IMG/VR virus record: IMGVR_UViG_3300035190_001906
Location: 1 to 58,751 of that record
Length of the DNA stretch: 58,751 nucleotides
Direction: 5' to 3' (one strand)
From: a virus
Taxonomy: Duplodnaviria; Caudoviricetes
Made by a program: the position numbers and the translations under genes. Every line of letters begins with the position of its first letter. Position 1 is the first letter of the stretch. Of this stretch, positions 1 through 58,751 are shown one piece after another. The notes under the pieces were generated by a model. That model had not been told where the DNA came from. It was given only the letters and a program-made list of their open reading frames with translations, and ran no database searches.

Positions 1-4
1 TTCG

Positions 5-49
5 TTAGGAAGCGATCGCGTTTTATAAATATCTGCGATCGCTTCCTAA
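5..49. terminator. HIP1-armed inverted repeat (TTAGGAAGCGATCGC-N15-GCGATCGCTTCCTAA)
   Basis: Perfect 15-bp arms, each containing GCGATCGC; intergenic. Confidence 0.55.
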
Positions 50-62
50 TAACAAAATTCCG

Positions 63-85
63 TGTTAAAATAATCTTGTTGAGTT
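63..85 (+). promoter_or_regulatory. Extended -10 promoter motif TGnTAAAAT-N6-GTTGAGTT (copy 1)
   Basis: The same TAAAAT-N6-GTTGAGTT spacing recurs at 26487 and 44496. Confidence 0.5.
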
Positions 86-241
86 TTCAATTACCATTGA
101 ATACAGAATTTTAATTGAACTTGAGATTTTAAATGAATCACGAAAGTTTTTCGAGAAAAACTTCAATGATTTGATTATATTACATTGTGATTACGGTTTA
201 TGTAATCAACTTGAGTTGTTGGATGAATAAATACAAACAAC

Positions 242-303
242 TGCTACAATAACAGAGCAACCCTAAAACGGGGCAAGTCTAACGACTTGTCCCGTTTTGT
301 TTT
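242..303 (+). promoter_or_regulatory. Extended -10 (TGcTACAAT) plus CCTAAAACGGG hairpin and U-tract upstream of TMP
   Basis: Stem 265-279/284-298 with loop TAAC; motif shared with 32387, 33571 and 44781. Confidence 0.65.
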
Positions 304-319
304 GGACAATTGACTCCCA

Positions 320-3300
320 ATGGAAGAAACAGATCGCTACGGCCTATTCGCGCAATACGACTTTGAGTTGACGGGTGCATCCTTGAAAAATATGGCATCC
401 GTGCGATCGCAATTGTCTGGATTAGAGAAGGGAATTGCCAGGGTTGCCGATGCCGTTAATAAATCGGATTTTGGCCGTGGGTTAGAATCTGCATCTCGTC
501 GCGCTCAAAAATCTACCTCCAAAGCGGGTACAGAAATTGATGAGTTAGCTCAGTCCTTGAAACTTGCTGAGAAAAGGCTGAAACCTCTAAAAAGAGAGTT
601 TAGAGCCTTACGAGCCGAAATTCGGAATGTTGATTTTGGGGGGGTAGAAGATAAGGGTAAGTTCCGACAAGCTGCACGGGAAGTCAAGAATTATGTCGCT
701 ACACTTAAAACTTTAGAATCCCAAATTGAGGGGAATACCGCAGCCGAACGGGAATTTGCTGCAACACTAAAAGCGCAACAACGTATCTCTAGTTCCAAAC
801 TTGAGATGCAGATGCAACAACGAACTGCTGCCCTGTCTGCTCAAAGGATTGGGGAGTTTTCTGCACTCAGAGATATTGGTAGAAATGCCCTGATTCCGAT
901 TAATCAGGAAATAGATAAAGGGGTTAATCTATTCTCCGCCTTTGATGACTCAATGGCTTCCGTTGGAGCAGTGTCGGGAGCAACGGGAAAAGACCTGGAG
1001 AAGTTGCGCCAAACAGCTAAAAATTTAGGAGCTTCAACTCGCTACACTTCTTTCCAAGCTGCGGAAGCTGAAAAATATTTAGCAACAGCCGGGTTCAAAA
1101 CGGCTCAAATTTTAGGGACAGTTTCTAATGCCCTGGAATTAGCTTCTGCTGGGGAATTGGACTTGGCTCGGTCTGCCGATATTTCCTCAAACATCCTGTC
1201 CGGTTTTCGACTCAAAGCGGAACAGTTGTCTTCCGTTGTTGATACCCTTGCCCTAACTTCCGCCTCAGCCAATACGAACATCGAACAATTGGGTATAGCT
1301 ATGACCTACGCTGCACCCCCCGCATCTTTGTTCGGAGCTTCGATTGAGGAAACCTCAGCTTTTATTGGGGTCATGTCCAACGCTGGTATTCAGGCAGATA
1401 AAGCGGGTACGGCTGCTAGGAGTGCATTTTTACGTTTAGCTTCCCCAGTTAAACAAGGGAAAGTTGCTTTAGATTCATTAGGGATTTCAACAATTGATAG
1501 TTCTGGCAACCTCAGAAACTTTGTTGATTTGATGTCTGAAATTTCTGATAAATTAGCCCTCGATCCTGAAACCCTGAAAAAAATTCAGATGGCAGGGGGA
1601 GATTTAGAGTTAATCGAAAATGCTATTCCTGATAGTAAAAAAATTGAAGCCCTCAAGGGAATTTTTGGAACTACCGGAATTTCTGGGGCAACCGCAGCTT
1701 TAACTCAAATGGCTGAATTTAAACGTTTAAGTTTGGCTAACTTAGCTTCCAGTTCTAACACTGACCAGATAACCCAATATTTCAGTCAGATGGGAGTCAA
1801 GGTTGCCGAGGGTCAGGATATTTTCACTGCGATTGGTGAACAAGCCCCAGATTACCAAACCGCAGCTTCCTTAATTACCCAAGCTAATTCTCAATTAATG
1901 CAGTCCAACCTGCAAACCCTGTCCTCCCTCCAACGCAATAAACTTTACGAATATTTCAAGGTTTCTAAGGACAAAGATCTATTCACTGAAATTACCCGCT
2001 CAACCCAAGACTCTCAAGAATCTGTTTCCCGACTCAACACCGCTATGAGTTATTTAGGAGTTGAGATGAAGGTCGAGACTCGCGCTGCCCGTCAAATGGC
2101 AAAAACGATGGAGGATAACTTAGCGGGGTCATTTAGAGCATTAGCGTCCGCCGCAGAAGCCGTTTATATTAACTTAATCGAACCACTCTCCCCAATTCTT
2201 CGACTTGTTATTAATGGCATAACTAAGGTTTTGTTAGTTGTTGCTAATGCCCCTTACCCAATCCGTCTCTTAATTGGATCTGTTATTGGGTTGACCGCAG
2301 CAATGGCGGCAACTGCTGTAGCTGTAGGAACCGTTGGATTTTTCTTGTTCTCGTTTTCTCAAGCCGCTGCAACGGCCGCGATCGCATCTCAAACCCTTGC
2401 ATCTGGATTAATACCCTTAACTGGCTTTTTTCAATCCTCGATGCTGGGATTTATTGGTACTAACCCCCTGGAGACTTTCTTTCAATACAACACTGAGTTA
2501 GCTAGTGATTTTTCGTTGGCGTGGAAAAGAACCAGTCAAAAAACCGTTGGGGGATTGGGGGGGATTTATAAAGCCGTTGTCACTGTCACCAAAGCCACCT
2601 TCCTGTTGTCACGGGCATTTTTGTTTTCACCCATAACGTTATGGGTAGGATCGTTTTTACTGTTAAACGCCTTCATTGAGCAAGCAATTCCAGGGTTCAA
2701 TTTACTCGGTTCCGCCCTGAGTCTTGTTACCGCACCCCTGGGATTTATTTGGGGATTAATCAAGGGTATTGGCCAATCCTTGATGGAAGTATTGGGGATT
2801 GTCGGGGGCGGAACTATTGGTGTTTTAGCTGCTCCGATTCATACCTTCACTAACGCCCTGAATAACGCCCTGGAAACTTTTAAATCATTTTCAGATCGAG
2901 GGGAAGAACTGGGATTGTATTTGGGACGGTCGATTGTTGCCCCGATTGAAAACGCTGCAATTTTGATTGATACAATTTGGCAACAAGTTTTGGGAGGGAT
3001 TCAACTTGTTTCTATGCTTGCGGTGATGTGGATACAGGGGGCATGGCAAGGATTTGTTGATCGCTTCAAACAAATTCTGCAACCTGTCGTTACTATCGCC
3101 CTGACTATTGCCCAACAATTAATTAATGCCTTAAACCACAACCCTACAGAACGGATTCCCGAAGCATGGCACAAAGCCGTAACCTTAATTAAAGGATACC
3201 TGTCGGACTTATTAAAATTTGCTCAAGATATCGGGAATAGAATTGCTGAAACTGGAATTGCGATCGCAACTTATTTCCAAAACCTAATTCAATCCATCGC

Positions 3301-6300
3301 TAATACCGTTGGTGTTATTGGCACAGTCTTTAGAATTGTTGGCAAAGGAATATCCCTACTCTTTAAAGCATTTGTTTTTATTGAAACCAAGGCAATTCAA
3401 GGGATTTTCTTGTTAGGGGAAGCAACAATTTGGCTATATAAAACCCTGTTTACCGTTGGACTTCAAGCCATCGACATCCTCAAGAAGACTTATGATCAAG
3501 CCTTTGAGACAATTCAAATTTTTAGCTCCGCCTTTGGATATGGAGAATTTTCACCCGATGACCGTGCGATCGCACGTCAAACCTTAATTCTCGGAACCCT
3601 AAATAGCATTGGTGCTGCCTTTGGGTTAGTAGCTCAGGGCGGAAGAAAGGTAGTTGATGTGTTCTATAGTATCAATAGCTTAGTGACTCAATCCATTGAG
3701 AAGTTTGATTTATTAACCCTGGCTTTGATGACCGCAGCATCTCTCCCTATGACTTTGATTGGGATGTTAGATGAAGCTGCTCATTTAATTATTCCAGAGT
3801 TAGCGTTACTGACTCAACCGGGATTATTCAAAGCCCTAGTCTATGCTATGCCTGGAATTATTGCCACCGCTACGGCAACTGGGATAACTCAAGGATTCCA
3901 AAAAGGGTTTACAAATGCGATCGCTAAACTTCCAGATCAATTAATTGGAACCGTTGACTGGGTACACAGCTTAATCCCTCAAGATTTGCGTGATGAAATT
4001 AATTTCGCTTTGTCTGACGTATTTAATCGTCCGGTTGATACCAGCGCAGTGTACACCCAAACTCGCGGTTTCCTAGATAATCAATTTAGATCGTTTACCG
4101 ACTACCTACAGCAAGTTGGTCAAACCATCAAAGAATCAAGTATTGCATTTCGGGAGTTTCTCAAGCCGTTCCTAGAATATGACATTCTAGGGGTTGCAGT
4201 TATCCCAGCCCTGACTACAATTATTCCCGCGTTTCAAGCCTTCTGGGAAGTTTTAAAAGCTCCTTCTGTTGCTGGGATTCTGAAATACCTAACTTTTACT
4301 GTTCTTCCGGCTTTAGGTCAAACTATTTTAGCGATCGCAGAATACCTTAATAACATTCGCTTAATCGTAATGCTTCCTTTTGTAAGCGTTGCTGTGCGGA
4401 TGATTCAAATTTTAACCGAGAAAATTCAATCCTTAATTCCTCAAATCTCCAATCTAAGGAAAACTTTACTGGCATTATCTAAAACTTTAGGGGTATTAGC
4501 TGTTCAAGGAATTGCTTCATTTTTACGGACAATTCCTTATGTGGGAACTTTCTTGGCTAACAACTTCCTGTTAATTGTAGATGTCATTGCTACCAGCTTC
4601 CCAATTTATATCAACCTGTTGAAACGCTTTATTTCCGTTGATATGTTGAAAGCGTTAATTCCTGCCTACGCCAAGGTTGTTAAGGGAATAGCCACAGGGA
4701 TTATCTATATGTTTGAGCAGGGATTTAAACCCCTAGCTCAACTATTATTCAAAGCCCTGAATCCTTTTGGGACGTTTAAGTTATTGGGTTTATATTTTAA
4801 AACTCAAGGCTTTAAAGGATTAATTAAGACCCCACAGTTATTAGATGTCTTCGGAGTTCTTAACTTTATTAACCCGTTTGATGTCCTGTTCTCAGTTTCT
4901 AAGAATGTAAATGCGTTCGTTAAACTATTCACGAATAGTGCAGAATTTTCTTATGACATGGTTTTGAAAAAGCAGACGATGTTATTCCAGTCGCTTAAAA
5001 CTAATAGCCCTGCATTTTATAAATATATGCGAATGGGAGCATTGATTCCCTTAGAAGAATTATTAGAACAATCTCCTGCCCTGGTTAAATTCTTTGTTCA
5101 ATTGACCAGGGGATTGATGATGATTTCCCCAATCGTGCAAATTGTTGGGCGAATAGCTTTAGCATTTACGGTTTGGTATCAAATCCTTAAACCCGTGAAT
5201 GAGGAGATGTTGAGCGCGATCGCTGCTACAGAAGTTATGGGGTATAAGCTGAAATTACTGGCTGATACCATTCGAGTATTGCGGTTTTTGGTGGTAGATG
5301 GTTCAGATGCGTTTATCTGGTTTGCTTTCTTTGTTCCCAAGGCGATTAATGCTGTTGTCGTTGCCTTCAGAGTTTTAGGGGATACTGCCTATTACGTCCT
5401 GCACGATGTCATTAGTTTAGGGATTTTAGGATTTAATGCTTTAAAAATTACCGTTATTAATCCTCTCGTAGTTGCCTTAATTGGTGCAACTGTCGCTTTA
5501 AGGGCTTTCTTAACTGTTGTCCAATACGCCTTGATATTTATTCGCCTAAAAACCCAACAATACGGTGATGCTATTCACAAAGGGTTTGGGGCTGTGATGC
5601 AGCAAATAGCTAGTGATGTTTGGGGTGTAATTAGTTTTCTTGGTATCCAACTTAGTAACGCCTTTGTTCTGATAACTTCTGCTGTTCACAGGACTTGGAA
5701 ATCTTTGACTGGTTTGGTAGGTGCGATCGCGCATGAAATTTATTTAATTCTCGTTGACCCCGTTGGGGAATTTAATCGACTGTTGATATTGTTGGTGGGA
5801 GAAGTTAATAACCAAATTGAAAGAACAGGAACCCTATTAGACCGACTCCCATTCAAATCTTTAATTGTATTAGTCCAGAAGTATTGGCGGGAATTGATGT
5901 TTGCAGGAGGGATTGCTTTGCAATTTGTCAAAGCCCTAAATCCTGCGGTGCGGATTAGTTTGTTGTTAATAGATTTAGCTTTAGCGTTAGTCAATGAATA
6001 TGAGACTGGATTTAAGCGATTAGATGCAATTATTCAGGCATTAAGTCATCCTATTGCATTGTTAGATTCCATGATTAAGGGACTGGTTAGCTTCCTGCAA
6101 GGAGGTTTCATCCCCTTAGATGCTGCGGATTGGATTTCCAAATTTATTGCTGGCTTTATCAAGATGATTCCCGTTGTCATGGGAGGATTCTTTGTTGTAG
6201 CTCTCTTGATTAAGCGAGATGTGGGGGGAGCCTTCCAATTGGTTTCCGACAAGGTATTGTTATTTATTGGTCGGATTATCCAAGCGGTTGATGCAGTAAA

Positions 6301-9300
6301 ATCCCTTGGCTATTCTATTAGTCGTATTTACAAAGGGGATTTAGTTCAAATGAACCTTTTAAATACTATTCACGGTGTCCGTTCTAAAGATAATTTCGGC
6401 CCAATTCAAAACCCGTTTGCCTATTCTCAAGATCCCGTTCAACAACAATACGCCGTAGGGATTGGTGATCAACGCAAACAGAAAGCACAAGCCCTGTTGA
6501 GCTACCAGAAAGAACTGGACTACATGGCTAGACAGGAACAGAAAAGAGCAGAACGAGAATTAATTCGGAGAGCTAAAACGAGCCATCCTGACTTAATGAA
6601 TCCAGAGCATAGTTTTTACATGGATTCCCCTGATCAACCTGGGGTTAAAGTTAGAATGTCTGGCGCACAGGTTGAGAAGCGTCGAAATCGGTTTGGAATT
6701 GAGGGATATCAAGTAACCCAATTGGGTCGTAGCGTTATGGGCGCTGCAAACCAAGGATATAATGCTTTTCGATATGGGGAAAGTTATGAAGCAGAGGAAG
6801 CTCGGAAACAAGCTGCGAAAAAATCAGGACTAGCTAGTGTTTACCAACAATATCACGGTCATGATCTAAAACCCGATCACTTAGCTAGGTTATCAGCAAC
6901 AACCAACGATGAAGAAAATATATTTACTCGCAACAGTCTAGCCCCACTTCTTAGATCATTCCAAGATTTCTTTGAAAATATTCATGTTAAAGATTTTAAG
7001 GTCAATGATTTCTATGTTGGGCGTTTAATAGACACTAAATTAAAGAGTGGAATGATGACTCCTAAATCCTTGGATTACCAAGTGGAATCATTTTTGAATC
7101 CGCCCGTAGGAATGGCAAGTTTGTCATCAAATCATCAGGAAGTTTTAAAAAAATATGTGCCAACAGCATCTATACCTACACCGTGGGAACATTCCGAGAT
7201 GGGTGTGAAAGGACTGTACGGCTTGGATGCGTCTAGGTTTGAAGTTGAACGTGAGAGAATGATAAGGGAGTATAAAGAAAGATTAATCAAGTCCCTTGAT
7301 GATCCAAAATATAGTAGGACACACTTTTTTGGTACAGATATGGGTTCGGGCATTGGTACTAGCAATATTGGAGGAGGATCTGTAAATCAATTTTCGTCAG
7401 TGTCAAATGAATTAACACGCGAATTAAATCAAATTATTAGTAATGCGTTTGGCAAAATAAATAGCGGTACAGATAAAGAAACAGCAACTCGTTTAATAAA
7501 AGAGTTTCAATTAGAATTTCAACAATATCAAGCTAAAATGATGGCAAATAATTTGCCTTCTACTCATCGAGATCAGTTCTTGGATTTCACTGAAGCAAAT
7601 TCTAGGGCGATTACGATGGGAGATAACTTTTCTGGGGGTAAAATAGCCACTGGATTTGATGTTATCACTCAAGGGATTACTAACGTTCGTTTGTCTGCTA
7701 ACAGAGCTTCCGGTGAATTAACGGATGAATTGGGCGCAACACGAAAATCATTAATGAGTTTAATAGTGGAATCAACTGGGATTCCTAAAATGCTTGAATC
7801 TTTAAACATTAATAATTTATTAGGTCGCCAAGTTCGGAGTACCGAAAGAAAAGTCAATCGCAACAATCGACAAGCCGAGAAGTTCAAAAGACTTGCCCTT
7901 TATCACCGAGAAACTGGTCTGAGAGCATTCCTGGCGAACAAAGGACATACGGACAGTAATCCTGATACTGCGTTAACTAATTACGGGACGGCGAATAATG
8001 TTGGGGAAGATACGATTTCTGTTTTAAAAAATTGGAGGCAAACAGGTAAATTCCAGAGGGAATTAAGTAGTAAAGAACAGGGGCATATTACTGATTTTTC
8101 TACAACTATAAGAACACAACTGGAACGCTATAACGAGACACAACACTTAGATAATAAAGTCAATGATTTGAACAGCCTTGCTAGGATGATGAACCGACTT
8201 GCTTTGGATAAGACAAAACCGGATTTCAACTCTGGCCATGTTCAGGATTTAGTGAAATTTTTAGAACACGGCGTTATGGCTGATGACGCTAAAGGGAATG
8301 GTATTATCCAAAAAAGGCTGAATGAAATTTTATTGAGTATAAATAGTGCATTAGGTACTGGTGGTAGTGATGCGTGGACTTCTACGATGTTGGAAGAAAT
8401 TAAAGGTAATATTGGTAGGAATAAAGAACCCAAGGACAAAGATAATCTACTTAAAATTATTCGACAAGTTATGTTGAGTGACAAAAAGTTTGATCCAGAT
8501 AAGTTTTTTGTAAGAGCAGATAAAGATGCGATCGCAAAAGAAATGGGATTCCGCTACGAAAGTCAATTGCGAAAAATAGGTGAGACTAAACTTGCTAATC
8601 CCATTCAACAACTCAAGCAGTCCGTCAGGGATTATATCTTCCAGTTTGAGGAAAATATGCTTACCTTCCATCTGGAAAATATAGATACTTTGGGCAGGGC
8701 TAAGGAATTTTTACTGAGAAGATTGAAACTAGAGAAGCTCCCATTTGGGAATATTGCCGGGCGTTTAGATTCTATTATCAATGCTTACTCATCTTTCGCT
8801 GACAAAATTAAAGATCAATATTTAAGATTAAAAGGCACGGGCAAAGAAAACTTAGGCAAGATGAGTACATTCTTCAATGAAAGGATTAACTTTAAATCTT
8901 CAATTGATAGAGCTATATCTAAATTCAAGACAGCTAAATCAGGCAATATTGAAGGTTTCTTGGAGATGGTTAGTGAACGACAAAAAACAAAAGTAACTCG
9001 CCGTTTGCTACAGGCTAATTTCTATGGACAAATGTTAACGTCTGGTGTGGATCAAGCGGATGCACGGAAAGCTATGTTGGCTCTATATAAAAGACAGGGT
9101 GATAGCAAAACCTTGAGACAGGAGATGAAGGGATTTGATCTTGAGGATACTACCATCGCATCCATCGAAAAAGTTTTATCTCAAATCACAAACTTAAAGC
9201 AAGATGAGATTTCTAGGCATCTTATGGACAAACAAGGATTGAGCTTAAAAGGGATGATGCCGATTCAATTCTATATTGCTCAAGAAATTCCTGGGATTTT

Positions 9301-12300
9301 AAAAGGGTTGTTTAAGGATGTCCGTGCTATTACTGGTGCAGCAATTAAGGTTTCTAAAATAGATAAAATCATTGGCAAAATCTTTACCGATGTTGCTGCT
9401 GGTTTGCAACAGACAATTGCACCCAAGATGAGTTCCTTTGTGTTCCGTCAAGCTCGTATTCTTTCGGGTTTATCCCTCTCTGTCTCTAATATTATCCGAC
9501 GCACCTTTGGGGAGAATGTTATCGAAAAGTGGTTTGTTGGTTTATCCAAGACTTTATTTGATAGTTCCATAAAACTTAGGGCAGATATCAAAATATTAGG
9601 AAAAGACTCTAAATCTTATACCGCTAAATTATTAGATGCAGGTCAATTCTTATTTAAAACTTTATCAAATGGAATCATATCTGCTGCTAAAGCCCTAGCA
9701 AATCCTAAGTCTATTTGGATATCTATTCAAGGATTCTTTGGTAAGGTTAAAAACTTCTTCGGTAAATTATTCCCTAAACGCCCTGGAACGTTAGCGGAAG
9801 TTGATCAACAAATTGCTCGAAATCAAATGATCAAGACAAGATCTGAACGTTTGATGGGAAGCAAGAATCTTGGTGAAACCCAAAAAGCTAAAGCCAATAA
9901 ACTATATCAATCTAGTAATCGGGAGTTGGATCGTTTACAAGCAGAACGATTTGCACTTACCAGCACTCCCGAAGCAATTGCAGAGAAAGTGATGGGTTTA
10001 TCGCATAAAATTACACAGAAACAAAGTACGGCTCTTAGAAGAAAATCGCAAATTGAAGCCGTAGAAAAACCTTTGTCTGGGTTGGTAGATCCTGAATACA
10101 AAAAATCCGCTCAAGCCTATGAACAATTGCAAGAAAAACACAGGAGGATTAGGGAGCAATTTAAAGCCGAAAATAAACAGTTAATTGAGGGTGATATAGG
10201 TGGTGATCACCGTGCAATCCCCGCAACACTTGACGCAAAGAGAAAACAAAACAAAGAAATCAAGGGAATGGATTCCTCTATCGAAAAGTTAGTAAAGGAT
10301 CTCAATAAATTGAGAGCAAAAGGTTTGAATAATAAAGCACCAGAATATACAGAAATTCTGTCTAAAATCAAGGATTTAGGTATTAAGAGAAAGAAAGCGT
10401 CTTACGGTAAAATGAGTCCTGAAGAAATAATAGAATACGACAATATTTATGATGAGATGGAGGTTCGTATTAAGAAGTTGGGACAGTTAAGTAAACAGAT
10501 TCAAAAATTAGAGAAGCAAAACCCTAATCTTAAACAGCATCGGAAAAAGAGTTATGCAAATACAGTTGGTGAGATTGAATCTCAAAGATCGACACTAAAA
10601 TCTAATTACGAAAATACTTTAGCAGAAATAGAAAAACTAAAAGAACAGAAGAAATTAATATCTGGCAGAACTTCTCCATTCTTGGTGTTTATGACGGATT
10701 TAGCTGTGCTTACACAGAAAGTTGGTCGTAATATTGTCGATCTTGCTACCAATCAAAAATCTAAGAAAATTGATCTGTTTAAACAAACAGCTAAAGATTT
10801 CATGAAGTTTAAGGAAAAAGTCACTCCTTTAGTTAATGAACTGTTTGCTGAATTGATGCAGAAGGGAGCTAATGCAACGGCTCGATTATCTCAATACTTT
10901 GAAAATGTTGCTCGTAGAAGCGCGATCGCATGGAGACGCTCACAACGAGAAGTTGAAGGTAAAACCTGGCCAGGTTGGTTAAAAGCTGCTTATCGAGTCG
11001 GGAAAACCTTGGTGATGACCTTGAATCATGGGACAACTGACGTTATTTCTGAGGCTTGGGGACGAACCCGAATCGCGGCTACCGAGAATATGCAGCAAAT
11101 GGTTGAATCCGCCCATGAAGCAGGGACAGGTATTCAACGAGGGTTAGGTCAATCCCTGGAAAAAACAGAGGGATTTTTCTCAAGATTAAAAGCCGGATTA
11201 ATGGATTGGGCTTTCCCTGTTCGTAAAATTAATCGTCAAATCGAAGCATTAAAACCCGCCCATCAAGCTGCGAAAGAAAGTTATGAATCCCAGAAGGTTT
11301 ATACCTTCAAAGATGAACGGAAAAAACAACAGAAATTTGGGAAATTCAATTCCCTGAATTTACAAATTGAGCAATTAGAAGCCCAAAAAGAAGCTCAACA
11401 GATGATGAACCGATTAGGTCGGTTTATGGGCGGTTTATTCCCCGGTCGTCAATTTAAAACCCCACAACAATATCCGAAATTAGCTCGAATTGCCTTAAAA
11501 CGTTTTCATCGTCGCTTCAATAACTTCTTTGGAGGATTATTTAAAGCAAAAAGCAAGCATCTCCAACTTCCTGCGATGAACTTTAGTAGTCCTCGTATTA
11601 ACGTCGGTCAGTCAATGGAAGATGCTTCTCGGAGAGTAGTCTTAGCGTGGAAACGTGCGGGTCGAGAAATTCGAGGCAAGGAATGGCCGACATTAATTAA
11701 AGCTGCTTCTCGCGTTGGGAAAACTTTAGTTAACTTCCTAAATCACGGCGCTGCTGATGTTACGACCGATGCCTGGGGTCGTACCCAACGCACCACTGCC
11801 CACTCAATGCACCAAATGGCAGAAACCGCCCATCAAACAGGGGGACAAATTCAAAGTACATTTGAACGGGCAATTAATAAAACTATTCATCTGTTTGGAT
11901 TGTTAGGTAAAAGCGTTGGTAACGTTGGTAGAGCAGGGATGGCAATTGGGGGTGTGGTTTCTGCCACTGGGTTTGCTGCCCAATCAGTGTTCTATTCCCT
12001 TAGTAATATTGGCTTAATTGACGAAGAAACCAGTCAGTCTCTCTACAAAGTCACGGAATTAATTAGTATTTTTGGGGCTGTCACTGGACTTGGAACACCA
12101 CTAATAATGGCATTCACCTCCTCGGTATCGGCACTTGGTACTGTTGCCGCAACGGTGGGGACAGCAGTAATGGGATTGGGACGTGCGATGTCCCTTGCTG
12201 TGGGATTAGGCGCATCTCCCTTCGCTCCCTTGGTATTAGGAATCGGAGCCGTGAGTTTAGCTGTATTTGGACTGTACAAAGCCTTTAATGCTAACTTCAT

Positions 12301-15300
12301 GGGGATTCGAGATATTATCCAAAACACCCTAGTTGTCCCCATCGAATTTATCCAATCTGCCTGGGAAGGATTTGTTGCTAAATTCGGCGGGATTCTAACC
12401 CCTATCGTCAAACCCGCATTAGATATCGCTCAACACTTAATCAATGCCCTCAACCACAATCCTACAGAACGGATTCCCGAAGCATGGGAAGGGGCAAAAG
12501 AGAGAATCCAAGGTAGTTTAACCGGATTGGTTGACACGGGGTACAGGGCTGGAAATCAATTAAATCAAGCTCTTGACCCCACAAAAGCAGGAGAACGCAA
12601 ACATTTAGCTGCTGTTGTCAAGGAAAAATTAACAGGGATTAAATTTGAAGATCAAGGTTATTTAGATAGATTTAAACAATGGTTTTCTTCTTTGCAAGAA
12701 AGCATTACGTCCGTATTTAGCCAAAATTTAATAACCAACAATAAGCTAGATATCCAGACCGAATTAATGCAAAAGCAGTTGAAAATTCAGGAATTTCAAC
12801 AAGCTCAAAATTTGTGGAAGACTTTAAGTAACCGCGATCGCAACACTAAAATCCAAGGCTTTTTAGAAAGCAAAGATTGGTTCCAATCTATTAAAGGTGC
12901 TGTCAACAAAACACCGTTAAAAAGCCTTGGAGGAACATTCGCAGGGAAGCAATTAACTAAAGTAGGTGGTTTCCTGGCAATGACCATGGGACTAAGCGGA
13001 GGGCCTTTATTATCACTCTCCTTGGGAATTGGGGCAGTAACTACAGCTTTAGCACTCTTGTATTCAGTCTTTGCTGATGATTTTGGAGGGATTAGAACAA
13101 AGTTAGAAAAGGTGATTGGCAAGATTACACAATTATTTGTGATGTCTGTGCAAGCAATTAAGTCCGCATGGGTTGGATTTGTCAGTTGGTTCTTTGATAT
13201 GCCCTTGGTACAAGCTGCATTGGTTATCGCTAAAGGATTAATCAATGCCTTGAATCACAATCCAACAGAACGAATCCCCGAAGCATGGGAAGGGGCTATT
13301 ACTCGGATCAAAGAGATGTTCGGATGGTTAATTGCTCCTGCACAAGCGATCGCATCTAACTTAACTAATTTATTCAGTCCCGTAACACAATGGTTCTCTG
13401 GTTTGTTTAAACCGAAACAATCTCAATCTACACCCATTCAGAAACATCAATTAATCAATAAAGAAAGTCGATCAATCTCATCTAACTCAATTTGGGAATT
13501 GTTGGTAGCAAAAATTGGATTGCTAATTATCAAGATTACCGAAATTGTTAAATCTTTAAATACTTATAATCAGAAATTTACTCAATTTAACCAGAGATTA
13601 GACGAAAAATTAAATGCTTTAATTCAGAACTTACCTGAAAGGATGCAAGGGAAAAGAAAATCCAACTCAGACATCTATACGGCAATTGGATTCGCAGTTG
13701 CACTGAAAACCAGTGGATTCATGTCGGCAATGCTTGGGTTGTTCAATATCACCAAGGAAATATATGGCTTACTTGCCAAAGGAACTATTCAACAGGGAAT
13801 TAGAAATTATGTTGGCAGCGAGAAATTCACCAACTTCAGAGATAAAGCAAAATCAGTTTCCAGTAAAATCAAACCGTTCCAACCCCTCCTCCCGATTACC
13901 TCATTCTTGGTTCCCCAGGTTGCACCTATAACGGGTTTATTGTCTACCTTTGTTCTGGTAATGGAAGATTTACCTGGATATTTAGAGAAGTTTGGTAAGT
14001 TCATTCCTTGGATTGCTGGGTTGTCGGGAGCATTGTTAGGGGTGGTAACAGTTTTAGAAATTCTCACCCCACACCTTAATGTTTTAGGAGTAATTGCCGG
14101 GGGGATTGGTTTTATATTCCGAGGCATATCCGGTGTAATCACAGGATTTACAGATACACTCAGAAACTTCAACAAGGAAAGTAGTCGAGGTGATTTAAGT
14201 CAACAATCCTCATTCTTCTCGGATTTTGTTCAAACCGCAGGTAAAATTTCTGCCTTGGGTGAATCCTTGGGAACTAAGTTTGGCGAATTTCTAGCATTTG
14301 CTTTCGTTGACCCCATTCAATTCATCATGAGAGCTTGGCTGGGATTCTCGGAATGGTTCTCTAATTTACCTCTGGTCGGTCATGCCCTAAATATTGCCAC
14401 CGGATTAATTAACGCCCTCAACCATAACCCTACAGAACGCATCCCTGAAGCCTGGGATGTGGCAACCAACCGAATCTCTGGAATGTTGGGTGATACTGTC
14501 ACCGTTGCTCAAAAAACAGGGCAACAGATGACAACCGCTTTGAGTTCGGGTGTTGATACTGTTAAATCAGGTGCGATCGCAGTTCGAGATAATTCCGTCA
14601 AGACAGTTCGGAATGTTTTTCTAGGTGATATGAGTCCTTTTGCTGATTTACTTGATAATATTTTTCGAGACAACCTGAGATTTTCTACACAACAAATTTT
14701 TTCAGTGTTAGTGTCTGTTCTTGGCGTTCAAAATCAGATATTAGCTGAAACTCGAAAAGTAGTTGAACAAGCGATCGCAATCAACACAACAATTCAAGGA
14801 CTCAACCAAACCGTCTCCGGTTTCAATACTTCTATTGACAATACAACTGACAAATCAATCTTAGATGAAGTCACAAAATTCAATACTAATCTCGCGGTTG
14901 TGCAGGAATATTTAAAACCGAAACCTGTTGTTGCTCCAGAAAGGGGTGAAAAAGTCGCAAAATCTAATGCTAATTGGTTTGATCATTTATTTAATAATCC
15001 AATGTCGGAACAAATTGCTTTGCGGCAAAACCAATTGATTCAAGAAATGGTTAACAACAGTAAATCCAGTAGTTTAACTTTAAGCTCTGAATTTTCTAAG
15101 TACGTTTTTAAAGAAGAAAAAACAGGTAAAACCGAGTTAACAAAAGAAGGTCAAATCTATTTAGAGACAAAAATAGCAAAAGAATATCGAGATCATGAAG
15201 GTGCTTTTTCCAAAGAATTTGTACAATATTTTGCAACCAAGTACGGTAGAACCAAGGAACAAGTTTATCAAGAAGGTTTACAGAAACAACCTATTATAAA

Positions 15301-18300
15301 AGAAGCTATCAAAGCATTGCCCGAAACACAAAAAAGTTTAACGGAAAAACAATCTACCCCAGGAAATAAAATCGCAGGTGGTTTTAATCCATTGGGGCAA
15401 GAAGGATTTTTGGGGATTGGGGGGAATCAAAAAGGGTGGAGAATGGATCAAACTATCTATAATTCGGGAACTACTCTTGGTGGGGTAGAAAGAGACTTAA
15501 CATCCGCAGCTAACTATATCAAAGGCTTTGGTGGAAACTTGTTAACTAGCACACTTGATTTATTCCAGGGGGGTGAAGCATCAATTCGAGATAAGGTAAC
15601 ACAACAGGTATCAGCACGTCAAAATCAGTTAATTTATGAAATGGCTAATAATAGTATTTCTGAAAGTTCGGCTTTACGTTCTGAATTTTCTAAATATATT
15701 ACTAGGGGACAATATGGGAATCCAGAACTAACACAAGAAGGTCAGACTTACCTAGAGAAAAAATTAGCCACAGAATATCGCGATCGCAAAGGAGCATTCT
15801 CAAACGAAATCCTACAAAATTTTGCTGGTAAATCTGGTAAAACAGCAGATCAGGTTCATAATATTGGTTTACAAGGACAGCCAATTATTCGAGAAGCAAT
15901 TAAAGCATTGCCTGAGAAGGAGAAAAGTTTAGCTGAAAAAATAGCCCCTCAGATTGACCGTGTTGTTCAATCAATAGATCAATCTTCTAAAATACTTAGC
16001 GGTATTATTCAGTCAATAGATCAAACCTCTAAAATACTTAGCGATATCTTAAATGAATTTAAGATTCCTGACGAAATCAAACCTTTGGTAGAAATACCAA
16101 TTCAATCCATGCCTCAGTCTCAATCCCAACCCAAGCAAAGTTTGTGGGATAATTCAACTAATTTTGTAGCTGATTTATGGGGTAAAGTTACAAGTTATTT
16201 TGATGGATATTATGCCAAAACAAAGGTTCCATACAAAAATCCGCAAAAACTTACTGAACCCAGTATTCCAGATTTTAAAAATAATATTGTTCCTTATCGC
16301 CCCAAGAGTGTTGGTGATGTTGTTAACCCGATTATTAAAGAAAAAACCAGTAAATTAATTCCCGTTGTCCAACAAAAAGCAAGTCAAATAATTCCTGCTG
16401 CTCAACAAGCCGTTAGTGGATTAGCGGAGCGTTGGCAAAAACATCGGAAAAATGAACCCGTTGTCGATGACTTAGTTACCAACGCAGAAACCGAGTGGGA
16501 TAATAAGGAATCTTGGTGGGAGAAAAACTTTAAATCTATCCGAAAATCTTGGGGTCTTACATCTTCCACAGTCTCAAAAGGGATTGATAAATTAGTTGCC
16601 CAGGCTCCTGATCAGGGATATGAATTACAAAAAGGATTAGCTGAAGGTTCTCCAGGGCCTACTTTCTATATTCGGAAATACTGGAAGAAAACCATTAATC
16701 AAGTCACCGACTGGATGGGTGACTTGGCGGGGAGTGCCGCTAAAACCGGAATTTCCCTAGCTCAATCTATGGGAGTGGGAACTGTTAAAACCGCGATCGC
16801 TATTACCCCATTTGTCTCGGAAGCAACTAAAAATGAAGCCATTCAAAGTATTGAGGCGGGGATAATCTCAATTCAAGATCGATACGATTACCTAGAAGCT
16901 CAAGGATTTGGAAATCTGGGGGTACTATTTGAACCTGGTGCAGCGCAAGTTACCGATGCCCTGCAACTTCTGGGAGGAGATATCGCTGATTTTGCCAAGC
17001 GATCAGTCAATGCCTTATTAACTTTGAACTTTGGGGAACTAGCTCAGGCTTCTAAAGACTTTGGTGGGAACTTAGCCTTTGCCCTGAAAGGATTGACTGC
17101 CGGATTTAATAGTATGGGATTAAGCGCGATCGCAGCAGGTGCAGCCGTTCTCACTGGCATGGCTCCGGCAATTATTACAATTGGTGCGATCGCATTTGGG
17201 GCTGCGGTAATTCTGGCGAACTTCCTGGGGATTCGTTCAATCCTGAAGGGTATTATTCAAATTCTGGTTGCCACAGGGAAAATAGTATTCTTTACATTTA
17301 TGGCTGCCGGACGAGTCCTGAAAGGATTTAGTTTAATCCTGAGAGGATTGTTTGGTGATAGCGAATTGATCAAACAAGGGATTGCCGAAATTAAAGATGC
17401 GTTTCAAGTTCTGGGTCAACAACTCAAATTAGAGTTTAAAGCGATCGCGCAAGGATTCCTGTCTATTGGAGAGGGATTGAAAATTGCTTTAGTTCAAATC
17501 TTCCCGTTCCTAAAACAACCGCTTCAAGATTTAAAACAATGGTTTGACGAATTTTGGTCGGTCTTTGCCCTCAGTCCCGAAAGGGCAGGACGGATGGCTG
17601 CTGAAGCTTTGATTGACTTTGTTAAAAATATCTTCCGAGCATTTAATAACCTACGTCTTTCTGTTATTAGCACTTGGCAGAAGATGATGGTTTGGTTCAA
17701 GATACAACTTTGGCAAGCTAAAGATTGGGTTGTTGAGGCATTCCGTAAAATGTCTCAGCTTGATTTTAGTTTCCTCCAAGATATTCCCAATGCTTTGTTA
17801 AACGGCTTTAAGTGGGTTGCAGAAAAAATTCCTACTTTATTCCAAGGCACAGGGGACGGAATCCTCAGTCGGATACTGAACCCGATTCGAGATGGATTTA
17901 ATGCGATCGCGCAATTTGTTAAAGGGTTTAGCGATCGTATTAATGAAGAACTCCAACTGGTATTCCCTGGATGGATGAAATCTTTGGGGCAATCCATAAT
18001 CCCTTTATTTGACACACTCTCGAACGGAGCGCAGGGTTTACGAGATGCAATTGTAAATCTAGGAGCGCAGTGGGTAAAATTAGCACTGGGATTTGATCTA
18101 CCAATCGGATATCCTTTCTTTGAATTTTTAGATAGTCTAGTACAACGCTTCCAGTCAACTGTTGTAACCATTGAAAAAGCCTGGTTAAAATTCTTTGTTA
18201 ATGCCGGGAAACTAGAATGGAATCAGATTACCGAAGATATTGGAAATACTCTCAAGTCAGGGTTTAAATCTCTAGCTACTTCCGTTGGTCAACTTTGGAA

Positions 18301-21300
18301 TCAGTTCTGGTCAACGGTTTTAGAAGCACCAACATTAAAAGGAAAAGTAGACGCTTTTATGTCTAACTTCTCCTTTTTGAGTATTCTAAATTATGTTGAT
18401 GATGTTGCGATCGCCTTTGATAGACTCAGGGAAAAAGTCGGTCAAGTCACTTCCTGGTTATCTAATTTAATTACAACTTGGAATCAAGTTACCGATAAAG
18501 CTCCTAAACTCAAACTTGATATTGATACCGCATCCCTAGAAACTAAAGCTAATAATTTAATTGATAACGTTCAGGGTAAATGGAATCAATTAGTTAAATT
18601 CTTTGAGAATCCTAAATGGCCGACAGCGCGACAAACTTGGCAAGGGTTGTTAGATGGTTATGGGTGGCTGCGATCGCAGTTCCGCACTATTACCGATTGG
18701 TTTGGACGTACCCCCGAAATGTTAGCCCCTTTCTTTAATCAGTTGAAACTTGGGGCTGATAAGGTTGGTGAGTTTCTATTCAATATGGAATTGCAGTGGG
18801 TGAAATTAGTTTTAGCTTTTAATCTTCCCCTCCCCATGTTCTATCAATTGTTTGAATTTATTAACGCAATTCCGAAGTTGTTTAAAGCGGGAGTAATTCA
18901 AGTTGAAACCAGTTGGACATGGTTGGCTAACGAAATTGCTAATTTAAACTGGAAAACCTTAACCCATGTTTGGAACGGATTTAGTAAATTATTTGGGTTG
19001 CTGGGTACATCCTTGGATTTCGCCGAAAATAAATGGCGAGAGTTTCAATCTTATATTTTGACTTCTCCACAACTTCTTGCACCTATATTCGAGAAACTCA
19101 GAAATGGGTTACAAGGGTTTAGTGGTCTTATTGTTAGGTTATTTGAAAGATGGAAAAATTTTGCTACCCAATTCCATCTTCCTCACTTAGAAGGACTTTT
19201 TACTCCGTTGTATGCACTTTCCGAAATTTTTCAAATGGTTTTAACCGGAATTGAAACCCGATGGGAGAAATTTGCAACTTGGTTAGGGACAACTGAATTA
19301 TTTAGTTATGTCCTGGGTGGGTTGAAAAATTTATCCTACGCCTTCAGTACGGTCACGGGATTTATCGGTAGACATTGGAATACATTGGTTGAGTTTTTGC
19401 GGTCAACTCAATTATTGGTACATTTAGGTAATGGTATTGTTCTCTTAGTTGAATTTGTTGATAACCTGTCTACTACCATCAGTAACCTAAAACAGCGTTG
19501 GAATACCTTCTTGGAAGCCAACGAGACAACAGTTAAACGAATTAAACAGGCGTGGGAAGGATTTACGACAAGTTTCAAAACTATCCTCAAACCAATTGTT
19601 GAGTTTGCGCTAGATATTGCTCAGAAATTAATTAACGCCTTAAACCATAACCCGACTGAGAGAATCCCCGAAGCGTGGCGTAAAGCGGTTGAATTTATCC
19701 AAGGAAAATTGTCGGGATTGCTAGACTTCGCTAAGGACATTGGTAAACAATTGGTCTTTGCGTTGGTCGGGAAGGATAATGTTACTGGATTCTTTACCCG
19801 TTTTAATAAGGAGTTGGGCGAATCGAACTCTGTTGTCACGGAAATCAAGAGTAATCTTCGCGCTTTGTTTAACGATGTTAAGACGGTTTTCTCTAATGTA
19901 TTGAGTGCAATATCAGAGATTTCTGCTATTGGACTCCCTCTTATTAGAATAATGCTTGAATCCATTAAAACGGAATATACAGTTTACTTTAATTCAATTG
20001 TTACTTTATTTAAAAACACAAAAACTTATCTGGCAACCAGTTTTACCAATGTATTGACGGGAATAGCAAACTCAATAAAATTTGATTTACTGATTGCATC
20101 TTTGGGCGAAGTTAAAACACAAGTAGATGAACTGTTTAGAACATTATCTGGTGTTTTCTCTAGTTTTGGGCAAGCATTGGTAAACTTCAAATTTGGATCG
20201 GGTAGAATACTGAAGTTTATCAAGAGCTTTGGTGAAACTGCCGTAAATGCTGTAAGTGGTTTGTTTTCTGCGATTGGTCAACAATTAGGAAGTGCTGCGA
20301 CCGAGATAAAATCGGGAATAGGATTAGCGTTTAGTGGTTTTATTACCCAACTTAGAACACTCCGAACAGGAATAGAAACAACGCTCACATCAATCTCTGA
20401 ATATTTCTCTAAATTTGGAGCTATCAAGGACAAATTTATTGGTTTTATCTCAGTGGTCTTTAGTGGAATCAAAGGTTTTATTTCTGGTATTGTTGACTAC
20501 TTCAAACAGTTCTTTACTGAATTAGTCGCAGCAAAAAATGTAGGTGAAGCCTTTGCGATTATTTTAGGCGGGTCACTGAAAGGAATTTTAAATACAGTTA
20601 ATTTCCTGTCTTCTGCTTTTGTCCAGTTGGCTTCTATTATTCTGCACCCTATTCAATCTATTAAGAAATTTGGCGAGGTTACGGGATTGACCGACCTGTT
20701 GAAATTATCTATTGAGGGGTTAACAAATGTATTCAAAACCTTAATTTCTGTAGTTGGTTTCTTTATTCGGTTGGCAGTCGATGGATTGGTATTGATTTTA
20801 AAAATTACAGTTAGATTGTTTCAAGCAATCCTTGACCCCATTACAGCTTTCCGTGATTTAGATAAAGGAATTACATCGGTAGTGCGATCGCTTGGAGAAG
20901 CTGCTCCAGGGTTAAAACCACTACTTGATATTTTGGATTTTACAAGAAAAATATTACAAGATTTAACTATAAATTTTGCTAAATTCTCAGCAGGATTTGG
21001 TGTTGGCTTTGTGAAAGGGTTTATTGGCGAGATGGAAAATCTCTACAATGCTTTGATTAAATTTAAAGACCCTTTGATGACAATCTCAGAAGCCTTTGGA
21101 AAAATATTTTCGTTTATCACAGAGAGTGTACCTAAAGCATTCTCTGAAATCTCAAAATTATTTACTCCCGTACAAAAAGTAGTGACGGAGGTTAACAATG
21201 GATTGACGGCTGTTGCGCCAGCGACAACCGCGATCGCTAATAGCATATCAACTGTTGCGCCAGCGACAACCGCGATCGCATCTGGTATGTCAACTGTTGC

Positions 21301-24300
21301 GAATAGTGCGACAACCGTTGCTAATGGTGTTTCAAACGCTGCTACGAATATAACGGCTGCTGCTAATGCTGTACAGGGGATTACCACTGGGGTTACAGAA
21401 CTTGGTAATAGTCTGACCAATGTTGGCGGTGAAATTGGTCAGACTACCACTGCGATCGCGGAAACAGCAAAACAGATAATTAATATATTCCGCATTGGGG
21501 AAGATTTGGGTCGTAAATTTGGGTCAGTTAGTGCTACTGCTTTTACATCAGTTATCAATGTTACAAGGGATTTGATTACTGTGTTTGCAGATTTACTAAA
21601 TAAATATGCAGTTCCTTTCTTAAATACTTTAGCCAGAATAGCTAAGTTTGTAGCTTACTTCTCGAAAGGTTTATTCACGGGATTATTCACAGAAATATCT
21701 AAAGTTACTCCTGCCTTCAAGGAGATTGGGAGAGCAATCCTCAAAATACTGGGGGCATTAAAACGACTCGCTCCTATTATTGCTACTGCGATCGCAGCGT
21801 TTTATGGGTTTAACGCTTTATCTCCTGTTGTTGATTTTATTGGTCATATTTTAAATCACTTTGATTTATATCCTGCCGCGATCGCACTTGTAACAGGCGC
21901 AATCGGAACATTAGTTTTAAATTTCAAAAACTTATTTGATACAACAAAAAGCTATACAGAAATTGCTGAAAGTTTAGGGAATAAAATTGGTGAGATATTC
22001 GGGGGGATGGTGAATCTAGCTATTAAATCTATTCAAACTATTGTCTCGGTTATTGCGGAGGTGTTAGACGCGGTTTCTAAAATACCCAACGCAATCCTTC
22101 ACCCTATTGAGACGTTTGAATCTGTGATGACAGGAGCGGGAGATGTTATTTCCGATAAGTTTGATGGGGTTACTCAAGGGATTGGGGGTAAGTTTCAGGG
22201 AATGTTTAATGGAATCAAGAAGCGTTTAGGTCTATTTGTTGAAGAAACTGAAGTTGAAGGGGGAAGCGTGGAACAAAACTTATCTAACGATCCTCCTGGC
22301 CCTACTTACATGATTCGTAAGAAGTGGTTTGAGATGTTGGATATGATCGGGGATCGAGTTGAAGATTTCACGTCCTTTACTAAAAAACAAGGACAGAAGA
22401 TTCAATCCGCAGTTACAATCTCTCCACAAGTATCTTTAGGTGATCAAACTCAATCTTTGCGGAATCAGTTTGGAGTAATTCAACAAATTCAACAGGCTCA
22501 GGCAGATAGCGTTCAAAATTTAGGTAGTAATGGATTGCGAGGAGTTTTAGTTTCAATCAATTCCTTGATGTCTAATTTTTCTGGTCAACTTAAACCATCG
22601 CTATTTCTTCTGAATGAATTTGTTGATGCGTTTGTTGATATTAAAACCTTGTTACCCAGTCTCCAAATGGAGATGATAAATTTCGGAAAAGCCGTCGCTA
22701 TTTCAAATTCAATTGCTGCTGGAACTTTTTCTGATTTAGCGATCGCAATGAATTCTTTTCGTTCTTCAAGCCTCCCAATGCTACCGTCCTCAGATCGTTC
22801 AAATCTCCCTGTGTTAGCATCGCCAGATCGTCTAAATTCTTATTCTTCTTATTCACAGTCTGATGTAATTGACGTAGAGTTTAGGGTACTTGGCACGGAA
22901 CCCATTCCCAATATTTCTGATGGTGTTCAAGGTTTGGATGGTGGGTTACAGGGATTGCGTGGAACATTAATTTCTGTAGGTTCCCTGTTATCTAACTTCG
23001 CACCCGAATTAGCAACTCCGCTTTTTGTCCTGAATGATTTTATTGATGCGTTTGTAGATATTAAAGCATTGCTTCCAACCCTGGAGGCGGGCGTATTGGC
23101 TTGGGGAAATTCGATCGCGGCTTCTAACTCATTCGTTGGCGGAACATTTACTTTACTCAAGGCTGCTGCATTAAAAGCCTATACAACCTTGCTTGTTCCC
23201 ATACTGCCATTCTTGCCAATTATTTTAGGGGTTATTGCTGCGGTCGGATTATTCTACTTAGCCTTTAAATCCAACTTCTTAGGAATCCGTGATTTAATCT
23301 ATGGTGTGGGTTGGGCATTTAAGAAGTTCTTTGGGGATTTGTTCGGAGGCTTCTTTGCTGCGATTGGTAGTATTTTTACTACGATTGACAGGGAAGTAAG
23401 AGCGATCGCTTCTGTCTTTGGGGAATTAGTTTCTACTGTTATCTCAATCTTTGACCCAATCCTGAAACTATTTGGTATTGATGTCGGCAACAGTGTTTTG
23501 AATCTATCTGATGTTTTATCGGCAGTTGTCAATGCTTTGCTGTTCCCGATTCGGATTCTAGTAAAATCCCTTAACTTCTTAATTACAACTATTTCCTGGG
23601 GAATCCAATTAATAGTTAAATCGTTGATTTTTACTGTCAACGTTATTAAAACGATTTTATCCTTTACCTGGGAACTCATAAAATCAATTCTAATTATTGG
23701 TGCAACTATAGGAGGGATTGTAGCAGTCCTGAACTTTGGTGCAGTTCTAGCTGGGATTGTCTCTGCTTTTGCAACGATAGCAGGTTTAATTGGCTCTATT
23801 AGTGTGATCGTGAGTGGAATAATTTCAGGGATTGTATTTGTAACACCCTTTTTGATTACAGGGGTTGCGTCAGTATTGACAATGATTGGAGGAGCTATTA
23901 CTGGTATTGCGATCGCAATAGCTCCAATTCTTCCTGTAATCCTCTTGATTTCAGGTGTTTGTGCTGTAATTATTGGAGTTGCTTTTGTTATCAAGAAAAT
24001 ATTTGAAGGAATTTGGTGGGTAATTTCTTCTGTTATTAACTCGATTTCATCTATTCCTTTCGTCGGTGGTTTATTTGGGGGTCAACCTAAAACAGAAAAA
24101 CCCCCAGGTTATGCAACTGGGGGTTTAGTTAAAGGATCGGGAACAAGTACAGGAGATCGTATTCACGCAAAACTCTCACCTGGAGAATATGTAATTAATG
24201 CCTCCTCAACTAAAGCCAATCTTCCTTTACTTGACGCAATTAATACAGATAAAGCAAGCGTAATATCAACTCCTCAAATCATGGCATCGCCTACATTTGC

Positions 24301-24502
24301 TCCTGTTCCCTTCTTCCCCCCAACTCAATCTGAATCTGCGGGAGGACAGGAATTTAATATTAATTTGAACTTTGGGGATATTATCGTTCAGGGTGAAACT
24401 GGAGAGGATGTTTATCGTGATTTCTTGAATAAGTTGCGATCGCCTCAAGCAAAAATGGAAATTCGTCAAATTATGCGGGAATTTGTTGAGCGTATGAGGT
24501 AA
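320..24502 (+). CDS. Giant phage tail tape measure protein (8060 aa), TP901-family core
   Basis: N-terminal TP901/PhageMin_Tail-type core (FDDSMASVGAVSGAT...LASAGELDLARSADI...AGIQADKAGTAARSAFLRL); long amphipathic helical tracts with spaced W/F; typical TMP C-terminal motif GYATGGLVKGSGTSTGDRIHAKLSPGEYVIN. Confidence 0.95.
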   Translation: MEETDRYGLFAQYDFELTGASLKNMASVRSQLSGLEKGIARVADAVNKSDFGRGLESASRRAQKSTSKAGTEIDELAQSLKLAEKRLKPLKREFRALRAEIRNVDFGGVEDKGKFRQAAREVKNYVATLKTLESQIEGNTAAEREFAATLKAQQRISSSKLEMQMQQRTAALSAQRIGEFSALRDIGRNALIPINQEIDKGVNLFSAFDDSMASVGAVSGATGKDLEKLRQTAKNLGASTRYTSFQAAEAEKYLATAGFKTAQILGTVSNALELASAGELDLARSADISSNILSGFRLKAEQLSSVVDTLALTSASANTNIEQLGIAMTYAAPPASLFGASIEETSAFIGVMSNAGIQADKAGTAARSAFLRLASPVKQGKVALDSLGISTIDSSGNLRNFVDLMSEISDKLALDPETLKKIQMAGGDLELIENAIPDSKKIEALKGIFGTTGISGATAALTQMAEFKRLSLANLASSSNTDQITQYFSQMGVKVAEGQDIFTAIGEQAPDYQTAASLITQANSQLMQSNLQTLSSLQRNKLYEYFKVSKDKDLFTEITRSTQDSQESVSRLNTAMSYLGVEMKVETRAARQMAKTMEDNLAGSFRALASAAEAVYINLIEPLSPILRLVINGITKVLLVVANAPYPIRLLIGSVIGLTAAMAATAVAVGTVGFFLFSFSQAAATAAIASQTLASGLIPLTGFFQSSMLGFIGTNPLETFFQYNTELASDFSLAWKRTSQKTVGGLGGIYKAVVTVTKATFLLSRAFLFSPITLWVGSFLLLNAFIEQAIPGFNLLGSALSLVTAPLGFIWGLIKGIGQSLMEVLGIVGGGTIGVLAAPIHTFTNALNNALETFKSFSDRGEELGLYLGRSIVAPIENAAILIDTIWQQVLGGIQLVSMLAVMWIQGAWQGFVDRFKQILQPVVTIALTIAQQLINALNHNPTERIPEAWHKAVTLIKGYLSDLLKFAQDIGNRIAETGIAIATYFQNLIQSIANTVGVIGTVFRIVGKGISLLFKAFVFIETKAIQGIFLLGEATIWLYKTLFTVGLQAIDILKKTYDQAFETIQIFSSAFGYGEFSPDDRAIARQTLILGTLNSIGAAFGLVAQGGRKVVDVFYSINSLVTQSIEKFDLLTLALMTAASLPMTLIGMLDEAAHLIIPELALLTQPGLFKALVYAMPGIIATATATGITQGFQKGFTNAIAKLPDQLIGTVDWVHSLIPQDLRDEINFALSDVFNRPVDTSAVYTQTRGFLDNQFRSFTDYLQQVGQTIKESSIAFREFLKPFLEYDILGVAVIPALTTIIPAFQAFWEVLKAPSVAGILKYLTFTVLPALGQTILAIAEYLNNIRLIVMLPFVSVAVRMIQILTEKIQSLIPQISNLRKTLLALSKTLGVLAVQGIASFLRTIPYVGTFLANNFLLIVDVIATSFPIYINLLKRFISVDMLKALIPAYAKVVKGIATGIIYMFEQGFKPLAQLLFKALNPFGTFKLLGLYFKTQGFKGLIKTPQLLDVFGVLNFINPFDVLFSVSKNVNAFVKLFTNSAEFSYDMVLKKQTMLFQSLKTNSPAFYKYMRMGALIPLEELLEQSPALVKFFVQLTRGLMMISPIVQIVGRIALAFTVWYQILKPVNEEMLSAIAATEVMGYKLKLLADTIRVLRFLVVDGSDAFIWFAFFVPKAINAVVVAFRVLGDTAYYVLHDVISLGILGFNALKITVINPLVVALIGATVALRAFLTVVQYALIFIRLKTQQYGDAIHKGFGAVMQQIASDVWGVISFLGIQLSNAFVLITSAVHRTWKSLTGLVGAIAHEIYLILVDPVGEFNRLLILLVGEVNNQIERTGTLLDRLPFKSLIVLVQKYWRELMFAGGIALQFVKALNPAVRISLLLIDLALALVNEYETGFKRLDAIIQALSHPIALLDSMIKGLVSFLQGGFIPLDAADWISKFIAGFIKMIPVVMGGFFVVALLIKRDVGGAFQLVSDKVLLFIGRIIQAVDAVKSLGYSISRIYKGDLVQMNLLNTIHGVRSKDNFGPIQNPFAYSQDPVQQQYAVGIGDQRKQKAQALLSYQKELDYMARQEQKRAERELIRRAKTSHPDLMNPEHSFYMDSPDQPGVKVRMSGAQVEKRRNRFGIEGYQVTQLGRSVMGAANQGYNAFRYGESYEAEEARKQAAKKSGLASVYQQYHGHDLKPDHLARLSATTNDEENIFTRNSLAPLLRSFQDFFENIHVKDFKVNDFYVGRLIDTKLKSGMMTPKSLDYQVESFLNPPVGMASLSSNHQEVLKKYVPTASIPTPWEHSEMGVKGLYGLDASRFEVERERMIREYKERLIKSLDDPKYSRTHFFGTDMGSGIGTSNIGGGSVNQFSSVSNELTRELNQIISNAFGKINSGTDKETATRLIKEFQLEFQQYQAKMMANNLPSTHRDQFLDFTEANSRAITMGDNFSGGKIATGFDVITQGITNVRLSANRASGELTDELGATRKSLMSLIVESTGIPKMLESLNINNLLGRQVRSTERKVNRNNRQAEKFKRLALYHRETGLRAFLANKGHTDSNPDTALTNYGTANNVGEDTISVLKNWRQTGKFQRELSSKEQGHITDFSTTIRTQLERYNETQHLDNKVNDLNSLARMMNRLALDKTKPDFNSGHVQDLVKFLEHGVMADDAKGNGIIQKRLNEILLSINSALGTGGSDAWTSTMLEEIKGNIGRNKEPKDKDNLLKIIRQVMLSDKKFDPDKFFVRADKDAIAKEMGFRYESQLRKIGETKLANPIQQLKQSVRDYIFQFEENMLTFHLENIDTLGRAKEFLLRRLKLEKLPFGNIAGRLDSIINAYSSFADKIKDQYLRLKGTGKENLGKMSTFFNERINFKSSIDRAISKFKTAKSGNIEGFLEMVSERQKTKVTRRLLQANFYGQMLTSGVDQADARKAMLALYKRQGDSKTLRQEMKGFDLEDTTIASIEKVLSQITNLKQDEISRHLMDKQGLSLKGMMPIQFYIAQEIPGILKGLFKDVRAITGAAIKVSKIDKIIGKIFTDVAAGLQQTIAPKMSSFVFRQARILSGLSLSVSNIIRRTFGENVIEKWFVGLSKTLFDSSIKLRADIKILGKDSKSYTAKLLDAGQFLFKTLSNGIISAAKALANPKSIWISIQGFFGKVKNFFGKLFPKRPGTLAEVDQQIARNQMIKTRSERLMGSKNLGETQKAKANKLYQSSNRELDRLQAERFALTSTPEAIAEKVMGLSHKITQKQSTALRRKSQIEAVEKPLSGLVDPEYKKSAQAYEQLQEKHRRIREQFKAENKQLIEGDIGGDHRAIPATLDAKRKQNKEIKGMDSSIEKLVKDLNKLRAKGLNNKAPEYTEILSKIKDLGIKRKKASYGKMSPEEIIEYDNIYDEMEVRIKKLGQLSKQIQKLEKQNPNLKQHRKKSYANTVGEIESQRSTLKSNYENTLAEIEKLKEQKKLISGRTSPFLVFMTDLAVLTQKVGRNIVDLATNQKSKKIDLFKQTAKDFMKFKEKVTPLVNELFAELMQKGANATARLSQYFENVARRSAIAWRRSQREVEGKTWPGWLKAAYRVGKTLVMTLNHGTTDVISEAWGRTRIAATENMQQMVESAHEAGTGIQRGLGQSLEKTEGFFSRLKAGLMDWAFPVRKINRQIEALKPAHQAAKESYESQKVYTFKDERKKQQKFGKFNSLNLQIEQLEAQKEAQQMMNRLGRFMGGLFPGRQFKTPQQYPKLARIALKRFHRRFNNFFGGLFKAKSKHLQLPAMNFSSPRINVGQSMEDASRRVVLAWKRAGREIRGKEWPTLIKAASRVGKTLVNFLNHGAADVTTDAWGRTQRTTAHSMHQMAETAHQTGGQIQSTFERAINKTIHLFGLLGKSVGNVGRAGMAIGGVVSATGFAAQSVFYSLSNIGLIDEETSQSLYKVTELISIFGAVTGLGTPLIMAFTSSVSALGTVAATVGTAVMGLGRAMSLAVGLGASPFAPLVLGIGAVSLAVFGLYKAFNANFMGIRDIIQNTLVVPIEFIQSAWEGFVAKFGGILTPIVKPALDIAQHLINALNHNPTERIPEAWEGAKERIQGSLTGLVDTGYRAGNQLNQALDPTKAGERKHLAAVVKEKLTGIKFEDQGYLDRFKQWFSSLQESITSVFSQNLITNNKLDIQTELMQKQLKIQEFQQAQNLWKTLSNRDRNTKIQGFLESKDWFQSIKGAVNKTPLKSLGGTFAGKQLTKVGGFLAMTMGLSGGPLLSLSLGIGAVTTALALLYSVFADDFGGIRTKLEKVIGKITQLFVMSVQAIKSAWVGFVSWFFDMPLVQAALVIAKGLINALNHNPTERIPEAWEGAITRIKEMFGWLIAPAQAIASNLTNLFSPVTQWFSGLFKPKQSQSTPIQKHQLINKESRSISSNSIWELLVAKIGLLIIKITEIVKSLNTYNQKFTQFNQRLDEKLNALIQNLPERMQGKRKSNSDIYTAIGFAVALKTSGFMSAMLGLFNITKEIYGLLAKGTIQQGIRNYVGSEKFTNFRDKAKSVSSKIKPFQPLLPITSFLVPQVAPITGLLSTFVLVMEDLPGYLEKFGKFIPWIAGLSGALLGVVTVLEILTPHLNVLGVIAGGIGFIFRGISGVITGFTDTLRNFNKESSRGDLSQQSSFFSDFVQTAGKISALGESLGTKFGEFLAFAFVDPIQFIMRAWLGFSEWFSNLPLVGHALNIATGLINALNHNPTERIPEAWDVATNRISGMLGDTVTVAQKTGQQMTTALSSGVDTVKSGAIAVRDNSVKTVRNVFLGDMSPFADLLDNIFRDNLRFSTQQIFSVLVSVLGVQNQILAETRKVVEQAIAINTTIQGLNQTVSGFNTSIDNTTDKSILDEVTKFNTNLAVVQEYLKPKPVVAPERGEKVAKSNANWFDHLFNNPMSEQIALRQNQLIQEMVNNSKSSSLTLSSEFSKYVFKEEKTGKTELTKEGQIYLETKIAKEYRDHEGAFSKEFVQYFATKYGRTKEQVYQEGLQKQPIIKEAIKALPETQKSLTEKQSTPGNKIAGGFNPLGQEGFLGIGGNQKGWRMDQTIYNSGTTLGGVERDLTSAANYIKGFGGNLLTSTLDLFQGGEASIRDKVTQQVSARQNQLIYEMANNSISESSALRSEFSKYITRGQYGNPELTQEGQTYLEKKLATEYRDRKGAFSNEILQNFAGKSGKTADQVHNIGLQGQPIIREAIKALPEKEKSLAEKIAPQIDRVVQSIDQSSKILSGIIQSIDQTSKILSDILNEFKIPDEIKPLVEIPIQSMPQSQSQPKQSLWDNSTNFVADLWGKVTSYFDGYYAKTKVPYKNPQKLTEPSIPDFKNNIVPYRPKSVGDVVNPIIKEKTSKLIPVVQQKASQIIPAAQQAVSGLAERWQKHRKNEPVVDDLVTNAETEWDNKESWWEKNFKSIRKSWGLTSSTVSKGIDKLVAQAPDQGYELQKGLAEGSPGPTFYIRKYWKKTINQVTDWMGDLAGSAAKTGISLAQSMGVGTVKTAIAITPFVSEATKNEAIQSIEAGIISIQDRYDYLEAQGFGNLGVLFEPGAAQVTDALQLLGGDIADFAKRSVNALLTLNFGELAQASKDFGGNLAFALKGLTAGFNSMGLSAIAAGAAVLTGMAPAIITIGAIAFGAAVILANFLGIRSILKGIIQILVATGKIVFFTFMAAGRVLKGFSLILRGLFGDSELIKQGIAEIKDAFQVLGQQLKLEFKAIAQGFLSIGEGLKIALVQIFPFLKQPLQDLKQWFDEFWSVFALSPERAGRMAAEALIDFVKNIFRAFNNLRLSVISTWQKMMVWFKIQLWQAKDWVVEAFRKMSQLDFSFLQDIPNALLNGFKWVAEKIPTLFQGTGDGILSRILNPIRDGFNAIAQFVKGFSDRINEELQLVFPGWMKSLGQSIIPLFDTLSNGAQGLRDAIVNLGAQWVKLALGFDLPIGYPFFEFLDSLVQRFQSTVVTIEKAWLKFFVNAGKLEWNQITEDIGNTLKSGFKSLATSVGQLWNQFWSTVLEAPTLKGKVDAFMSNFSFLSILNYVDDVAIAFDRLREKVGQVTSWLSNLITTWNQVTDKAPKLKLDIDTASLETKANNLIDNVQGKWNQLVKFFENPKWPTARQTWQGLLDGYGWLRSQFRTITDWFGRTPEMLAPFFNQLKLGADKVGEFLFNMELQWVKLVLAFNLPLPMFYQLFEFINAIPKLFKAGVIQVETSWTWLANEIANLNWKTLTHVWNGFSKLFGLLGTSLDFAENKWREFQSYILTSPQLLAPIFEKLRNGLQGFSGLIVRLFERWKNFATQFHLPHLEGLFTPLYALSEIFQMVLTGIETRWEKFATWLGTTELFSYVLGGLKNLSYAFSTVTGFIGRHWNTLVEFLRSTQLLVHLGNGIVLLVEFVDNLSTTISNLKQRWNTFLEANETTVKRIKQAWEGFTTSFKTILKPIVEFALDIAQKLINALNHNPTERIPEAWRKAVEFIQGKLSGLLDFAKDIGKQLVFALVGKDNVTGFFTRFNKELGESNSVVTEIKSNLRALFNDVKTVFSNVLSAISEISAIGLPLIRIMLESIKTEYTVYFNSIVTLFKNTKTYLATSFTNVLTGIANSIKFDLLIASLGEVKTQVDELFRTLSGVFSSFGQALVNFKFGSGRILKFIKSFGETAVNAVSGLFSAIGQQLGSAATEIKSGIGLAFSGFITQLRTLRTGIETTLTSISEYFSKFGAIKDKFIGFISVVFSGIKGFISGIVDYFKQFFTELVAAKNVGEAFAIILGGSLKGILNTVNFLSSAFVQLASIILHPIQSIKKFGEVTGLTDLLKLSIEGLTNVFKTLISVVGFFIRLAVDGLVLILKITVRLFQAILDPITAFRDLDKGITSVVRSLGEAAPGLKPLLDILDFTRKILQDLTINFAKFSAGFGVGFVKGFIGEMENLYNALIKFKDPLMTISEAFGKIFSFITESVPKAFSEISKLFTPVQKVVTEVNNGLTAVAPATTAIANSISTVAPATTAIASGMSTVANSATTVANGVSNAATNITAAANAVQGITTGVTELGNSLTNVGGEIGQTTTAIAETAKQIINIFRIGEDLGRKFGSVSATAFTSVINVTRDLITVFADLLNKYAVPFLNTLARIAKFVAYFSKGLFTGLFTEISKVTPAFKEIGRAILKILGALKRLAPIIATAIAAFYGFNALSPVVDFIGHILNHFDLYPAAIALVTGAIGTLVLNFKNLFDTTKSYTEIAESLGNKIGEIFGGMVNLAIKSIQTIVSVIAEVLDAVSKIPNAILHPIETFESVMTGAGDVISDKFDGVTQGIGGKFQGMFNGIKKRLGLFVEETEVEGGSVEQNLSNDPPGPTYMIRKKWFEMLDMIGDRVEDFTSFTKKQGQKIQSAVTISPQVSLGDQTQSLRNQFGVIQQIQQAQADSVQNLGSNGLRGVLVSINSLMSNFSGQLKPSLFLLNEFVDAFVDIKTLLPSLQMEMINFGKAVAISNSIAAGTFSDLAIAMNSFRSSSLPMLPSSDRSNLPVLASPDRLNSYSSYSQSDVIDVEFRVLGTEPIPNISDGVQGLDGGLQGLRGTLISVGSLLSNFAPELATPLFVLNDFIDAFVDIKALLPTLEAGVLAWGNSIAASNSFVGGTFTLLKAAALKAYTTLLVPILPFLPIILGVIAAVGLFYLAFKSNFLGIRDLIYGVGWAFKKFFGDLFGGFFAAIGSIFTTIDREVRAIASVFGELVSTVISIFDPILKLFGIDVGNSVLNLSDVLSAVVNALLFPIRILVKSLNFLITTISWGIQLIVKSLIFTVNVIKTILSFTWELIKSILIIGATIGGIVAVLNFGAVLAGIVSAFATIAGLIGSISVIVSGIISGIVFVTPFLITGVASVLTMIGGAITGIAIAIAPILPVILLISGVCAVIIGVAFVIKKIFEGIWWVISSVINSISSIPFVGGLFGGQPKTEKPPGYATGGLVKGSGTSTGDRIHAKLSPGEYVINASSTKANLPLLDAINTDKASVISTPQIMASPTFAPVPFFPPTQSESAGGQEFNINLNFGDIIVQGETGEDVYRDFLNKLRSPQAKMEIRQIMREFVERMR
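3119..19678 (+). repeat. Five exact copies of LINALNHNPTERIPEAW plus two variants within the TMP
   Basis: Exact copies at about 3119, 12437, 13238, 14405 and 19628; variants LVMTLNHGTTDVISEAW (about 11009) and LVNFLNHGAADVTTDAW (about 11726). Codons differ synonymously between the exact copies. Confidence 0.95.
15011..15940 (+). repeat. Duplicated hydrophilic domain of about 112 aa inside the TMP
   Basis: RQNQLIQEMVNNS...SEFSKY...ELTKEGQIYLE...QPIIKEAIKALPE (15011-15349) versus RQNQLIYEMANNS...SEFSKY...ELTQEGQTYLE...QPIIREAIKALPE (15605-15940). Confidence 0.9.
21205..21370 (+). repeat. Tandem Ala/Thr-rich repeats (VAPATTAIA..) in the TMP
   Basis: CTGTTGCGCCAGCGACAACCGCGATCGC occurs twice 42 bp (14 aa) apart, followed by degenerate copies. 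Confidence 0.8.
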
Positions 24503-24510
24503 TTAAAATA

Positions 24511-24541
24511 TTCCGTATCTACGGGAGGAAATATTTGGCAA
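24511..24541. promoter_or_regulatory. Palindromic operator-like site TTCCGTA-N2-TACGG(G)A, copy 1
   Basis: 24 of 31 nt identical to 41578-41608; both copies lie just after the stop codon of a structural gene. Confidence 0.45.
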
Positions 24542-24543
24542 AC

Positions 24544-24590
24544 AAAAACCCCATCTAGCCGGATTTGCGCTTGGGCTAAATGGGGTTTTT
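24544..24590. terminator. Bidirectional intrinsic terminator between TMP and the convergent micro-protein operon
   Basis: AAAAACCCCATCTAGCC...GGCTAAATGGGGTTTTT stem with A/T tracts on both sides. Confidence 0.75.
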
Positions 24591-24595
24591 AGGTT

Positions 24596-24715
24596 TTAGT
24601 TTGCTGATTTCTTGTAATCAGAAACTTTTTTGTAGAGCCACAAGGCTCCGATTACTGTGCCAGTCCAAAAGACGGGAGCAGCGATTACTCCGACCAACAT
24701 TCCTAATAAAAACAT
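24596..24715 (-). CDS. Hydrophobic micro-protein D (39 aa) MFLLGMLVGVIAAPVFWTGTVIGALWLYKKVSDYKKSAN
   Basis: Translated by hand; ATG preceded by GAAGGA; one TM-like segment and a basic tail; below the ORF-track length cutoff. Confidence 0.7.
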   Translation of the reverse strand: MFLLGMLVGVIAAPVFWTGTVIGALWLYKKVSDYKKSAN

Positions 24716-24758
24716 AGATTTTTTTCCTTCTTGATTTATGCGTGAATTTTGGTTTTGA

Positions 24759-24782
24759 CCTGACAACCGAGGGGCTACCAGG
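24759..24782 (-). repeat. Intergenic hairpin repeat (CCTGGTAGCC-CCTC-GGTTGTCAGG on minus strand)
   Basis: 10-bp stem with CCTC loop, 8 nt after a stop codon. Confidence 0.85.
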
Positions 24783-24790
24783 ATTTTGAT

Positions 24791-24877
24791 TTAGCGAGTC
24801 GCGTTGTATGCGATTGCACTCATTACGACTAGCCCGATAAAGGCCAATACGTTCGAGGCGAAAAGTATGATTTCCAT
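24791..24877 (-). CDS. Hydrophobic micro-protein C (28 aa) MEIILFASNVLAFIGLVVMSAIAYNATR
   Basis: Start overlaps the upstream stop (TAATG, translational coupling); single TM-like segment. Confidence 0.6.
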   Translation of the reverse strand: MEIILFASNVLAFIGLVVMSAIAYNATR

Positions 24878-25026
24878 TAAACTTCTACGAACTGAGTTTT
24901 GCGTTGTTTTCCGAAAGCCTTCTCTAAGGCTTTTTGTGCGAAGTACATTAGCGTTCCCACGATGGGGATTGCTATGGGCGCTATAATTGCGCCGAATACT
25001 GCGCCTGCGAAAGCTGCTAAAAACAT
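24877..25026 (-). CDS. Hydrophobic micro-protein B (49 aa) MFLAAFAGAVFGAIIAPIAIPIVGTLMYFAQKALEKAFGKQRKTQFVEV
   Basis: AGGAGA RBS before ATG; hydrophobic N-terminal half and basic tail. Confidence 0.75.
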   Translation of the reverse strand: MFLAAFAGAVFGAIIAPIAIPIVGTLMYFAQKALEKAFGKQRKTQFVEV

Positions 25027-25069
25027 TTGATTTCTCCTAAACTAAAAATAGTGTGTGTTTTGTTCGTAA

Positions 25070-25093
25070 CCTGGTAACTGAGGAGCTACCAGG
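25070..25093 (-). repeat. Intergenic hairpin repeat (CCTGGTAGCT-CCTC-AGTTACCAGG on minus strand)
   Basis: Same stem-loop, 8 nt after the stop of micro-protein A. Confidence 0.85.
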
Positions 25094-25101
25094 ATTTTGT
25101 T

Positions 25102-25212
25102 TTAACGAGCTAATTGAGTAGTAACCAATCCAATTCCGATTCCAATTAATAGTCCGATGACTTGGTAAGCTACTAAAGCTGTTAAAGTTGCTGCAAATAC
25201 TGTGAAAAACAT
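25102..25212 (-). CDS. Hydrophobic micro-protein A (36 aa) MFFTVFAATLTALVAYQVIGLLIGIGIGLVTTQLAR
   Basis: AGGAGA RBS; almost entirely hydrophobic, with GxxxG motifs. Confidence 0.75.
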   Translation of the reverse strand: MFFTVFAATLTALVAYQVIGLLIGIGIGLVTTQLAR

Positions 25213-25255
25213 TTGAATTTCTCCTAATTGTTTAGTTTGTGTTGCGTGTGTTGTA

Positions 25256-25279
25256 CCTGGCAACTGAGGAGCTACCAGG
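25256..25279 (-). repeat. Intergenic hairpin repeat (CCTGGTAGCT-CCTC-AGTTGCCAGG on minus strand)
   Basis: Same stem-loop, 10 nt after the stop of the 333-aa gene. Confidence 0.85.
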
Positions 25280-25289
25280 GTTTTTTGAT

Positions 25290-26291
25290 TTAGGCTGCAA
25301 CCATTTGGTTGTTAGCCCGAATGTCTTTGACTTGCCGCTTGATGCGGTTAATCAAAACATTTTTTCCCTCACCTTTTGGGGTGTTTTTTGGAGGGTGACT
25401 GCTCACCTTCTGGGGAGCTTTTAGGTGCGAGTTTAACGCTGCAATCATTTTCTTGATTGCTTCCATGTTTAGCTCTGTTAGCTCTTTTGTTAATGTCGCT
25501 TCGTCTAAGACGAATAACATTGACAGAGGATGATTGATGTTTGTAGGAGGAACGGGACTAGAATCAACCGTTTCTTCAACTTCATCTTCATCTTCGATTT
25601 CGATTACAACAGGTGTAACTTCTTTTGTAGGAGTTGCGATCGCTGCGGGACTAGAATCAACCGCAGTTAATACAACTTCTGTTTCAGTTGTTGTAACTGG
25701 TGTGGGTGTTGCGACTACTGCGGGGGCAGTAATTACAACTTCTGGAGTTGCGATAACTGTTGGTTGTGTGGTAGCGAGATCGACCTCGACCACTACTTCA
25801 ACTGGAATCACAGGTGTTTTTTTCTTTGAACTTACCAGGCTTAAAGCCCAGGTCAAGAGTTCAAAGGAAAGAATTTGGACAGCGCAAGCACCTATGTTTG
25901 CCAGGAGAATTACTCCTAGTTCTGCCACTCCTCCCGCTTGCCACATCGAGACGATCAAGGCGATCATTCCGCTTGTGGATATCAGGGTGTAACAGGCATA
26001 GTTGAATGCTACGAATGCAGCAACAACTGTTACTGCATAAACCGCTTTTATTGTCGCTATTGCGACTTTTTTGGCGATTTGGAAGGCTTGTTTTAGTGTT
26101 TTCTTTACAAAACCTTCTTTTTCTTCAGTTTGAGCTTCGGTTTTATTTGCAACTTGTTCTACCACTTGTGGAGGGACGGCGGATTCAACCACTTGTGGTT
26201 TTACTCCGAAAATCCCACCTACAAAGGCGACAATCTTGCTAACGACTTTTTTGCCGAAAGACTGAAAATTTGAAATAATAGATTTGAACAT
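25290..26291 (-). CDS. Hypothetical membrane protein (2-3 TM segments, Pro/Thr/Val-rich linker, small helical C-terminal domain possibly Rho_N/HeH-like)
   Basis: AGGAGAG RBS; hydrophobic stretch at about aa 78-153; low-complexity linker; C-terminal LTELNMEAIKKMIAALN...KNVLINRIK. Confidence 0.75.
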   Translation of the reverse strand: MFKSIISNFQSFGKKVVSKIVAFVGGIFGVKPQVVESAVPPQVVEQVANKTEAQTEEKEGFVKKTLKQAFQIAKKVAIATIKAVYAVTVVAAFVAFNYACYTLISTSGMIALIVSMWQAGGVAELGVILLANIGACAVQILSFELLTWALSLVSSKKKTPVIPVEVVVEVDLATTQPTVIATPEVVITAPAVVATPTPVTTTETEVVLTAVDSSPAAIATPTKEVTPVVIEIEDEDEVEETVDSSPVPPTNINHPLSMLFVLDEATLTKELTELNMEAIKKMIAALNSHLKAPQKVSSHPPKNTPKGEGKNVLINRIKRQVKDIRANNQMVAA

Positions 26292-26366
26292 TTCTGCTCT
26301 CCTTGTTTATTGTTGATTAGGAAGTAACAAATATTTTGTGGAGATTTGTTCTTTTCCTATATCATT

Positions 26367-26395
26367 AATATAACAAATTCTTATATAAAAGTCAA
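26367..26395 (-). promoter_or_regulatory. Sigma70-type promoter TTGACT-N17-TATATT for the 333-aa/micro-protein operon
   Basis: Near-consensus hexamers with 17-bp spacing. Confidence 0.65.
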
Positions 26396-26463
26396 GTATT
26401 TTATCACATTTTTATCAAATAAATCAATGTTTTTAATGTTAATTATTTGTTGTTTAGAACCCA

Positions 26464-26506
26464 TTGACTTTTAATATTATTGATAGTAAAATTCTATAGT
26501 TGAGTT
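26464..26506 (+). promoter_or_regulatory. Sigma70-type promoter TTGACT-N17-TAAAAT-N6-GTTGAGTT (motif copy 2)
   Basis: Near-consensus hexamers with 17-bp spacing; divergent from the promoter at 26367-26395. Confidence 0.7.
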
Positions 26507-26518
26507 AAAATAAATCAA

Positions 26519-26857
26519 ATGACCAAAAAAATTTATCGATCTGAAATTTACGAGATTCTAAAGCTACAAAAAAGATTACCTGGTATTATTTCCCAAGTAA
26601 AAGAAATCATGGAGAGTCTTGTAGATTATCCGTTTTCAGAATTAAAAAGTTCTAGTTCTGCCGGAGATCATTGCCTCAGAACATTTCATTTAGCGCATAA
26701 TATTACTTGTTCGCTAAACCACCTCAATGACAATATTAACTATATAAATGATATTGCCAAAGATGAGGACGAGGACGAGGATGAGGATGAAGATGATGAT
26801 GACGAGGACGAGGACGAGGATGAAGATGACGAGGACGAGGATGAAGATGACGAGTAA
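26519..26857 (+). CDS. Small helical protein with a 31-residue pure Asp/Glu C-terminal tail
   Basis: ORF has its own promoter and terminator; GAN codon run at 26762-26854. Confidence 0.75.
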   Translation: MTKKIYRSEIYEILKLQKRLPGIISQVKEIMESLVDYPFSELKSSSSAGDHCLRTFHLAHNITCSLNHLNDNINYINDIAKDEDEDEDEDEDDDDEDEDEDEDDEDEDEDDE

Positions 26858-26870
26858 ATAAAAATAGATC

Positions 26871-26906
26871 AAAAAAAGACCCGCTAAATTATAGCGGGTC
26901 TTTTTT
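26871..26906. terminator. Bidirectional intrinsic terminator
   Basis: AAAAAAAGACCCGCTA-aatta-TAGCGGGTCTTTTTT between convergent genes. Confidence 0.85.
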
Positions 26907-28371
26907 ATTTGTTCAAACGGTAAATTCCATGCTCAGAACCACCATAAAACCCGTTAACCGAATCAATATTATCCTCCCAACTGAAGGATGCTTTCGATGA
27001 AGAATTAGACAGAACAGTAGTTTTGTCCATCATGATTCCAATGTGTGCCATATCAAAACCAACCCAAATATCACCCGCGATCGCCTGATCTCTCGAAACC
27101 TTTTGCGCTCGACCCCCTTCCATATCCTGAACACAGGAAACCACAGAAGCCATCCCCGCTTCTCCCCCCAACATAGGTAGCCCAATAACTTGAATCACGA
27201 ATAAATTAACTGCCCAAGCACAGGCAACATTCCCCCCTCCTGGCCCCTCAGCAGAAGAACGTCCCTTGGCTGCAACGGCGGCATCATAAATCTTTTTATT
27301 CAACCCCGTTAAATCAGGTCTTTGATTAGTTCCTTGTGAAACATCGGGTTTATTGGCATCCCCTTTTAAAATCTGAGGAGTTCCCATTTTAGGATCTGGT
27401 TTATAAGCCTTTACATGAGCCTCCGCAGTATATCCAAAGATGAATAATACCGATTCCACTGTATAGGTATCATCTAAATCCTGCCCCAAACCCTTCATCT
27501 TAAAAGTAGTTTGAGCATCTAAATTCAAGATATCCGGTTGACCCGCCAAATCCAAAACCAAATCAGCCCGAATCGACTTATGAGCTTCTGCCGCATACAA
27601 TCCCAACGCATATTCCAAAGCAGATAATTGGGATGTTGGGTTTTGCTGAATCATTGTCTTGTGAGCAGCACCGCCCGTATCAAAATCATTTGCACCATAA
27701 GTACCAGGAAGGGGAATAGCACTAGGATCAATTCCAAACTTAAACCCCGCCTTCCCTCGTTCGATTGCTTCAAAAAATTGAGGACTAGCTGTAGCTTTAT
27801 GAATTAAATCAGGATGCCCAGCGTTAACAATACTCCGAACATTATCCCAATCTCCTTGCTCGGCGTAAGGACGCATATCATATCCCCCTGCTGATGGTTT
27901 GGGTGATGCACACCAATACCAACAGAAGATTTTTGCTGCAAGATTGGGTTCTAAAATTAAGTCGGGGTTAGCTAGGCAATCAATTTTAAAATATTCTTTA
28001 CAAGCCTCATAACCAGAGAGTCCTGTTAACTGAATAAACCCTCTACCTACAGGAGATGGTGGATTATCGTATGTAACCCAATCAACTACACCCCCTTCTT
28101 TTTTTGGTTCAAATCCACATTCAGCATATAAAGTCCCGCAGATAGCGATCAAATGATTAACGCTGGTCATCTGATTTTGAGCCGCTTCTCTAGCTAGAAG
28201 CGGAAAATATTTAACAATATTGTCTTTAAATTCAGGAAATACTTCCGCAACTTGCTGAACAACATTTAACCCAGAACTTTGTTGCTTATCCTCTGCTTTT
28301 TTACTATCCGTTGCTTGATTTGGCGTGGGAGTTGTTGTAGTATTTGTTGGCTTTATGGGGTTGTCAACCAT
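26905..28371 (-). CDS. Virion-associated lysin: GH19/lysozyme-like domain, middle baseplate-hub-like segment, C-terminal NlpC/P60-CHAP-like peptidase
   Basis: YAECGF..KEG and GRGFIQLTG (GH19 signature); C-terminal ACAWAVN...GDIWVG..AHIGI (Cys/His dyad). Confidence 0.75.
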   Translation of the reverse strand: MVDNPIKPTNTTTTPTPNQATDSKKAEDKQQSSGLNVVQQVAEVFPEFKDNIVKYFPLLAREAAQNQMTSVNHLIAICGTLYAECGFEPKKEGGVVDWVTYDNPPSPVGRGFIQLTGLSGYEACKEYFKIDCLANPDLILEPNLAAKIFCWYWCASPKPSAGGYDMRPYAEQGDWDNVRSIVNAGHPDLIHKATASPQFFEAIERGKAGFKFGIDPSAIPLPGTYGANDFDTGGAAHKTMIQQNPTSQLSALEYALGLYAAEAHKSIRADLVLDLAGQPDILNLDAQTTFKMKGLGQDLDDTYTVESVLFIFGYTAEAHVKAYKPDPKMGTPQILKGDANKPDVSQGTNQRPDLTGLNKKIYDAAVAAKGRSSAEGPGGGNVACAWAVNLFVIQVIGLPMLGGEAGMASVVSCVQDMEGGRAQKVSRDQAIAGDIWVGFDMAHIGIMMDKTTVLSNSSSKASFSWEDNIDSVNGFYGGSEHGIYRLNK

Positions 28372-28581
28372 AGTTTTTGCGGTAAAATGAACGGGTCGTC
28401 ACACAATCCAATAACCTAAAAAAAGGAATCCTAGTGACCCCTTTTTTTAGGTTTTGATTTATAGCGAATATTAACAAAACCCCAAGTTATCTTGGGGTGA
28501 CTTAATGTTTCTTCTCTCTTTTATTATGGCATACACAGCAAGAAAAAAGAATGACGAATTTCTCACGGCTTTAAAAACAAA

Positions 28582-28614
28582 AAGCGATCGCATATCTAAA
28601 AAGTGCGATCGCTT
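28582..28614 (-). terminator. HIP1-armed intrinsic terminator
   Basis: AAGCGATCGCA-N11-TGCGATCGCTT followed by a U-tract on the minus strand. Confidence 0.6.
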
Positions 28615-28734
28615 CTATATTCATTTCCACCAAATTATTCACAAACCAAATCCAAGGAAAGTATAACATGAAATTTGAGATATTTACCTAATTTGTTCGG
28701 AAGACGAAATTTGTCCATGTCTGGACTGTTAATT

Positions 28735-28774
28735 AAGCGATCGCATTTCGTAAAGAAGTGCGATCGCTTTTTTT
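28735..28774. terminator. HIP1-armed hairpin terminator at the end of the 134-aa gene
   Basis: AAGCGATCGCATTTC-gtaaa-GAAGTGCGATCGCTT plus T-tract. Confidence 0.65.
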
Positions 28775-29177
28775 ATTTCAGTGCAACAATTGTCGGAGCC
28801 TCATTTTTAATAAGATATTTGTACAAAATTTTCTGACCTCGACTGATAATAATATCCTTCATTTCCAGATAATACTTTACCCCCTGAAATTCAATCATAG
28901 TTTCAGGCGTAATCATTGACTCATTAAAATCAGGGCCAGGAATTAAGCAGATATTCCAGTCTTTGTCTTCTACAGTTTTGACGGAAGTTGCGATCGCGCT
29001 AAACCTCTGTTGATAAGCGTAACCCGTCACCGGAGTACATACCCAATTAATTTGTTCGGGTAGATTATATTGCGGTTGGGCAGGTTGAACAACTTTGCGA
29101 TGACAAAGTTTTAATAGATTACCTTGTTCTTTGCAAACTTGTCGCATTGCCTCAATATCAAACCAATCGTTTATCAT
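28773..29177 (-). CDS. Putative head-tail joining/head-closure protein
   Basis: Size, beta-rich pattern ending in IEFQGVKYYLE, and context next to the adaptor gene; function inferred. Confidence 0.4.
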   Translation of the reverse strand: MINDWFDIEAMRQVCKEQGNLLKLCHRKVVQPAQPQYNLPEQINWVCTPVTGYAYQQRFSAIATSVKTVEDKDWNICLIPGPDFNESMITPETMIEFQGVKYYLEMKDIIISRGQKILYKYLIKNEAPTIVALK

Positions 29178-29179
29178 AG

Positions 29180-31663
29180 TTAATCTTTTTTGTTGATTTT
29201 TAACAATAGACGCTTCACTTCTTCTTTAGCAGATTCTTCTTCTGGGTCTAATTTTAGGATTTCCTTGTAAGCTTCAATAGCTTCTTCGTATTTCCCTTCC
29301 CGATCTAAAAAACCTGCTTTTCTATGCCATTGTCTGATATTTTTGCCTGGGTTTATTTTTGCTATTGTTTTACCTAACGCAGCCTTTTCCTCTGTCTTTC
29401 CTAAATCTTCAAGTAGTTCGGATTTGAGATCTAAAGCAATGACATGATTTGGGTCTATTTTCGAGATTTCTTCATAGATATCAATCGCTTCTTGTAGTTG
29501 ATCGTTGCGTTTTAATTTATTCGCTTTTCTCAACAATGTTTTGATATTTTCTGGATCGGATTCCAGTTTTTCTCGCTCCATAAGTATTGCTTTTCTTTTG
29601 GCTATACGTTCAGCTTCTTCCTTGTTTTTTTGCTCTACAATCTTACGTTCCGCCTCCGCTTTGGCCTCTCGTTCTTTTACTTCTTTAGCTATGCGTTCAG
29701 CCTCTTCCTTGTTTTTTTGTCTCGTAATCTCTAGTTCTGCCATCTCTTTGTCTCTAATCTTAGATCTTTGTTCTCTTGCAATATCTTCTTTAGCCTCTCG
29801 TTCTTCTATTTCTTTGATTGCACGGTCGTATTCTTTAGCTCTACGCTCGGCTTCTTTTTCACGTCGTTCCTTAATCTCTTTTTTGGCTAGTCGGTCAGCT
29901 TCTTCCATAATTTTTTGTTCTGCTTCCCATTTAGCCCAATCTTCAGTATCTTGTTCGACTTTATTCTCAACTGATTCCATAGCATTTTTCTTCCCTAAAT
30001 GTACTTCCTCTAATATATTTTTAAGCATCTTCTTGAATTCAGGGACATTAACTTCGTACAACTTCCCTATTTCTTCAGTAAAAATATCCTTGTCTAATTT
30101 TTCTCTAACTTTTTCCCAGTTTTCAAAAACATAATCATGTAAACTTCTGTGAATTTTTTCATTTTTCAGCGCAAGCGCATCATCTTCCGATATATTTATT
30201 GCTGTTCTAATAGTGAAAGCACTGTAACTAGGTCTATTTAGGTAATCGACTCTAGGAGAATAAAATCCATTAAATTCTGAAGATATACTTTCTTTTGATT
30301 TTGTCAATGAAACTCCCGTGTTATCGGAGTCAGTAGGTATTATATACTTACCGTCTTTGTCGTAATTGTCGCCCCAGATATTCTCATTTTTCTTGCTCGA
30401 AAGAGATCCAACTTTTTCAAATTCTTCTTTTTCTGTGAAGGAAATGTGTTTGCCTGTATCGACCCAGAAATCACGAATACGATCATCTGCCCCCCCATCA
30501 TCCACGAACCTAGAAAAATTTTTAGCATCCATCGTTTTGTCGAACGTAAAGACTGTGCCGTCCGAATCAACCCAATCCCCGTTATTATCTATCCGATGAA
30601 AGCCAAAAATATAATCCTTTGATAGATAAGTGATGTCAGACTTTTCTATAAAATCATCTATATCCTGGCTGTTTATTTTAGCTGATTTAACTTGATTAGA
30701 AGGCTCCCTTTTTAATCCAGTGAATACTGACGATGCTTTTACTTTTTTACCTAAACCTCTATGATTATTGATAATTCGTCTTTCTACAGTAAAATTCTCT
30801 TTGATGTATTTCTTGAGATTGATGTTGCTGGCTCCCGTAACCAAACCACCCGCCAAAGCCCCAGCAACCATACTAGCCCCAATCCGAACAGCAGGGTTAT
30901 TAATTTCCAACTTATCCAAACCCTTTTGTACTGCAAAGTCCGCAGCTTCGCCAATAGCTACAGAACTTAAAATTGTTCCCCAATTCAAACCCTGAGCCAT
31001 AAATAAAGGGATAGCCACTTCAAACCCTAACGCAATTGCCAAACTAATCCCAATTGGAATTGCAGCACTCGCAGCCTTGCCAATTATTTCATCTCGTTTA
31101 CTGAAATCTTCAGGACTTTCTAGTGCCTCTTTGTAAGCCGCATATTGGGCAAACCGGAACTCCATCTTTTCATTAAAACTCGCATCCTTGGGTGGTTGGG
31201 CTAAATTGGCGTTGCGGATTGCCTGTGCCATCGGGTTTTTGTCATCCCCGTATTGGTCAGCAAATTCCTTAGTCGCCCTGGCAATCCATTCTTCTAACTT
31301 CTCCGTTAATTTAGGATTTAGATTAACTTGAGCCGCTAAATTAGAAATCAATTTCGCCATCGGTAAACCCGCAGCAATCCCGGCACGTTTTCTGAATTCA
31401 GGATCTTTAATTAGTGATTGAATTGTGTCACCTGTCAGATCGAATCCTTGCTTTAGGATGGCAGTTGCATCTTGAATTGGTTGAGCAATGGACATTCCTT
31501 TTTTAGCAAATCGTCCCGTTCCGTCTCTAACTACGGTATCAGTGTTTTTTAGCCAATCAGCCTTGTATTCCTTGGCGGCTTCTGCCTGTAGTAGACTTTG
31601 TACAATCAGGCTTCGAGATTGAAATTCCAAGATTAAACACAATAGTTCGGTGTTATTTTGCAT
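29180..31663 (-). CDS. Polymorphic-type protein 1: conserved N-terminus of about 280 aa (RDGTGRF motif, hydrophobic helices), unique domain, coiled coil, C-terminal TPR repeats
   Basis: N-terminus closely similar to 37300..39630; C-terminal TPR-like AIDIYEEISKIDPNH and AIEAYKEILKLDPEE. Confidence 0.8.
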   Translation of the reverse strand: MQNNTELLCLILEFQSRSLIVQSLLQAEAAKEYKADWLKNTDTVVRDGTGRFAKKGMSIAQPIQDATAILKQGFDLTGDTIQSLIKDPEFRKRAGIAAGLPMAKLISNLAAQVNLNPKLTEKLEEWIARATKEFADQYGDDKNPMAQAIRNANLAQPPKDASFNEKMEFRFAQYAAYKEALESPEDFSKRDEIIGKAASAAIPIGISLAIALGFEVAIPLFMAQGLNWGTILSSVAIGEAADFAVQKGLDKLEINNPAVRIGASMVAGALAGGLVTGASNINLKKYIKENFTVERRIINNHRGLGKKVKASSVFTGLKREPSNQVKSAKINSQDIDDFIEKSDITYLSKDYIFGFHRIDNNGDWVDSDGTVFTFDKTMDAKNFSRFVDDGGADDRIRDFWVDTGKHISFTEKEEFEKVGSLSSKKNENIWGDNYDKDGKYIIPTDSDNTGVSLTKSKESISSEFNGFYSPRVDYLNRPSYSAFTIRTAINISEDDALALKNEKIHRSLHDYVFENWEKVREKLDKDIFTEEIGKLYEVNVPEFKKMLKNILEEVHLGKKNAMESVENKVEQDTEDWAKWEAEQKIMEEADRLAKKEIKERREKEAERRAKEYDRAIKEIEEREAKEDIAREQRSKIRDKEMAELEITRQKNKEEAERIAKEVKEREAKAEAERKIVEQKNKEEAERIAKRKAILMEREKLESDPENIKTLLRKANKLKRNDQLQEAIDIYEEISKIDPNHVIALDLKSELLEDLGKTEEKAALGKTIAKINPGKNIRQWHRKAGFLDREGKYEEAIEAYKEILKLDPEEESAKEEVKRLLLKINKKD

Positions 31664-31722
31664 AGATTTTTATATAAAAATAGAGGCAGAAATTTCTACC
31701 TCTGGTTCGAGTTGATTCCATT

Positions 31723-32343
31723 CTAAACCTTAATCCTGTGTTTATATCGACCCAATGGTTGAACAAAGCGCTCAAACCAAGTTCCAAGTGAAGCATTTTT
31801 ATTTTCCCCAAGTTTGAATTGCTGACTCATGCCCCCTGGTAGGTTTACGCTGGTCAAATCCCTTGTTGGTTCTTCTAAGGAAAAAGTATCGCAATTATTC
31901 TTAACAGAGTGACGTAACAAGGCAAATGCGACATTCTCGAAAATAGGAGGAATTTCTTTCAGTCCCGCTATGTAACGGACTTCATAGTTTAATCCCGACG
32001 AGCTTATTCCCATTACATAAATAATTTCAATAGTGCGCTTGCCGTCCCAAGTCCAATAGGCATTAGTTAAAGTCGTTCCCCCAAATACAGGGTGAATCCG
32101 TTTGACCTCCAAAACCTTTGTAGGAGGGGCTTGGCTATTGATATTCAAATACCCTATATGGTTCGGAATGATCGTGGTGTGGTACTCCTTCGGTAACGGC
32201 GAATAACCCAACCAAGTATCGATCCGATATTCGATATCATCAATCATAAGTTGGATCGCGTCGAATGATGGGACTGTTTCAGGAGTGCGATCGCCTAGAG
32301 AGATTAATCGTTTTTGAACAGCTTCAGGGGTAATGTATGACAT
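31723..32343 (-). CDS. Head-tail adaptor/connector protein (gp6/gp15-like)
   Basis: MSYITPEAV start, IDTWLGYS, and VRYIAGLKEIPPIFENVAFALL resembling the connector 'Y.AG...P' motif; ATG at 32343 preferred over the track start at 32373. Confidence 0.6.
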   Translation of the reverse strand: MSYITPEAVQKRLISLGDRTPETVPSFDAIQLMIDDIEYRIDTWLGYSPLPKEYHTTIIPNHIGYLNINSQAPPTKVLEVKRIHPVFGGTTLTNAYWTWDGKRTIEIIYVMGISSSGLNYEVRYIAGLKEIPPIFENVAFALLRHSVKNNCDTFSLEEPTRDLTSVNLPGGMSQQFKLGENKNASLGTWFERFVQPLGRYKHRIKV

Positions 32344-32360
32344 TTGACTTTTAGATCGTG

Positions 32361-32426
32361 TATAATTGAGCATAACAAAAAGAAATCCTAAAACGGGGCG
32401 GAGATTTATTCTCTGCCCCGTTTTTT
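32361..32426 (+). promoter_or_regulatory. TATAAT plus CCTAAAACGGG hairpin and U-tract
   Basis: Stem 32390-32404/32410-32424. Confidence 0.65.
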
Positions 32427-32445
32427 GCGTCTAGGGGACAACCAA

Positions 32446-32796
32446 ATGCCCAGCATTGATAGTCGTTTGCGACTAAATGAGAAGCAGTTAGAAGTATTGT
32501 CGGAACAAGGTATTCGTTCTGACGATGTTTACAGGATTTCCGGTGACCTCCTCCACCATACAGCTTGTCGGATTGATGGGTATAGCAATGGCCACTTCAT
32601 TTTCTTTATCGAAGGAACCATGAGCGAACATCTGATCTTTCTGAAATATTTGTTTGGTGACAGCTATAGCGCAGTTATTCCTTCTCGATTCAGGGGTTTG
32701 ACGATTTACGCGAGTCCAACCGGAAAATTCGTGAAGCCTGAAAACAAAGTCACTATTGAAGTTGTATTGGTTTCAGCGCCGATAGATTACATTTGA
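32446..32796 (+). CDS. Hypothetical virion/neck protein, paralogue of the next gene
   Basis: ATG at 32446 after AGGGGA; shares IDGY..GH..FFI.G and GL..YA..T.KF..PEN.VT motifs with 32814..33143. Confidence 0.65.
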   Translation: MPSIDSRLRLNEKQLEVLSEQGIRSDDVYRISGDLLHHTACRIDGYSNGHFIFFIEGTMSEHLIFLKYLFGDSYSAVIPSRFRGLTIYASPTGKFVKPENKVTIEVVLVSAPIDYI

Positions 32797-32813
32797 AAAG
32801 GAGATAATCGGCT

Positions 32814-33143
32814 ATGCCAGTAGTAGCACCAGTTCAAATCACCTTGTCCCAGGATCATAAAGATAACTTTCTGCAAATTGGGGTTGACTTGGCGGTTACA
32901 TTAATTCATCGTGTGGATAACCATGCGATCAATGCTACAGCCCCGATTGACGGTTATATCACGGGTCATTACCTGTTCTTTATTAGTGGTGCAGAGGAAC
33001 AGCATCGTCAATTTTTTAAATTGTTATACCAAACCCAGCAAGAACCTTTTTTGGCTTTGAAAGCACCTGGATTATGGGTTTATGCTGCGGCAACCGCTAA
33101 ATTTATGACTCCCGAAAATCTAGTCACATTATCTTATGTTTAG
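32814..33143 (+). CDS. Hypothetical virion/neck protein, paralogue of the previous gene
   Basis: AGGAGA RBS; shared motifs as above. Confidence 0.7.
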   Translation: MPVVAPVQITLSQDHKDNFLQIGVDLAVTLIHRVDNHAINATAPIDGYITGHYLFFISGAEEQHRQFFKLLYQTQQEPFLALKAPGLWVYAAATAKFMTPENLVTLSYV

Positions 33144-33543
33144 ACAAGCTCAACTCAAAAATGCGAGAGAACCTTTACAGGTTCCCTATCCCCTTGATTT
33201 TCTGGGGATTAAGTCATCGAACAATCCTGACGATACTTCTATTTTTATTTCGACCGAGCCTCGTTTTTTGAGCGATGATGAGGTTAAATTAATTCAGGAG
33301 TATGTCAAAGGATTGAACTACGATCAATCTCTGGTTCTGACCGGATGTGTAATGATTGACTCTGATGATCCACTCTTGAAATGTACCCACGAACAACTGA
33401 ACAAAATTGAGTCGGAAAACTACTTGCTTTCAACAGCTAAAATTCCGACCAAGGGAGGTAAGCCCTCAATTCAACAGCGTGTTTTGTTGATTCGAGAACG
33501 GGGATATTTTGGGACTGGAGTACCACGACTTCATTCCGCATAA
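33136..33543 (+). CDS. Hypothetical protein upstream of the sheath (possible tail completion protein)
   Basis: Overlapping start within the operon; function inferred from position only. Confidence 0.55.
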   Translation: MFRQAQLKNAREPLQVPYPLDFLGIKSSNNPDDTSIFISTEPRFLSDDEVKLIQEYVKGLNYDQSLVLTGCVMIDSDDPLLKCTHEQLNKIESENYLLSTAKIPTKGGKPSIQQRVLLIRERGYFGTGVPRLHSA

Positions 33544-33570
33544 ATCTTAATTCTATTAATTTAATTCAAA

Positions 33571-33613
33571 CCTAAAACGGGTTTCCTAAAACAAAAAGGA
33601 AGCTCGTTTTTTT
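33571..33613 (+). promoter_or_regulatory. CCTAAAACGGG hairpin and U-tract upstream of the sheath gene
   Basis: Stem 33574-33587/33597-33610, followed by AGGAGA RBS. Confidence 0.65.
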
Positions 33614-33628
33614 ACTTAGGAGATATCA

Positions 33629-36619
33629 ATGGCAGATTTACAATCTGTGCGTGTATTTGGCCCTCCTGCTGGTGCGGCAGGTCTGGCTGTTATCGAACGT
33701 TCAGGGAATCAAATCGTAATTGATTCGAGATACGGCACAACAGCTTTTTTTGGAGTTCAGAAGCGTGGCCCTATGGGGGTCGCAATTCCCTATCTTTCTA
33801 AAGAGCAGTATTTACAAATTGCGGGAGATCCAAAAGATTCATCGTGGCATTTATATCCTGATGCCAGTCATCTTTGTCCTGATGCAATTGATGGATTTTT
33901 TAATAGTGCTGGAAGCGGTGCTATGACATGGATTACGCGGGTTGAGCTAGAAAATGCTCGTCCTGCTAAAATCGTTGTCAAAAATCGGTTAGGGACGGAA
34001 ATTTTAGAGTTGGAAGCCGCGAACCAAGGTCGATGGGGTGGGTATCGTAAAATCGTGCCTTTTTCGACTGTTGTTGTTGCGACAGCGAAAACTTTTACGA
34101 TTGTTGCACCAGGTATTTTTGCTAACGAATTGGTCGATGCAAATATCGAATTTTCGGGAAGCAATAAAACTTATCAGGTGATCGCCAACACCGCTTCAAA
34201 CCCGATAAGCGGAGAAGTTGTTTTTACGATTGGTTCCCAATACGATCTATTTGCAGATGGTGTGTCTGGGCCATTAACCCTGTCTGGATTAGCAACTTAT
34301 TCTCGTCACAAAAACCTAGTTGGAACAATTGAATTTCAAAGATTGATTTCAATGATGGGGACTGTAACGATTAGCGGGACTACGGTTATTGGGGTTGGAA
34401 CTCGATTTTCTAGTGATTTGAAAGTTGGAGATCCGGTCTACTACGCGGGTGAATCTCGGCGAGTTACCTCAATTACTTCTAATACGTCTCTAACGATTGA
34501 ATCACCATTTATCGTTGATGGTGTTACAGCAACAATTCTGGAAAAAGATAATTTAGAAGTTGTTGGAAATAATACTACCTTCCTAGTGGAAGTTGCTCCA
34601 GGTGACAAACTTTATTGTTTGGTAAATGGAATCGAAGTTGTCCGAACAGTAGCTAGTGTGGTTAGTAACACTTCCTTGTTACTGGAGTCTGGGTTTGAAT
34701 CCGATGTCAATGTTGGAACGGTTGCCTACTTAGACAATTACTGGGTAGATGTTGTTGACGGTGATTTACTGAGTGAACTTTTGTCTGGGGAAAAAATTAT
34801 TGACCCCAATCGTCGTGGAGACGGGGCAATTGTTACGGAGATTCAGGCAGATCGATTTAAAGTTGCCAAACCTTTTTATGGTAGTTTTGTTGACACGGAA
34901 CTTGCTAAACAAAGTCAAGTTGCTAAAATCTCCCTAATTCCTCCTGAGAAAACGGGATTGAGTGTAGAGATTGGTCAGGGGACAGCTTACCCAGAAACCC
35001 ACTTTAGTCTACAAATCCGGTTCAATGACTCTCTCGTCGTATCTATTGCAGATGCTTCTTTAGATCCCAGTGATTCTTTATTTGTTGAAACCCTGGTTAA
35101 CAATACCAATGTTGCCTACCGAACAGGAACCGAGAATTACTTGTCTTGGGTTCGAGCTAAATCTTTTTGGAATGGGAGTACGGCAAGCTACACAACCGCG
35201 ATGTCAAATGATGTCCGACCTGCTAATGGCAGTGGGACTATTTTATCCTTAACCCAACAACGTATTTATACCATTGGGGATTTTGATTATCAAGCCAGTG
35301 TTGGGAATTACATCTACCCCAATCCCTATCGCTACGCCAGAAACGCCCTCCGAGTCAAACAAGCTAAATCCCCTGTTGTTCTAGCGGGAACTGTTTCTAC
35401 CATGGGGTCTGTTGTAACAGGATCGGGGACTGCTTTTCGTTCTGTTGTTGCTGCTGGGGATTTGGTTGTTTCTCCTGCTGGTGAAATCCGAACTGTTCGT
35501 CAGGTGATTGGTGATACTGAATTGTCCTTGACTCAAGGATTCTCTGTCAATCTAACTGCCGGAAGTAAGCTCACCAAATCAGGTTATCTTTCTTTTGATT
35601 CGGGGGTTGATTTAACTCGTTATGCCAGTCAAGGCGATCGCTTCATCGTTTCCTTTCCTCAATATTTTGAAGGTGGTTACGACGGCGACTCCTCGATGAT
35701 GCAACCTTACCATTTCACTCGCTACCTTGACCCAGACCTCAATTTCCTTGAGCAAGCGGTTTATGGGTTAAACGTTGGATTGGTGCGCTTCGCAATTCCT
35801 GGCGTTAATGATTTATCTGTGCAGAAAGCGGGGATTGCTTATGCTGAATCCGTTGCCTTTGAGTTCCGTGCTGAAATTCCTGCCTTCGTTAACAATGTTG
35901 CTGTTGCTGAATCCTATGTCAATTTAGATTTAGGGCGCAGTGATCATCTTTCTGTTGCCTTCCCTAGCTACGCCTTTATTCCCAACCCTCGTTCCAGAGG
36001 CGATCGCATGATCTCCATCTCTGGAGACATCATGGGATTGGAAAGTGCCATGGCTTCTCGATACAGGGGATACCATTATGTTGCGGCTGGATTAAATGCG
36101 GTATTGGGGCGGATCTCCAAACTACCTTTCACACCCAATCCAAGAGAGGAAGGGATCTTGAATTTAGCAGGGATTCAACCGATTAAATATTTCGGTGGGC
36201 AGATTATTATTTTTGGTAGCCGATGCCCTGCTCAAAACTCAATTTATACCTTTCTTCATGTCCGAAGAACGCAGAGTAACTACGTCAGAATTTTTCTGGA
36301 AGCCCAGCCTTTATTGCAACAATTATTCCGACCCAATCAACCCGAGATGTCGGATCGGTTATTGCTGGCGTTAGAGGGATTTGCTAAAGAAGAATACCAA
36401 AAAGGAGTCTACAGTCGATATTTGACATTTGATCAAGCTGTAAGATTTGCTACAGTCCCTTCTGTGGGCGAACAAGGAGTTGATGTATTTCTTCAAGTCG
36501 CCAATGGAAAATTGAAGCTTTTTTATTCCTGGTTCCCAACTGGAATCTTAGAAAGGCTTGAATTAGAAATTGGCCCCGAATCTTTGGTTTCTCGGTTTGG
36601 TTCTTCTGTAACAACTTAG
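33629..36619 (+). CDS. Contractile tail sheath protein (996 aa) with inserted beta-rich repeat domains
   Basis: N-terminal TTAFFGVQKRGPMGVA; FEGGYDG; C-terminal LNLAGIQPI...IIIFGSR...FLHVRRTQ...LFRPN sheath core. Confidence 0.9.
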   Translation: MADLQSVRVFGPPAGAAGLAVIERSGNQIVIDSRYGTTAFFGVQKRGPMGVAIPYLSKEQYLQIAGDPKDSSWHLYPDASHLCPDAIDGFFNSAGSGAMTWITRVELENARPAKIVVKNRLGTEILELEAANQGRWGGYRKIVPFSTVVVATAKTFTIVAPGIFANELVDANIEFSGSNKTYQVIANTASNPISGEVVFTIGSQYDLFADGVSGPLTLSGLATYSRHKNLVGTIEFQRLISMMGTVTISGTTVIGVGTRFSSDLKVGDPVYYAGESRRVTSITSNTSLTIESPFIVDGVTATILEKDNLEVVGNNTTFLVEVAPGDKLYCLVNGIEVVRTVASVVSNTSLLLESGFESDVNVGTVAYLDNYWVDVVDGDLLSELLSGEKIIDPNRRGDGAIVTEIQADRFKVAKPFYGSFVDTELAKQSQVAKISLIPPEKTGLSVEIGQGTAYPETHFSLQIRFNDSLVVSIADASLDPSDSLFVETLVNNTNVAYRTGTENYLSWVRAKSFWNGSTASYTTAMSNDVRPANGSGTILSLTQQRIYTIGDFDYQASVGNYIYPNPYRYARNALRVKQAKSPVVLAGTVSTMGSVVTGSGTAFRSVVAAGDLVVSPAGEIRTVRQVIGDTELSLTQGFSVNLTAGSKLTKSGYLSFDSGVDLTRYASQGDRFIVSFPQYFEGGYDGDSSMMQPYHFTRYLDPDLNFLEQAVYGLNVGLVRFAIPGVNDLSVQKAGIAYAESVAFEFRAEIPAFVNNVAVAESYVNLDLGRSDHLSVAFPSYAFIPNPRSRGDRMISISGDIMGLESAMASRYRGYHYVAAGLNAVLGRISKLPFTPNPREEGILNLAGIQPIKYFGGQIIIFGSRCPAQNSIYTFLHVRRTQSNYVRIFLEAQPLLQQLFRPNQPEMSDRLLLALEGFAKEEYQKGVYSRYLTFDQAVRFATVPSVGEQGVDVFLQVANGKLKLFYSWFPTGILERLELEIGPESLVSRFGSSVTT

Positions 36620-36632
36620 GTAGGCTATTGAC

Positions 36633-37214
36633 ATGAGAAAAGCAACACTTTCAAAAAATCCTTTCCCTCAAAATAAGCAACGGTTTATTGTTGAAGGAAT
36701 GACGAATTCTGCAAATATTATCACCCGCGATAATATTACGATTGAGATCAATACCGCAGAGCGTCCCGACAAAACCGTGATCCCAATTGGTCGAGTTAAT
36801 AGTGGTGAGTTTAATATCACACTTGACTTTGCTGATAACGATACTCGCTATGAATATATTAATTGGTTTCAACGATGTGTCGACAGGGCAACTACAACAT
36901 CTGTATCGTCAATTGTGGGTAACGGCGGATTGACAGGTGTTTTACAGGGTGACGTATCAACCGCAGGTCTAATCATAGGGATCGATCCTGGTTACAAAAA
37001 AAATGCAGTAATCGTGTACCACCGATTATTTCAAGAGGCAGGTGTTCTACCTGTTAAACTTAAATTAGCAGGATGTTTCCCTAAGTCGCTAACTGCACCT
37101 GACTTCGATATGGATGGCGAGGACATGGCAACTTTAGAGATGTCGATCAGTTATGATGACGCTGAAATTATGCAAGCCACCGCTATGGATCAATACACAA
37201 GAGATCGCTTCTAA
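36633..37214 (+). CDS. Tail tube protein (T4 gp19-like)
   Basis: Follows the sheath; YINWF...KKNAVIVY...KLAGCFPKSLTAPDFDMDGEDMATLEMSISYD pattern. Confidence 0.85.
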   Translation: MRKATLSKNPFPQNKQRFIVEGMTNSANIITRDNITIEINTAERPDKTVIPIGRVNSGEFNITLDFADNDTRYEYINWFQRCVDRATTTSVSSIVGNGGLTGVLQGDVSTAGLIIGIDPGYKKNAVIVYHRLFQEAGVLPVKLKLAGCFPKSLTAPDFDMDGEDMATLEMSISYDDAEIMQATAMDQYTRDRF

Positions 37215-37299
37215 TGTGTTAGTGTAGAGGTTAGATTTGTACACCTATATATTGTCAAAACCTCGAATTTTTCGGGGTTTTTTTGATTACCAAAAATCT

Positions 37300-39630
37300 A
37301 TGCAAAACAATACCGAATTATTGTGTCTAATCCTAGAGTTCCAATCCCGAAGTTTAATTGTCAAGAGATTGTTACAGGCGGAAGCTGCTAAGGAATACGA
37401 AGCAGATTGGTTAAAAAATGCAAAAGTTGTCACCAGGGATATGACGGGACGGTTTGCATCAAAAGGTTCATCTATTAAGCAATCCGTTCAGGATACAACT
37501 GCTATTCTGAAACAAGGATTTGATCTGACAGGTGATACAATTCAATCCCTGGTAAAAGATCCTGAGTTCAGAAAGAGGGCGGGATTAGCCACTGGTTTAC
37601 CGATGGCGAAATTAATTAGTAATTTAGCAACTCAAGCCAGATTGAATCCTAAACTAACTGAAAAATTAGATGAATGGATTGCCAATGCGACCAAAGAATT
37701 TGCCGATCAATATGGGGATGATAAAAGCCCGATGGCGCAGGCAATTAGGAAGGCGAATTTAGCGCAACCTCCCAAAGATGCCAATTTCAATGAGAAAATG
37801 GAATTTAGGGTTGCTCAATATGCGGCTTATAAAGAAGCCCTGGATTCTCCTGAAGATTTTAGTAAGCGGGATGAACTAATCGGCAAAGCCGCTGCTGCTT
37901 CGATTCCGATTGGTGTCAGCTTGGCAATTGCATTGGGATTTGAAGTTGCGATTCCTCTATTCCTGGCTCAAAGCGTGAATTGGGCTACTGTATTGAGTTC
38001 TGTTGCACTTGGAGAAGCTGCGGATTTTGCGGTACAGAAGGGTTTGGATAAATTAGAGATTAATAACCCTGCTGTTCGGATTGGGGCTAGTATGGTTGCT
38101 GGTGCTTTGGCAGGGGGATTGGTTACGGGGGTTAATAATAAAATTGCTTTTGCTAAACAAACTAAAAAATCATTAGAAACTTTAGGTGAACCGAAGTTAT
38201 ATCTTTACGCACAAAACTTAGACAATGAAAGTCAAGATCATTTGAGATACAAGGGTAACGACAACTTAGATATAGAACAAAGAAGAAAAGTGGTTTTTGA
38301 TGCTTCCGAAATAAGAAGCCGTGGTAAAGAGAAAAAAATTAGAGATATAAATAATTTAAACATAGGGATAACAGACAAGGAGTTTACATTAGAAATTATG
38401 CCAAACGAATTAGACAAGGCGGGTAGAGGCTCGGCTATCGTAGCTCATGGTGAATTACCAAAAGGTTTCAATCCCGAACAGAAGGAACAATGGATTGATG
38501 AAGTAGTTCAAGAAATTGAGCAATTTACTACAGATATCAATAGGACATTTAAACCAGAAACCATAGAAGGATTAAAAGATTTCTTCAGAGGGCCAGAGAG
38601 GGTCGCCAATCGAGCGTCATCAAACTTGGGGAAACCAAAGTTTGATATTTCTGCTCAAAACGCAGATAATATCAACCCAGATCATTATATGTCTAAAGGA
38701 GTTGTTTTACCTGAAGATCCTGATATATTGGAAGGTATTCCTTATGAAAAACAATTTGATAGACTAAAACAAATGGCAATAGCTAGTCGTGCTTCTAAAA
38801 TAGAAGGTAAAAAAATTGCTATTAGTCACGAACTAGGTATAAGAAGTGATAACAAAAGTTTTTTAGCGGAAATCACTGGTATCGAATTAGATGAAGGTGG
38901 AAGATTTATGCCTATCCTTGTTCAAGGTGATTTACCAAAAGGGTTGACTCCTAAAGAGATGGATCAATGGGTAGACGAAGCTATAAATGAAGTCAAGCAA
39001 TTTGGATCTATATTTGGTAGAACATTTCAACCGGAAACATTGGACGATTTTAAAACATGGCTTACAAATAAAGACAAACTTAAACCAAAAATAGAAAATC
39101 ATACCAGGGAATTAGTTAGACAAGAAGCTAAATGGGTTGAACAACTCAAAACCAACGAGTTAGCAAGAAGATTCTTACTGGGTAAGCCAAAACTTGATAT
39201 TTCGGCACAAGATTTAGATAATCTAAACCCAGATATATACACATCCAAAGGTATTGATCTGCCCCATGGAAGTACCGAAAATAATTCTAAACGGATATCA
39301 ATCACAAGGAATATTGATAATTTCTTAAATAAGAATAAATTTGAATCGTTGGGTGACGAAATCAAAATAGCAAAAGACAAGGAAAAGTTTGTTGCCAAGA
39401 TGACTCCCAATGAAAAGGATGGTTATGGTAGATTGGCTCCAATTTTGGTTCACGGTGAATTACCTAAAGGTTTAAACCCAGAGCAGATGGGTCAATGGGT
39501 TGAAGAAGCGATCGCGGAAATTGAACAATTTACAGCCAGTATTGATAGGACATTTAAGCCAGAGGTAATAGAAAGGTTAAGAAATTTCTTCTTTGATCAC
39601 ACTAAAATAAAGAGAATTAATAATCCATAA
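37300..39630 (+). CDS. Polymorphic-type protein 2: conserved N-terminus plus three tandem copies of a domain of about 140 aa
   Basis: Likely start MQNNTELL at 37300, matching the paralogue; repeats at about 38182-38586, 38626-39063 and 39178-39591 (G.PK....AQ..DN...GELPKG..PEQ..QW..E...E..QF.....RTF.PE). Confidence 0.85.
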   Translation: MQNNTELLCLILEFQSRSLIVKRLLQAEAAKEYEADWLKNAKVVTRDMTGRFASKGSSIKQSVQDTTAILKQGFDLTGDTIQSLVKDPEFRKRAGLATGLPMAKLISNLATQARLNPKLTEKLDEWIANATKEFADQYGDDKSPMAQAIRKANLAQPPKDANFNEKMEFRVAQYAAYKEALDSPEDFSKRDELIGKAAAASIPIGVSLAIALGFEVAIPLFLAQSVNWATVLSSVALGEAADFAVQKGLDKLEINNPAVRIGASMVAGALAGGLVTGVNNKIAFAKQTKKSLETLGEPKLYLYAQNLDNESQDHLRYKGNDNLDIEQRRKVVFDASEIRSRGKEKKIRDINNLNIGITDKEFTLEIMPNELDKAGRGSAIVAHGELPKGFNPEQKEQWIDEVVQEIEQFTTDINRTFKPETIEGLKDFFRGPERVANRASSNLGKPKFDISAQNADNINPDHYMSKGVVLPEDPDILEGIPYEKQFDRLKQMAIASRASKIEGKKIAISHELGIRSDNKSFLAEITGIELDEGGRFMPILVQGDLPKGLTPKEMDQWVDEAINEVKQFGSIFGRTFQPETLDDFKTWLTNKDKLKPKIENHTRELVRQEAKWVEQLKTNELARRFLLGKPKLDISAQDLDNLNPDIYTSKGIDLPHGSTENNSKRISITRNIDNFLNKNKFESLGDEIKIAKDKEKFVAKMTPNEKDGYGRLAPILVHGELPKGLNPEQMGQWVEEAIAEIEQFTASIDRTFKPEVIERLRNFFFDHTKIKRINNP

Positions 39631-41571
39631 ATGACCCAACAATTATTCCGCCGATTCTACGATAACCTCCCAATATATGCCCGATTAGCAGATGAAATTG
39701 GGCTGCTTCAACATTTCTGTGATATTGGAGTTCAACCCCCATTAGATGAACTGCATAACACCGTTGCCACCCGATCGCGCTACTTCGATGTCGATAGCCC
39801 GATCGCAATTCCTAATTTAGATTGGCTAGGACAATTTGTTGGTTTAGGGATTGTCGGGAGACATTATCTGGGAATTGGGATTAATCCTAATTGGCCCGTG
39901 TGGGCAAAACGTCAAATTATTAAACGGGTTTGGAAATACTGGCAATTCAAGGGAACTGAAACCGGAGTTAGGGAAGCAGTATTACTTTGGTTGCTATTTG
40001 ACAAGGCTTACGATCGCCAATACTTTGAAATCAAATATCCCATCGGGCGTTTAATTAGAGAACAATTCCCTGGATGGATTGGTTACGGCGATCGCTATGA
40101 TGCCTATAGAACCCAACCCTTCACTCAAATCCAAAAAGTAGGATTTGGGGATTATCCTAGTCTTCAAGGATTTCCCTCTCGTCAAAAAACCTTACTTCCA
40201 TTGAGCGATCACTTTTATGGAAGTCAATATTGCGATCGCAACTTAGCCTACGATTCACAACCCGATCCCCCCATTCGAGGAGACTTATCCCGAATGGGAG
40301 TTTTAAGACCCTGGATGCACTTCCACGACTTAACAGAAGAAGAATGGCATCGTATCTTCCCTGAAGTCATGGAATTAAATCAGGAAATTTGGGAAGTCGG
40401 CGTAATTCCTACGGTTGTAGGGTGGGTTCCACTAAGTAATAACGGATTCAACTTAATTCCTGCTCCCGATCAAAAACCAATCTACAAGACTATTTACGAC
40501 CTAGATGGACACCATTATGGAGATGTTTACCCTGTCCGAACAACAAAAATAATCAAAGAGGAGATCGTTGTAAAGGAAAAGAATTGGGCAATGTATCCCG
40601 ACCTGTTTTGCCATTATGGAGATTTATATGGGTCTGCTTCCGATCTAGGTTTTATTAGAAAAGAAAAAAAAATATTGCCAACTACTTCTTTTGGGGTAGA
40701 ATACGGTTTAAGTCATGGGCGGATCAACATCATTTCTCCTACAAGTAGCCCTGCCCCCAGTTACAGATACTACGGGGCAGGGATTTTGTTATCTAAAGAA
40801 ATCAGAATCACAGAAACAGGCGTTTGCCAACCTGGAATATTATTTGACTTTTATCAAAAATCTCAAAACACGATAGAATCAATAGCTGATGTAATCTCTT
40901 TTGATACCGATTCACGGGTTGTTGAGGATGTCTCGGCGGATCTTGTCTCACAGCCTGTGTTTTCTTTTGTAGATAATTCCTGGGGATCTCTCTATCCCGT
41001 TATTTCTCCCCATCCCAACATCAGCAACCCCAAAGCCAAAATTCCTTACACCAAAAAAATAGACCCTTTCTACGGTTCTCGTTACCCATCCCAATACTTC
41101 GCCCAATTCTCACGAAAATCAACCAATTTATCTGAATCTGTTAAGCAGGTTCAGCTTTGCAATCTACAACACCGATTCAGTACCCGCACAGTTACAAAAA
41201 GGCAAGTTGTCGAAATCAATCAACCCCCTTTATTTAAGCGGTATCCTGAATTGAGTGCGATCGCAGATAGCCAAAACTGGGAACTCCTAATCTATTCCAG
41301 TGTGGGAATCGTCAAACTTCCCCCTGCAACTATCATGGCTTTATCTTCCTCTGAGTGGAAATCGGCATCCCGTTCAACTCGGATATCCAAAAAGCACCCA
41401 TACCTTCTAATTGAATTTGTCTCCCGTTTTCCTGTCGATACCAAGATTGTTGCGATTTCGTTACAAAACCAAAGTCGATTATTCGTTCAGGACAGTTACG
41501 TTAAGTCCTTGGAAGTCCCATTATTCAGTCACTTCGGGGTTCGCGCTATCATCCCCTTGAACTTCTTGTAA
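39631..41571 (+). CDS. Baseplate/tail protein with P2 gpI-like N-terminal domain and YGxxY repeats
   Basis: FYDNLPIYAR...LDWLGQFVGL...KRQIIK...KGTETGVREAV. Confidence 0.75.
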   Translation: MTQQLFRRFYDNLPIYARLADEIGLLQHFCDIGVQPPLDELHNTVATRSRYFDVDSPIAIPNLDWLGQFVGLGIVGRHYLGIGINPNWPVWAKRQIIKRVWKYWQFKGTETGVREAVLLWLLFDKAYDRQYFEIKYPIGRLIREQFPGWIGYGDRYDAYRTQPFTQIQKVGFGDYPSLQGFPSRQKTLLPLSDHFYGSQYCDRNLAYDSQPDPPIRGDLSRMGVLRPWMHFHDLTEEEWHRIFPEVMELNQEIWEVGVIPTVVGWVPLSNNGFNLIPAPDQKPIYKTIYDLDGHHYGDVYPVRTTKIIKEEIVVKEKNWAMYPDLFCHYGDLYGSASDLGFIRKEKKILPTTSFGVEYGLSHGRINIISPTSSPAPSYRYYGAGILLSKEIRITETGVCQPGILFDFYQKSQNTIESIADVISFDTDSRVVEDVSADLVSQPVFSFVDNSWGSLYPVISPHPNISNPKAKIPYTKKIDPFYGSRYPSQYFAQFSRKSTNLSESVKQVQLCNLQHRFSTRTVTKRQVVEINQPPLFKRYPELSAIADSQNWELLIYSSVGIVKLPPATIMALSSSEWKSASRSTRISKKHPYLLIEFVSRFPVDTKIVAISLQNQSRLFVQDSYVKSLEVPLFSHFGVRAIIPLNFL

Positions 41572-41577
41572 AAAATC

Positions 41578-41630
41578 TTCCGTAGGTACGGAGCGAAATA
41601 CTTGACAATTGTTTTCCTGAGATTTATCAT
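41578..41630 (+). promoter_or_regulatory. Palindrome TCCGTA-N2-TACGGA directly upstream of sigma70 promoter TTGACA-N17-TATCAT
   Basis: -35 at 41602-41607 and -10 at 41625-41630. Confidence 0.7.
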
Positions 41631-41692
41631 AGGTTTCATTGGTTGACAGTTACAGGTAAGCCAAAAAAACACAACTACCAAATCACGAAACA

Positions 41693-42703
41693 ATGAAACA
41701 ATTAACTGACAAAATCAGTAAGAATTTGAAGATTCTGGATGATACCTTGTATTCATGCCAGATAACTATTCAAATGGGTGCTAAACCCTCGATAGGAATA
41801 AGACTAGAAGACATTCTTGACAGAAACACTATCAAAGTGTGGAATGAAGTATTTCCAAAAAGAAAATCACCCGAAATCGAAGTGTTTGGGGATCTGCGGA
41901 TTTCCTATAATAAAGTTGTAAGTCAAAAAGAAAAGCTGTACGACAAATATGCGATTTCCTTTGGAGTTTACAAAAATATTATCCCTGGAAGCAATCTTGA
42001 TAAATTCTTGTCTGAATACCAAGAAAAGGTTGTTGGTACGGCACAACGAGAATTAAACAGAATTAAAGGATTGTACCCAAAAAGATTGCAAGAATATCTG
42101 AAAGATGTTCGTAAAATCCTCAAAGAAAACTCCATCTGCTCAGAGCAAAAACTAATTCAATACCAACAACGATTCCCTTCTATAACAATGATAGAAAAAT
42201 CGTTCGGCCCGATAATAGAAGGGCCATACCAAATGCCCAGTATCCACGACGCAGCGTTGTTAGACCTCAGATTGAAGTCAGTAGTGCGAGAAGCCCAATT
42301 AGAGAAGGCTAAAATTGCCCAACTAAACACCAAACAACAAGAATACTGGGGTATCTCTGGACAGGTTCAACAGGTTTGTAATGGGTTGATTGAAAAAATA
42401 TCAGAGATTAAATTTGACATTCTCGAAAATCTCAAGTTTCACTTAGAAACTATCGAGAAAAAAAATAGTTTCTATTCCTCAAGTAAAAAGACTTTACTAA
42501 AAGATGTTGGGGAAATAAAAAGAACTTTAGCGTCGGTTCAAGTTGTTGAGTCAATTATGGGAGAGGGGTATTTAAGTATTTCCTCAAAAATTGAAAAGAT
42601 GCTTGAATCCAATGACCCTTCTTACGCATCAGAAATTATTTTACTAATTGAGTCCGAGTTGTACATTGTCGAAAACCTAGAATCAACCTACGCAGTAGCC
42701 TAA
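41693..42703 (+). CDS. Helical hypothetical protein, possibly DUF3150 family
   Basis: Overall pattern (N-terminal strand, YAISFG..IIP, YP..L.EY, RFPS...I..SF) recalls DUF3150 proteins of mobile elements; recognised by eye only. Confidence 0.45.
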   Translation: MKQLTDKISKNLKILDDTLYSCQITIQMGAKPSIGIRLEDILDRNTIKVWNEVFPKRKSPEIEVFGDLRISYNKVVSQKEKLYDKYAISFGVYKNIIPGSNLDKFLSEYQEKVVGTAQRELNRIKGLYPKRLQEYLKDVRKILKENSICSEQKLIQYQQRFPSITMIEKSFGPIIEGPYQMPSIHDAALLDLRLKSVVREAQLEKAKIAQLNTKQQEYWGISGQVQQVCNGLIEKISEIKFDILENLKFHLETIEKKNSFYSSSKKTLLKDVGEIKRTLASVQVVESIMGEGYLSISSKIEKMLESNDPSYASEIILLIESELYIVENLESTYAVA

Positions 42704-42711
42704 AAAAAACC

Positions 42712-42882
42712 ATGAAACTCAAATACGGTGCTTCTCAACAATCTCGGCAATTCCGACAATTTGTGTCTGGATTCCTACTCTTTTGCCCACTACTTTTGTT
42801 AACTTACCTGTCAAGCATAATGCCCCCTGTGGTTATCGTTGGCATATCCTTTTTGTTGGTAATCTCAATTTATTTGGCATAA
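42712..42882 (+). CDS. Small two-TM membrane protein (56 aa) MKLKYGASQQSRQFRQFVSGFLLFCPLLLLTYLSSIMPPVVIVGISFLLVISIYLA
   Basis: Translated by hand; starts 8 nt after the previous stop and ends before a HIP1 hairpin; absent from the ORF track. Confidence 0.6.
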   Translation: MKLKYGASQQSRQFRQFVSGFLLFCPLLLLTYLSSIMPPVVIVGISFLLVISIYLA

Positions 42883-42889
42883 CAAAAAA

Positions 42890-42923
42890 CGCGATCGCTT
42901 TTTTTTGAAGATAGCGATCGCGT
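42890..42923. terminator. HIP1-armed hairpin
   Basis: CGCGATCGCT-N-AGCGATCGCG inverted repeat, intergenic. Confidence 0.5.
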
Positions 42924-43021
42924 CAATTAGTAATAAACAAGAAGGAGTTGAGAGATATCAGCAAACTAAAACAATGCACATTATCCAACAACTCCTTCAT
43001 CTTAGCGGATGGAGAAATATA

Positions 43022-43825
43022 ATGCAAGTATCTCGCCCAGCACTGAAATATTACGGGGGAAAATGGAATCTAGCCAATTGGATTGTTGACTTCTTCCCAC
43101 ACCACAACTGCTACGTTGAACCATTTGGAGGTGCAGCGTCGGTTTTATTACAGAAACCTCCATCTCCCCACGAATTTTATAACGACCTGGATTCCGAAGT
43201 TGTGAACTTTTTTCGGGTTTTGCGAGAAAATCAATCTGAACTAATCCAAAAAATAGACCTAACCCCCTACAGTCGGGAAGAATACGAACTATCCTACGAA
43301 CCAACTATTGATCCAATAGAAAAAGCGCGACGCTTCTACGTTCGTTCCTGGCAATCCCATAATCCATCGCGATTAAGTGGTTGGCGAAATTCCTTTAAAA
43401 ATAATCGCTCTCAATCCTTTGCTCAGGATTGGAATAGCATTAATCATTTGTATGCGATCGCGCAACGCTTAAAACAAGTCCAAATAGAAAACCGTCCTGC
43501 TTTGGAATTAATTAAGCGGGTTGACACCGAAGAAACCTTGTTTTATGTTGATCCACCGTACCTTAATGAAACCCGAACTTCAAGCACTCTGTATGATTTT
43601 GAATTAAAAAAAGAAGATCATATTCAGTTAGCAGAATGTCTAAACTCAATAAAGGGTATGGTCATTGTTTCAGGGTATGAACATCCTTTGTATAATGAAT
43701 TATATGCGGGATGGACAAAGAAGCAGGTAGCTACAAAGAAAAACGGTGGGGCAAATTCTATCGAGGTATTGTGGATATCTCCAAATATTCAATTACAACA
43801 AACATTATTTGATTTTGTTAACTAA
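43022..43825 (+). CDS. DNA N6-adenine methyltransferase, D12/Dam class
   Basis: YYGGK, YVEPFGGAASV, NDLD and DPPY motifs; probable start at 43022 after GGAGA (track start 42905). Confidence 0.92.
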   Translation: MQVSRPALKYYGGKWNLANWIVDFFPHHNCYVEPFGGAASVLLQKPPSPHEFYNDLDSEVVNFFRVLRENQSELIQKIDLTPYSREEYELSYEPTIDPIEKARRFYVRSWQSHNPSRLSGWRNSFKNNRSQSFAQDWNSINHLYAIAQRLKQVQIENRPALELIKRVDTEETLFYVDPPYLNETRTSSTLYDFELKKEDHIQLAECLNSIKGMVIVSGYEHPLYNELYAGWTKKQVATKKNGGANSIEVLWISPNIQLQQTLFDFVN

Positions 43826-43837
43826 CCAATAAAAAAC

Positions 43838-44284
43838 ATGGGACAATTATATATTCCATTCGACGATTTTGTAATCGTAAAAGACGGTGATCTGCTTGCG
43901 TCCGAAATAGCTAATCGACATTACTCTCGTATTTGGAGGGGGAACACAACCCAACCCCGATTCATGCCACCAGGAAAGCGACTGATTCTAATGGAACCGA
44001 TGGGAAAATGGTTGTTTGCTTGGAGTTTTCAGTTATACAGAAAAGATGAGCAAACGGGAGCGCAATGTACTATTTTTCGCAATGAATCAAATATTCTGTC
44101 TAGTAAAATAATCTTAAAATCAGAAGAAATCTGGGAAAGTAAATATGGGAGAACAAGGAAGTTTACCTATGTCCACCCAGAAAAGATTAAAAGCGTAAAT
44201 CCAGGGTATTGTTTTCAGTGTGCTGGATGGAAGAAAGCAGAAGTAAAGTCTAATAGGGGATTGGTTTTACTGGTTAAAGATTGA
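43838..44284 (+). CDS. Mom-like/GNAT-fold DNA modification protein (putative)
   Basis: RHYS..., FRNES..LSS, FTYV...NPGYCFQCAGWK resemble the Mu Mom family pattern (HYS / NxES / SYAD...G..Y.A.NW). Confidence 0.5.
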   Translation: MGQLYIPFDDFVIVKDGDLLASEIANRHYSRIWRGNTTQPRFMPPGKRLILMEPMGKWLFAWSFQLYRKDEQTGAQCTIFRNESNILSSKIILKSEEIWESKYGRTRKFTYVHPEKIKSVNPGYCFQCAGWKKAEVKSNRGLVLLVKD

Positions 44285-44454
44285 TAGTTATGTTTTTGTT
44301 CGGTATACTGAAGGGATAAACCTACGGAACCTACCGCTTTTTTGAATTTATCGAATTGCTGACGCTATTCTTGACAAATACATGGTAGATAATTGTTCTG
44401 CGATCGCACTCTTGAGATGCTTCCCTACTCTTAATATCCTTTTCTAGTAAAGCA

Positions 44455-44491
44455 AAAAAAGCGATCGCGAATCTATTGCAATCGCTTTTTT
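44455..44491. terminator. HIP1-armed hairpin with A/T tracts
   Basis: AAAAAAGCGATCGCGA-atcta-TTGCAATCGCTTTTTT. Confidence 0.55.
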
Positions 44492-44492
44492 G

Positions 44493-44515
44493 TGGTAAAA
44501 TATCTTTGTTGAGTT
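44493..44515 (+). promoter_or_regulatory. TGnTAAAAT-N6-GTTGAGTT promoter (motif copy 3)
   Basis: Same spacing as the copies at 66 and 26487; 12 nt upstream of an ATG. Confidence 0.6.
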
Positions 44516-44527
44516 AAAAAGAAAAAC

Positions 44528-44764
44528 ATGATGGAAGAATATCAAGAACAAATGGAAAGATTGATTTCTGAAATAACAAAACTAACAAATTCTTATCTTC
44601 CAGACAAAGGCTTGACTTTTGAGCAATCTCAAAAAGTCGGGATTCTCAATGCTATTCAAACATTAGATCAGCAAATCAACGGTTTAGAAGAAGCGGATTT
44701 TCGTGATGATGACGAAGAATTGGAAAAAGCACGAATAAAAAAGCGACAACTAAATTGGCTGTGA
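44528..44764 (+). CDS. Small acidic helical protein (78 aa)
   Basis: Has its own promoter; contains EEADFRDDDEELEK. Confidence 0.65.
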   Translation: MMEEYQEQMERLISEITKLTNSYLPDKGLTFEQSQKVGILNAIQTLDQQINGLEEADFRDDDEELEKARIKKRQLNWL

Positions 44765-44780
44765 TAATATAGAGAATATT

Positions 44781-44829
44781 CCTAAAACGGGACGCAATAC
44801 CTACGGGTGTTGTGTCCCGTTTATTTTTG
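44781..44829 (+). promoter_or_regulatory. CCTAAAACGGG hairpin and U-tract upstream of the baseplate/fibre operon
   Basis: Stem 44785-44801/44806-44822 with loop TACG. Confidence 0.65.
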
Positions 44830-44838
44830 TAAAGAAAA

Positions 44839-47052
44839 ATGACAGATCCTTTGCAACGAACAATGAACGATCTTGGTGTTTTACCTCAAACGCCTGACGG
44901 CGCAGAAAAGATTAGCGTTGTGTTGGCTGAAGAACAACGACTCCAGACGGAATCAAGCGCCTACTACACCTATATTTCCAGAGGGGAACCCGCCTGGGTG
45001 AAACCCCCTGAAGTAATTCGCCGATCTAATACCAATACTTTTGATGTTCGGGGTCAGGCTTACCTACCTATTTTTCCCGCCAATAATCTGCAAATTGATT
45101 TTCCCGTTAACATCCCCTTGTTAAAAGGAAATCCAAATAGCAGTATTGATCGAGAAGATTTTTTATATTTGATTGGAATTGGTGTAGAGGTTGGGGCAGA
45201 ACAAGATCCTGTGTTGGGAGAATTATCTTTCCAGTATCGAGAGCGTAACGAAACAACCCAGGAAATTGAGATTAAGCAAATGACGGGGGAAAACTCCCGT
45301 AGACTTCGGAGTTATGTTTTCGCTATCCTGACCCCTGAGCCATTAACAAAAAAAGACGTTAATGCTATTTTTGATGTCCCCACAACTACCGATTACCCCG
45401 CCCATCATCGGATTACGATTACAAAGCTAGGTGTTGATGGATTTCCCTTGGGACTTTATCATGTCTGGCCGATGGATATTAATTGGAAGCAGGGTAAGTC
45501 TTATATAATTTATCCCGAATATACCGATCCCCTCCCCATTTGTAAGATTAGACGAACTCTTAACTCAAATAGCGGAGGGATAATTGATACAGGCGTTGAT
45601 ATCGTTGATTTAATCCTTCAAGGCAGCCTAACTAAAGATGATTTAGATGTGGTTGTTTGGAAGAAATTAATTGATATTTTTACGGGTTTTGATCAAGCCT
45701 ACAGAAAAGCAGTCTTGAACTTGGGACTGGGAAGTTTTTCAATTAATCCGGCAATGCCAGGTGAAGCTGCGATCGCAACCAATGACAGTAACATGGTTGC
45801 CAATGGTCAACGGATGATTTTCTTTGATCAGGAAATTGCAGATACCTTTTCTGCTTTTAAAGTTAGAGCCGAAAACACAGAAGGCGATCGCCCTCTAGTT
45901 AGCCTGACCTTGCGCCCTAACCTCCCATTTGGAACCCAATTCTCAGAAGGGGGTCACAGGATTTTCGATCTAAAAGGTCAAAACCAAACTAACTTAGGTC
46001 GCTTTACACGATTACAGGGAAGTGTGATTGCTTGGGTGGGTTCCGAAGGTTCGACAATCAAACCAGGCGATGAATGTTATCTGCAACCGTCAATTGTTTA
46101 TCCCGGTGGATCTGGATTCAAGATTCCTTTTAGATCCTGTGAAAAGATTTTCGTTCGTGGCCAAGAACTTCCTAAAGTAAATATTCGGGAAGGAGGGCAG
46201 AATGATATCCAACAATATGAGTCGCCTGCTGGCAATATTCCGTTTATCGTAATTACAGCACGGGAACGGTCAGGGGTTCTCTATATTTACCAAGAAGTTA
46301 TTTTAACCTCATCTTCTGAAGGAATTTTAGCAGTCCCTCCTGAATCTAATGGGGTATTTGCTTTTATTGAAGGTGTTTCTGGTCGAATCAATTCTCCTGT
46401 AGTTACGGGATTACGCCCCAATACCAGTTACCGAACCCTTTGTTACCATCCCCCGATTCCCGAAGAATACTGGCAATTCCTTTTGAATTACCCAAGATAT
46501 TTAGGGACAGGTGAAGCAGGTTTGATTACAGATGCCGAAATCGTCTCAGACCCAATATTTTTCATTCACACACAAGGGGGTGGGAACCTAGTTTTTCGAG
46601 GGGAAGAATCGTTACGATTTTCTCCTATTGCCAAATACCTGCCATCACTAGGCGGACGGTTTCAAATCCCATCATGGGAATTAAAGGGGCCAATTCATTT
46701 AATTAATGAACCCTACCCAGGCCCTATTACTGCGTTGCGTGTCCCTGTTTCCCCTGGTTCCATGATGGTGCAACCTATGGTTGGGCAAAAGCTCAGTTTA
46801 TTTATTGGGACAGAACATCACTTCTTTAGCGATCGCTCTATTCGCGGAACTGTGATGGTTAACGATAAACCCCTGGGGTGGCGTATCCCACACCTTTCCC
46901 ATCAATCCCCCTGTCAGGGAGTGATTTCCTTCTTGATCAAGCAAGATGACAAAATTCGTCTATTTATTGCTTGTCATAATGGGCCTGGAGGAGCGATTGT
47001 TACCTGTGATTCCAGCAAGTCCACTGCGTTTGATTTATTCGACTTAACTTAA
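44839..47052 (+). CDS. Putative baseplate/tail structural protein (737 aa)
   Basis: Beta/Pro/Gly-rich first gene of a tight operon that leads into the fibre genes; no family recognised. Confidence 0.55.
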   Translation: MTDPLQRTMNDLGVLPQTPDGAEKISVVLAEEQRLQTESSAYYTYISRGEPAWVKPPEVIRRSNTNTFDVRGQAYLPIFPANNLQIDFPVNIPLLKGNPNSSIDREDFLYLIGIGVEVGAEQDPVLGELSFQYRERNETTQEIEIKQMTGENSRRLRSYVFAILTPEPLTKKDVNAIFDVPTTTDYPAHHRITITKLGVDGFPLGLYHVWPMDINWKQGKSYIIYPEYTDPLPICKIRRTLNSNSGGIIDTGVDIVDLILQGSLTKDDLDVVVWKKLIDIFTGFDQAYRKAVLNLGLGSFSINPAMPGEAAIATNDSNMVANGQRMIFFDQEIADTFSAFKVRAENTEGDRPLVSLTLRPNLPFGTQFSEGGHRIFDLKGQNQTNLGRFTRLQGSVIAWVGSEGSTIKPGDECYLQPSIVYPGGSGFKIPFRSCEKIFVRGQELPKVNIREGGQNDIQQYESPAGNIPFIVITARERSGVLYIYQEVILTSSSEGILAVPPESNGVFAFIEGVSGRINSPVVTGLRPNTSYRTLCYHPPIPEEYWQFLLNYPRYLGTGEAGLITDAEIVSDPIFFIHTQGGGNLVFRGEESLRFSPIAKYLPSLGGRFQIPSWELKGPIHLINEPYPGPITALRVPVSPGSMMVQPMVGQKLSLFIGTEHHFFSDRSIRGTVMVNDKPLGWRIPHLSHQSPCQGVISFLIKQDDKIRLFIACHNGPGGAIVTCDSSKSTAFDLFDLT

Positions 47053-47054
47053 AA

Positions 47055-48737
47055 ATGAGCAATAAAATTAACTTTGCGATTAAGGGAACGCTCAGAAACC
47101 TGTATAGCAGTCGTGGTTTTGGCAGCCTGTTCCCGACATTTATCCGCCCAACTCCAATCTTTATTGAGCGGGACAATAACAACTCAATAGATTTAATTCC
47201 CATATCTTCTAATGACCCTGCTATTTACCCTGATGGCAGTTTTGCGCTTGCTCCTGGGATTGAAAACTTAATCCCAAATAGCGATCGCTTAAATGCAGAG
47301 GGATGGGTGCGGGGATCTAATGTCTTTGTAAGAAGCAATATTGACAAGGGTTCGGTAGAACTACGTCAAGAAGCTGATGCAATTGTTGTGGGTGCGCGAC
47401 AATCTGGTAATGAAAAAGGGCAAATCTTTCGACGGGTAATTAGCATACCCCACGATAACTCAACCTATACCGCATGGACTCTGTTGAGATTGGGTGATGG
47501 GGTGTTAGGTGCGAATGACGTTTTTCGAGTTGCTTTAGCAGACGGTTCTATCTTGGCTTCGACGAATTTAGAATCTAAATTGGTTCTCAACCAGAACAAC
47601 CCTGTTGACGTTCAATTTAGTTTACCTGCCGACTTAGTATCAATTGGGCAACCTATTGAAATTCACATTGAATGGTACATTGAAAATTCCTGTACCCTTT
47701 ATATAACTGGTTTACAACTAGAAAAACGCGACTTCAGAAGTCTCTTTGTCTATCAAGACAATGAAATCAAGAAGGTCGCGGAATCAATTCTCTATTACCA
47801 ACAATCTCCAATTGAAGGATTGGGGAGTTTTGGGATTTTCTTTCGAGTTGTTGGTTGGCGAGGTAATGGCAATATTATTCAATCGGGAGATGTCAAAATT
47901 TCCCTTGAATCAAACCAATTGGTTGTTACTAAAGGGAATGAGCGTTACCTAATAGAACAAGACTTACCTCAAAAATTCGCCTGCTTTGTTCAGATTGCCA
48001 CTGAAACCCAGTCGATCAATGTTTATATTGATGGAATTTTGGTTTGGAAGCGATCGCTCGGAACCGGAACTTATCGGTTAGCCCCAGGGCCAATGCTTCT
48101 AACTACAAAGGGAGTTAGGGTTTACAGTTTGATTGCCACAACCAATGCCTACCTTGAAGACGGTTTAATTGATGTTGGTCAAGTTGCCCTACGAGAAGTC
48201 GGGGATCTATTTACTAAGTTTTTCATCCCTCCCGAACTCCTAACTTCTGCTCCTCAAAAATTTGTAACAGATTCAGTTAAAATTCCTGCATCTCAAGTAG
48301 ATGCGGTAACAGGAATGGTTGCCCCTGGGTATGCGGAAGTCCGGTTTCCGTTCCGTGCCATAGATCCAGTTGTCATCGAAGAATTAATCCCAGCAAGTAA
48401 CGCGATTCGAGTAACATCAAGTATTTCTTTTATTGAAGGAAATGCTTATGTGCGATCGCCGGATGGTAGAAATATTCGGACAGTTAGAGTTGCAGGGATT
48501 AACCCCGTCAATAAACTAATCTACCTAAGCACACTGGAATTATTGGAAGTTGGGATGATTATTGCCCAGCCAACTCCTTCGGGGGAAACCTTGATTCCAA
48601 CTGATAATTATCGAGTAGAATTCTTGCATCCCGTTCCCGGTGTTAAAGTATTTTTACTAGCTACAGATGGGATTGCACTGAGAAACAATAATCCCCATCC
48701 CGTAACCGTTGTTCCTATGTTGGTTGTAGTCCTATGA
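47055..48737 (+). CDS. Putative tail protein with carbohydrate-binding/ConA-LamG-like domains
   Basis: ENLIPNS..., LYITGLQLE and INVYIDG patterns typical of CBM/LamG modules in tail proteins. Confidence 0.55.
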   Translation: MSNKINFAIKGTLRNLYSSRGFGSLFPTFIRPTPIFIERDNNNSIDLIPISSNDPAIYPDGSFALAPGIENLIPNSDRLNAEGWVRGSNVFVRSNIDKGSVELRQEADAIVVGARQSGNEKGQIFRRVISIPHDNSTYTAWTLLRLGDGVLGANDVFRVALADGSILASTNLESKLVLNQNNPVDVQFSLPADLVSIGQPIEIHIEWYIENSCTLYITGLQLEKRDFRSLFVYQDNEIKKVAESILYYQQSPIEGLGSFGIFFRVVGWRGNGNIIQSGDVKISLESNQLVVTKGNERYLIEQDLPQKFACFVQIATETQSINVYIDGILVWKRSLGTGTYRLAPGPMLLTTKGVRVYSLIATTNAYLEDGLIDVGQVALREVGDLFTKFFIPPELLTSAPQKFVTDSVKIPASQVDAVTGMVAPGYAEVRFPFRAIDPVVIEELIPASNAIRVTSSISFIEGNAYVRSPDGRNIRTVRVAGINPVNKLIYLSTLELLEVGMIIAQPTPSGETLIPTDNYRVEFLHPVPGVKVFLLATDGIALRNNNPHPVTVVPMLVVVL

Positions 48738-49114
48738 GCAGTTACTCTAACCCCGTTTATTATCCCCTGGATTTTCCCCAAGAAAATCTACTGCCCGATC
48801 CTTCCGATCTTCTCAATCACCTAGAAGAACGTTGGTCGGATACCCAACTCCAATTCCTTGCAGCCCAACAAAAAGCCGAAAAAGCTTTGATTGCGGCTGC
48901 CAACACGAATTTAATTAAGTTAGAACGACTACCATCTCCACTGACTGCGATTAGTGTTGACGAGTTACTGTCTGGGACGGAATTGGTTACAATGGCTCAA
49001 TACAATGAGTTACTAGCAAGTCTTACTTGCTTAGCTGCCCATATTCAGTCTTGGCAGTCGGCAACGTTAGAGCCTATAGTCCCGAATAGTGTAGTCGCGC
49101 CTTGTAGCGACTAA
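48734..49114 (+). CDS. Hypothetical protein
   Basis: ATGA overlap with the upstream gene. Confidence 0.65.
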   Translation: MSSYSNPVYYPLDFPQENLLPDPSDLLNHLEERWSDTQLQFLAAQQKAEKALIAAANTNLIKLERLPSPLTAISVDELLSGTELVTMAQYNELLASLTCLAAHIQSWQSATLEPIVPNSVVAPCSD

Positions 49115-49146
49115 CAAAAACTAGACTTGTCATCTTATTCTGGAGG

Positions 49147-49229
49147 TGCTATGATTTAGATAACTGAAGCACCATTCAATTCAATATTCGACCCAAAACC
49201 CCTGGAGAATTAATTTTCCAGGGGTTTTG
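49147..49229 (+). promoter_or_regulatory. Extended -10 (TGcTATGAT) plus variant CCCAAAACCCC hairpin
   Basis: Stem 49194-49209/49214-49229; same layout as the CCTAAAACGGG elements. Confidence 0.5.
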
Positions 49230-49245
49230 CTGTTTGAGGAGATTT

Positions 49246-49680
49246 ATGCCATTACCTTGTGAATTACCTCTTTCTGGCTACTCTAGTAATCCAGTTTCTT
49301 TGCCGGGTGCGATCGCAGCCCTTTCCGCTCAGGTCACTTCTACTCTTTTGGAGGTTCGACAAGAAATTGGGGAGCTAAAGTGTGAATTTATTGAAGTGCG
49401 GGGATTGGCAATCGAATTGGCTGCTTCCTTGATCAAAGAACAAACTCAGAAAGTCAAGTATTTATTTGATCAACGGAGTGAATCTGATATTGAAAACAGA
49501 AAACGACAAGAAATAATTTGTCAGTTTGCAGTTTCAGCTATCAAAGAACAAACCCAAAAAGTCAAATATTTGTTCGATCAACGGAATGAAACTGATATTG
49601 AAATCAGAAAACGACAAGAATTAATTTGCTCGTTTGCTGCTTCAATTATTAGAACTCAAGCAATCTTAATTGTAAATTAA
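49246..49680 (+). CDS. Coiled-coil protein with a tandem 36-aa repeat
   Basis: GAGGAG RBS before ATG at 49246; IKEQTQKVKYLFDQR...RKRQE.IC.FA twice (49432-49539 and 49540-49647). Confidence 0.7.
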   Translation: MPLPCELPLSGYSSNPVSLPGAIAALSAQVTSTLLEVRQEIGELKCEFIEVRGLAIELAASLIKEQTQKVKYLFDQRSESDIENRKRQEIICQFAVSAIKEQTQKVKYLFDQRNETDIEIRKRQELICSFAASIIRTQAILIVN

Positions 49681-49701
49681 AACTATCTTACAGAAATTAT
49701 C

Positions 49702-50898
49702 ATGACATTAGAACAACAAGTAGCATCCTTAGTTACCGCAACAACAGATTTAACTACTGTTGTTAATACAGAATTAAATAATGTTAGAACAGAAAATGCA
49801 GTCTTCAAAGAGACGGTAATATCAAAGCCTGCGACTGCTACCAATAATTGCTTTGCCTTATTTGATAGCACAACCAGAGGACTCAAGCAATCATCGTCTT
49901 ATATTAATGATTCAGGGTTTATGATCTTAGGCGGTCAGCTTGTTGTTGGAAACAAAGGCAATAATTCTTTTATTATAATGGGTGATGGTAATCCCGGCGT
50001 GAATACTATCATGCCAGGGCAGCACAATATAATACTAGGGAACAGTAATAGTTTTACATCCAATACCACTGGTGGTTATAACGTTGGTATAGGTGCTAAC
50101 AATTTTTCGTCTAATACCACAGGAAGTCAAAATACTGGGGTTGGCACATTGGCACTCAGGGCAAATACAGCAGGAGAAAACAATGTTGCTGTTGGAATGT
50201 ATTCGTTAACTACAAACACCATTGGATATAATAATGTGGCAATAGGGGTGTTGTCTTTATCTCAAAATACAGAAGGGAATAATAATACTGCTGTAGGTTT
50301 TGGTTCTTTAAATCAAAATGGATTAACTAACTGTACTGGAATAGGATATGGTGCGGCAGTTAGTGGATCGAATCAAGTCCAATTGGGAGATTCTTCGACA
50401 ACAACTTATGTATTCGGAACTGTTCAGAACCGTTCGGATGTTCGAGATAAAACAGATGTTCGGAATACGATTTTAGGTTTGGATTTTATAAAATCCCTCA
50501 GACCCGTTGATTACCGATGGGATATGCGAGAAGATTACAAACCTGTCGCACCGCAAGATCCGGGTATAGATGCTACAGATGAACAGAAAGCAAGATATCA
50601 ATCTGATATAAAAACCTGGTTAGAAAATTGTAAATTAAAAAATATTACTCACAATGGAACAAAAAAACGGAATCGCTTCCATCATGGTTTGATTGCTCAA
50701 GAAGTAAAGGCAGTTTTAACTCAAAAAGGAATTGATTTTGGGGGGTATCAAGATCATTCTATATCTGGTGGGGATGATGTTTTGAGTTTAGGTTACGACC
50801 AATTTATTGCTCCACTAATTAAAGCGGTTCAAGAATTATCCGCGCAAAATGAAGCGTTAATCGCCAGAATTTCGGTATTAGAAAGCAATCTTAAATAG
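49702..50898 (+). CDS. Tail fibre/spike with beta-roll repeats and C-terminal Peptidase_S74 intramolecular chaperone
   Basis: 14-aa NTTG..N.AVG..AL repeats; SDVRDK...LRPVDYRW...HGLIAQEV...YDQFIAPLIKAVQEL. Confidence 0.9.
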   Translation: MTLEQQVASLVTATTDLTTVVNTELNNVRTENAVFKETVISKPATATNNCFALFDSTTRGLKQSSSYINDSGFMILGGQLVVGNKGNNSFIIMGDGNPGVNTIMPGQHNIILGNSNSFTSNTTGGYNVGIGANNFSSNTTGSQNTGVGTLALRANTAGENNVAVGMYSLTTNTIGYNNVAIGVLSLSQNTEGNNNTAVGFGSLNQNGLTNCTGIGYGAAVSGSNQVQLGDSSTTTYVFGTVQNRSDVRDKTDVRNTILGLDFIKSLRPVDYRWDMREDYKPVAPQDPGIDATDEQKARYQSDIKTWLENCKLKNITHNGTKKRNRFHHGLIAQEVKAVLTQKGIDFGGYQDHSISGGDDVLSLGYDQFIAPLIKAVQELSAQNEALIARISVLESNLK

Positions 50899-50907
50899 GA
50901 TTCTTGT

Positions 50908-51768
50908 ATGCCACGTCTTGCTTCTGATTTAGATGCCAATGATAACCGAATTAGTAATCTTGCGATCGCATCCCAACCCGCCGATGCTGTCCGATTAGAT
51001 TACATAACAGCACTAGAAGCCCGATTGGAATCCGCACAAATTCAGATGTTGAATTATGTTCAACTTCTGAATGCTGTTAATCAGGAAATCCAGGCTTTAA
51101 AAGCAACAATTTCCCAACAGAACAAAAAAGCACCTGTTGTTCTAGCAATAACAGAACCCATCAGTATTCAGACGGGTGGGCAGATTGCTGTTCAGGGTGT
51201 GGGTTTAGTGGTGGGCGATCGCGTTTTACTAACAGCTAACGGTGCAAACAATGGCATTTATGTCGTAGCAAATGGGGCGTGGCAACGAGCTATTGATGCC
51301 AACGAACCTTCTGAATTTCCAAGTATGGAAATCGAAGTAATGGAAGGTGATTATCCTGGTGTCTGGAAACTCACCAATGCGCCTAACCCGATTGTTCTAG
51401 GAGTGAGTGTTCTTACCTTTGAACGAGTAAGCAGCACCTTTGCAATCCTTCCGGTTTGTAAGGGTGGGACGGGCGCAGACAACCCAAGAACTGCTCGTAA
51501 AAATCTCGGATGTGTGGAACAAATTTCTTTTGATTTTGTTGGGGACGGGATCGAAACATCTTTTCTTTTTCAACACAATCTAGGTCAATTGTATCCATTT
51601 GTTAAGGTCTTTGATCGGACTCACCCTCAATCAACAATTTTTGCTGAGGAGTATCCGATTGACGAAAATACTATCCGAGTTGAATTTTCTGCTCCTCCTG
51701 CTCTTAACTCAATTGCGGTTTCGATTTTAGGAGCAGTGAGTCCATCCTACAACAATTGTTTTACCTAA
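50908..51768 (+). CDS. Tail fibre-related protein (COG5301-like domain plus HNLG C-terminal domain)
   Basis: GDRVLLT...NGIYVV...WQRAIDA; C-terminal QHNLG.LYP.V.V. Confidence 0.75.
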   Translation: MPRLASDLDANDNRISNLAIASQPADAVRLDYITALEARLESAQIQMLNYVQLLNAVNQEIQALKATISQQNKKAPVVLAITEPISIQTGGQIAVQGVGLVVGDRVLLTANGANNGIYVVANGAWQRAIDANEPSEFPSMEIEVMEGDYPGVWKLTNAPNPIVLGVSVLTFERVSSTFAILPVCKGGTGADNPRTARKNLGCVEQISFDFVGDGIETSFLFQHNLGQLYPFVKVFDRTHPQSTIFAEEYPIDENTIRVEFSAPPALNSIAVSILGAVSPSYNNCFT

Positions 51769-51783
51769 GTTTAAGGAAGATAT

Positions 51784-52689
51784 ATGGCTATTTTATTTCA
51801 GAACAGTGTTGATATGTCTAGCAACCCCATTGTGGGAGTTGTTGATTCCATTGATCCTACTTCTGCGATCACAAAAACAAAATTAGACACTGAAACTGGC
51901 ATCCTTCAAACTGGTATTGACACTGTTGATGGTCGTGTTGATACCGTTGAAACCAACTTATCTAATGCGATCGCAACTTTAGAAGCACAAGTTCAAGCTG
52001 CTGTTAACAACCGCGATTTTAAGGACTCCGTTCAAGTTGCTGCGACCGCTAATGTGAACTTAGCTTCTGGCGTAGCATTAATCGGAACTGCTATTCAAGG
52101 TGTTACCTTGAGTGCCGGAGTTCGGGTTTTGCTAACCGCCCAAACTGACGCATCTCAGAATGGTATTTATGTGGTTGCAGCCGGAGTTGGTTTGCAACGT
52201 TCGGAAGATGCCAATGCCGATTCTGAAGTTACTAACGGGATGCTGATTGGTGTCACCGGAGGCGATTTACTGAATCAAGTGGTTTGGATGCTGATTACAG
52301 CAGACGCAATTTCCCTTGGAACCACTGAATTAACCTTTCAGAAGTTTCGTTCAATTCACGATTTATCCGTTGCCAGTGCAACGGGACTGGAATTGACTGG
52401 AGGAGGCGTTCTTCAATACGCCAGTGTTGCTCAAGCTCGTAAAACCTTGGGTGCTGCCGAAGAATATTCTGCTTTAATTGGCAACGGCGTGGATACAACC
52501 TATACCGTTACTCATAACTTAAACACTGACTTAGCTGCCATGCCTGCCCTGATTCGTGTGTCTGACGGTGAGTTTGCTCAAGCACAAATTAAACGAGTGT
52601 CTGCTAATGCAGTTTCAGTAACCTTTGGTTCTGCTCCTGCCTCTAACGCATACAAACTTGTGATGGTCGCTGTTAATAAAGCCGCGTAA
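51784..52689 (+). CDS. Tail fibre-related protein (paralogue of the previous gene)
   Basis: KDSVQVAATAN...RVLLTAQTDASQNGIYVV...RSEDANADSEV; C-terminal THNLNT. Confidence 0.75.
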   Translation: MAILFQNSVDMSSNPIVGVVDSIDPTSAITKTKLDTETGILQTGIDTVDGRVDTVETNLSNAIATLEAQVQAAVNNRDFKDSVQVAATANVNLASGVALIGTAIQGVTLSAGVRVLLTAQTDASQNGIYVVAAGVGLQRSEDANADSEVTNGMLIGVTGGDLLNQVVWMLITADAISLGTTELTFQKFRSIHDLSVASATGLELTGGGVLQYASVAQARKTLGAAEEYSALIGNGVDTTYTVTHNLNTDLAAMPALIRVSDGEFAQAQIKRVSANAVSVTFGSAPASNAYKLVMVAVNKAA

Positions 52690-52764
52690 TTAGTTCTGGA
52701 TATATATTTCAAGAATTTGACCAGAAAACTTAGTCAAATTCTTGGAATAAAACAGGTGAAACTT

Positions 52765-52977
52765 ATGTCAATTAGAGTTTTATCGAACCTAGATTTAAGT
52801 CAAAATACAATTCTCAATGTCTCCCAGGGGACTGATCCAAATAATGTAGTAACAATCGCTAAATTGCAGGAAGAATTGAACAAAAAAGCTGATATTATTC
52901 ACACTCATGAAATTGGAGACGTAAATAATATTGAGTTTTATTTAACACACCAAACATTAGACGGAGGATTACTTTAA
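52765..52977 (+). CDS. Short fibre-associated protein
   Basis: Likely start MSIRVL; LDLSQNTILNV...KADIIHTHEIGDV...LDGG shares modules with neighbouring fibre genes. Confidence 0.6.
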   Translation: MSIRVLSNLDLSQNTILNVSQGTDPNNVVTIAKLQEELNKKADIIHTHEIGDVNNIEFYLTHQTLDGGLL

Positions 52978-52979
52978 TT

Positions 52980-54656
52980 ATGCCGAATACAATTCTTCTA
53001 AAGCGGGGGACGACCGCAAAGAACGATGTTTATACGGGTCAATCGGGAGAAATTACTGTTGACACAGATGTTAAAAACGTTCGCGTACACGATGGGACAA
53101 CTCCAGGGGGAACAGCTTTAGCAAAAGCAACCCACGTTCACGCGATCGCTGACGTTTCTAACTTGACAGTTTCTTTAGCTGGTAAAGCTGATGCAATTCA
53201 CTCCCATAGTGATGCAACAACAGGAGTATCGGGATTTTTATCTGCTTCTGATAAATCGAAGATTGATGGGATTGCAGTAAACGCCAACAATTATGTTCAC
53301 CCAACGACAGATGGTAGCCTCCATGTCCCAGCAACAGGAACAGGTAATAATCTCAAGGTTCTAAAGGCTGGCGCAACAGCAGGATCGATTACCTGGGGAG
53401 ATGTTGCGTTTGCGGAAGTAGCAAGTAAGCCCACAACACTGGCCGGATATGGGATTGCGGATGCCGCACCATTAGCATCCCCCGCATTGACGGGAACCCC
53501 CACTGCCCCTACTGCTACTGTCGGGACAAATACAACTCAATTAGCAACAACGGCTTTTGTCCAAGCCGCGACTGACGCTGCTCGACAGGGATTAAGCGTA
53601 AAAGATGCGACTAGAGTTGCTACAACTGCTAATTTAACTGCATCCTACGCTTCTCAGATTCTTACAAATACCGGAACATTAGCTGCTCTGGTACTAGATG
53701 GGGTAACTTTAGCCCTTAATGATCGAGTTTTAGTTAAAGATCAAACCACCGCTAGTCAGAATGGAATTTACATCGTAACAGCAGTGGGTTCGGGAGCAGT
53801 TGCCTGGACTTTAACCCGTGCTACTGATGCGAATTTAAGTAGTGAATTGCCTACGGGAACTTTTGCCTTTGTCTCAGAAGGGACTACTAATGCAGATGCG
53901 GGATTTGTTTTAGCGACAAATGCTCCAATTACTCTTGATACCACTGCTTTAGCTTGGACTCAATTTAGTGGTGCTGGACAAATCACTGCGGGTACAGGTT
54001 TAACTAAGACCGGAAACTCAATTGATGTTGGTACAGCTTCCACAGGCCGAATTGTAGTTAATCCTGATAATATCGATCTAGCCACAACTGGGATTGCAGG
54101 AGGAACCTATCGCTCTTTAACTATTGATACCTATGGTCGAGCGACGGCAGGAACCAACCCCACGACATTAGCTGGATATGGGATTACGGATGCTGCGCCA
54201 TTGGCATCCCCCGCATTAACAGGAACCCCAACCGCTCCTACTGCTACTGTAGCGACAAATACGACTCAATTAGCAACAACGGCTTTTGTTCAATCAGCAG
54301 TAGGACAAATCACTGCTGGTACAGGTTTAACTAAGACCGGAAACTCAATTGATGTTGGTACAGCTTCCACAGGCCGAATTGTAGTTAATCCTGATAATAT
54401 CGATCTAGCCACAACTGGGATTGCAGGAGGAACCTATCGCTCTTTAACTATTGATACCTATGGTCGAGCGACGGCAGGAACCAACCCCACGACATTAGCT
54501 GGATATGGGATTACGGATGCCGCACCATTGGCATCACCCGCATTAACAGGAACCCCAACCGCTCCTACTGCTACTGTAGCGACAAATACGACTCAATTAG
54601 CAACAACGGCTTTTGTTCAAGCTGCGATCAGCGTTATTGATGGGGGAGTCATGTAA
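52980..54656 (+). CDS. Tail fibre protein (Mtd_N-like N-terminus, HxH shaft repeats, COG5301-like domain)
   Basis: LKRGTT...GEITVDTD...VHDG.T.GG; repeats of PTTLAGYGITDAAPLASPALTGTPTAPT. Confidence 0.88.
   Translation: MPNTILLKRGTTAKNDVYTGQSGEITVDTDVKNVRVHDGTTPGGTALAKATHVHAIADVSNLTVSLAGKADAIHSHSDATTGVSGFLSASDKSKIDGIAVNANNYVHPTTDGSLHVPATGTGNNLKVLKAGATAGSITWGDVAFAEVASKPTTLAGYGIADAAPLASPALTGTPTAPTATVGTNTTQLATTAFVQAATDAARQGLSVKDATRVATTANLTASYASQILTNTGTLAALVLDGVTLALNDRVLVKDQTTASQNGIYIVTAVGSGAVAWTLTRATDANLSSELPTGTFAFVSEGTTNADAGFVLATNAPITLDTTALAWTQFSGAGQITAGTGLTKTGNSIDVGTASTGRIVVNPDNIDLATTGIAGGTYRSLTIDTYGRATAGTNPTTLAGYGITDAAPLASPALTGTPTAPTATVATNTTQLATTAFVQSAVGQITAGTGLTKTGNSIDVGTASTGRIVVNPDNIDLATTGIAGGTYRSLTIDTYGRATAGTNPTTLAGYGITDAAPLASPALTGTPTAPTATVATNTTQLATTAFVQAAISVIDGGVM
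53976..54620 (+). repeat. Near-perfect tandem duplication with 327-bp (109-aa) period in the tail fibre gene
   Basis: 53976-54293 versus 54303-54620, four synonymous differences seen; partial older copy at about 53430-53563. Confidence 0.95.
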
Positions 54657-55618
54657 TGCCAAACGTAAAACATAGAAGGGGGACGACAGCTAAGAATAAC
54701 GCATACACTGGACTTGAGGGTGAATTAACTGTTGATTTAGAAAGAAAAACAGCCAGAATACATGATGGGATTCAATCAGGAGGATTTTCCTTGGCTAAAG
54801 AGGAAGTCACTGAAACTGTACTATCAAATTCAAGTGCAATTATTACCCTCCAAAATCGAGTTTTCGAGTTAGAAAATACAGTTGATACTTTGATTTCGGG
54901 ATTGAAAGTATTGAGTGCAGTCCGCGTTGATACTACTGCTAACTTGACCTCCAGTTACAACAGTACAAATAAAACTTTAACCAATACCGGAACTCTGGCT
55001 GCTCTTGTGATTGACGGAGTTACCTTGGCCCTTAATGATCGGGTACTGGTTAGCAATCAAACCACAGCATCTCAAAACGGAATTTATACCGTTACAACAG
55101 TTGGGTCAGTGTCAGTTGCTTGGGTTTTAACTCGCGCTACTGATGCCGACACTAGCGCAGAAGTGGTTAATGGGATTTACACCTTTGTCTCCGAAGGTAC
55201 GATTAACGCCAACAGAGGATTTGTATTAATTACCCCAAATACAATTACCCTCGACACAACTGCCTTGACTTTTACACAAGTTACCGCAGCCGGACAGGTT
55301 GCGGGAGGGGCAGGATTGACTCGCACGGGTAACGTGGTAGATGTTGTGACTGCTTCCAGTTCTCGGATTGTAGTTAACGCTGATAGTATCGACTTGGCGA
55401 CAACAGGAGTTGTTGCAGGAACCTATCGATCAGTTCAGGTTGATACCTATGGTCGAGCGATCGCGGGTTCTAACCCATCAAGAACTGGATGGACAGCTTC
55501 AACTGGAACTGCCACAAGATCAGCGCTCGCAACATCAACTGCCACAACAACTCAAGTCGCAGAAAGGCTAAAAGCCTTGATTGATGACTTGATAGCACTC
55601 GGAATTTTAGGAGTTTAA
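54656..55618 (+). CDS. Tail fibre protein (Mtd_N-like N-terminus, COG5301-like domain)
   Basis: HRRGTT...GELTVD...IHDG...GG; paralogous to the previous gene. Confidence 0.85.
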   Translation: MPNVKHRRGTTAKNNAYTGLEGELTVDLERKTARIHDGIQSGGFSLAKEEVTETVLSNSSAIITLQNRVFELENTVDTLISGLKVLSAVRVDTTANLTSSYNSTNKTLTNTGTLAALVIDGVTLALNDRVLVSNQTTASQNGIYTVTTVGSVSVAWVLTRATDADTSAEVVNGIYTFVSEGTINANRGFVLITPNTITLDTTALTFTQVTAAGQVAGGAGLTRTGNVVDVVTASSSRIVVNADSIDLATTGVVAGTYRSVQVDTYGRAIAGSNPSRTGWTASTGTATRSALATSTATTTQVAERLKALIDDLIALGILGV

Positions 55619-55619
55619 T

Positions 55620-55916
55620 ATGGCAATATCTGTTGCTCCGATATCTAATTTGCCCTTACATCAAAACTGTGCAAATCATTTTATTAACCTACCTTGTGAA
55701 CGCGAGCCTGAGAGCGTGGGATTAAATCTAGGCAACGGTTTGTCCAATACTTTTGTAGTCAAAACCGGATTTGAAATCATAAATTGGTGGGTTGTTGACA
55801 ATGAATCAGGGGAACAAGTGGAAGCGGACTTTTACCCAGAAAAAGAACAGTTGACAATCATTTTTTCCGTACCGCCCACGGTTGGTAAATATAAGTTAAT
55901 GCTTATAAAGAAATAA
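55620..55916 (+). CDS. Small fibre-associated protein
   Basis: GNGLSNTFVV...LTIIFSVPP...YKL resembles the C-terminal domain of 50908 and 51784. Confidence 0.6.
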   Translation: MAISVAPISNLPLHQNCANHFINLPCEREPESVGLNLGNGLSNTFVVKTGFEIINWWVVDNESGEQVEADFYPEKEQLTIIFSVPPTVGKYKLMLIKK

Positions 55917-55918
55917 AT

Positions 55919-56185
55919 ATGATTATCATCTTTTTTATCCTACTTATTCACGGCTTACTCGTAATATCTATTGGAGTTATACTGAGGCAAGATAAACTAA
56001 CGTTGTCTAGGCAACTCAGTCCCTTGCTGATCGGTTTAGGTATTCAGTCTTGTGATGCAATTGTATCTATCGTAAATCGGGAGATTTTTGAGACTATTCT
56101 AATGGCAACAACATTTTTTAACTTATTTTTCTGTATTCAGCTTATTACTGAACTAAAAGCGATTATCCGTAGAAAAAATGATTAA
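55919..56185 (+). CDS. Small three-TM membrane protein (holin candidate)
   Basis: Hydrophobic segments, basic C-terminus, position after the fibre genes. Confidence 0.5.
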   Translation: MIIIFFILLIHGLLVISIGVILRQDKLTLSRQLSPLLIGLGIQSCDAIVSIVNREIFETILMATTFFNLFFCIQLITELKAIIRRKND

Positions 56186-56690
56186 GGAAACTGGTATGTC
56201 AAGATGGAATACAACCAGAAGGGTTCTTTTGGGAAAAGAATACGCAACGATTTTTGCTTGCATCTCCACCGTGGTTAGGCATATTGCTAACAACCCTGAA
56301 GCATTTTTAATGTTTACTACAGCATTGTTTTGGAACTCTTTTAGTATGGGAGATGAAATTTTTGCGTATATCAAAGCCTATGAATCCATTCAAAGCCACC
56401 AAATATTTGTGGGGTTTTTTGTTTTCTTGAGTCAGAATGTTAGTCTTTTCAGGGGCTTTATGCTAGGACTAGGAGGAGGTGCTATTGGTTTGTATATTAT
56501 TCCCCCCGATGGAGATAAAATGAGATGGTATTTATTATTTTCTTTCGTTTGCACTTTATTTCTTTTATTCGTAAGATTGCCAATAGCAATTATTCTTGGA
56601 TCAAAGTTGCAGATACTTTTGATAACTTTTTGCTTAATCTCTGGTTATACTTTTCGCCACCAGTGGGTAAGTCATCTCAAGGACTATTAA
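56178..56690 (+). CDS. Multi-pass membrane protein
   Basis: Several hydrophobic segments; start overlaps the upstream gene. Confidence 0.6.
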   Translation: MIKETGMSRWNTTRRVLLGKEYATIFACISTVVRHIANNPEAFLMFTTALFWNSFSMGDEIFAYIKAYESIQSHQIFVGFFVFLSQNVSLFRGFMLGLGGGAIGLYIIPPDGDKMRWYLLFSFVCTLFLLFVRLPIAIILGSKLQILLITFCLISGYTFRHQWVSHLKDY

Positions 56691-57151
56691 TAGCTTTTGT
56701 TTTATTGAGTCAAGCAACCCCTTCTTCTACGAGCGATCGCACTCAAGTAGATAGTCATAATTTTAACAATGAACTAATAGCATTGGCATCTATTTTTATT
56801 TCAACAATTCCGTTGATTATTGCTCAGTTTGTAAGACTAAATAGAGATACAATCAAGACTGCTATTGTAAACAATAAAATGCGGCTAGACGAAATTAGTC
56901 TTCAAAGCCAGCAAAAAGATCAAAAAATCTCAGAAATTGAAATTAGGATTATGTCGGCGAACGATACAATAACAGTTCTCAAGGAACAAATTATTGATTT
57001 AAAATCCGAAATCAGTAACCGCAACTTACTTTTTAGCCACATCTCAACAATAATTCAAATTTCTTTAAGAGAAGACAACCTAGAACAAATCAAAAATCAA
57101 CTAGCTTCAATTATTGCAATGATTGAAAATAATCAGCCAAAGTCAAAATAA
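56525..57151 (+). CDS. Membrane-anchored coiled-coil protein (lysis-module candidate); true start possibly GTG at 56663
   Basis: TM segment LIALASIFISTIPLIIAQFV followed by a heptad-rich region; start uncertain because of the 166-nt overlap. Confidence 0.55.
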   Translation: MVFIIFFRLHFISFIRKIANSNYSWIKVADTFDNFLLNLWLYFSPPVGKSSQGLLIAFVLLSQATPSSTSDRTQVDSHNFNNELIALASIFISTIPLIIAQFVRLNRDTIKTAIVNNKMRLDEISLQSQQKDQKISEIEIRIMSANDTITVLKEQIIDLKSEISNRNLLFSHISTIIQISLREDNLEQIKNQLASIIAMIENNQPKSK

Positions 57152-57394
57152 TTAATTTTCTATATATTTTGAGAAGGAATTGGATTGATTTAATATTTTC
57201 ACTTCTTGACCCGCCTTTAGATCATCGTAAACAGACCCCACTCGGTTATTCCAAAGGAATTGGCGGAATCTATCAGGGTTTCCGTCATTGTCCAAAAGGA
57301 AAACTGGGAGGGGTCTACCGTCATAAACTGTAGTTTCATAAGGTATCCTAGAAATATCCCTCCCGTAAATCACCGGGGCGGATGGTCGATTCAT
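57152..57394 (-). CDS. LysM/tail protein X (gpX)-like protein
   Basis: DGNPDRFRQFLWNN...DDLKAGQEVKI resembles the LysM/gpX pattern; start at 57394 or 57424. Confidence 0.55.
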   Translation of the reverse strand: MNRPSAPVIYGRDISRIPYETTVYDGRPLPVFLLDNDGNPDRFRQFLWNNRVGSVYDDLKAGQEVKILNQSNSFSKYIEN

Positions 57395-57422
57395 GCTACG
57401 CTTCTGCAATTCTTCTAAACTC

Positions 57423-58751
57423 ATGACATACCCATCTAATTACGACTATAATTTACCAGAAGAAACGACTACAGGGCTTCCCGATTACCGACTTACAAAT
57501 TTAGTTGGGTGGGATCGTCCTAATAAGATTGACATATATAACGATAATTTTAACGCGAGTTTTACAAGAAAAAGGAACCCAGAGCGAGTTGAAGACTTTA
57601 CTCCTAAGCAGTTTCGACAATGGTGTGAGCAGCAACCTTTGTTTGCAAAGGCATTGGAGAAAGTCAGTGATGGTGTAGCTTTATTGCCTTGGACTGTTTA
57701 CGATCACAAAAACAAAGATGATTCGGATGTAGTTGATGAGAAAATCATCCGAATTGAGGCATCTATTGAAAATCCGAACTTTTTCCCTCAAGGGACTTAT
57801 TTTGAAACAACTAAAAAAGCTATTAAGGATTTATTGATTTTTGGGACAACTTTTGTCGAACGTCAACCTGGCATAACTAACGATCCTAAAGCTAATTCAT
57901 TTAGCTGGTATTCTCTACCCGCAGAAGATTTGGTATTTAATCCCGAATGGGAGCCACACATTGAAGGCCTGATTCCACAGTTTTACTATTACCCCCAAAA
58001 TCAATGGGGAAAAGTGATTTACGAAAAATCCCGTGCTTATTTCTCGGAAAATATTTTCATGATCCAGCACAGAGTAAGCAATGGTAGTCTGTCAGCGATG
58101 TCTCCTGCTAAGTTGGCTTATAAGGAAATGTGCGAGTGGTCTGAAGCTAGAAATTACCAGAATCGAGTTGCGTCTAACCCTGTTAGGGATTATTTGATTT
58201 GCTTAAAAGATGGGACTCAAGAAGAACTTGAATTATTTAGATCTCATTGGAGAAACAATGTTACCGGAACGGGTAAGCATGAAATTGTTTCGGGTGATAT
58301 TGATATTAAAAAATTAGGGGCAAAAACCGTCGATGACCTGATGTTGGAGTTTACGAATTATCTAGCCAATATCATTGCCCTGTGTTTCAATATTGACAAG
58401 CGAGACTTTGGGGTTGATCCTCACGATAATCGGGCAACACTTGATACGGCAAGCGATCGCACTTTCCAAGAATCCATCCTCCCAGTTAGCACTCTTTACC
58501 TCAAGGCATTGAGTACAAACCTGGTTAACTATTACCAACCAGGATATGCTATTAAAATTAGTGACACCGAACCCCGCAAAGAATCCGAGGAGGCTTCTGT
58601 TGCCCGTGATCTATTTAAAGAAAATATTATTACCAAGGATGAGGCTAGACGTAGGGTTAAAGAAAATCCATTACCACCTGAAGTTGGGAATAAATTTGCT
58701 GATGGTAAGTCGATGGATGGAAAAAATGATCCGCAACAACCAACAAGTTAA
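57423..58751 (+). CDS. Phage portal protein (HK97-like)
   Basis: V..LPW.VY, IENPN, DLLIFGTTFVE, MSP...A, IALCFNI...FG, IITKDEARRRV...PLP pattern; likely start MTYPSN at 57423. Confidence 0.88.
   Translation: MTYPSNYDYNLPEETTTGLPDYRLTNLVGWDRPNKIDIYNDNFNASFTRKRNPERVEDFTPKQFRQWCEQQPLFAKALEKVSDGVALLPWTVYDHKNKDDSDVVDEKIIRIEASIENPNFFPQGTYFETTKKAIKDLLIFGTTFVERQPGITNDPKANSFSWYSLPAEDLVFNPEWEPHIEGLIPQFYYYPQNQWGKVIYEKSRAYFSENIFMIQHRVSNGSLSAMSPAKLAYKEMCEWSEARNYQNRVASNPVRDYLICLKDGTQEELELFRSHWRNNVTGTGKHEIVSGDIDIKKLGAKTVDDLMLEFTNYLANIIALCFNIDKRDFGVDPHDNRATLDTASDRTFQESILPVSTLYLKALSTNLVNYYQPGYAIKISDTEPRKESEEASVARDLFKENIITKDEARRRVKENPLPPEVGNKFADGKSMDGKNDPQQPTS

What the first reader, a model, noticed from the sequence alone, without database searches (positions are those of the whole stretch)
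320..24502. 8,060-aa tape measure protein linked to a contractile sheath: candidate micrometre-long contractile tail
Seen: one uninterrupted 24.2-kb ORF with TMP hallmarks at both ends, in the same element as a sheath, tube and portal. Known: tail length scales with TMP length at roughly 0.15 nm per residue; lambda gpH is 853 aa, and the very long non-contractile tails of Thermus phages P23-45/P74-26 use TMPs of about 5,000 aa. Inference: the tail could reach about 1.2 micrometres and be contractile, far beyond typical myoviruses, perhaps to cross the sheath/EPS of a filamentous cyanobacterium.
Basis: partly seen in the sequence, partly recalled or inferred. Interest (0 to 1): 0.92.

Follow-up and report, generated by a model that had tools for sequence, protein, structure and literature searches.

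The report
Giant tape measure, contractile cyanophage tail
An 8,060-residue phage tail "ruler" gene sits in the same cyanobacterial virus as a true contractile sheath, predicting a contractile tail about 1.2 micrometres long, longer than any measured virus tail, though no particle has yet been seen.

Summary
Window 320-24502 (+) is one open frame of 8,060 codons; the other five frames carry 296-710 stops over the same span. Tape-measure (TMP) profiles match both ends. The 996-aa neighbour folds confidently (pLDDT 84.9), and its listed top matches to solved structures are all contractile sheaths. A tube gene follows it, and a portal closes the window.

The ORF is not an artefact. Its internal DNA repeats are short and diverged, independent metagenome runs cover it without frame-breaking indels, and dN/dS against a second strain is 0.27.

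It is also not unique. Forty-eight relatives of 4,583-7,845 aa exist, and RefSeq already annotates an 8,170-aa homologue on the closed 223-kb Nostoc sp. C052 replicon pC052_F. That replicon has one TMP, the same sheath, a portal, a terminase and ParA/ParB.

Five of six IMG/VR genomes with this sheath, including a complete 148.7-kb one, hold one giant TMP frame (3,686-6,339 codons). GCGATCGC occurs 67 times against 0.26 expected, pointing to a cyanobacterial host.

The tail length (0.55-1.2 micrometres across the lineage) is inferred from about 1.5 Å per residue and is untested. I found no paper describing this lineage. Verdict: real, an extreme variant of a known kind, and testable in culture.

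The parts
320..24502 (+). Tape measure protein gene, 8,060 aa. Layout: N-terminal coiled region plus PhageMin_Tail core (aa 1-500); hydrophobic block (aa 500-2000); charged helical block (aa 2000-3750); repeat-motif block (aa 3750-4750); hydrophilic block (aa 4750-5500); amphipathic/hydrophobic TMP-like C-terminal part (aa 5500-8000); C-terminal GYATGG...SPGEYVINA motif.
264..304 (+). 16-bp hairpin followed by a U-tract, just upstream of the TMP start codon (terminator-like)
   Evidence: -27 kcal/mol, z -4.84, 0 of 200 shuffles as stable. The consensus terminator scan did not call it.
3093..3177 (+). Copy 1 of the recurring module encoding LINALNHNPTERIPEAW (aa 939)
12411..12495 (+). Copy 2 of the NHNPTERIPEAW module (aa 4045)
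13212..13296 (+). Copy 3 of the NHNPTERIPEAW module (aa 4312)
14379..14463 (+). Copy 4 of the NHNPTERIPEAW module (aa 4701)
19602..19686 (+). Copy 5 of the NHNPTERIPEAW module (aa 6442)
26905..28371 (-). Endolysin-like protein, 488 aa (weak GH19 similarity)
   Evidence: phrog_181, E 1.1e-18; PF00182, E 2.6e-4, below cut-off
31723..32373 (-). Head-tail adaptor-like protein, 216 aa; conserved in the Nostoc replicon
   Evidence: phrog_442, E 1e-5; 30% identity, E 2e-22
32425..33543 (+). Three small ORFs (123, 109 and 135 aa) just upstream of the sheath, syntenic with Nostoc pC052_F 70735-71429; function unknown, possibly neck or tail-completion proteins
33629..36619 (+). Contractile tail sheath protein, 996 aa, with inserted repeated beta-domains
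   Evidence: phrog_23, E 7.7e-13; pLDDT 84.9, pTM 0.74; listed top PDB matches all contractile sheaths, best E 6e-14
36633..37214 (+). Tail tube protein of the contractile type, 193 aa
   Evidence: phrog_4542 and phrog_45 tail tube; PF06841 T4 gp19, E 7.3e-5, below cut-off; Pvc1 0.017, Afp1 0.084, T4 gp54 0.12; 48% identical to the ORF after the Nostoc sheath
37237..39630 (+). 797-aa protein of unknown function with three internal repeats. It sits in the canonical TMP position but is not TMP-like.
39631..41571 (+). 646-aa candidate baseplate protein (weak Tail_P2_I similarity); conserved in the Nostoc replicon
   Evidence: PF09684, E 0.0023, below cut-off; 40% identity, E 1e-61
44839..48737 (+). 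737-aa and 560-aa conserved structural candidates. In Nostoc the homologue of the 737-aa protein lies next to the homologue of the 646-aa protein.
   Evidence: no profile or PDB match
49702..55618 (+). Cluster of tail fibre/spike genes (398, 286, 301, 86, 558 and 320 aa); the 86-aa ORF was not profile-scanned. None has a homologue in the searched part (1-180,000) of the Nostoc replicon.
57393..58751 (+). Portal protein, 452 aa; its stop codon is the last codon of the record
   Evidence: PF04860, E 1.3e-20

Best explanation
The ORF encodes the single tape measure protein of a large (about 150-220 kb) contractile-tailed phage lineage. The lineage lives in mostly filamentous cyanobacteria, as proviruses or P1-like phage-plasmids. 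During tail assembly, the mostly helical TMP would extend from the baseplate hub. The 193-aa tube protein and then the 996-aa sheath protein would polymerise around it until its N-terminal end is reached, so TMP length would fix tail length. At about 1.5 Å per residue, 8,060 residues give roughly 1.2 micrometres. Scaling the 24 rings of A-1(L) gives about 280 sheath rings, or about 1,700 sheath subunits; this is arithmetic, not a measurement. On contraction the tube would be driven several hundred nanometres forward, and the TMP, with about 45 hydrophobic segments, would leave the tube and probably line the path for DNA. Shown: TMP identity, sheath fold, conserved linkage of the two genes, purifying selection, the cyanobacterial host signal and presence in independent runs. 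Inferred: that the whole TMP acts as the ruler, the tail length, and that the length serves to cross thick sheath or EPS layers.
For: TMP identity: PF10145 at E 2.6e-40; 27 of 34 PHROG families hit are TMP families, at both ends; PDB TMP matches. Real gene: 0 stops against 296-710 in the other five frames; internal repeats are only 35-129 nt at 66-88% identity; an identical contig exists in another assembly (first 900 bases compared, the same 8,062-codon open frame); DNA run X3 covers 30 of 30 bins and X10 28 of 30, with no small indels; dN/dS is 0.27 over 1,654 codons against a second strain. Sheath: model pLDDT 84.9 and pTM 0.74; 60 PDB matches at E <= 0.001, and those listed are contractile sheath proteins or entries of contractile systems, including T4, A-1(L), P1, phage 812, AFP, PVC, pyocin and T6SS. 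Linkage: sheath and giant-TMP homologues share recorded longest-contig lengths of 34,391, 188,553, 193,890 and 194,977. Nostoc pC052_F has one PF10145 match (8,186-codon frame), the sheath at 47% identity, a tube, a portal and a terminase. Five of 6 IMG/VR records with a 44-52% identical sheath have one TMP frame of 3,686, 4,305, 6,043, 6,337 or 6,339 codons, among them a complete 148.7-kb genome with terminal repeats and a 98%-complete 188.9-kb genome. One portal was found in each of 4 of the 5 records searched. Tape-like middle: aa 2001-3200 is predicted about 70% helix (my tally of the DSSP elements) and has 0 PDB matches at E <= 0.001. Scaling: the A-1(L) tail is 1,045 Å with a TMP modelled to residue 689; P23-45 has 5,002 residues and an 800-nm tail (abstract). 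Host: GCGATCGC occurs 67 times against 0.26 expected; named relatives are Nostoc, Microcoleus, Leptolyngbyaceae, Allocoleopsis, Timaviella, Crinalium and Crocosphaera.
Against: No virion has been seen, so the tail length rests only on scaling. About 5,000 residues (aa ~1,020-6,050) match no TMP profile, and in P23-45 part of a giant TMP is an enzyme. The folded slice has low confidence (pLDDT 60, pTM 0.35) and covers only 1,200 of those residues. The TMP gene is not next to the sheath and tube genes: 9.1 kb and an opposite-strand block lie between them. No chaperone with a frameshift was recognised upstream. No Pfam sheath family matched, and baseplate proteins were not identified beyond a sub-threshold Tail_P2_I hit. 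One of 6 related IMG/VR records (63% complete) has no PF10145 match, and one match is below the cut-off at 27.9 bits. A TMP without PF10145 would have been missed by these counts. The window is a fragment (35% complete) with no capsid or terminase gene recognised. Cover in RNA libraries does not prove transcription. The identical contig is binned in a MAG labelled Acetobacteraceae.
Confidence: 0.65

Rival explanations
1. It is a true TMP of a contractile-tailed phage, but only part of it measures length. The rest would be cargo or channel-forming domains that are folded, cleaved off or ejected, so the tail would be much shorter (for example 200-500 nm).
For: aa ~1,020-6,050 match no TMP profile. 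P23-45 shows that a giant TMP can carry a fused enzyme. Some relatives carry a DnaJ domain inside the protein. There are about 45 hydrophobic segments. aa 2510-2770 fold with higher local confidence (pLDDT about 80-87), so this stretch may be a compact helical domain.
Against: No enzymatic family or solved-structure relative was found anywhere in the protein by sequence or in the slice by fold. The slice is about 70% helical. Length is conserved at 4.6-8.2 kaa across relatives only 22-45% identical, and they are collinear from end to end. In P23-45, total residues and tail length still give 1.6 Å per residue.
Confidence: 0.25
2. The giant TMP and the sheath belong to two different machines: a long non-contractile tail plus a separate contractile device, or two adjacent elements.
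For: The two genes are 9.1 kb apart with an opposite-strand block between them. A 797-aa ORF occupies the usual TMP position after the tube.
Against: Each record with a PF10145 match, among them the two that are at least 98% complete, has exactly one, together with the sheath, and one portal where found. The pairing persists down to 44-52% sheath identity. The 8.9 kb upstream of the TMP holds no recognisable tail tube gene. The 797-aa ORF matches no TMP profile or structure, and its only (weak) Nostoc relative lies elsewhere. The nearest solved relative of the TMP core is from phiCD508, whose extended and contracted tail structures are among the sheath matches.
Confidence: 0.05
3. The ORF is an assembly artefact, or the element is a decaying provirus that no longer makes particles.
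For: The window is a metagenomic provirus fragment, 35% complete. All runs laid were short-read contigs, and none spans the gene.
Against: There are no long near-identical repeats. An identical contig exists in another assembly, and independent runs cover the gene. Forty-eight giant homologues exist, plus a closed replicon from a pure culture with an intact 8,170-aa gene. dN/dS is 0.27. The skips of known size are whole-codon (42 nt; 27 nt replaced by 60).
Confidence: 0.05

Closest known systems
Nostoc sp. C052 plasmid pC052_F, WP_179070682.1 'phage tail tape measure protein' (8,170 aa), NZ_CP040278.1 20766-45278
   Same: Same family and the same element type. The two proteins are collinear from N- to C-terminus at 25-45% identity. 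The sheath (47%), tube (48%), portal (37%) and 12 further window ORFs are shared, so 17 of 34 window ORFs have a match. It is the only PF10145 match in the replicon.
   Different: It is 110 residues longer. It lies on a closed circular 223-kb replicon with ParA/ParB, nrdJ and a sigma factor. Gene order around the tail module differs, and the tail fibres are not shared. It carries only an automatic annotation; I found no paper about it.
Thermus phages P23-45 / P74-26 (5,002-residue TMP, tails of 0.8 to nearly 1 micrometre)
   Same: A giant TMP taken to set an extreme tail length; these are the current record holders (abstracts listed; passages).
   Different: [quoted passage not shown] The N-terminal part of the P23-45 TMP is a virion RNA polymerase, whereas this ORF begins with a PhageMin_Tail core. 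This ORF is about 60% longer. No sequence comparison with them was run here.
Anabaena myophage A-1(L) tail (PDB 8kee)
   Same: A contractile-tailed cyanophage of a filamentous host. Its sheath matches the model here by fold (E 1.6e-10). Its TMP is a helical bundle inside the tube.
   Different: Its tail is 104.5 nm with 24 sheath rings and a TMP modelled to residue 689. The ORF here is about 12 times longer. The sheath here is about twice the size, with extra domains. No sequence match to any INPHARED phage was found for the sheath.
phiCD508 tape measure (PDB 9g8s chain w, 1,424 aa)
   Same: The nearest solved relative of the TMP core domain (aa 173-405, E 1.2e-25). Its phage has extended and contracted tail structures listed.
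   Different: It is 5.7 times shorter, and the similarity is limited to the core domain.
Type VI secretion sheaths and extracellular contractile injection systems (AFP, PVC, Streptomyces CIS)
   Same: The same sheath fold. By recollection, T6SS sheaths reach micrometre lengths, so such a length is physically possible.
   Different: This element has a portal, and its relatives have a terminase, so it is a phage. By recollection, T6SS uses no tape measure.

Membership tests
Phage tail tape measure protein (TP901 / PhageMin_Tail type) | PhageMin_Tail core domain above Pfam's gathering score | tested here: met
   PF10145, aa 230-418, 138.9 bits against a 33.2 cut-off; the phiCD508 TMP match
Phage tail tape measure protein (TP901 / PhageMin_Tail type) | TMP-type C-terminal region | tested here: met
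   13 of 15 PHROG families hit in the last 4,060 aa are TMP families; the gp16 TMP match at aa ~7928-8004
Phage tail tape measure protein (TP901 / PhageMin_Tail type) | Predominantly alpha-helical, extended, without globular enzyme folds along its length | tested here: inconclusive
   Only aa 2001-3200 was folded: about 70% helix, pLDDT 60, and no PDB match at E <= 0.001. The other roughly 4,000 profile-less residues were not folded.
Phage tail tape measure protein (TP901 / PhageMin_Tail type) | Single copy, in the same genome as the tail tube (and sheath) genes | tested here: met
   One PF10145 match in the window, in pC052_F and in each of 5 IMG/VR relatives. It is not adjacent to the tube: it lies 9.1 kb upstream of the sheath.
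Phage tail tape measure protein (TP901 / PhageMin_Tail type) | Tail length proportional to protein length | not testable with these tools
   Needs EM of particles and deletion mutants
Contractile tail sheath protein (T4 gp18 / CIS sheath superfamily) | Sheath fold | tested here: met
   Model pLDDT 84.9. Top PDB matches are 9ezm at 6e-14, T4 9mkb at 1.9e-13 and A-1(L) 8kee at 1.6e-10; the CIS and pyocin sheath cores align at rmsd 3-4 Å.
Contractile tail sheath protein (T4 gp18 / CIS sheath superfamily) | Match to a curated sheath sequence family | tested here: inconclusive
   No Pfam family at E <= 0.01. PHROG phrog_23 'tail sheath' at E 7.7e-13. A marginal hit (E 7e-5) to a protein carrying PF04984 and PF17482.
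Contractile tail sheath protein (T4 gp18 / CIS sheath superfamily) | Adjacent inner-tube gene | tested here: met
   The 193-aa ORF begins 13 nt downstream, with weak but concordant tube matches. The pair is conserved in Nostoc.
Contractile-tailed (myovirus-type) phage | Portal and packaging genes (a virion rather than a tailocin or eCIS) | tested here: met
   Portal in the window. Portal in 4 of 5 relatives searched. Portal and terminase are annotated in pC052_F. No terminase or capsid gene was recognised in the window itself.
Contractile-tailed (myovirus-type) phage | Baseplate wedge and hub proteins | tested here: inconclusive
   Only a sub-threshold Tail_P2_I hit (E 0.0023). The large conserved ORFs have no profile or PDB match.
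Phage-plasmid (P1-like extrachromosomal prophage) | Partition genes on a circular replicon that also carries virion genes | tested here: inconclusive
   Met for the relative pC052_F: ParA/ParB at 152467-154183 and a circular record. It cannot be judged for the window, which is a fragment classed as a provirus.
Tailocin / extracellular contractile injection system | No capsid, portal or packaging genes | tested here: not met
   A portal is present in the window, and a terminase in the relative

The most novel reading that the evidence does not exclude
These cyanobacterial phages and phage-plasmids build ruler-set contractile tails of 0.55-1.2 micrometres. These would be the longest virus tails known and several times longer than any described contractile phage tail. 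The tails would use about 1,700 copies of a double-sized sheath protein to drive a tube through the thick extracellular sheath or mucilage of their hosts. The lineage has no cultured-phage relative, but one member sits in a culturable Nostoc strain.
Probability: 0.5. Interest if true: 0.88.

Novelty: new variant of a known kind. Interest (0 to 1): 0.78.

Why it matters
Tape measures, sheaths and tubes are well understood, but only up to about 0.2 micrometres for contractile tails and about 0.9 micrometres for flexible ones. A ruler of 8,000 residues paired with a sheath would test whether ruler-based length control, sheath assembly and contraction still work at five or more times the known contractile scale. 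It would also show what such a device is for. The obvious idea is reaching the cell through the thick envelope layers of filamentous cyanobacteria. The lineage also adds a set of large, uncultured cyanophages, some kept as plasmids, that current phage collections do not represent. Because a complete member lies in a pure culture (Nostoc sp. C052), the prediction can be tested directly by induction and electron microscopy.

Tried and rejected
Sub-threshold Pfam hits inside the TMP (Elf4 at 22.6 bits against 27; Baculo_PEP_C at 20.2 against 38) were set aside as noise.

The consensus terminator scan found nothing upstream of the TMP, although the hairpin folds strongly. I report it only as a passing note.

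The Atlas search of aa 2001-3750 gave scores of 0.88 or less, and the nearest named clusters (TMP families) scored 0.84. That is a lead only. The Atlas search of the 797-aa ORF gave nothing usable: scores of 0.82 or less and TM of 0.26 or less.

Foldseek on the low-confidence TMP slice gave no match at E <= 0.001. The top, non-significant rows were long helical axonemal and SMC proteins. PDB sequence searches of the 797-, 737- and 560-aa ORFs gave nothing meaningful. Pfam on 10 further ORFs gave only a sub-threshold Pre_tape_measure hit on 49234-49680.

No tRNA was found.

Sheath and portal searches of INPHARED found no close phage: none for the sheath, and one 25%-identical portal.

In the 401 cyanobacterial genomes sampled, the sheath was found only in the centre genome itself. 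This means 'not found in those searched', not absent.

Read laying bins without cover numbered 2 of 30 for X10, 3 of 30 for X16 and 9 of 30 for X17; nothing is inferred from them. Skips of 980 and 145 nt in X10 had short sides (30 and 38 letters) and lie at or near repeat modules. I take them as repeat- or strain-related contig joins, not as evidence against the ORF.

Papers that turned out not to bear on this lineage: PMC12619734 (a lineage in which no TMP was identified; passages), PMC11500664 (long-tailed siphoviruses in Baltic sediment; passages) and PMC13585406 (a TMP homorepeat survey; passages). The supplementary tables of PMC13585406, which I could not see, may list TMP lengths from IMG/VR, including giant ones. 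For 10.1101/2023.04.12.536658 (Microcoleus cyanophages) I saw only the listing and abstract; 'tape measure' occurs 0 times in its text, and its supplements may hold related genomes.

Full report
THE OBSERVATION. Window 320-24502 (+) is one ATG-initiated open frame of 8,060 codons. Its frame has no stop, while the other five frames over the same span carry 594, 710, 515, 296 and 684 stops, so chance cannot explain it. GC3 stays between 0.23 and 0.41 in all 250-residue windows, with no sign of a chimeric join.

TMP IDENTITY.
- Pfam PhageMin_Tail (PF10145) matches aa 230-418 at E 2.6e-40, 138.9 bits against a cut-off of 33.2.
- In the first 4,000 residues, 14 of 19 PHROG families hit are 'tail length tape measure protein', all within aa 22-1016. 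In the last 4,060 residues, 13 of 15 are TMP families, at aa ~6057-8023.
- By sequence against the PDB, aa 173-405 match the tape measure of phiCD508 (9g8s chain w, E 1.2e-25). The C-terminal motif region matches a gp16 tape measure (8zdo, E 1.1e-4).
- Between about aa 1,020 and 6,050 no profile matches.
- Layout: a hydrophobic block (aa 500-2000), a charged hydrophilic block (aa 2000-3750), a block with recurring LINALNHNPTERIPEAW modules (five copies in the whole protein, at aa 939, 4045, 4312, 4701 and 6442), a hydrophilic block (aa 4750-5500), and an amphipathic to very hydrophobic C-terminal part. About 45 segments are hydrophobic enough to look membrane-spanning.

IS THE ORF AN ARTEFACT? 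No.
- The direct repeats inside it are 35-129 nt long and 66-88% identical. That is too short and too diverged to mislead an assembler.
- A contig in another assembly (G002:C55, 51,626 nt) is identical over the 900 bases I compared and has the same 8,062-codon open frame.
- Of 24 public runs listed, 16 hold at least half of the sampled words of window 8001-18000, and two of those may be the source.
- Laid on window 2001-22000, DNA run X3 covers 30 of 30 bins and X10 28 of 30, with no small insertions or deletions. The skips of known size are whole-codon: 42 nt, one unit of a 42-nt tandem repeat, and 27 nt replaced by 60. Skips of 99, 145, 159 and 980 nt have unknown content between their two sides.
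- Contigs of two metatranscriptome libraries cover 27 and 21 of 30 bins. DNA carry-over cannot be excluded.
- A second strain (G001) keeps an open frame of 2,894 codons to its contig end. It is collinear with aa 5078-8060, and its best block (1,654 codons) is 81% identical with dN/dS 0.27.
- All laid runs were short-read contigs, so no single molecule spans the gene.

THE NEIGHBOURS.
- Sheath. The 996-aa ORF at 33629-36619 hits PHROG 'tail sheath' (phrog_23, E 7.7e-13) but no Pfam family. With an alignment of 37 family members, its AlphaFold2 model has mean pLDDT 84.9 and pTM 0.74. Foldseek against the PDB gives 60 matches at E <= 0.001. Those listed are contractile sheath proteins or entries of contractile systems: a haloarchaeal contracted sheath (6e-14), T4 (1.9e-13), Klebsiella phage KP1, Streptomyces CIS, cyanophage A-1(L) (1.6e-10), phage 812, P1, AFP, PVC, pyocin R2 and T6SS. 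It is a true sheath, about twice the usual size.
- Tube. The next ORF (36633-37214, 193 aa) has weak but concordant tube matches: PHROG tail tube, T4 gp19 at E 7.3e-5, Pvc1 at 0.017, Afp1 at 0.084 and T4 gp54 at 0.12.
- Others. A portal (PF04860, E 1.3e-20) closes the window. A tail fibre cluster lies at 49702-55618. An endolysin-like gene, a methyltransferase and an adaptor-like gene are also present.
- Baseplate proteins were not recognised beyond a sub-threshold Tail_P2_I hit.

WHAT THE ELEMENT IS.
- The window is a whole IMG/VR record, classed as a provirus and judged 35% complete. It begins right after the stop codon of an upstream gene, and its last codon is the portal's stop.
- The identical contig runs 8.9 kb further upstream. 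That stretch holds an anti-repressor-like gene and otherwise unrecognised ORFs, and no tail tube gene.
- The sheath family has 75 strong cluster representatives of 960-1,147 aa. The TMP has 36 + 12 = 48 relatives of 4,583-7,845 aa within the searched range of 4,433-14,105 aa, and none listed is longer than 8,060.
- The longest-contig lengths recorded for sheath and TMP relatives coincide four times: 34,391, 188,553, 193,890 and 194,977.
- The key relative is named and closed. Nostoc sp. C052 plasmid pC052_F (NZ_CP040278.1) is 223,442 bp, circular and from a pure culture. It carries a RefSeq-annotated 'phage tail tape measure protein' of 8,170 aa at 20766-45278. That protein is intact and collinear with the window's ORF from end to end at 25-45% identity, and it is the only PF10145 match in the replicon.
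- The same replicon has the sheath (47% identity), tube (48%), portal (37%), a terminase large subunit, ParA/ParB, nrdJ and a sigma factor. It looks like a P1-like phage-plasmid. Seventeen of 34 window ORFs have a match in its first 180 kb; the tail fibres do not.
- In IMG/VR, six further records carry the sheath at 44-52% identity. Five hold one PhageMin_Tail open frame of 3,686, 4,305, 6,043 (below the cut-off), 6,337 or 6,339 codons. These include a complete 148.7-kb genome with direct terminal repeats and a 98%-complete 188.9-kb one. One 63%-complete record has none. Four of the five records searched have one portal.
- So the sheath and a single giant TMP are a conserved pair in one phage lineage of about 150-220 kb.

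THE TWO-MACHINES RIVAL. The TMP is 9.1 kb from the sheath, with an opposite-strand block between them, and a 797-aa ORF sits in the usual TMP position after the tube. That ORF matches no TMP profile or solved structure and has three internal repeats. Its only weak Nostoc relative (27% over 259 aa) lies just after the TMP gene, not after the tube. I found no second ruler, although one lacking PF10145 would escape my counts.

IS THE MIDDLE A TAPE? I folded aa 2001-3200 with ten family members. The result is about 70% helix and about 3% strand by my tally of the DSSP elements, with pLDDT 60 and pTM 0.35. It has no PDB match at E <= 0.001. This fits an extended helical protein and gives no sign of an enzyme. 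However, confidence is low and only 1,200 of roughly 5,000 profile-less residues were tested. Some relatives carry a DnaJ domain inside the protein, and the P23-45 TMP carries an RNA polymerase, so additions are possible.

HOST. GCGATCGC, which I recall as the HIP1 palindrome typical of cyanobacterial genomes, occurs 67 times against 0.26 expected. Named relatives come from Nostoc, Microcoleus, Leptolyngbyaceae, Allocoleopsis, Timaviella and Crinalium, which I recall as filamentous, and Crocosphaera, which I recall as unicellular. The Acetobacteraceae label on the MAG that holds the identical contig is most likely a binning error. The runs that hold the sequence are lake and other freshwater metagenomes.

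HOW IT MOST LIKELY WORKS. This section is inference from established tail assembly. The TMP extends from the baseplate hub, tube and then sheath polymerise along it, and its length sets where they stop. For calibration, A-1(L) has a 1,045-Å tail with 24 sheath rings and a TMP modelled to residue 689, about 1.5 Å per residue (passages). P23-45 has 5,002 residues and an 800-nm tail, 1.6 Å per residue (abstract). For 8,060 residues this gives about 1.2-1.3 micrometres, about 280 rings and about 1,700 sheath subunits. For the lineage (3,686-8,186 codons) the range is about 0.55-1.2 micrometres. [quoted passage not shown] A PDB title calls the P1 tail 'ultra-long', and I recall that tail as about 0.2 micrometres. 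The idea that the length serves to cross thick sheath or EPS layers fits the host range but was not tested.

NOVELTY. The kind (TMP, sheath, myovirus-type tail) is known, and the 8,170-aa homologue is already labelled in RefSeq. Seven completed text searches found no paper on a giant TMP paired with a sheath, on pC052_F as a phage, or on this lineage. Supplements were closed and may hold relevant tables. I rate this a new, extreme variant of a known kind. Confidence: about 0.97 that it is a TMP, about 0.9 that the phage is contractile-tailed, and about 0.55-0.6 that the tail approaches a micrometre or more.

Noticed in passing
window, whole length (67 sites, e.g. 12-19, 35-42, 403-410): The palindrome GCGATCGC occurs 67 times against 0.26 expected from shuffles. 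I recall it as the HIP1 signature of cyanobacterial genomes. It runs through the phage genes, including 32 sites inside the TMP ORF.
   Followed up: partly
L007 / G002:C55 (JBIPLY010000571.1, 51,626 nt): A contig matching the window (sheath match 100%; first 900 window bases identical) is binned in a MAG labelled Acetobacteraceae. Given the GCGATCGC signal and the cyanobacterial relatives, this looks like a binning error. The contig extends 8.9 kb upstream of the window's start.
   Followed up: partly
NZ_CP040278.1 (L003-L006, L026): The 223-kb 'plasmid' pC052_F of Nostoc sp. C052 reads as a phage-plasmid. It has a TMP, sheath, portal, terminase, ParA/ParB, nrdJ, a sigma-70 factor, several methylases, DndB, lone Cas5d and Csx3 genes, and IS607/TnpB insertions, one beside the portal. 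Bases 180,001-223,442 were not read.
   Followed up: partly
window 3093-3177, 12411-12495, 13212-13296, 14379-14463, 19602-19686: Five copies of a module ending in LINALNHNPTERIPEAW are spread through the TMP. They are 66-84% identical to the reference copy at DNA level. Close relatives have 3-5 copies and distant ones 0-2. Their role is unknown; they may be tube- or chaperone-binding stations.
   Followed up: partly
window 15960-16043 and 21210-21293: There are two 42-nt tandem duplications (14 residues each) inside the TMP. A contig in RNA-library run X16 lacks one unit of the first (a skip of 42 nt at 15970-16013), so strains differ in TMP length by whole units.
   Followed up: partly
P0008, P0010, P0114, P0118: Four giant TMP relatives carry a precomputed DnaJ domain (PF00226) inside the protein. 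The window's ORF does not.
   Followed up: no
window 33629-36619, aa ~220-440 and ~590-650: The sheath carries repeated small beta-domains with a recurring 'VTGTGTxF..L.VGD' pattern in the family consensus. The model shows matching repeated strand-strand-short-helix units. These extra domains account for its double size.
   Followed up: no
window 264-304: A 16-bp hairpin flanked by an A-run and a U-run lies just before the TMP start codon (-27 kcal/mol, z -4.84). The simple terminator scan did not call it.
   Followed up: partly
window 37237-39630: A 797-aa ORF after the tube has three internal repeats of about 150 residues ('...HGELPKG.NPEQ..QW..E...E.EQFT....RTFKPE...'). No profile, structure or Atlas relative was found. 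The listed TTG start may be too far upstream, since a Met lies at residue 22.
   Followed up: partly
window 29180-31663 (-): An 827-aa protein with C-terminal TPR repeats lies on the opposite strand between the TMP and the sheath block. Only its first 60 residues have a match in the Nostoc replicon.
   Followed up: no
window 49234-49680: A 148-aa ORF just before the tail fibres has a sub-threshold match to Pfam 'Pre-tape measure protein' (PF23789, E 0.0011, 19.2 bits against 27). It is far from the TMP gene.
   Followed up: no

What the first reader, a model, noticed from the sequence alone, without database searches (positions are those of the whole stretch)
3119..22328. Invariant 17-aa motif LINALNHNPTERIPEAW divides the TMP into modules
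Seen: five exact protein-level copies spread over 16.5 kb, with many synonymous codon differences and diverged flanks. There are also two NHG variants and two related motifs, GLAEGSPGPTFYIRKYW (about 16634) and NLSNDPPGPTYMIRKKW (about 22277). Exact amino-acid conservation despite silent divergence indicates selection on the peptide. Inference: the motif is a repeated protease-cleavage, chaperone-docking or helix-break signal. The TMP may have grown by serial duplication of one module and may be processed as a polyprotein or specify several tail lengths.
Basis: partly seen in the sequence, partly recalled or inferred. Interest (0 to 1): 0.8.

Follow-up and report, generated by a model that had tools for sequence, protein, structure and literature searches.

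The report
Conserved node in giant tape measure
A 17-residue peptide kept letter-perfect five times in an 8,060-residue phage tail tape-measure protein is the helix break at the centre of an old repeated coiled-coil module, shared by a family of giant tape measures from phages of cyanobacteria; it is more likely a structural node than a cutting site.

Summary
ORF 320-24502 (+) encodes an 8,060-aa tape measure protein (TMP). It holds five exact copies of LINALNHNPTERIPEAW, two NHG variants and two SPGPT/PPGPT variants. Silent sites are as diverged inside the motif (pS 0.73) as in its flanks (0.73-0.81), while replacement change is about 0 against 0.34-0.50. This is old duplication under strong purifying selection, not gene conversion.

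The motif does not divide the protein evenly. It is the core of an ~80-aa module that occurs nine times at irregular spacing. Each module is two ~39-residue amphipathic helices with 11-residue periodicity, joined by a predicted 5-residue loop at H-N-P-T-E.

The module is absent from Pfam and NCBIfam. It recurs 2-10 times in most proteins of a family of 101 retrieved, mostly 4,000-7,845 aa, labelled TMP or cyanobacterial. Module number rises with length (Spearman 0.85, 19 complete proteins).

The family is almost cysteine-free: 88 Cys in 442,720 aa. Of these, 33 replace the motif's His.

The best reading is a structural node of the trimeric TMP rod, possibly binding an ion or proton. Cleavage, chaperone docking and multiple tail lengths have no support here.

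The parts
320..24502 (+). Tape measure protein gene, 8,060 codons plus stop
   Evidence: Single open frame. N-terminal PhageMin_Tail PF10145, E 2.6e-40, and TIGR01760 tape_meas_TP901, E 1.3e-54. The N-terminal part matches annotated TMPs in 1,205 phage records.
1007..1573 (+). PhageMin_Tail core domain (aa 230-418)
3020..3250 (+). Module A1 (aa 901-977); exact motif at 3119-3169
   Evidence: 95.9 bits to the family module HMM
10910..11146 (+). Module B1 (aa 3531-3609); NHG variant motif at 11009-11059
   Evidence: 68.5 bits
11627..11866 (+). Module B2 (aa 3770-3849); NHG variant motif at 11726-11776
   Evidence: 75.5 bits
12341..12577 (+). Module A2 (aa 4008-4086); exact motif at 12437-12487. 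Follows a hydrophobic block at aa 3963-3989.
   Evidence: 99.8 bits. AlphaFold2 target.
13148..13378 (+). Module A3 (aa 4277-4353); exact motif at 13238-13288. Follows a hydrophobic block at aa 4228-4252.
   Evidence: 80.1 bits
14315..14545 (+). Module A4 (aa 4666-4742); exact motif at 14405-14455. Follows hydrophobic blocks at aa 4529-4607.
   Evidence: 84.6 bits
16535..16771 (+). Module C1 (aa 5406-5484); SPGPT variant motif at 16634-16684
   Evidence: 43.6 bits, i-E 1.3e-15
19532..19759 (+). Module A5 (aa 6405-6480); exact motif at 19628-19678
   Evidence: 99.7 bits. The only Pfam model touching a module is a sub-threshold Elf4 hit here (22.6 bits, cut-off 27).
22175..22414 (+). Module C2 (aa 7286-7365); PPGPT variant motif at 22277-22327
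   Evidence: 28.2 bits, i-E 8.7e-11
33629..36619 (+). Tail sheath-like protein (996 aa); context showing a contractile tail
   Evidence: phrog_23 tail sheath, E 7.7e-13
36633..37214 (+). Tail tube-like protein (193 aa)
   Evidence: phrog_4542 tail tube, E 1e-4. Phage_T4_gp19, E 7.3e-5, below the Pfam cut-off.

Best explanation
The 17-mer is the most constrained part of an ancient ~80-residue module of the tape measure protein. It covers the last turns of a ~39-residue amphipathic helix (LINALN), a five-residue capped loop (H-N-P-T-E) and the first turns of a second ~39-residue helix (RIPEAW). Both helices have an 11-residue (hendecad) hydrophobic repeat that stays nearly in phase across the loop.

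Inferred mechanism: in the tail lumen the TMP lies as a three-stranded alpha-helical rod. Each module is a node where the coiled coil is deliberately interrupted. At the node a fixed set of polar or titratable side chains is displayed: Asn, then His (Cys or Glu in relatives), then an Asn/Gly/Ser cap.

The nodes would fix the register of three very long chains. They would also give defined break points for unfolding and refolding when the TMP is expelled.

Nine nodes are kept by purifying selection in this 8,060-aa protein, and more nodes occur in longer relatives. Shown: the repeats, the selection, the family, the periodicity and the His/Cys pattern. Predicted: helix-loop-helix. Inferred: the trimeric node function.
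For: Selection. Silent divergence is equal in motif and flanks, with no replacement change in the motif.

Module. Nine copies are detected by one HMM. Self-comparison shows flanks at 33-65% identity.

Family. There are 74 representative proteins at E<=0.001 among 1.84 billion, 36 of them at E<=1e-30, with lengths up to 7,615 aa. They give 264 module hits in 76 of 77 proteins. A further 46 giant relatives were found, named 'TP901 family phage tail tape measure protein' or labelled as cyanobacterial MAG proteins.

Conserved positions, 196 modules outside the window: W12 0.98, W53 0.96, L41 0.89, A30 0.83, N42 0.70, P45 0.70, I49 0.68, T46 0.66, H43 0.64.

Periodicity. The hydrophobic period peaks at 3.65 in each helix, with about twice the power at 3.50 (59.5 vs 29.4; 49.1 vs 24.8). 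The peak is 3.70 with power 96.5 when both helices are analysed together, so the phase is roughly kept across the loop.

Structure prediction. Model 1: helix 6-46, loop 47-51 (= H N P T E), helix 52-86, mean pLDDT 78.7. Model 2, with the upstream hydrophobic block: helix up to the His, loop N P T E R, helix, pLDDT 65.6. Position 44 is N/G/S in 161 of 185 modules. By my own knowledge these residues favour a left-handed helix C-cap.

Chemistry of the node. Position 43 is H 118, E 29, C 20, D 2 of 185. In 101 family proteins (442,720 aa) there are only 88 Cys, and 33 of them sit at this position. In 17 proteins of 1.7-7.3 kaa every Cys is there. 50 proteins have no Cys.

Scaling. In 19 apparently complete homologues (2,650-8,060 aa) module count correlates with length, Spearman 0.85.

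Established background (phage JBD30 paper PMC11445458, passages read). TMPs fill the tube as a trimer. Their resolved C-terminus is a coiled coil. Methionines of the three chains coordinate a putative ion on the tail axis. The expelled TMP is proposed to refold into a channel.
Against: No experiment bears on this protein. The AlphaFold2 models are of moderate to low confidence (pTM 0.36 and 0.35) and do not say whether the two helices are collinear or folded back as a hairpin.

By the hendecad register, His43 is not at a core position of helix 1. Its placement on the threefold axis is therefore an assumption.

In SPGPT-type modules Glu43 co-occurs with Arg50 and Lys/Asn52 (21 of 29). That could be a simple salt bridge within one chain.

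A purely structural node should tolerate change at exposed positions. Yet all 17 residues, including positions that vary in the family (47, 48, 51), are identical in the five copies here. This hints at a common external ligand.

The spacing of nodes is irregular, with gaps from about 240 to 2,600 aa.

The Cys counts include related sequences (clusters at 50% and 90% identity), so they are not independent events.
Confidence: 0.5

Rival explanations
1. Chaperone docking site. Each motif is gripped by a tail assembly chaperone, or by the TPR proteins encoded on either side of the gene. This keeps the hydrophobic 8,060-aa chain soluble and extended while the tube polymerises.
For: All 17 residues are identical in five anciently diverged copies, including positions that vary in the family. 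A common external ligand would explain this. Belcaid et al. 2011 (PMC3271669, passages) state that conserved W/F at fixed positions of TMP repeats serve as anchors for small auxiliary proteins, and the module has two near-invariant Trp. TPR proteins lie next to the gene on both sides: window 29180-31663 (-) and L009:4792-6546 (-).
Against: No tail assembly chaperone family was recognised among the 8 ORFs upstream or the 20 window ORFs scanned. None of the 10 neighbouring ORFs examined in 6 related loci is a TPR protein. Within-protein motif identity is only slightly above between-protein identity at equal flank divergence once the window's lineage is removed (0.78 vs 0.72-0.74), so there is little sign of co-evolution with a lineage-specific partner. 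The conserved residues lie on the hydrophobic repeat face. The W/F period-11 pattern of that paper is absent (0 hits).
Confidence: 0.15
2. Membrane-insertion unit used after ejection. The hydrophobic block plus the two amphipathic helices refold into part of the trans-envelope channel, and the capped loop is the hairpin turn.
For: Four of the five A-type modules start 15-60 residues after a strongly hydrophobic, Gly/Ala-rich block. The same block-plus-module arrangement occurs in relatives. Expelled TMPs are proposed to insert into the membrane and refold into a channel (PMC11445458, passages). The two helices are of equal length and show large-to-small residue complementarity if paired antiparallel (my reading).
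Against: The module helices are amphipathic and about 39 residues long, not membrane-spanning hydrophobic segments. A5, B1, B2, C1 and C2 lack an adjacent hydrophobic block. Mutual-information analysis gave no clean antiparallel contact ladder and was dominated by the three motif subtypes. This reading is compatible with the node reading and is not exclusive of it.
Confidence: 0.15
3. Proteolytic or self-cleavage site. The TMP is cut at each motif into several pieces, either by a phage protease or by Asn cyclisation at Asn-Pro. It would then act as a polyprotein or give several tail lengths.
For: TMPs of some phages are cleaved: JBD30/T5 at one C-terminal site on ejection (PMC11445458, passage). 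The loop N-P-T resembles the N|PTH self-cleavage loop of FlhB/YscU (recalled, not tested). Exact repetition is typical of protease sites. A predicted exposed loop would be accessible.
Against: Candidate scissile residues are not conserved. Position 44 is Asn in 71 of 185 modules (Gly 59, Ser 31). Position 45 is Pro in 130. Position 47 is E/D in 88. Position 51 Glu is at 0.24. The conserved residues are hydrophobic-face and capping residues. No protease family was found in the 20 window ORFs or the 8 upstream ORFs scanned. Nothing suggests several tail lengths.
Confidence: 0.07
4. Recent duplication or gene conversion keeps the copies identical, without selection on the peptide.
For: Repeats in one gene can be homogenised. 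A relative (L014) carries an exact 1,578-bp tandem duplication with two modules.
Against: Silent sites inside the motif are as diverged as in the flanks (pS 0.73 vs 0.73-0.81). There are 4-13 silent differences per 51 nt. No identical DNA tract exists. The same 17-mer occurs 10 times in 7 other proteins.
Confidence: 0.01

Closest known systems
TP901-1-type phage tail tape measure proteins (Pfam PF10145 PhageMin_Tail; NCBIfam TIGR01760)
   Same: The N-terminal core domain matches strongly. The protein is alpha-helical with hydrophobic blocks. The gene lies in a genome with sheath, tube, baseplate, fibre and portal genes.
   Different: It is several times longer than the two ordinary TMPs I fetched (879 aa in Vibrio phage X29; three adjoining ORFs of about 480-600 aa in Staphylococcus phage StB20). 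The module is absent from all 50,697 phage records searched and from Pfam and NCBIfam. The X29 and StB20 TMP ORFs have no [SN]P[STG] string.
Thermus phage P23-45 gp96, the 'giant' 5,002-residue TMP
   Same: A TMP far above normal size that defines an extraordinarily long tail: 800 nm according to the preprint abstract seen in the listing. Other details come from the abstract and passages of PMC10770324. It has transmembrane domains.
   Different: P23-45 is non-contractile, and its TMP carries an N-terminal virion RNA polymerase with a DFDGD motif and a metallopeptidase domain. Here no DxDxD string exists, no enzyme domain was found, the phage has a sheath, and the protein is about 3,000 residues longer.
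W/F-marked 11-residue tandem units of TMPs (Belcaid, Bergeron and Poisson 2011, PMC3271669)
   Same: Repeated units inside a TMP, an 11-residue period and conserved Trp markers (passages).
   Different: Their pattern of seven [FW] at period 11 gives 0 hits here, and even four in a row gives 0. Here the 11-residue period is in the hydrophobic face generally. The unit is ~80 aa, dispersed rather than tandem, and centred on a capped loop.
C-terminal coiled coil of siphophage TMPs (JBD30, T5, 80alpha) with an axial ion
   Same: Trimeric coiled coil on the tail axis. Side chains of the three chains (Met in JBD30) hold a putative ion (PMC11445458, passages). This is a precedent for the ion-node reading.
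   Different: That element is single, C-terminal and Met-based. No sequence similarity was detected: PDB profile searches gave nothing significant, and the best TMP chain, 9d93, had E 0.29.
FlhB/YscU N|PTH self-cleaving loop of type III secretion switch proteins (recalled)
   Same: An N-P-T tripeptide in a loop, in a system that also uses a molecular ruler.
   Different: The His is on the other side (H-N-P-T-E). The setting is helical rather than a beta-turn in the FlhB domain. No such domain was found. Asn44 is not conserved. This is a resemblance only.

Membership tests
Phage tail tape measure protein, TP901 family | N-terminal TMP core domain (PF10145 / TIGR01760) above the curated cut-off | tested here: met
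   138.9 bits against cut-off 33.2; 185.5 bits against cut-off 28.8
Phage tail tape measure protein, TP901 family | Encoded in a tailed-phage genome with tail genes | tested here: met
   Sheath, tube, P2-I-like baseplate (weak), fibres and portal are in the window. However, the gene is flanked by opposite-strand genes, and no chaperone pair was recognised upstream.
Phage tail tape measure protein, TP901 family | Long alpha-helical protein with hydrophobic / transmembrane-like segments | tested here: met
   Hydropathy blocks; all-helical predictions
Phage tail tape measure protein, TP901 family | Protein length sets tail length (about 1.5 A per residue) | not testable with these tools
   No virion images exist. 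Extrapolating from P23-45 (5,002 aa, 800 nm; listing) and JBD30 (about 1,158 aa, 180 nm) gives about 1.25-1.3 um.
W/F 11-residue tandem-unit TMPs (Belcaid 2011) | [FW]-x(10) repeated seven times | tested here: not met
   0 hits for 7, 5 or 4 in a row. 6 hits for 3 in a row against a shuffled mean of 3.3.
TMP-fused virion RNA polymerase (P23-45 gp96 type) | DxDxD metal-binding signature in the TMP | tested here: not met
   No DxDxD string in 8,060 aa
FlhB/YscU-type NPTH autocleavage | Conserved N-P-T-H loop inside the FlhB C-terminal domain | tested here: not met
   The motif is H-N-P-T-E. No such Pfam domain was found. Asn at that position occurs in only 71 of 185 family modules. Cleavage itself is not testable here.
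Axial metal site of a trimeric coiled coil (His3/Cys3/Glu3) | Ligand residue restricted to H/C/E/D | tested here: met
   169 of 185 modules. 33 of the 88 family Cys are at this position.
Axial metal site of a trimeric coiled coil (His3/Cys3/Glu3) | Ligand at a core (axis-facing) position of a parallel trimer; metal present | not testable with these tools
   By the hendecad register the His is not a core position of helix 1 (my reading). No trimer model was obtained.

The most novel reading that the evidence does not exclude
Each module is a metal- or proton-binding staple on the threefold axis of the tape-measure trimer. Three His (three Cys or three Glu in relatives) hold an ion. This locks three 8,060-residue chains in register along a tail longer than 1 um. 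Loss of the ion or a pH or redox change at the cell surface would release the rod for ejection. This would be a 'metal-stapled tape measure', with the only cysteines of an otherwise Cys-free protein family reserved for the staple.
Probability: 0.15. Interest if true: 0.75.

Novelty: new variant of a known kind. Interest (0 to 1): 0.5.

Why it matters
How a tape measure longer than a few hundred residues stays in register, soluble and ejectable is not understood, because the lumen density of TMPs is unresolved in the cryo-EM work I read (PMC11445458). This family offers an extreme case. Its TMPs reach 4,000-8,060 aa, which predicts tails of 0.6-1.3 um, in phages of cyanobacteria.

The family also offers a small, expressible ~80-aa module with a sharply defined conserved loop. 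One residue of that loop shows a His/Cys/Glu pattern. If the nodes bind ions or a partner, they would be the first defined internal landmarks of a tape measure. The module HMM is also a practical marker for finding such phages in metagenomes.

If the nodes turn out to be only helix caps, the finding is a tidy example of purifying selection on a repeat and nothing more.

Tried and rejected
1. Trimer test: complex prediction with 3 copies of the module plus Zn returned 'no answer'. It is neither support nor evidence against.

2. Foldseek of the module model found 0 matches in PDB and one meaningless match in BFVD, E 8.2.

3. PDB sequence-profile searches gave nothing significant. The best TMP chain, 9d93, had E 3.5 and then 0.29.

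4. I recalled a generic 'HSPS'-like TMP motif as a possible homologue. The four TMP ORFs fetched from two named phages have no [SN]P[STG] string, so I dropped it.

5. Mutual information between module columns was used to look for hairpin contacts. The top pairs all lie inside or next to the motif and reflect the A/B/C subtypes, so the result is inconclusive.

6. Concerted evolution within proteins: after excluding P0001 and P0004, within-protein motif identity is 0.74-0.78 in the 20-50% flank-identity bins (n=34). Between-protein identity is 0.72-0.77. The signal is weak.

7. TPR neighbours as a conserved partner: 0 of 10 neighbouring ORFs in 6 related loci are TPR proteins.

8. The ESM Atlas on two regions gave only TMP-like or unnamed clusters, scores 0.83-0.93, with recognition below the tool's mark.

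9. tblastn of a 200-aa module window against 50,697 phage records found no match at E<=0.01.

10. The DxDxD RNA-polymerase signature is absent.

11. The Belcaid W/F pattern is absent.

13. Sub-range syntax for stored proteins is not accepted by align_proteins. Alignments A3 and A4 therefore use only window and locus DNA references (26 and 16 rows), not the roughly 200 modules known from the protein hits.

14. Paper searches for the motif strings found 0 papers. Searches for giant or longest tape measures and for cyanophage tail length listed no description of this family (listings and abstracts only).

Full report
WHAT IS THERE

The window (58,751 bp, 40% G+C) is the whole genome held for this record. 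Its first 24 kb is one open frame, 320-24502 (+), of 8,060 codons.

The N-terminus carries the tape measure core domain: PF10145, E 2.6e-40, and TIGR01760, E 1.3e-54. It matches annotated tape measure proteins in 1,205 phage records.

The rest of the window encodes the following:
- a sheath-like protein (phrog_23, E 7.7e-13) and a tube-like protein;
- a weak P2-I-like baseplate protein;
- fibre proteins with S74 and Mtd_N domains;
- a Dam-type methylase, a GH19-like protein, a TPR protein and a portal.

This is therefore a contractile-tailed phage. No capsid or terminase gene was recognised among the 20 ORFs scanned, so the record is probably incomplete. An independent contig (L009/L010, 100% identical over the first module) extends 7 kb further upstream and shows the same open frame.

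THE OBSERVATION

The five 51-nt copies differ at 4-13 positions, with no amino-acid change. Across the 10 pairs:

| Region | pS | pN | aa difference |
|---|---|---|---|
| Motif (17 codons) | 0.73 | 0.017 | 0 |
| 12 codons upstream | 0.73 | 0.34 | 0.44 |
| 30 codons downstream | 0.81 | 0.50 | 0.69 |

The motif pN of 0.017 is a Leu codon path artefact. DNA copies are 66-84% identical to the reference copy over 85 nt. Recent duplication and gene conversion are excluded. The peptide is under very strong purifying selection.

THE MOTIF IS THE CORE OF A MODULE, NOT A DIVIDER

Self-comparison shows that each motif sits in an ~80-120-aa similar segment, with flanks 33-65% identical.

An HMM built from family modules finds nine near-full-length copies in the protein:
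- five A-type (80-100 bits);
- two B-type, NHG (68-76 bits);
- two C-type, SPGPT/PPGPT (43.6 and 28.2 bits).

Their starts are aa 901, 3531, 3770, 4008, 4277, 4666, 5406, 6405 and 7286. Spacing is irregular, with a module-free stretch of about 2,550 residues after the first.

Four of the five A modules follow a Gly/Ala-rich hydrophobic block. Other, unrelated internal repeats also exist: aa 4895-5010/5093-5207, 5882-6354 and 7395-7489/7533-7630.

THE FAMILY

A profile of seven modules, scored against 1.84 billion representative proteins, found 74 proteins at E<=0.001 and 36 at E<=1e-30. Most are 4,000-7,615 aa. They gave 264 module hits in 76 of 77 proteins examined, P0001 included, and typically 2-10 per protein.

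A second search restricted to 4,433-14,105-aa proteins gave 46 hits. These include a 7,845-aa relative and a 7,103-aa relative. Where a source gives a name, it is 'TP901 family phage tail tape measure protein' or a MAG protein of Cyanobacteriota, Leptolyngbyaceae or Microcoleus.

Eight viral contigs (21.6-199.8 kb) and six genome-collection loci encode relatives. Four of the six are in MAGs labelled cyanobacteria. The two others are one contig of the window's own phage in a bin labelled Acetobacteraceae.

The window has 67 GCGATCGC octamers against 0.26 expected. By my recollection this is the HIP1 signature of cyanobacterial genomes. The host is therefore most likely a cyanobacterium (inference).

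The window's protein is the longest of the 101 family proteins retrieved.

No Pfam or NCBIfam model covers the module; the only touch is a sub-threshold Elf4 hit on A5. No phage record among 50,697 matches it. The motif strings occur in no paper of the library.

CONSERVATION ACROSS THE FAMILY

In 196 modules outside the window, the most conserved columns are: W12 (0.98), W53 (0.96), L41 (0.89), A30 (0.83), L37 (0.72), N42 (0.70), P45 (0.70), I49 (0.68), T46 (0.66), H43 (0.64).

Three motif types recur:
- A: LINALNH[NS]PTxxIPxAW;
- B: LNHGAADVTxxAW;
- C: L[AS]E[NG]PT[FY]xIRxKW, or SPGP[ST].

The exact 17-mer occurs 15 times in 264 modules: 5 here and 10 in 7 other proteins. The 7,845-aa and 7,103-aa relatives keep four exact copies each.

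Among 91 A-type modules of 57 proteins, motif identity is 0.72-0.79 even where flanks are 10-60% identical.

In 19 apparently complete homologues (2,650-8,060 aa) module number rises with length (Spearman 0.85), but modules make up only about 7% of residues.

STRUCTURE

Mean hydropathy of the module columns has its spectral peak at 3.65 residues in each helix. The power is about twice that at 3.50. The peak is 3.70 for both helices together, with nearly additive power. This is an 11-residue (hendecad) repeat, roughly in phase across the loop.

AlphaFold2 with 26 module sequences gives helix 6-46, loop 47-51 (H-N-P-T-E), helix 52-86 (pLDDT 78.7, pTM 0.36). With the upstream hydrophobic block and 16 sequences it gives an all-helical chain with the break at N-P-T-E-R (pLDDT 65.6, pTM 0.35).

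Position 44 is N/G/S in 161 of 185 modules, as expected for a helix C-cap in left-handed conformation. Pro-Thr-Glu then fits an N-terminal cap of the next helix. Both points rest on my own knowledge of helix capping.

Whether the two helices are collinear or folded back could not be decided. Fold searches gave nothing, and covariation was dominated by the subtypes.

THE HIS/CYS/GLU POSITION

Position 43 is H 118, E 29, C 20, D 2 of 185.

The family is almost free of cysteine. In the first 77 proteins there are 66 Cys in 299,232 aa, and 22 of them are at this position. In all 101 proteins there are 88 Cys in 442,720 aa, with 33 at this position. In 17 proteins of 1.7-7.3 kaa every Cys lies there, and 50 proteins have none.

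The sequences are related, so these are not independent events. However, His and Cys states differ between modules of single proteins.

Glu43 goes with Arg50 and Lys/Asn52 in 21 of 29 cases.

A position that accepts only His, Cys or Glu in a Cys-avoiding protein points to chemistry: an ion ligand or a titratable group, rather than packing.

The JBD30 paper reports a putative ion on the tail axis held by Met residues of the three TMP chains (PMC11445458, passages). An axial ion in a TMP therefore has a precedent.

MOST LIKELY MECHANISM

TMPs fill the tube lumen as a trimer, seen as a ~20-A density, with a coiled-coil C-terminus. They are expelled and proposed to refold into a channel (PMC11445458).

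I read each module as a node of that three-stranded rod. It is a capped interruption of a hendecad coiled coil that sets register. It is also a defined break point on ejection, possibly holding an ion or proton. Longer tapes carry more nodes.

What is shown: the repeats, the selection, the family, the periodicity and the residue pattern. What is predicted: helix-loop-helix. What is inferred: the trimeric node role. My confidence is about 0.5.

One fact strains this reading. All 17 residues, including family-variable positions, are identical in the five copies here. That would be more natural for a site read by one external partner. I therefore keep chaperone docking at 0.15, although no chaperone was recognised, the neighbourhood is not conserved and co-evolution is weak.

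A post-ejection membrane hairpin (0.15) is compatible with the node reading. Cleavage (0.07) lacks conserved scissile residues. Conversion is refuted.

SIZE AND TAIL LENGTH

P23-45's 5,002-residue TMP is called giant and goes with an 800-nm tail (PMC10770324, abstract and passages; preprint abstract in the listing). JBD30 has a 180-nm tail and a TMP of about 1,158 residues.

The same 1.55-1.6 A per residue would give about 1.25-1.3 um here, for a phage with a sheath gene. This is an extrapolation. Unlike P23-45, no DxDxD signature or enzyme domain was found.

COMPARISON WITH KNOWN REPEATS

Belcaid et al. 2011 described W/F markers at an 11-residue period as TMP units and anchors for auxiliary proteins (PMC3271669, passages). 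Their pattern is absent here, although the 11-residue period is shared.

A 2026 paper links homorepeats and tandem repeats to TMP length (PMC13585406, passages). It does not describe such a module in the passages I saw.

VERDICT

The thing is a new, undescribed repeat module and node motif in a known kind of protein, within a striking family of giant tape measures. I set interest at 0.5.

Noticed in passing
window 320-24502: At 8,060 aa this is the longest of the 101 family proteins retrieved. It is about 3,000 residues longer than the 5,002-residue P23-45 TMP that the literature calls giant. The usual scaling would predict a tail of about 1.25-1.3 um in a phage that has a sheath gene.
   Followed up: partly
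window, whole: The octamer GCGATCGC occurs 67 times against 0.26 expected. By recollection this is the HIP1 repeat of cyanobacterial genomes, which points to a cyanobacterial host.
   Followed up: partly
L009/L010 (genome contigs): The same phage (100% identity over the first module) lies on a contig binned in a MAG labelled Acetobacteraceae. All other relatives with labels are cyanobacterial, so this is probably a mis-binned phage contig.
   Followed up: no
L014:8807-9058 = 10385-10636 and 10001-10237 = 11579-11815: A related TMP carries an exact 1,578-bp tandem duplication containing one C-type and one A-type module. It is either a very recent duplication of a module pair or an assembly artefact.
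   Followed up: no
window 17960-19380 (aa 5882-6354): A Trp-rich region holds three to four diverged ~120-aa repeats, with 8-9 Trp per 200 aa. Trp-to-Trp spacings are often 37-41 residues, the same as W12-W53 of the module. These may be degenerate half-modules.
   Followed up: partly
window 15005-15940 (aa 4895-5207) and 22502-23211 (aa 7395-7630): Two further pairs of internal repeats (59-63% and 48% identical) are unrelated to the motif module.
   Followed up: no
window 3270-10900 (aa ~985-3525): A module-free insert consists of a strongly hydrophobic half (aa ~1000-2000) and a highly charged half (aa ~2000-3500, K/R/D/E 23-38%). It has no recognisable domain. Shorter relatives (2.6-2.9 kaa) have only about 600 aa between their first and second modules.
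   Followed up: partly
window 29180-31663 (-) and L009:4792-6546 (-): TPR-repeat proteins are encoded on the opposite strand on both sides of the TMP gene. This is not conserved in the six related loci examined.
   Followed up: partly
window 52980-54656 and 54656-55618: Two adjacent proteins start with the Mtd_N (major tropism determinant) domain. They could be targets of a diversity-generating retroelement; no reverse transcriptase was looked for.
   Followed up: no
window 24383-24502 (C-terminus of the TMP): The C-terminal stretch GGLVKGSGTSTGDRIHAKLSPGEYVINASS is shared in similar form by the 1,387-aa relative P0003. It is a second conserved element of the family and was not analysed.
   Followed up: no
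L012:15738-16286 (-): A putative phage metallopeptidase (PF18894, E 9e-19) overlaps the end of the TMP gene in one relative. No counterpart was seen in the window.
   Followed up: no

Follow-up and report, generated by a model that had tools for sequence, protein, structure and literature searches.

An apparently uncatalogued structured RNA motif, without a match in Rfam and with covariation in its stem, separates the cistrons of tiny membrane proteins in a phage operon. Comparison of related loci shows that the coding-strand transcript has retained the predicted hairpin structure. In the same comparison, the differences between relatives consist of whole units, and their junctions lie at hairpins. 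With roughly even confidence, we read the hairpin as punctuation of the sense-strand RNA, acting in processing or stability, which also offers homology for the shuffling of orphan membrane peptides. The source is an uncultured, HIP1-rich, myovirus-like phage, and its host is probably a (freshwater) cyanobacterium.

The operon and its boundaries

The window, that is, the whole 58,751-nt stretch of phage DNA that was analysed, carries the operon on its minus strand. A sequence-only reading had described a promoter, a 333-aa ORF, four small ORFs and three repeats, and each was found where it had been placed. The features are as follows, in the order of transcription.

26367..26395, minus strand: sigma70-like promoter, TTGACT-17-TATATT with TG (consensus scan, 10/12)
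26318..26359, minus strand: conserved 5' UTR stem-loop (RNAalifold, 4 loci)
25290..26291, minus strand: ORF of the 333-aa membrane protein (ORF list, hydropathy)
25256..25279, minus strand: hairpin 1, 10-bp stem and CCUC loop, 10 nt past the stop of the 333-aa ORF
25102..25212, minus strand: ORF B, 36 aa, single TM, SD AGGAG, starts MFF
25070..25093, minus strand: hairpin 2, 10-bp stem and CCUC loop, 8 nt past the ORF B stop
24877..25026, minus strand: ORF C, 49 aa, single TM, basic C-terminal tail
24791..24877, minus strand: ORF D, 28 aa, single TM, coupled to C via a TAATG overlap
24759..24782, minus strand: hairpin 3, 10-bp stem and CCUC loop, 8 nt past the ORF D stop
24596..24715, minus strand: ORF E, 39 aa, single TM, basic tail
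24544..24590, both strands: bidirectional intrinsic terminator, common to the operon and a convergent gene of 8060 aa

The operon is self-contained, bounded by a conserved sigma70-type promoter at one end and by a bidirectional terminator at the other. Both promoter hexamers were kept in 4/4 aligned loci, and the divergent promoter region had a mean column identity of 88% in four loci, compared with 35-50% identity between the large proteins. The stem-loop predicted in the 5' UTR has 13 pairs, one of which changed on both sides among the four loci, a weak signal. The terminator has U-runs and 17-nt arms that are 94% complementary, its folding energy being -26.5 kcal/mol on one strand and -24.9 kcal/mol on the other; it is also present in the relative L006. 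The convergent gene, a 24-kb tape-measure gene, is placed tail to tail with the operon. Upstream, on the same strand as the operon, lies a gene for a 488-aa peptidoglycan hydrolase (phrog_181 endolysin, E 1.1e-18; its GH19 match at E 2.6e-4 was below the cut-off).

Hydropathy divides the 333-aa protein into an amphipathic helix at the N-terminus, roughly three TM-like segments within residues 75-153, a linker rich in T/V/P/E and a helical C-terminal domain. The AlphaFold2 model was confident for residues 253-330 only. The protein belongs to an orphan family, with 23 proteins among 5.8 billion and 9 representatives among 1.84 billion, and it had no match in Pfam, PHROG, NCBIfam or PADLOC. Searches of 50,697 phage records with the protein (tblastn) and with the operon (blastn) gave nothing, and IMG/VR contained one relative only. 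A HeH/SAP-like C-terminal domain was considered and found to be unsupported: Pfam was empty for all 23 members, the best E value of the PDB profile search was 0.26, and Foldseek against PDB, with full and domain models, returned nothing at E up to 0.001. For ORF C paired with the large protein's TM region, complex prediction returned no verdict (score 0.00).

Structure, strand and distribution of the hairpin

A search for the 24-nt repeat with up to 3 mismatches gave 3 matches in the window, where 0.01 were expected, and none of 100 shuffles gave 3. The three copies first described are present, but the real unit is longer, a family of ~57 nt together with a shared SD and ATGTTTTT. In the window, the distance from the stem end to the next ATG was 43 nt for all three hairpins, with an SD-like AGGAG or AAGGA located 7-9 nt 5' of each ATG. 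Across loci, the stem began 5-13 nt past the stop codon in 18/18 instances and an SD was found in 18/18, the stem and the ATG being 28-47 nt apart. On the coding strand, an almost invariant AAAU immediately precedes the stem; in window hairpin 1, the base ahead of the stem is C, not U. The three window hairpins folded on the minus strand at -11.3, -14.7 and -15.0 kcal/mol (z -2.7 to -5.1) and more weakly on the plus strand, at -7.8, -12.2 and -8.4 kcal/mol. All three were kept in both the MFE and the centroid folds of the 771-nt distal mRNA. Copies inside one phage are often identical, and recent duplication or gene conversion, in place of selection, could account for part of the conservation seen in the hairpin and its flanks.

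Stem pairing on the coding strand was retained in 140/140 cells of the alignment (18 instances, 14 distinct rows, nine related loci). Two stem pairs are fully compensatory (C-G to U-A); in three others, G·U allows one side to vary. The observed covariation score was reached by 0/500 shuffles, and slid controls were paired in 10-47% of cells. All eight distinct 24-mers are fully paired on the coding strand; read from the other strand, five of the eight contain A·C mismatches. Wobble positions are always G·U on the coding strand, never the reverse. Mean dG was -14.9 kcal/mol for the sense and -10.4 kcal/mol for the antisense hairpin, the sense form being the more stable in 11 of 14 distinct rows and the antisense form as stable or more so in 3. 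The earlier statement that differences between copies preserve coding-strand pairing, through a compensatory change and G-U wobbles, was therefore borne out in every cell. Together with the lack of a U-tail on that strand, these features support its view of the hairpins as RNA structures and not coding-strand terminators.

A U-tract had been described as lacking. This is correct for the coding strand only, with 1-3 U in the 10 nt past the stem in 14/14 rows, but the opposite strand carries U-rich tails, with 6-9 U of 10 nt in 14/14 distinct rows. Antisense termination therefore stays a rival, and we consider it improbable. The hairpins would then be intrinsic terminators of plus-strand transcription, which would block tape-measure read-through or end cis-antisense RNAs over SD and start, as in type I toxin-antitoxin systems. 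Besides the tails, the nearly invariant AAAU 5' of the stem speaks for such terminators, and variants of the AT type reach -15.5 to -17.5 kcal/mol on the plus strand, a fold as good as that of the coding strand or better. The convergent gene, however, is already ended by a strong bidirectional terminator. On the plus strand, 5/8 variants carry 1-3 A·C mismatches and window hairpin 3 is unfolded (z -0.38), and the wobbles are G·U on the coding strand only.

The toxin-antitoxin form of this explanation draws on the peptides themselves, which match type I toxins in size and hydrophobicity. Type I toxin peptides such as Hok, TisB, Fst and Ldr are single-helix, hydrophobic, shorter than 60 aa and equipped with basic tails. 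Unlike them, the peptides studied here are arrayed behind a large protein and have strong SDs, and no antisense promoter was detected by scan. Typical type I toxin mRNAs lack a strong SD, unlike the peptide genes of the operon. The scan of 24600-25300 was without a promoter-like site on the plus strand; the single perfect TATAAT, noticed by direct reading, is inside ORF C and is lost in L006.

Leaky terminators or attenuators of the coding strand, which without a U-tract would produce a step-down transcription gradient, are a poor candidate in our estimate. The hairpins are indeed stable, GC-rich and located just past stop codons, and the stem-loops of PeSLs (promoter-early stem-loops) are reported to lower downstream expression (PMC2839356). 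Against this explanation are the few U residues past the stem in all 14 rows, and the terminator scan missed the hairpins yet called the true operon end. We know of no work establishing U-less terminators for cyanobacterial RNA polymerase.

Two other functions were rejected and a third was considered unlikely. Pairing of the CCUC loop as an anti-SD (CUCCU-AGGAG) would need a U ahead of the loop, which is present in just two variants, both from the window; the C- and AT-type variants have no complementarity. Stimulation of stop-codon read-through or frameshifting does not fit the post-stop frames, which are not conserved, one of them ending inside the stem. A DNA operator for a dimeric protein is the unlikely one, since it would not require the covariation seen at the inner positions of the stem.

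A covariance model, run over 107,080 nt, detected only the copies in the operon (56-69 bits). In a 4.8-Mb HIP1-rich MAG, the phage contig was the only match (150 of 1429 candidates scored), and the 62.5-kb relative had 2 copies, both in the operon. Scanning of 185,579 species genomes for the GC-type pattern gave only the identical contig and one 20-bit chance match, and all eight metagenome matches were the same operon. The proposal that the hairpin might be a dispersed host repeat was thereby checked, and the copies were confined to the operon in the MAG, the relative and the species genomes. These searches show that the predicted hairpin is specific to this operon within the genomes searched. 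Rfam gave no match at the gathering score in the window, and at E up to 1 within 24450-26550 it gave one miRNA model only, away from the hairpins.

In the reading we favour, sense-strand punctuation, a repeated intergenic module would divide the polycistronic mRNA into translation units. The module consists, in order, of the stop codon, an A-rich tract ending in AAAU, the 10-bp hairpin with its almost invariant CCUC, an A/C-rich leader, a strong SD and ATG; within a unit, as from C to D, translational coupling would take its place. An RNase E-type endonuclease of the host would cleave within the A-rich, single-stranded tract. One end of the resulting fragment would be capped by the hairpin, so that mRNA half-life and dosage would be set separately for each unit. 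As a repeated sequence, the module would also offer homology, feeding unequal and inter-phage recombination and so shuffling the units. Cyanobacterial RNase E is described as cutting between genes, in single-stranded RNA, with a preference for A at position -3 and U at position +2 (PMC8682795). The hairpin flanks appear compatible with this preference, although the A(-3)/U(+2) signature is loose.

Intercistronic hairpins that set segmental stability include the RNase III sites of T7 early mRNA and REP-type stabilisers such as that of malE-malF. Like these, the hairpins described here are on the coding strand of a polycistronic mRNA, just past stops and without a U-tract. The classical RNase III site needs a longer stem than the 10-bp stem found here, and unlike REP/BIME elements the hairpin is not dispersed through the genomes searched.

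Small genes and the exchange of units

Hydropathy indicated one TM-like segment in each small ORF. Differences between loci were enriched at third codon positions, and the SD sequences and reading frames were conserved. In pairwise comparisons, which are not independent, pN/pS was <1 in 61 of 62; the last pair had no synonymous difference. The values were 0.20-0.97 for ORF C, 0.33 for ORF E and its L013 homologue, and 0.22-0.87 for ORF D. The latter was conserved in 8/8 loci, and its third-position differences exceeded those at the other two positions in 21/26 pairs. This pattern of substitution indicates that the small ORFs are genuine genes evolving as proteins. They had been called unannotated, which holds for the 28-aa ORF D but not for B, C and E, which are called, though unnamed, in public collections. 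The absence of the 28-aa gene from the public gene calls examined illustrates the under-counting of micro-proteins. The RNA evidence was one 172-nt metatranscriptome contig over 25069-25229, covering ORF B (depth 3, one run), which may be DNA carry-over and cannot show processing, the uncovered rest of 24000-28500 being uninformative.

No holin, defence or toxin family in Pfam, PHROGs, NCBIfam or PADLOC passed the cut-off for the small ORFs. The best family match was that of ORF B to phrog_7006, of unknown function (E 0.0036). The ESM Atlas includes the ORF B sequence and had no usable neighbour for it. Mimics of photosystem or cytochrome b6f small subunits were rejected, as Pfam had no match at E up to 1.

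Variation in peptide content between the repeats, in cassette-like units, had been anticipated and was supported by the relatives, which hold different sets with breakpoints at hairpins. L006 and L013 are 99% identical as far as hairpin 2 and unrelated beyond it. L014 corresponds to the window without unit B and with a chimeric leader, and P0031 encodes a natural B/C hybrid peptide in which the N-terminal 18 aa of ORF B recur (17/18). At least 7 peptide types were found across 10 loci. Homologues of ORF C follow the first hairpin in 8/8 loci showing that position, and the position of ORF E is occupied by unrelated peptides in relatives other than L013. Some breakpoints are located inside ORFs, not at hairpins.

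The closest known arrangement is the PeSL cassette of T4-type phages (Arbiol et al. 2010, PMC2839356; Comeau et al. 2014, PMC4122927). There too, an A/T-rich stop region is followed by a stem-loop with G·T pairs and then by an SD and the start of a small ORFan. The repeats also lie beside variable small genes, with indel or replacement junctions at the repeats, as between L006 and L013 and between the window and L014. PeSLs differ in several respects. They have a sigma70-like promoter in the repeat, whereas the minus-strand scan of 24600-25300 detected none here (-10-only promoters would escape it). About 50 copies are dispersed over hyperplastic regions, compared with 2-3 in a single operon (58.7 kb and 62.5 kb), and their units are separate transcription units rather than cistrons of one transcript. 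Unlike in PeSLs, the stem sequence and CCUC loop of the present hairpin are conserved across phages with covariation. The comparison shows that PeSL-style ORFan shuffling exists beyond T4-type phages, in a promoter-less, intra-operon form.

PeSLs are reported to act as exchange sites in T4-type phages (PMC2839356; PMC4122927), and it is conceivable, with a small chance in our view, that the repeat is a DNA-level site for recombination or exchange only, either as PeSL-like homology or as a single-stranded DNA hairpin recognised by a recombinase, the RNA fold being incidental. Unit indels and replacement junctions do fall at the repeats, the often identical copies within a phage are what gene conversion would give, and G·T pairs would also be tolerable in a DNA hairpin of the non-template strand. 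Plain homology, however, needs no pairing, yet pairing is complete via compensatory changes. The position relative to stop codon and SD is fixed, and breakpoints are partly inside ORFs. A weak further point is that neither of two partial phage records (35% and 46% complete) contained a tyrosine recombinase (PF00589). Integron cassettes have an integrase of this kind nearby and attC sites of 57-141 nt with R and L boxes, longer than the 24-nt hairpin, and the operon differs from them as far as these two records and the hairpin length show.

Possible roles of the membrane peptides

The peptides may be accessory factors in the host cytoplasmic or thylakoid membrane, expressed early or in a lysogen. 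No operon protein matches any family, and a membrane-accessory function is therefore argued from architecture and variability only. Superinfection exclusion or membrane modulation is favoured over the canonical holin or spanin roles in lysis.

It is unlikely, but deserves consideration, that the operon is a module for lysis control, encoding a holin, an antiholin and accessory membrane peptides in ratios set by the hairpins; this question is independent of that of the hairpin. The 488-aa peptidoglycan hydrolase encoded upstream, on the operon's strand, speaks for a part in lysis. Holins are small, diverse membrane proteins and often orphans, but those characterised are longer than peptides of 28-49 aa. 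Searches of Pfam, PHROGs and NCBIfam gave no holin family at E up to 1. The hydrolase is separated from the operon by a bidirectional terminator and by a gene in the opposite orientation. It is also surrounded by structural genes and could be a virion lysin. Between the two phages compared, the hydrolase was 91% identical and the large membrane protein 50%, and the peptide set was different; these differences fit an accessory locus under diversifying pressure better than they fit a core lysis function.

T4 Imm is a small inner-membrane superinfection-exclusion protein that is reported to bind the tape measure protein (bioRxiv 10.64898/2026.03.06.709160). As in that system, small phage membrane proteins are involved here, adjoining a giant tape-measure gene and variable between close relatives. 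The peptides, at 28-49 aa, have no sequence similarity to such proteins. A bolder proposal, to which we assign a low probability, sees in the operon a diversity-generating repertoire of exclusion peptides resembling Imm, in which the hairpin serves as expression punctuation and as a built-in exchange site. Each single-helix peptide would act against competing relatives by blocking those parts of their giant tape measure protein that insert into the membrane, and the exchange site would let phages trade and stack units. The hairpin could also be a tag binding the mRNA to the membrane, because the peptides are too short for co-translational targeting. With one promoter and three identical-type hairpins in ~1.8 kb, the operon provides a test bed for micro-protein dosage and membrane action in cyanobacterial phages.

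Organisation of the hairpin-punctuated operon

As shown by ORF calls, a promoter scan and a repeat search, the minus strand of the window, a whole IMG/VR entry (58,751 nt, provirus class, completeness about 35%), carries an array of micro-protein ORFs and hairpins behind a larger membrane protein gene. The array is real, and its promoter-like site, ORFs and three repeats lie where the sequence-only reading had located them.

Features of the operon and its flanks
26519-26857, plus: divergent ORF, 112 aa, with a long Asp/Glu run, transcribed away from the operon (region 26292-26518 lies between)
26395-26367, minus: promoter-like site, TTGACT-17-TATATT with TG (promoter scan)
26291-25290, minus: large membrane protein ORF, 333 aa (ORF call)
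25279-25256, 25093-25070 and 24782-24759, minus: three copies of the 24-nt hairpin repeat (repeat search)
25212-25102, minus: ORF B, 36 aa (ORF call)
25026-24877, minus: ORF C, 49 aa (ORF call)
24877-24791, minus: ORF D, 28 aa, overlapping C through TAATG (ORF call)
24715-24596, minus: ORF E, 39 aa (ORF call)
24544-24590, both: inverted repeat, 17-nt arms, U-runs on both strands (−26.5 and −24.9 kcal/mol)

The inverted repeat is the common end of the operon and of the convergent 8060-aa gene. The 24-nt repeat has three matches in the window at ≤3 mismatches, compared with 0.01 expected, and three were reached in 0 of 100 shuffles. On the minus strand each copy forms a 10-bp stem closed by a 4-nt loop (−11.3, −14.7 and −15.0 kcal/mol); plus-strand folding is worse. 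All three hairpins were retained in both the MFE and the centroid fold of the 771-nt distal mRNA. The repeated unit extends past the hairpin, taking in the stop codon and its A-rich tract, a leader rich in A and C, an SD motif and ATGTTTTT. A stem-loop with 13 predicted pairs, one of them compensatory, is conserved across four loci in the operon 5' UTR (26318-26359, minus strand).

In pairwise comparisons of codon alignments, D had a pN/pS of 0.22-0.87 over 26 pairs, C 0.20-0.97 over 27 pairs with a further pair undefined, E 0.33 over two pairs, and the MLTV type, a peptide class of the relatives, 0.23-0.55 over six; the pairs are interdependent, several of the loci being almost duplicates. 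The third codon position was usually richest in differences (e.g. 11/3/16 and 8/2/18), and reading frames, starts and SD motifs were conserved between loci. All the peptides contain a single TM-like segment, and a basic tail is present in most. Public protein collections list B, C and E as unnamed proteins; D was absent from those examined. The first 18 residues of one homologous peptide (P0031) match B (17/18) and the remainder is C-like, and it is thus a natural B/C hybrid. The family of the large membrane protein is narrow and orphan, with 23 members among 5.8 billion proteins and 9 representatives among 1.84 billion, and C and E have three clusters each. No operon protein had a match at a useful level in Pfam, PHROGs, NCBIfam or PADLOC. 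AlphaFold2 was confident only for the C-terminal helical domain of the large protein, and no significant PDB neighbour of this domain was found.

Structure and strand of the hairpin

Pairing was analysed in 18 hairpin instances (14 distinct rows), and standard pairs were found in 140 of 140 cells. Two stem pairs are changed on both sides, from C-G to U-A, and in three a single side varies by way of G·U, one of these, pair 6/19, being seen as U-G, U-A and C-G; the loop is CCUC in 17/18 instances. The observed covariation score and percentage paired were reached in none of 500 shuffles, which related sequences are able to beat without any structure. Stronger arguments for selection on the hairpin therefore come from the slid controls, with 10-47% of cells paired, and from the strand asymmetry. 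Each of the eight distinct 24-mers is fully paired on the coding strand; on the other strand five of the eight have one to three A·C mismatches. The sense hairpin was stabler in 11 of 14 rows (means −14.9 vs −10.4 kcal/mol for antisense). These comparative data support the earlier proposal that the repeat acts as a coding-strand RNA structure.

The accompanying claim that no hairpin has a U-tract stands for the coding strand, where 1-3 of 10 nt past the stem are U, but fails for the opposite strand, where 6-9 of 10 are U after every stem. AT-type variants of the hairpin also fold equally well there, and therefore the hairpins are kept as possible antisense-directed terminators of the opposite strand. 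That explanation is weakened by the A·C mismatches, by the presence of a strong terminator at the end of the convergent gene, and by the promoter scan, in which no plus-strand promoter-like sites were seen over the peptide leaders.

As a coding-strand structure, the hairpin module may provide RNA punctuation of the polycistronic mRNA, with RNase E cutting in the A-rich single-stranded tract ending AAAU, beside the stable stem. We infer this role, as we do the peptide function considered below. Cyanobacterial RNase E is reported to favour A at −3 and U at +2 of single-stranded RNA and to cleave intergenic sites associated with operon discoordination (PMC8682795); the AAAU tract next to the stem fits this reported preference. 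The module is almost the same as the layout published for promoter-early stem-loops (PeSL) of T4-type phages, with a stop codon in an A/T-rich tract, a stem-loop with G·T pairs, an SD and a start (PMC2839356; PMC4122927), and recombination at the repeat is a further parallel. The module shows neither an internal promoter nor genome-wide dispersal, both of which define PeSL. Searches of article full texts yielded PeSL and RNase E work and no description of the motif or operon.

No Rfam family contains the motif. A covariance model built from the instances found nothing beyond the operon copies in 107,080 nt of window and loci, nothing else in the 62.5-kb relative, and nothing else among the 150 of 1429 candidates scored in the 4.8-Mb MAG G001. 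An exact-pattern scan of one genome per species (185,579 species) returned only the identical contig and a single Pseudomonas match, which scored 20 bits with the model compared with 56-69 for true copies. The dispersed host repeat that had been named as a refuting observation was not seen in the species genomes, MAG or relative, which stood in for the true host.

Related loci and exchange of units

IMG/VR held one relative, L006, and a metagenome scan returned eight loci, all eight with the same operon. The window and eight non-duplicate loci share a constant order: the large membrane protein (333-373 aa in complete copies), a hairpin, C-type peptides (41-67 aa) with coupled D-type peptides (28-29 aa), a second hairpin and a variable tail. 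In the tail there is either an E-type peptide, one of the unrelated MLTV type (40-42 aa), or a set of three (42, 29 and 41 aa); locus L013 has an extra hairpin after E, and unit B was found in the window only. Stop-to-stem distance was 5-13 nt in 18/18 measurable instances, and stem-to-ATG distance was 28-47 nt with an SD-like motif ahead of the ATG in 18/18.

Identity between the window and L006 is 91% for the hydrolase and only 50% for the large membrane protein, and the peptide sets differ. L006 and L013 are 99% identical through hairpin 2 inclusive and unrelated immediately downstream. Locus L014 equals the window minus unit B, and its single leader starts like window leader 1 and ends like leader 2. 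These comparisons support the suggestion that the units are cassette-like, and of the evolutionary consequences of the module, recombination at the repeat has the best support; some junctions lie inside ORFs, not at hairpins. The sole RNA contig found extends from ORF B across hairpin 2 into leader-1-type sequence, a weak indication of another unit arrangement. In alignment A7 the large membrane protein (25290-26291, minus strand) is itself mosaic, with 90 conserved N-terminal aa, three or more alternative TM cores, a T/V/P/E-rich linker that varies and contains internal repeats, and a C-terminal domain in two or three versions.

The divergent promoter region (230 nt) is 88% identical across four loci despite far more diverged coding regions, which suggests tight regulation. 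The 112-aa acidic ORF is conserved in L006; in L016 and L018 conservation was seen only for the promoter region and the beginning of the divergent gene. Possible roles of the acidic protein are regulation and DNA mimicry.

Possible peptide role, neighbourhood and host

We favour an accessory membrane role of the peptides over lysis because the operon owns a conserved sigma70-type promoter and a terminator, because its content is hypervariable between phages with nearly identical neighbouring genes, and because the 28-49-aa peptides are, to our knowledge, shorter than known holins. The window also encodes tail sheath, tube, fibre, adaptor and portal proteins. The plus-strand 8060-aa ORF (320-24502) matches PF10145 (phage minor tail protein, PhageMin_Tail; residues 230-418, E 2.6e-40), which identifies it as a giant tape measure protein of what would be exceptional length. 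Hydrophobic stretches are numerous in it, a NALNHNPTERIPEAW-like motif recurs, and L006 carries a homologous C-terminal part. An analogy is offered by T4, in which the small membrane protein Imm excludes superinfection by binding the tape measure protein (bioRxiv 10.64898/2026.03.06.709160). Here the micro-protein operon and the giant tape-measure gene are tail-to-tail neighbours, which is a lead towards an Imm-like exclusion role and not evidence for one.

Upstream of the operon, set apart by a bidirectional terminator and the oppositely oriented acidic ORF, is a 488-aa peptidoglycan hydrolase (26905-28371, minus strand; phrog_181, E 1.1e-18). Placed among structural genes, it may be a virion lysin rather than an endolysin. 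It is two-domain: residues 108-190 are GH19-like, and the C-terminal third (321-487) resembles endolysins or 'gene D' annotations of Synechococcus phages.

The octamer GCGATCGC (HIP1) occurs 67 times in the window compared with 0.26 expected, a signature which we take to point to a cyanobacterial host; the phage host is probably a cyanobacterium. A contig identical to the window is present in G001, which is labelled Acetobacteraceae and has 1234 HIP1 sites compared with 12 for the reversed control; the label or the purity of this bin is doubtful. The HIP1-rich phage also carries a DNA methyltransferase gene on the plus strand (42905-43825; phrog_56, E 2.7e-82).
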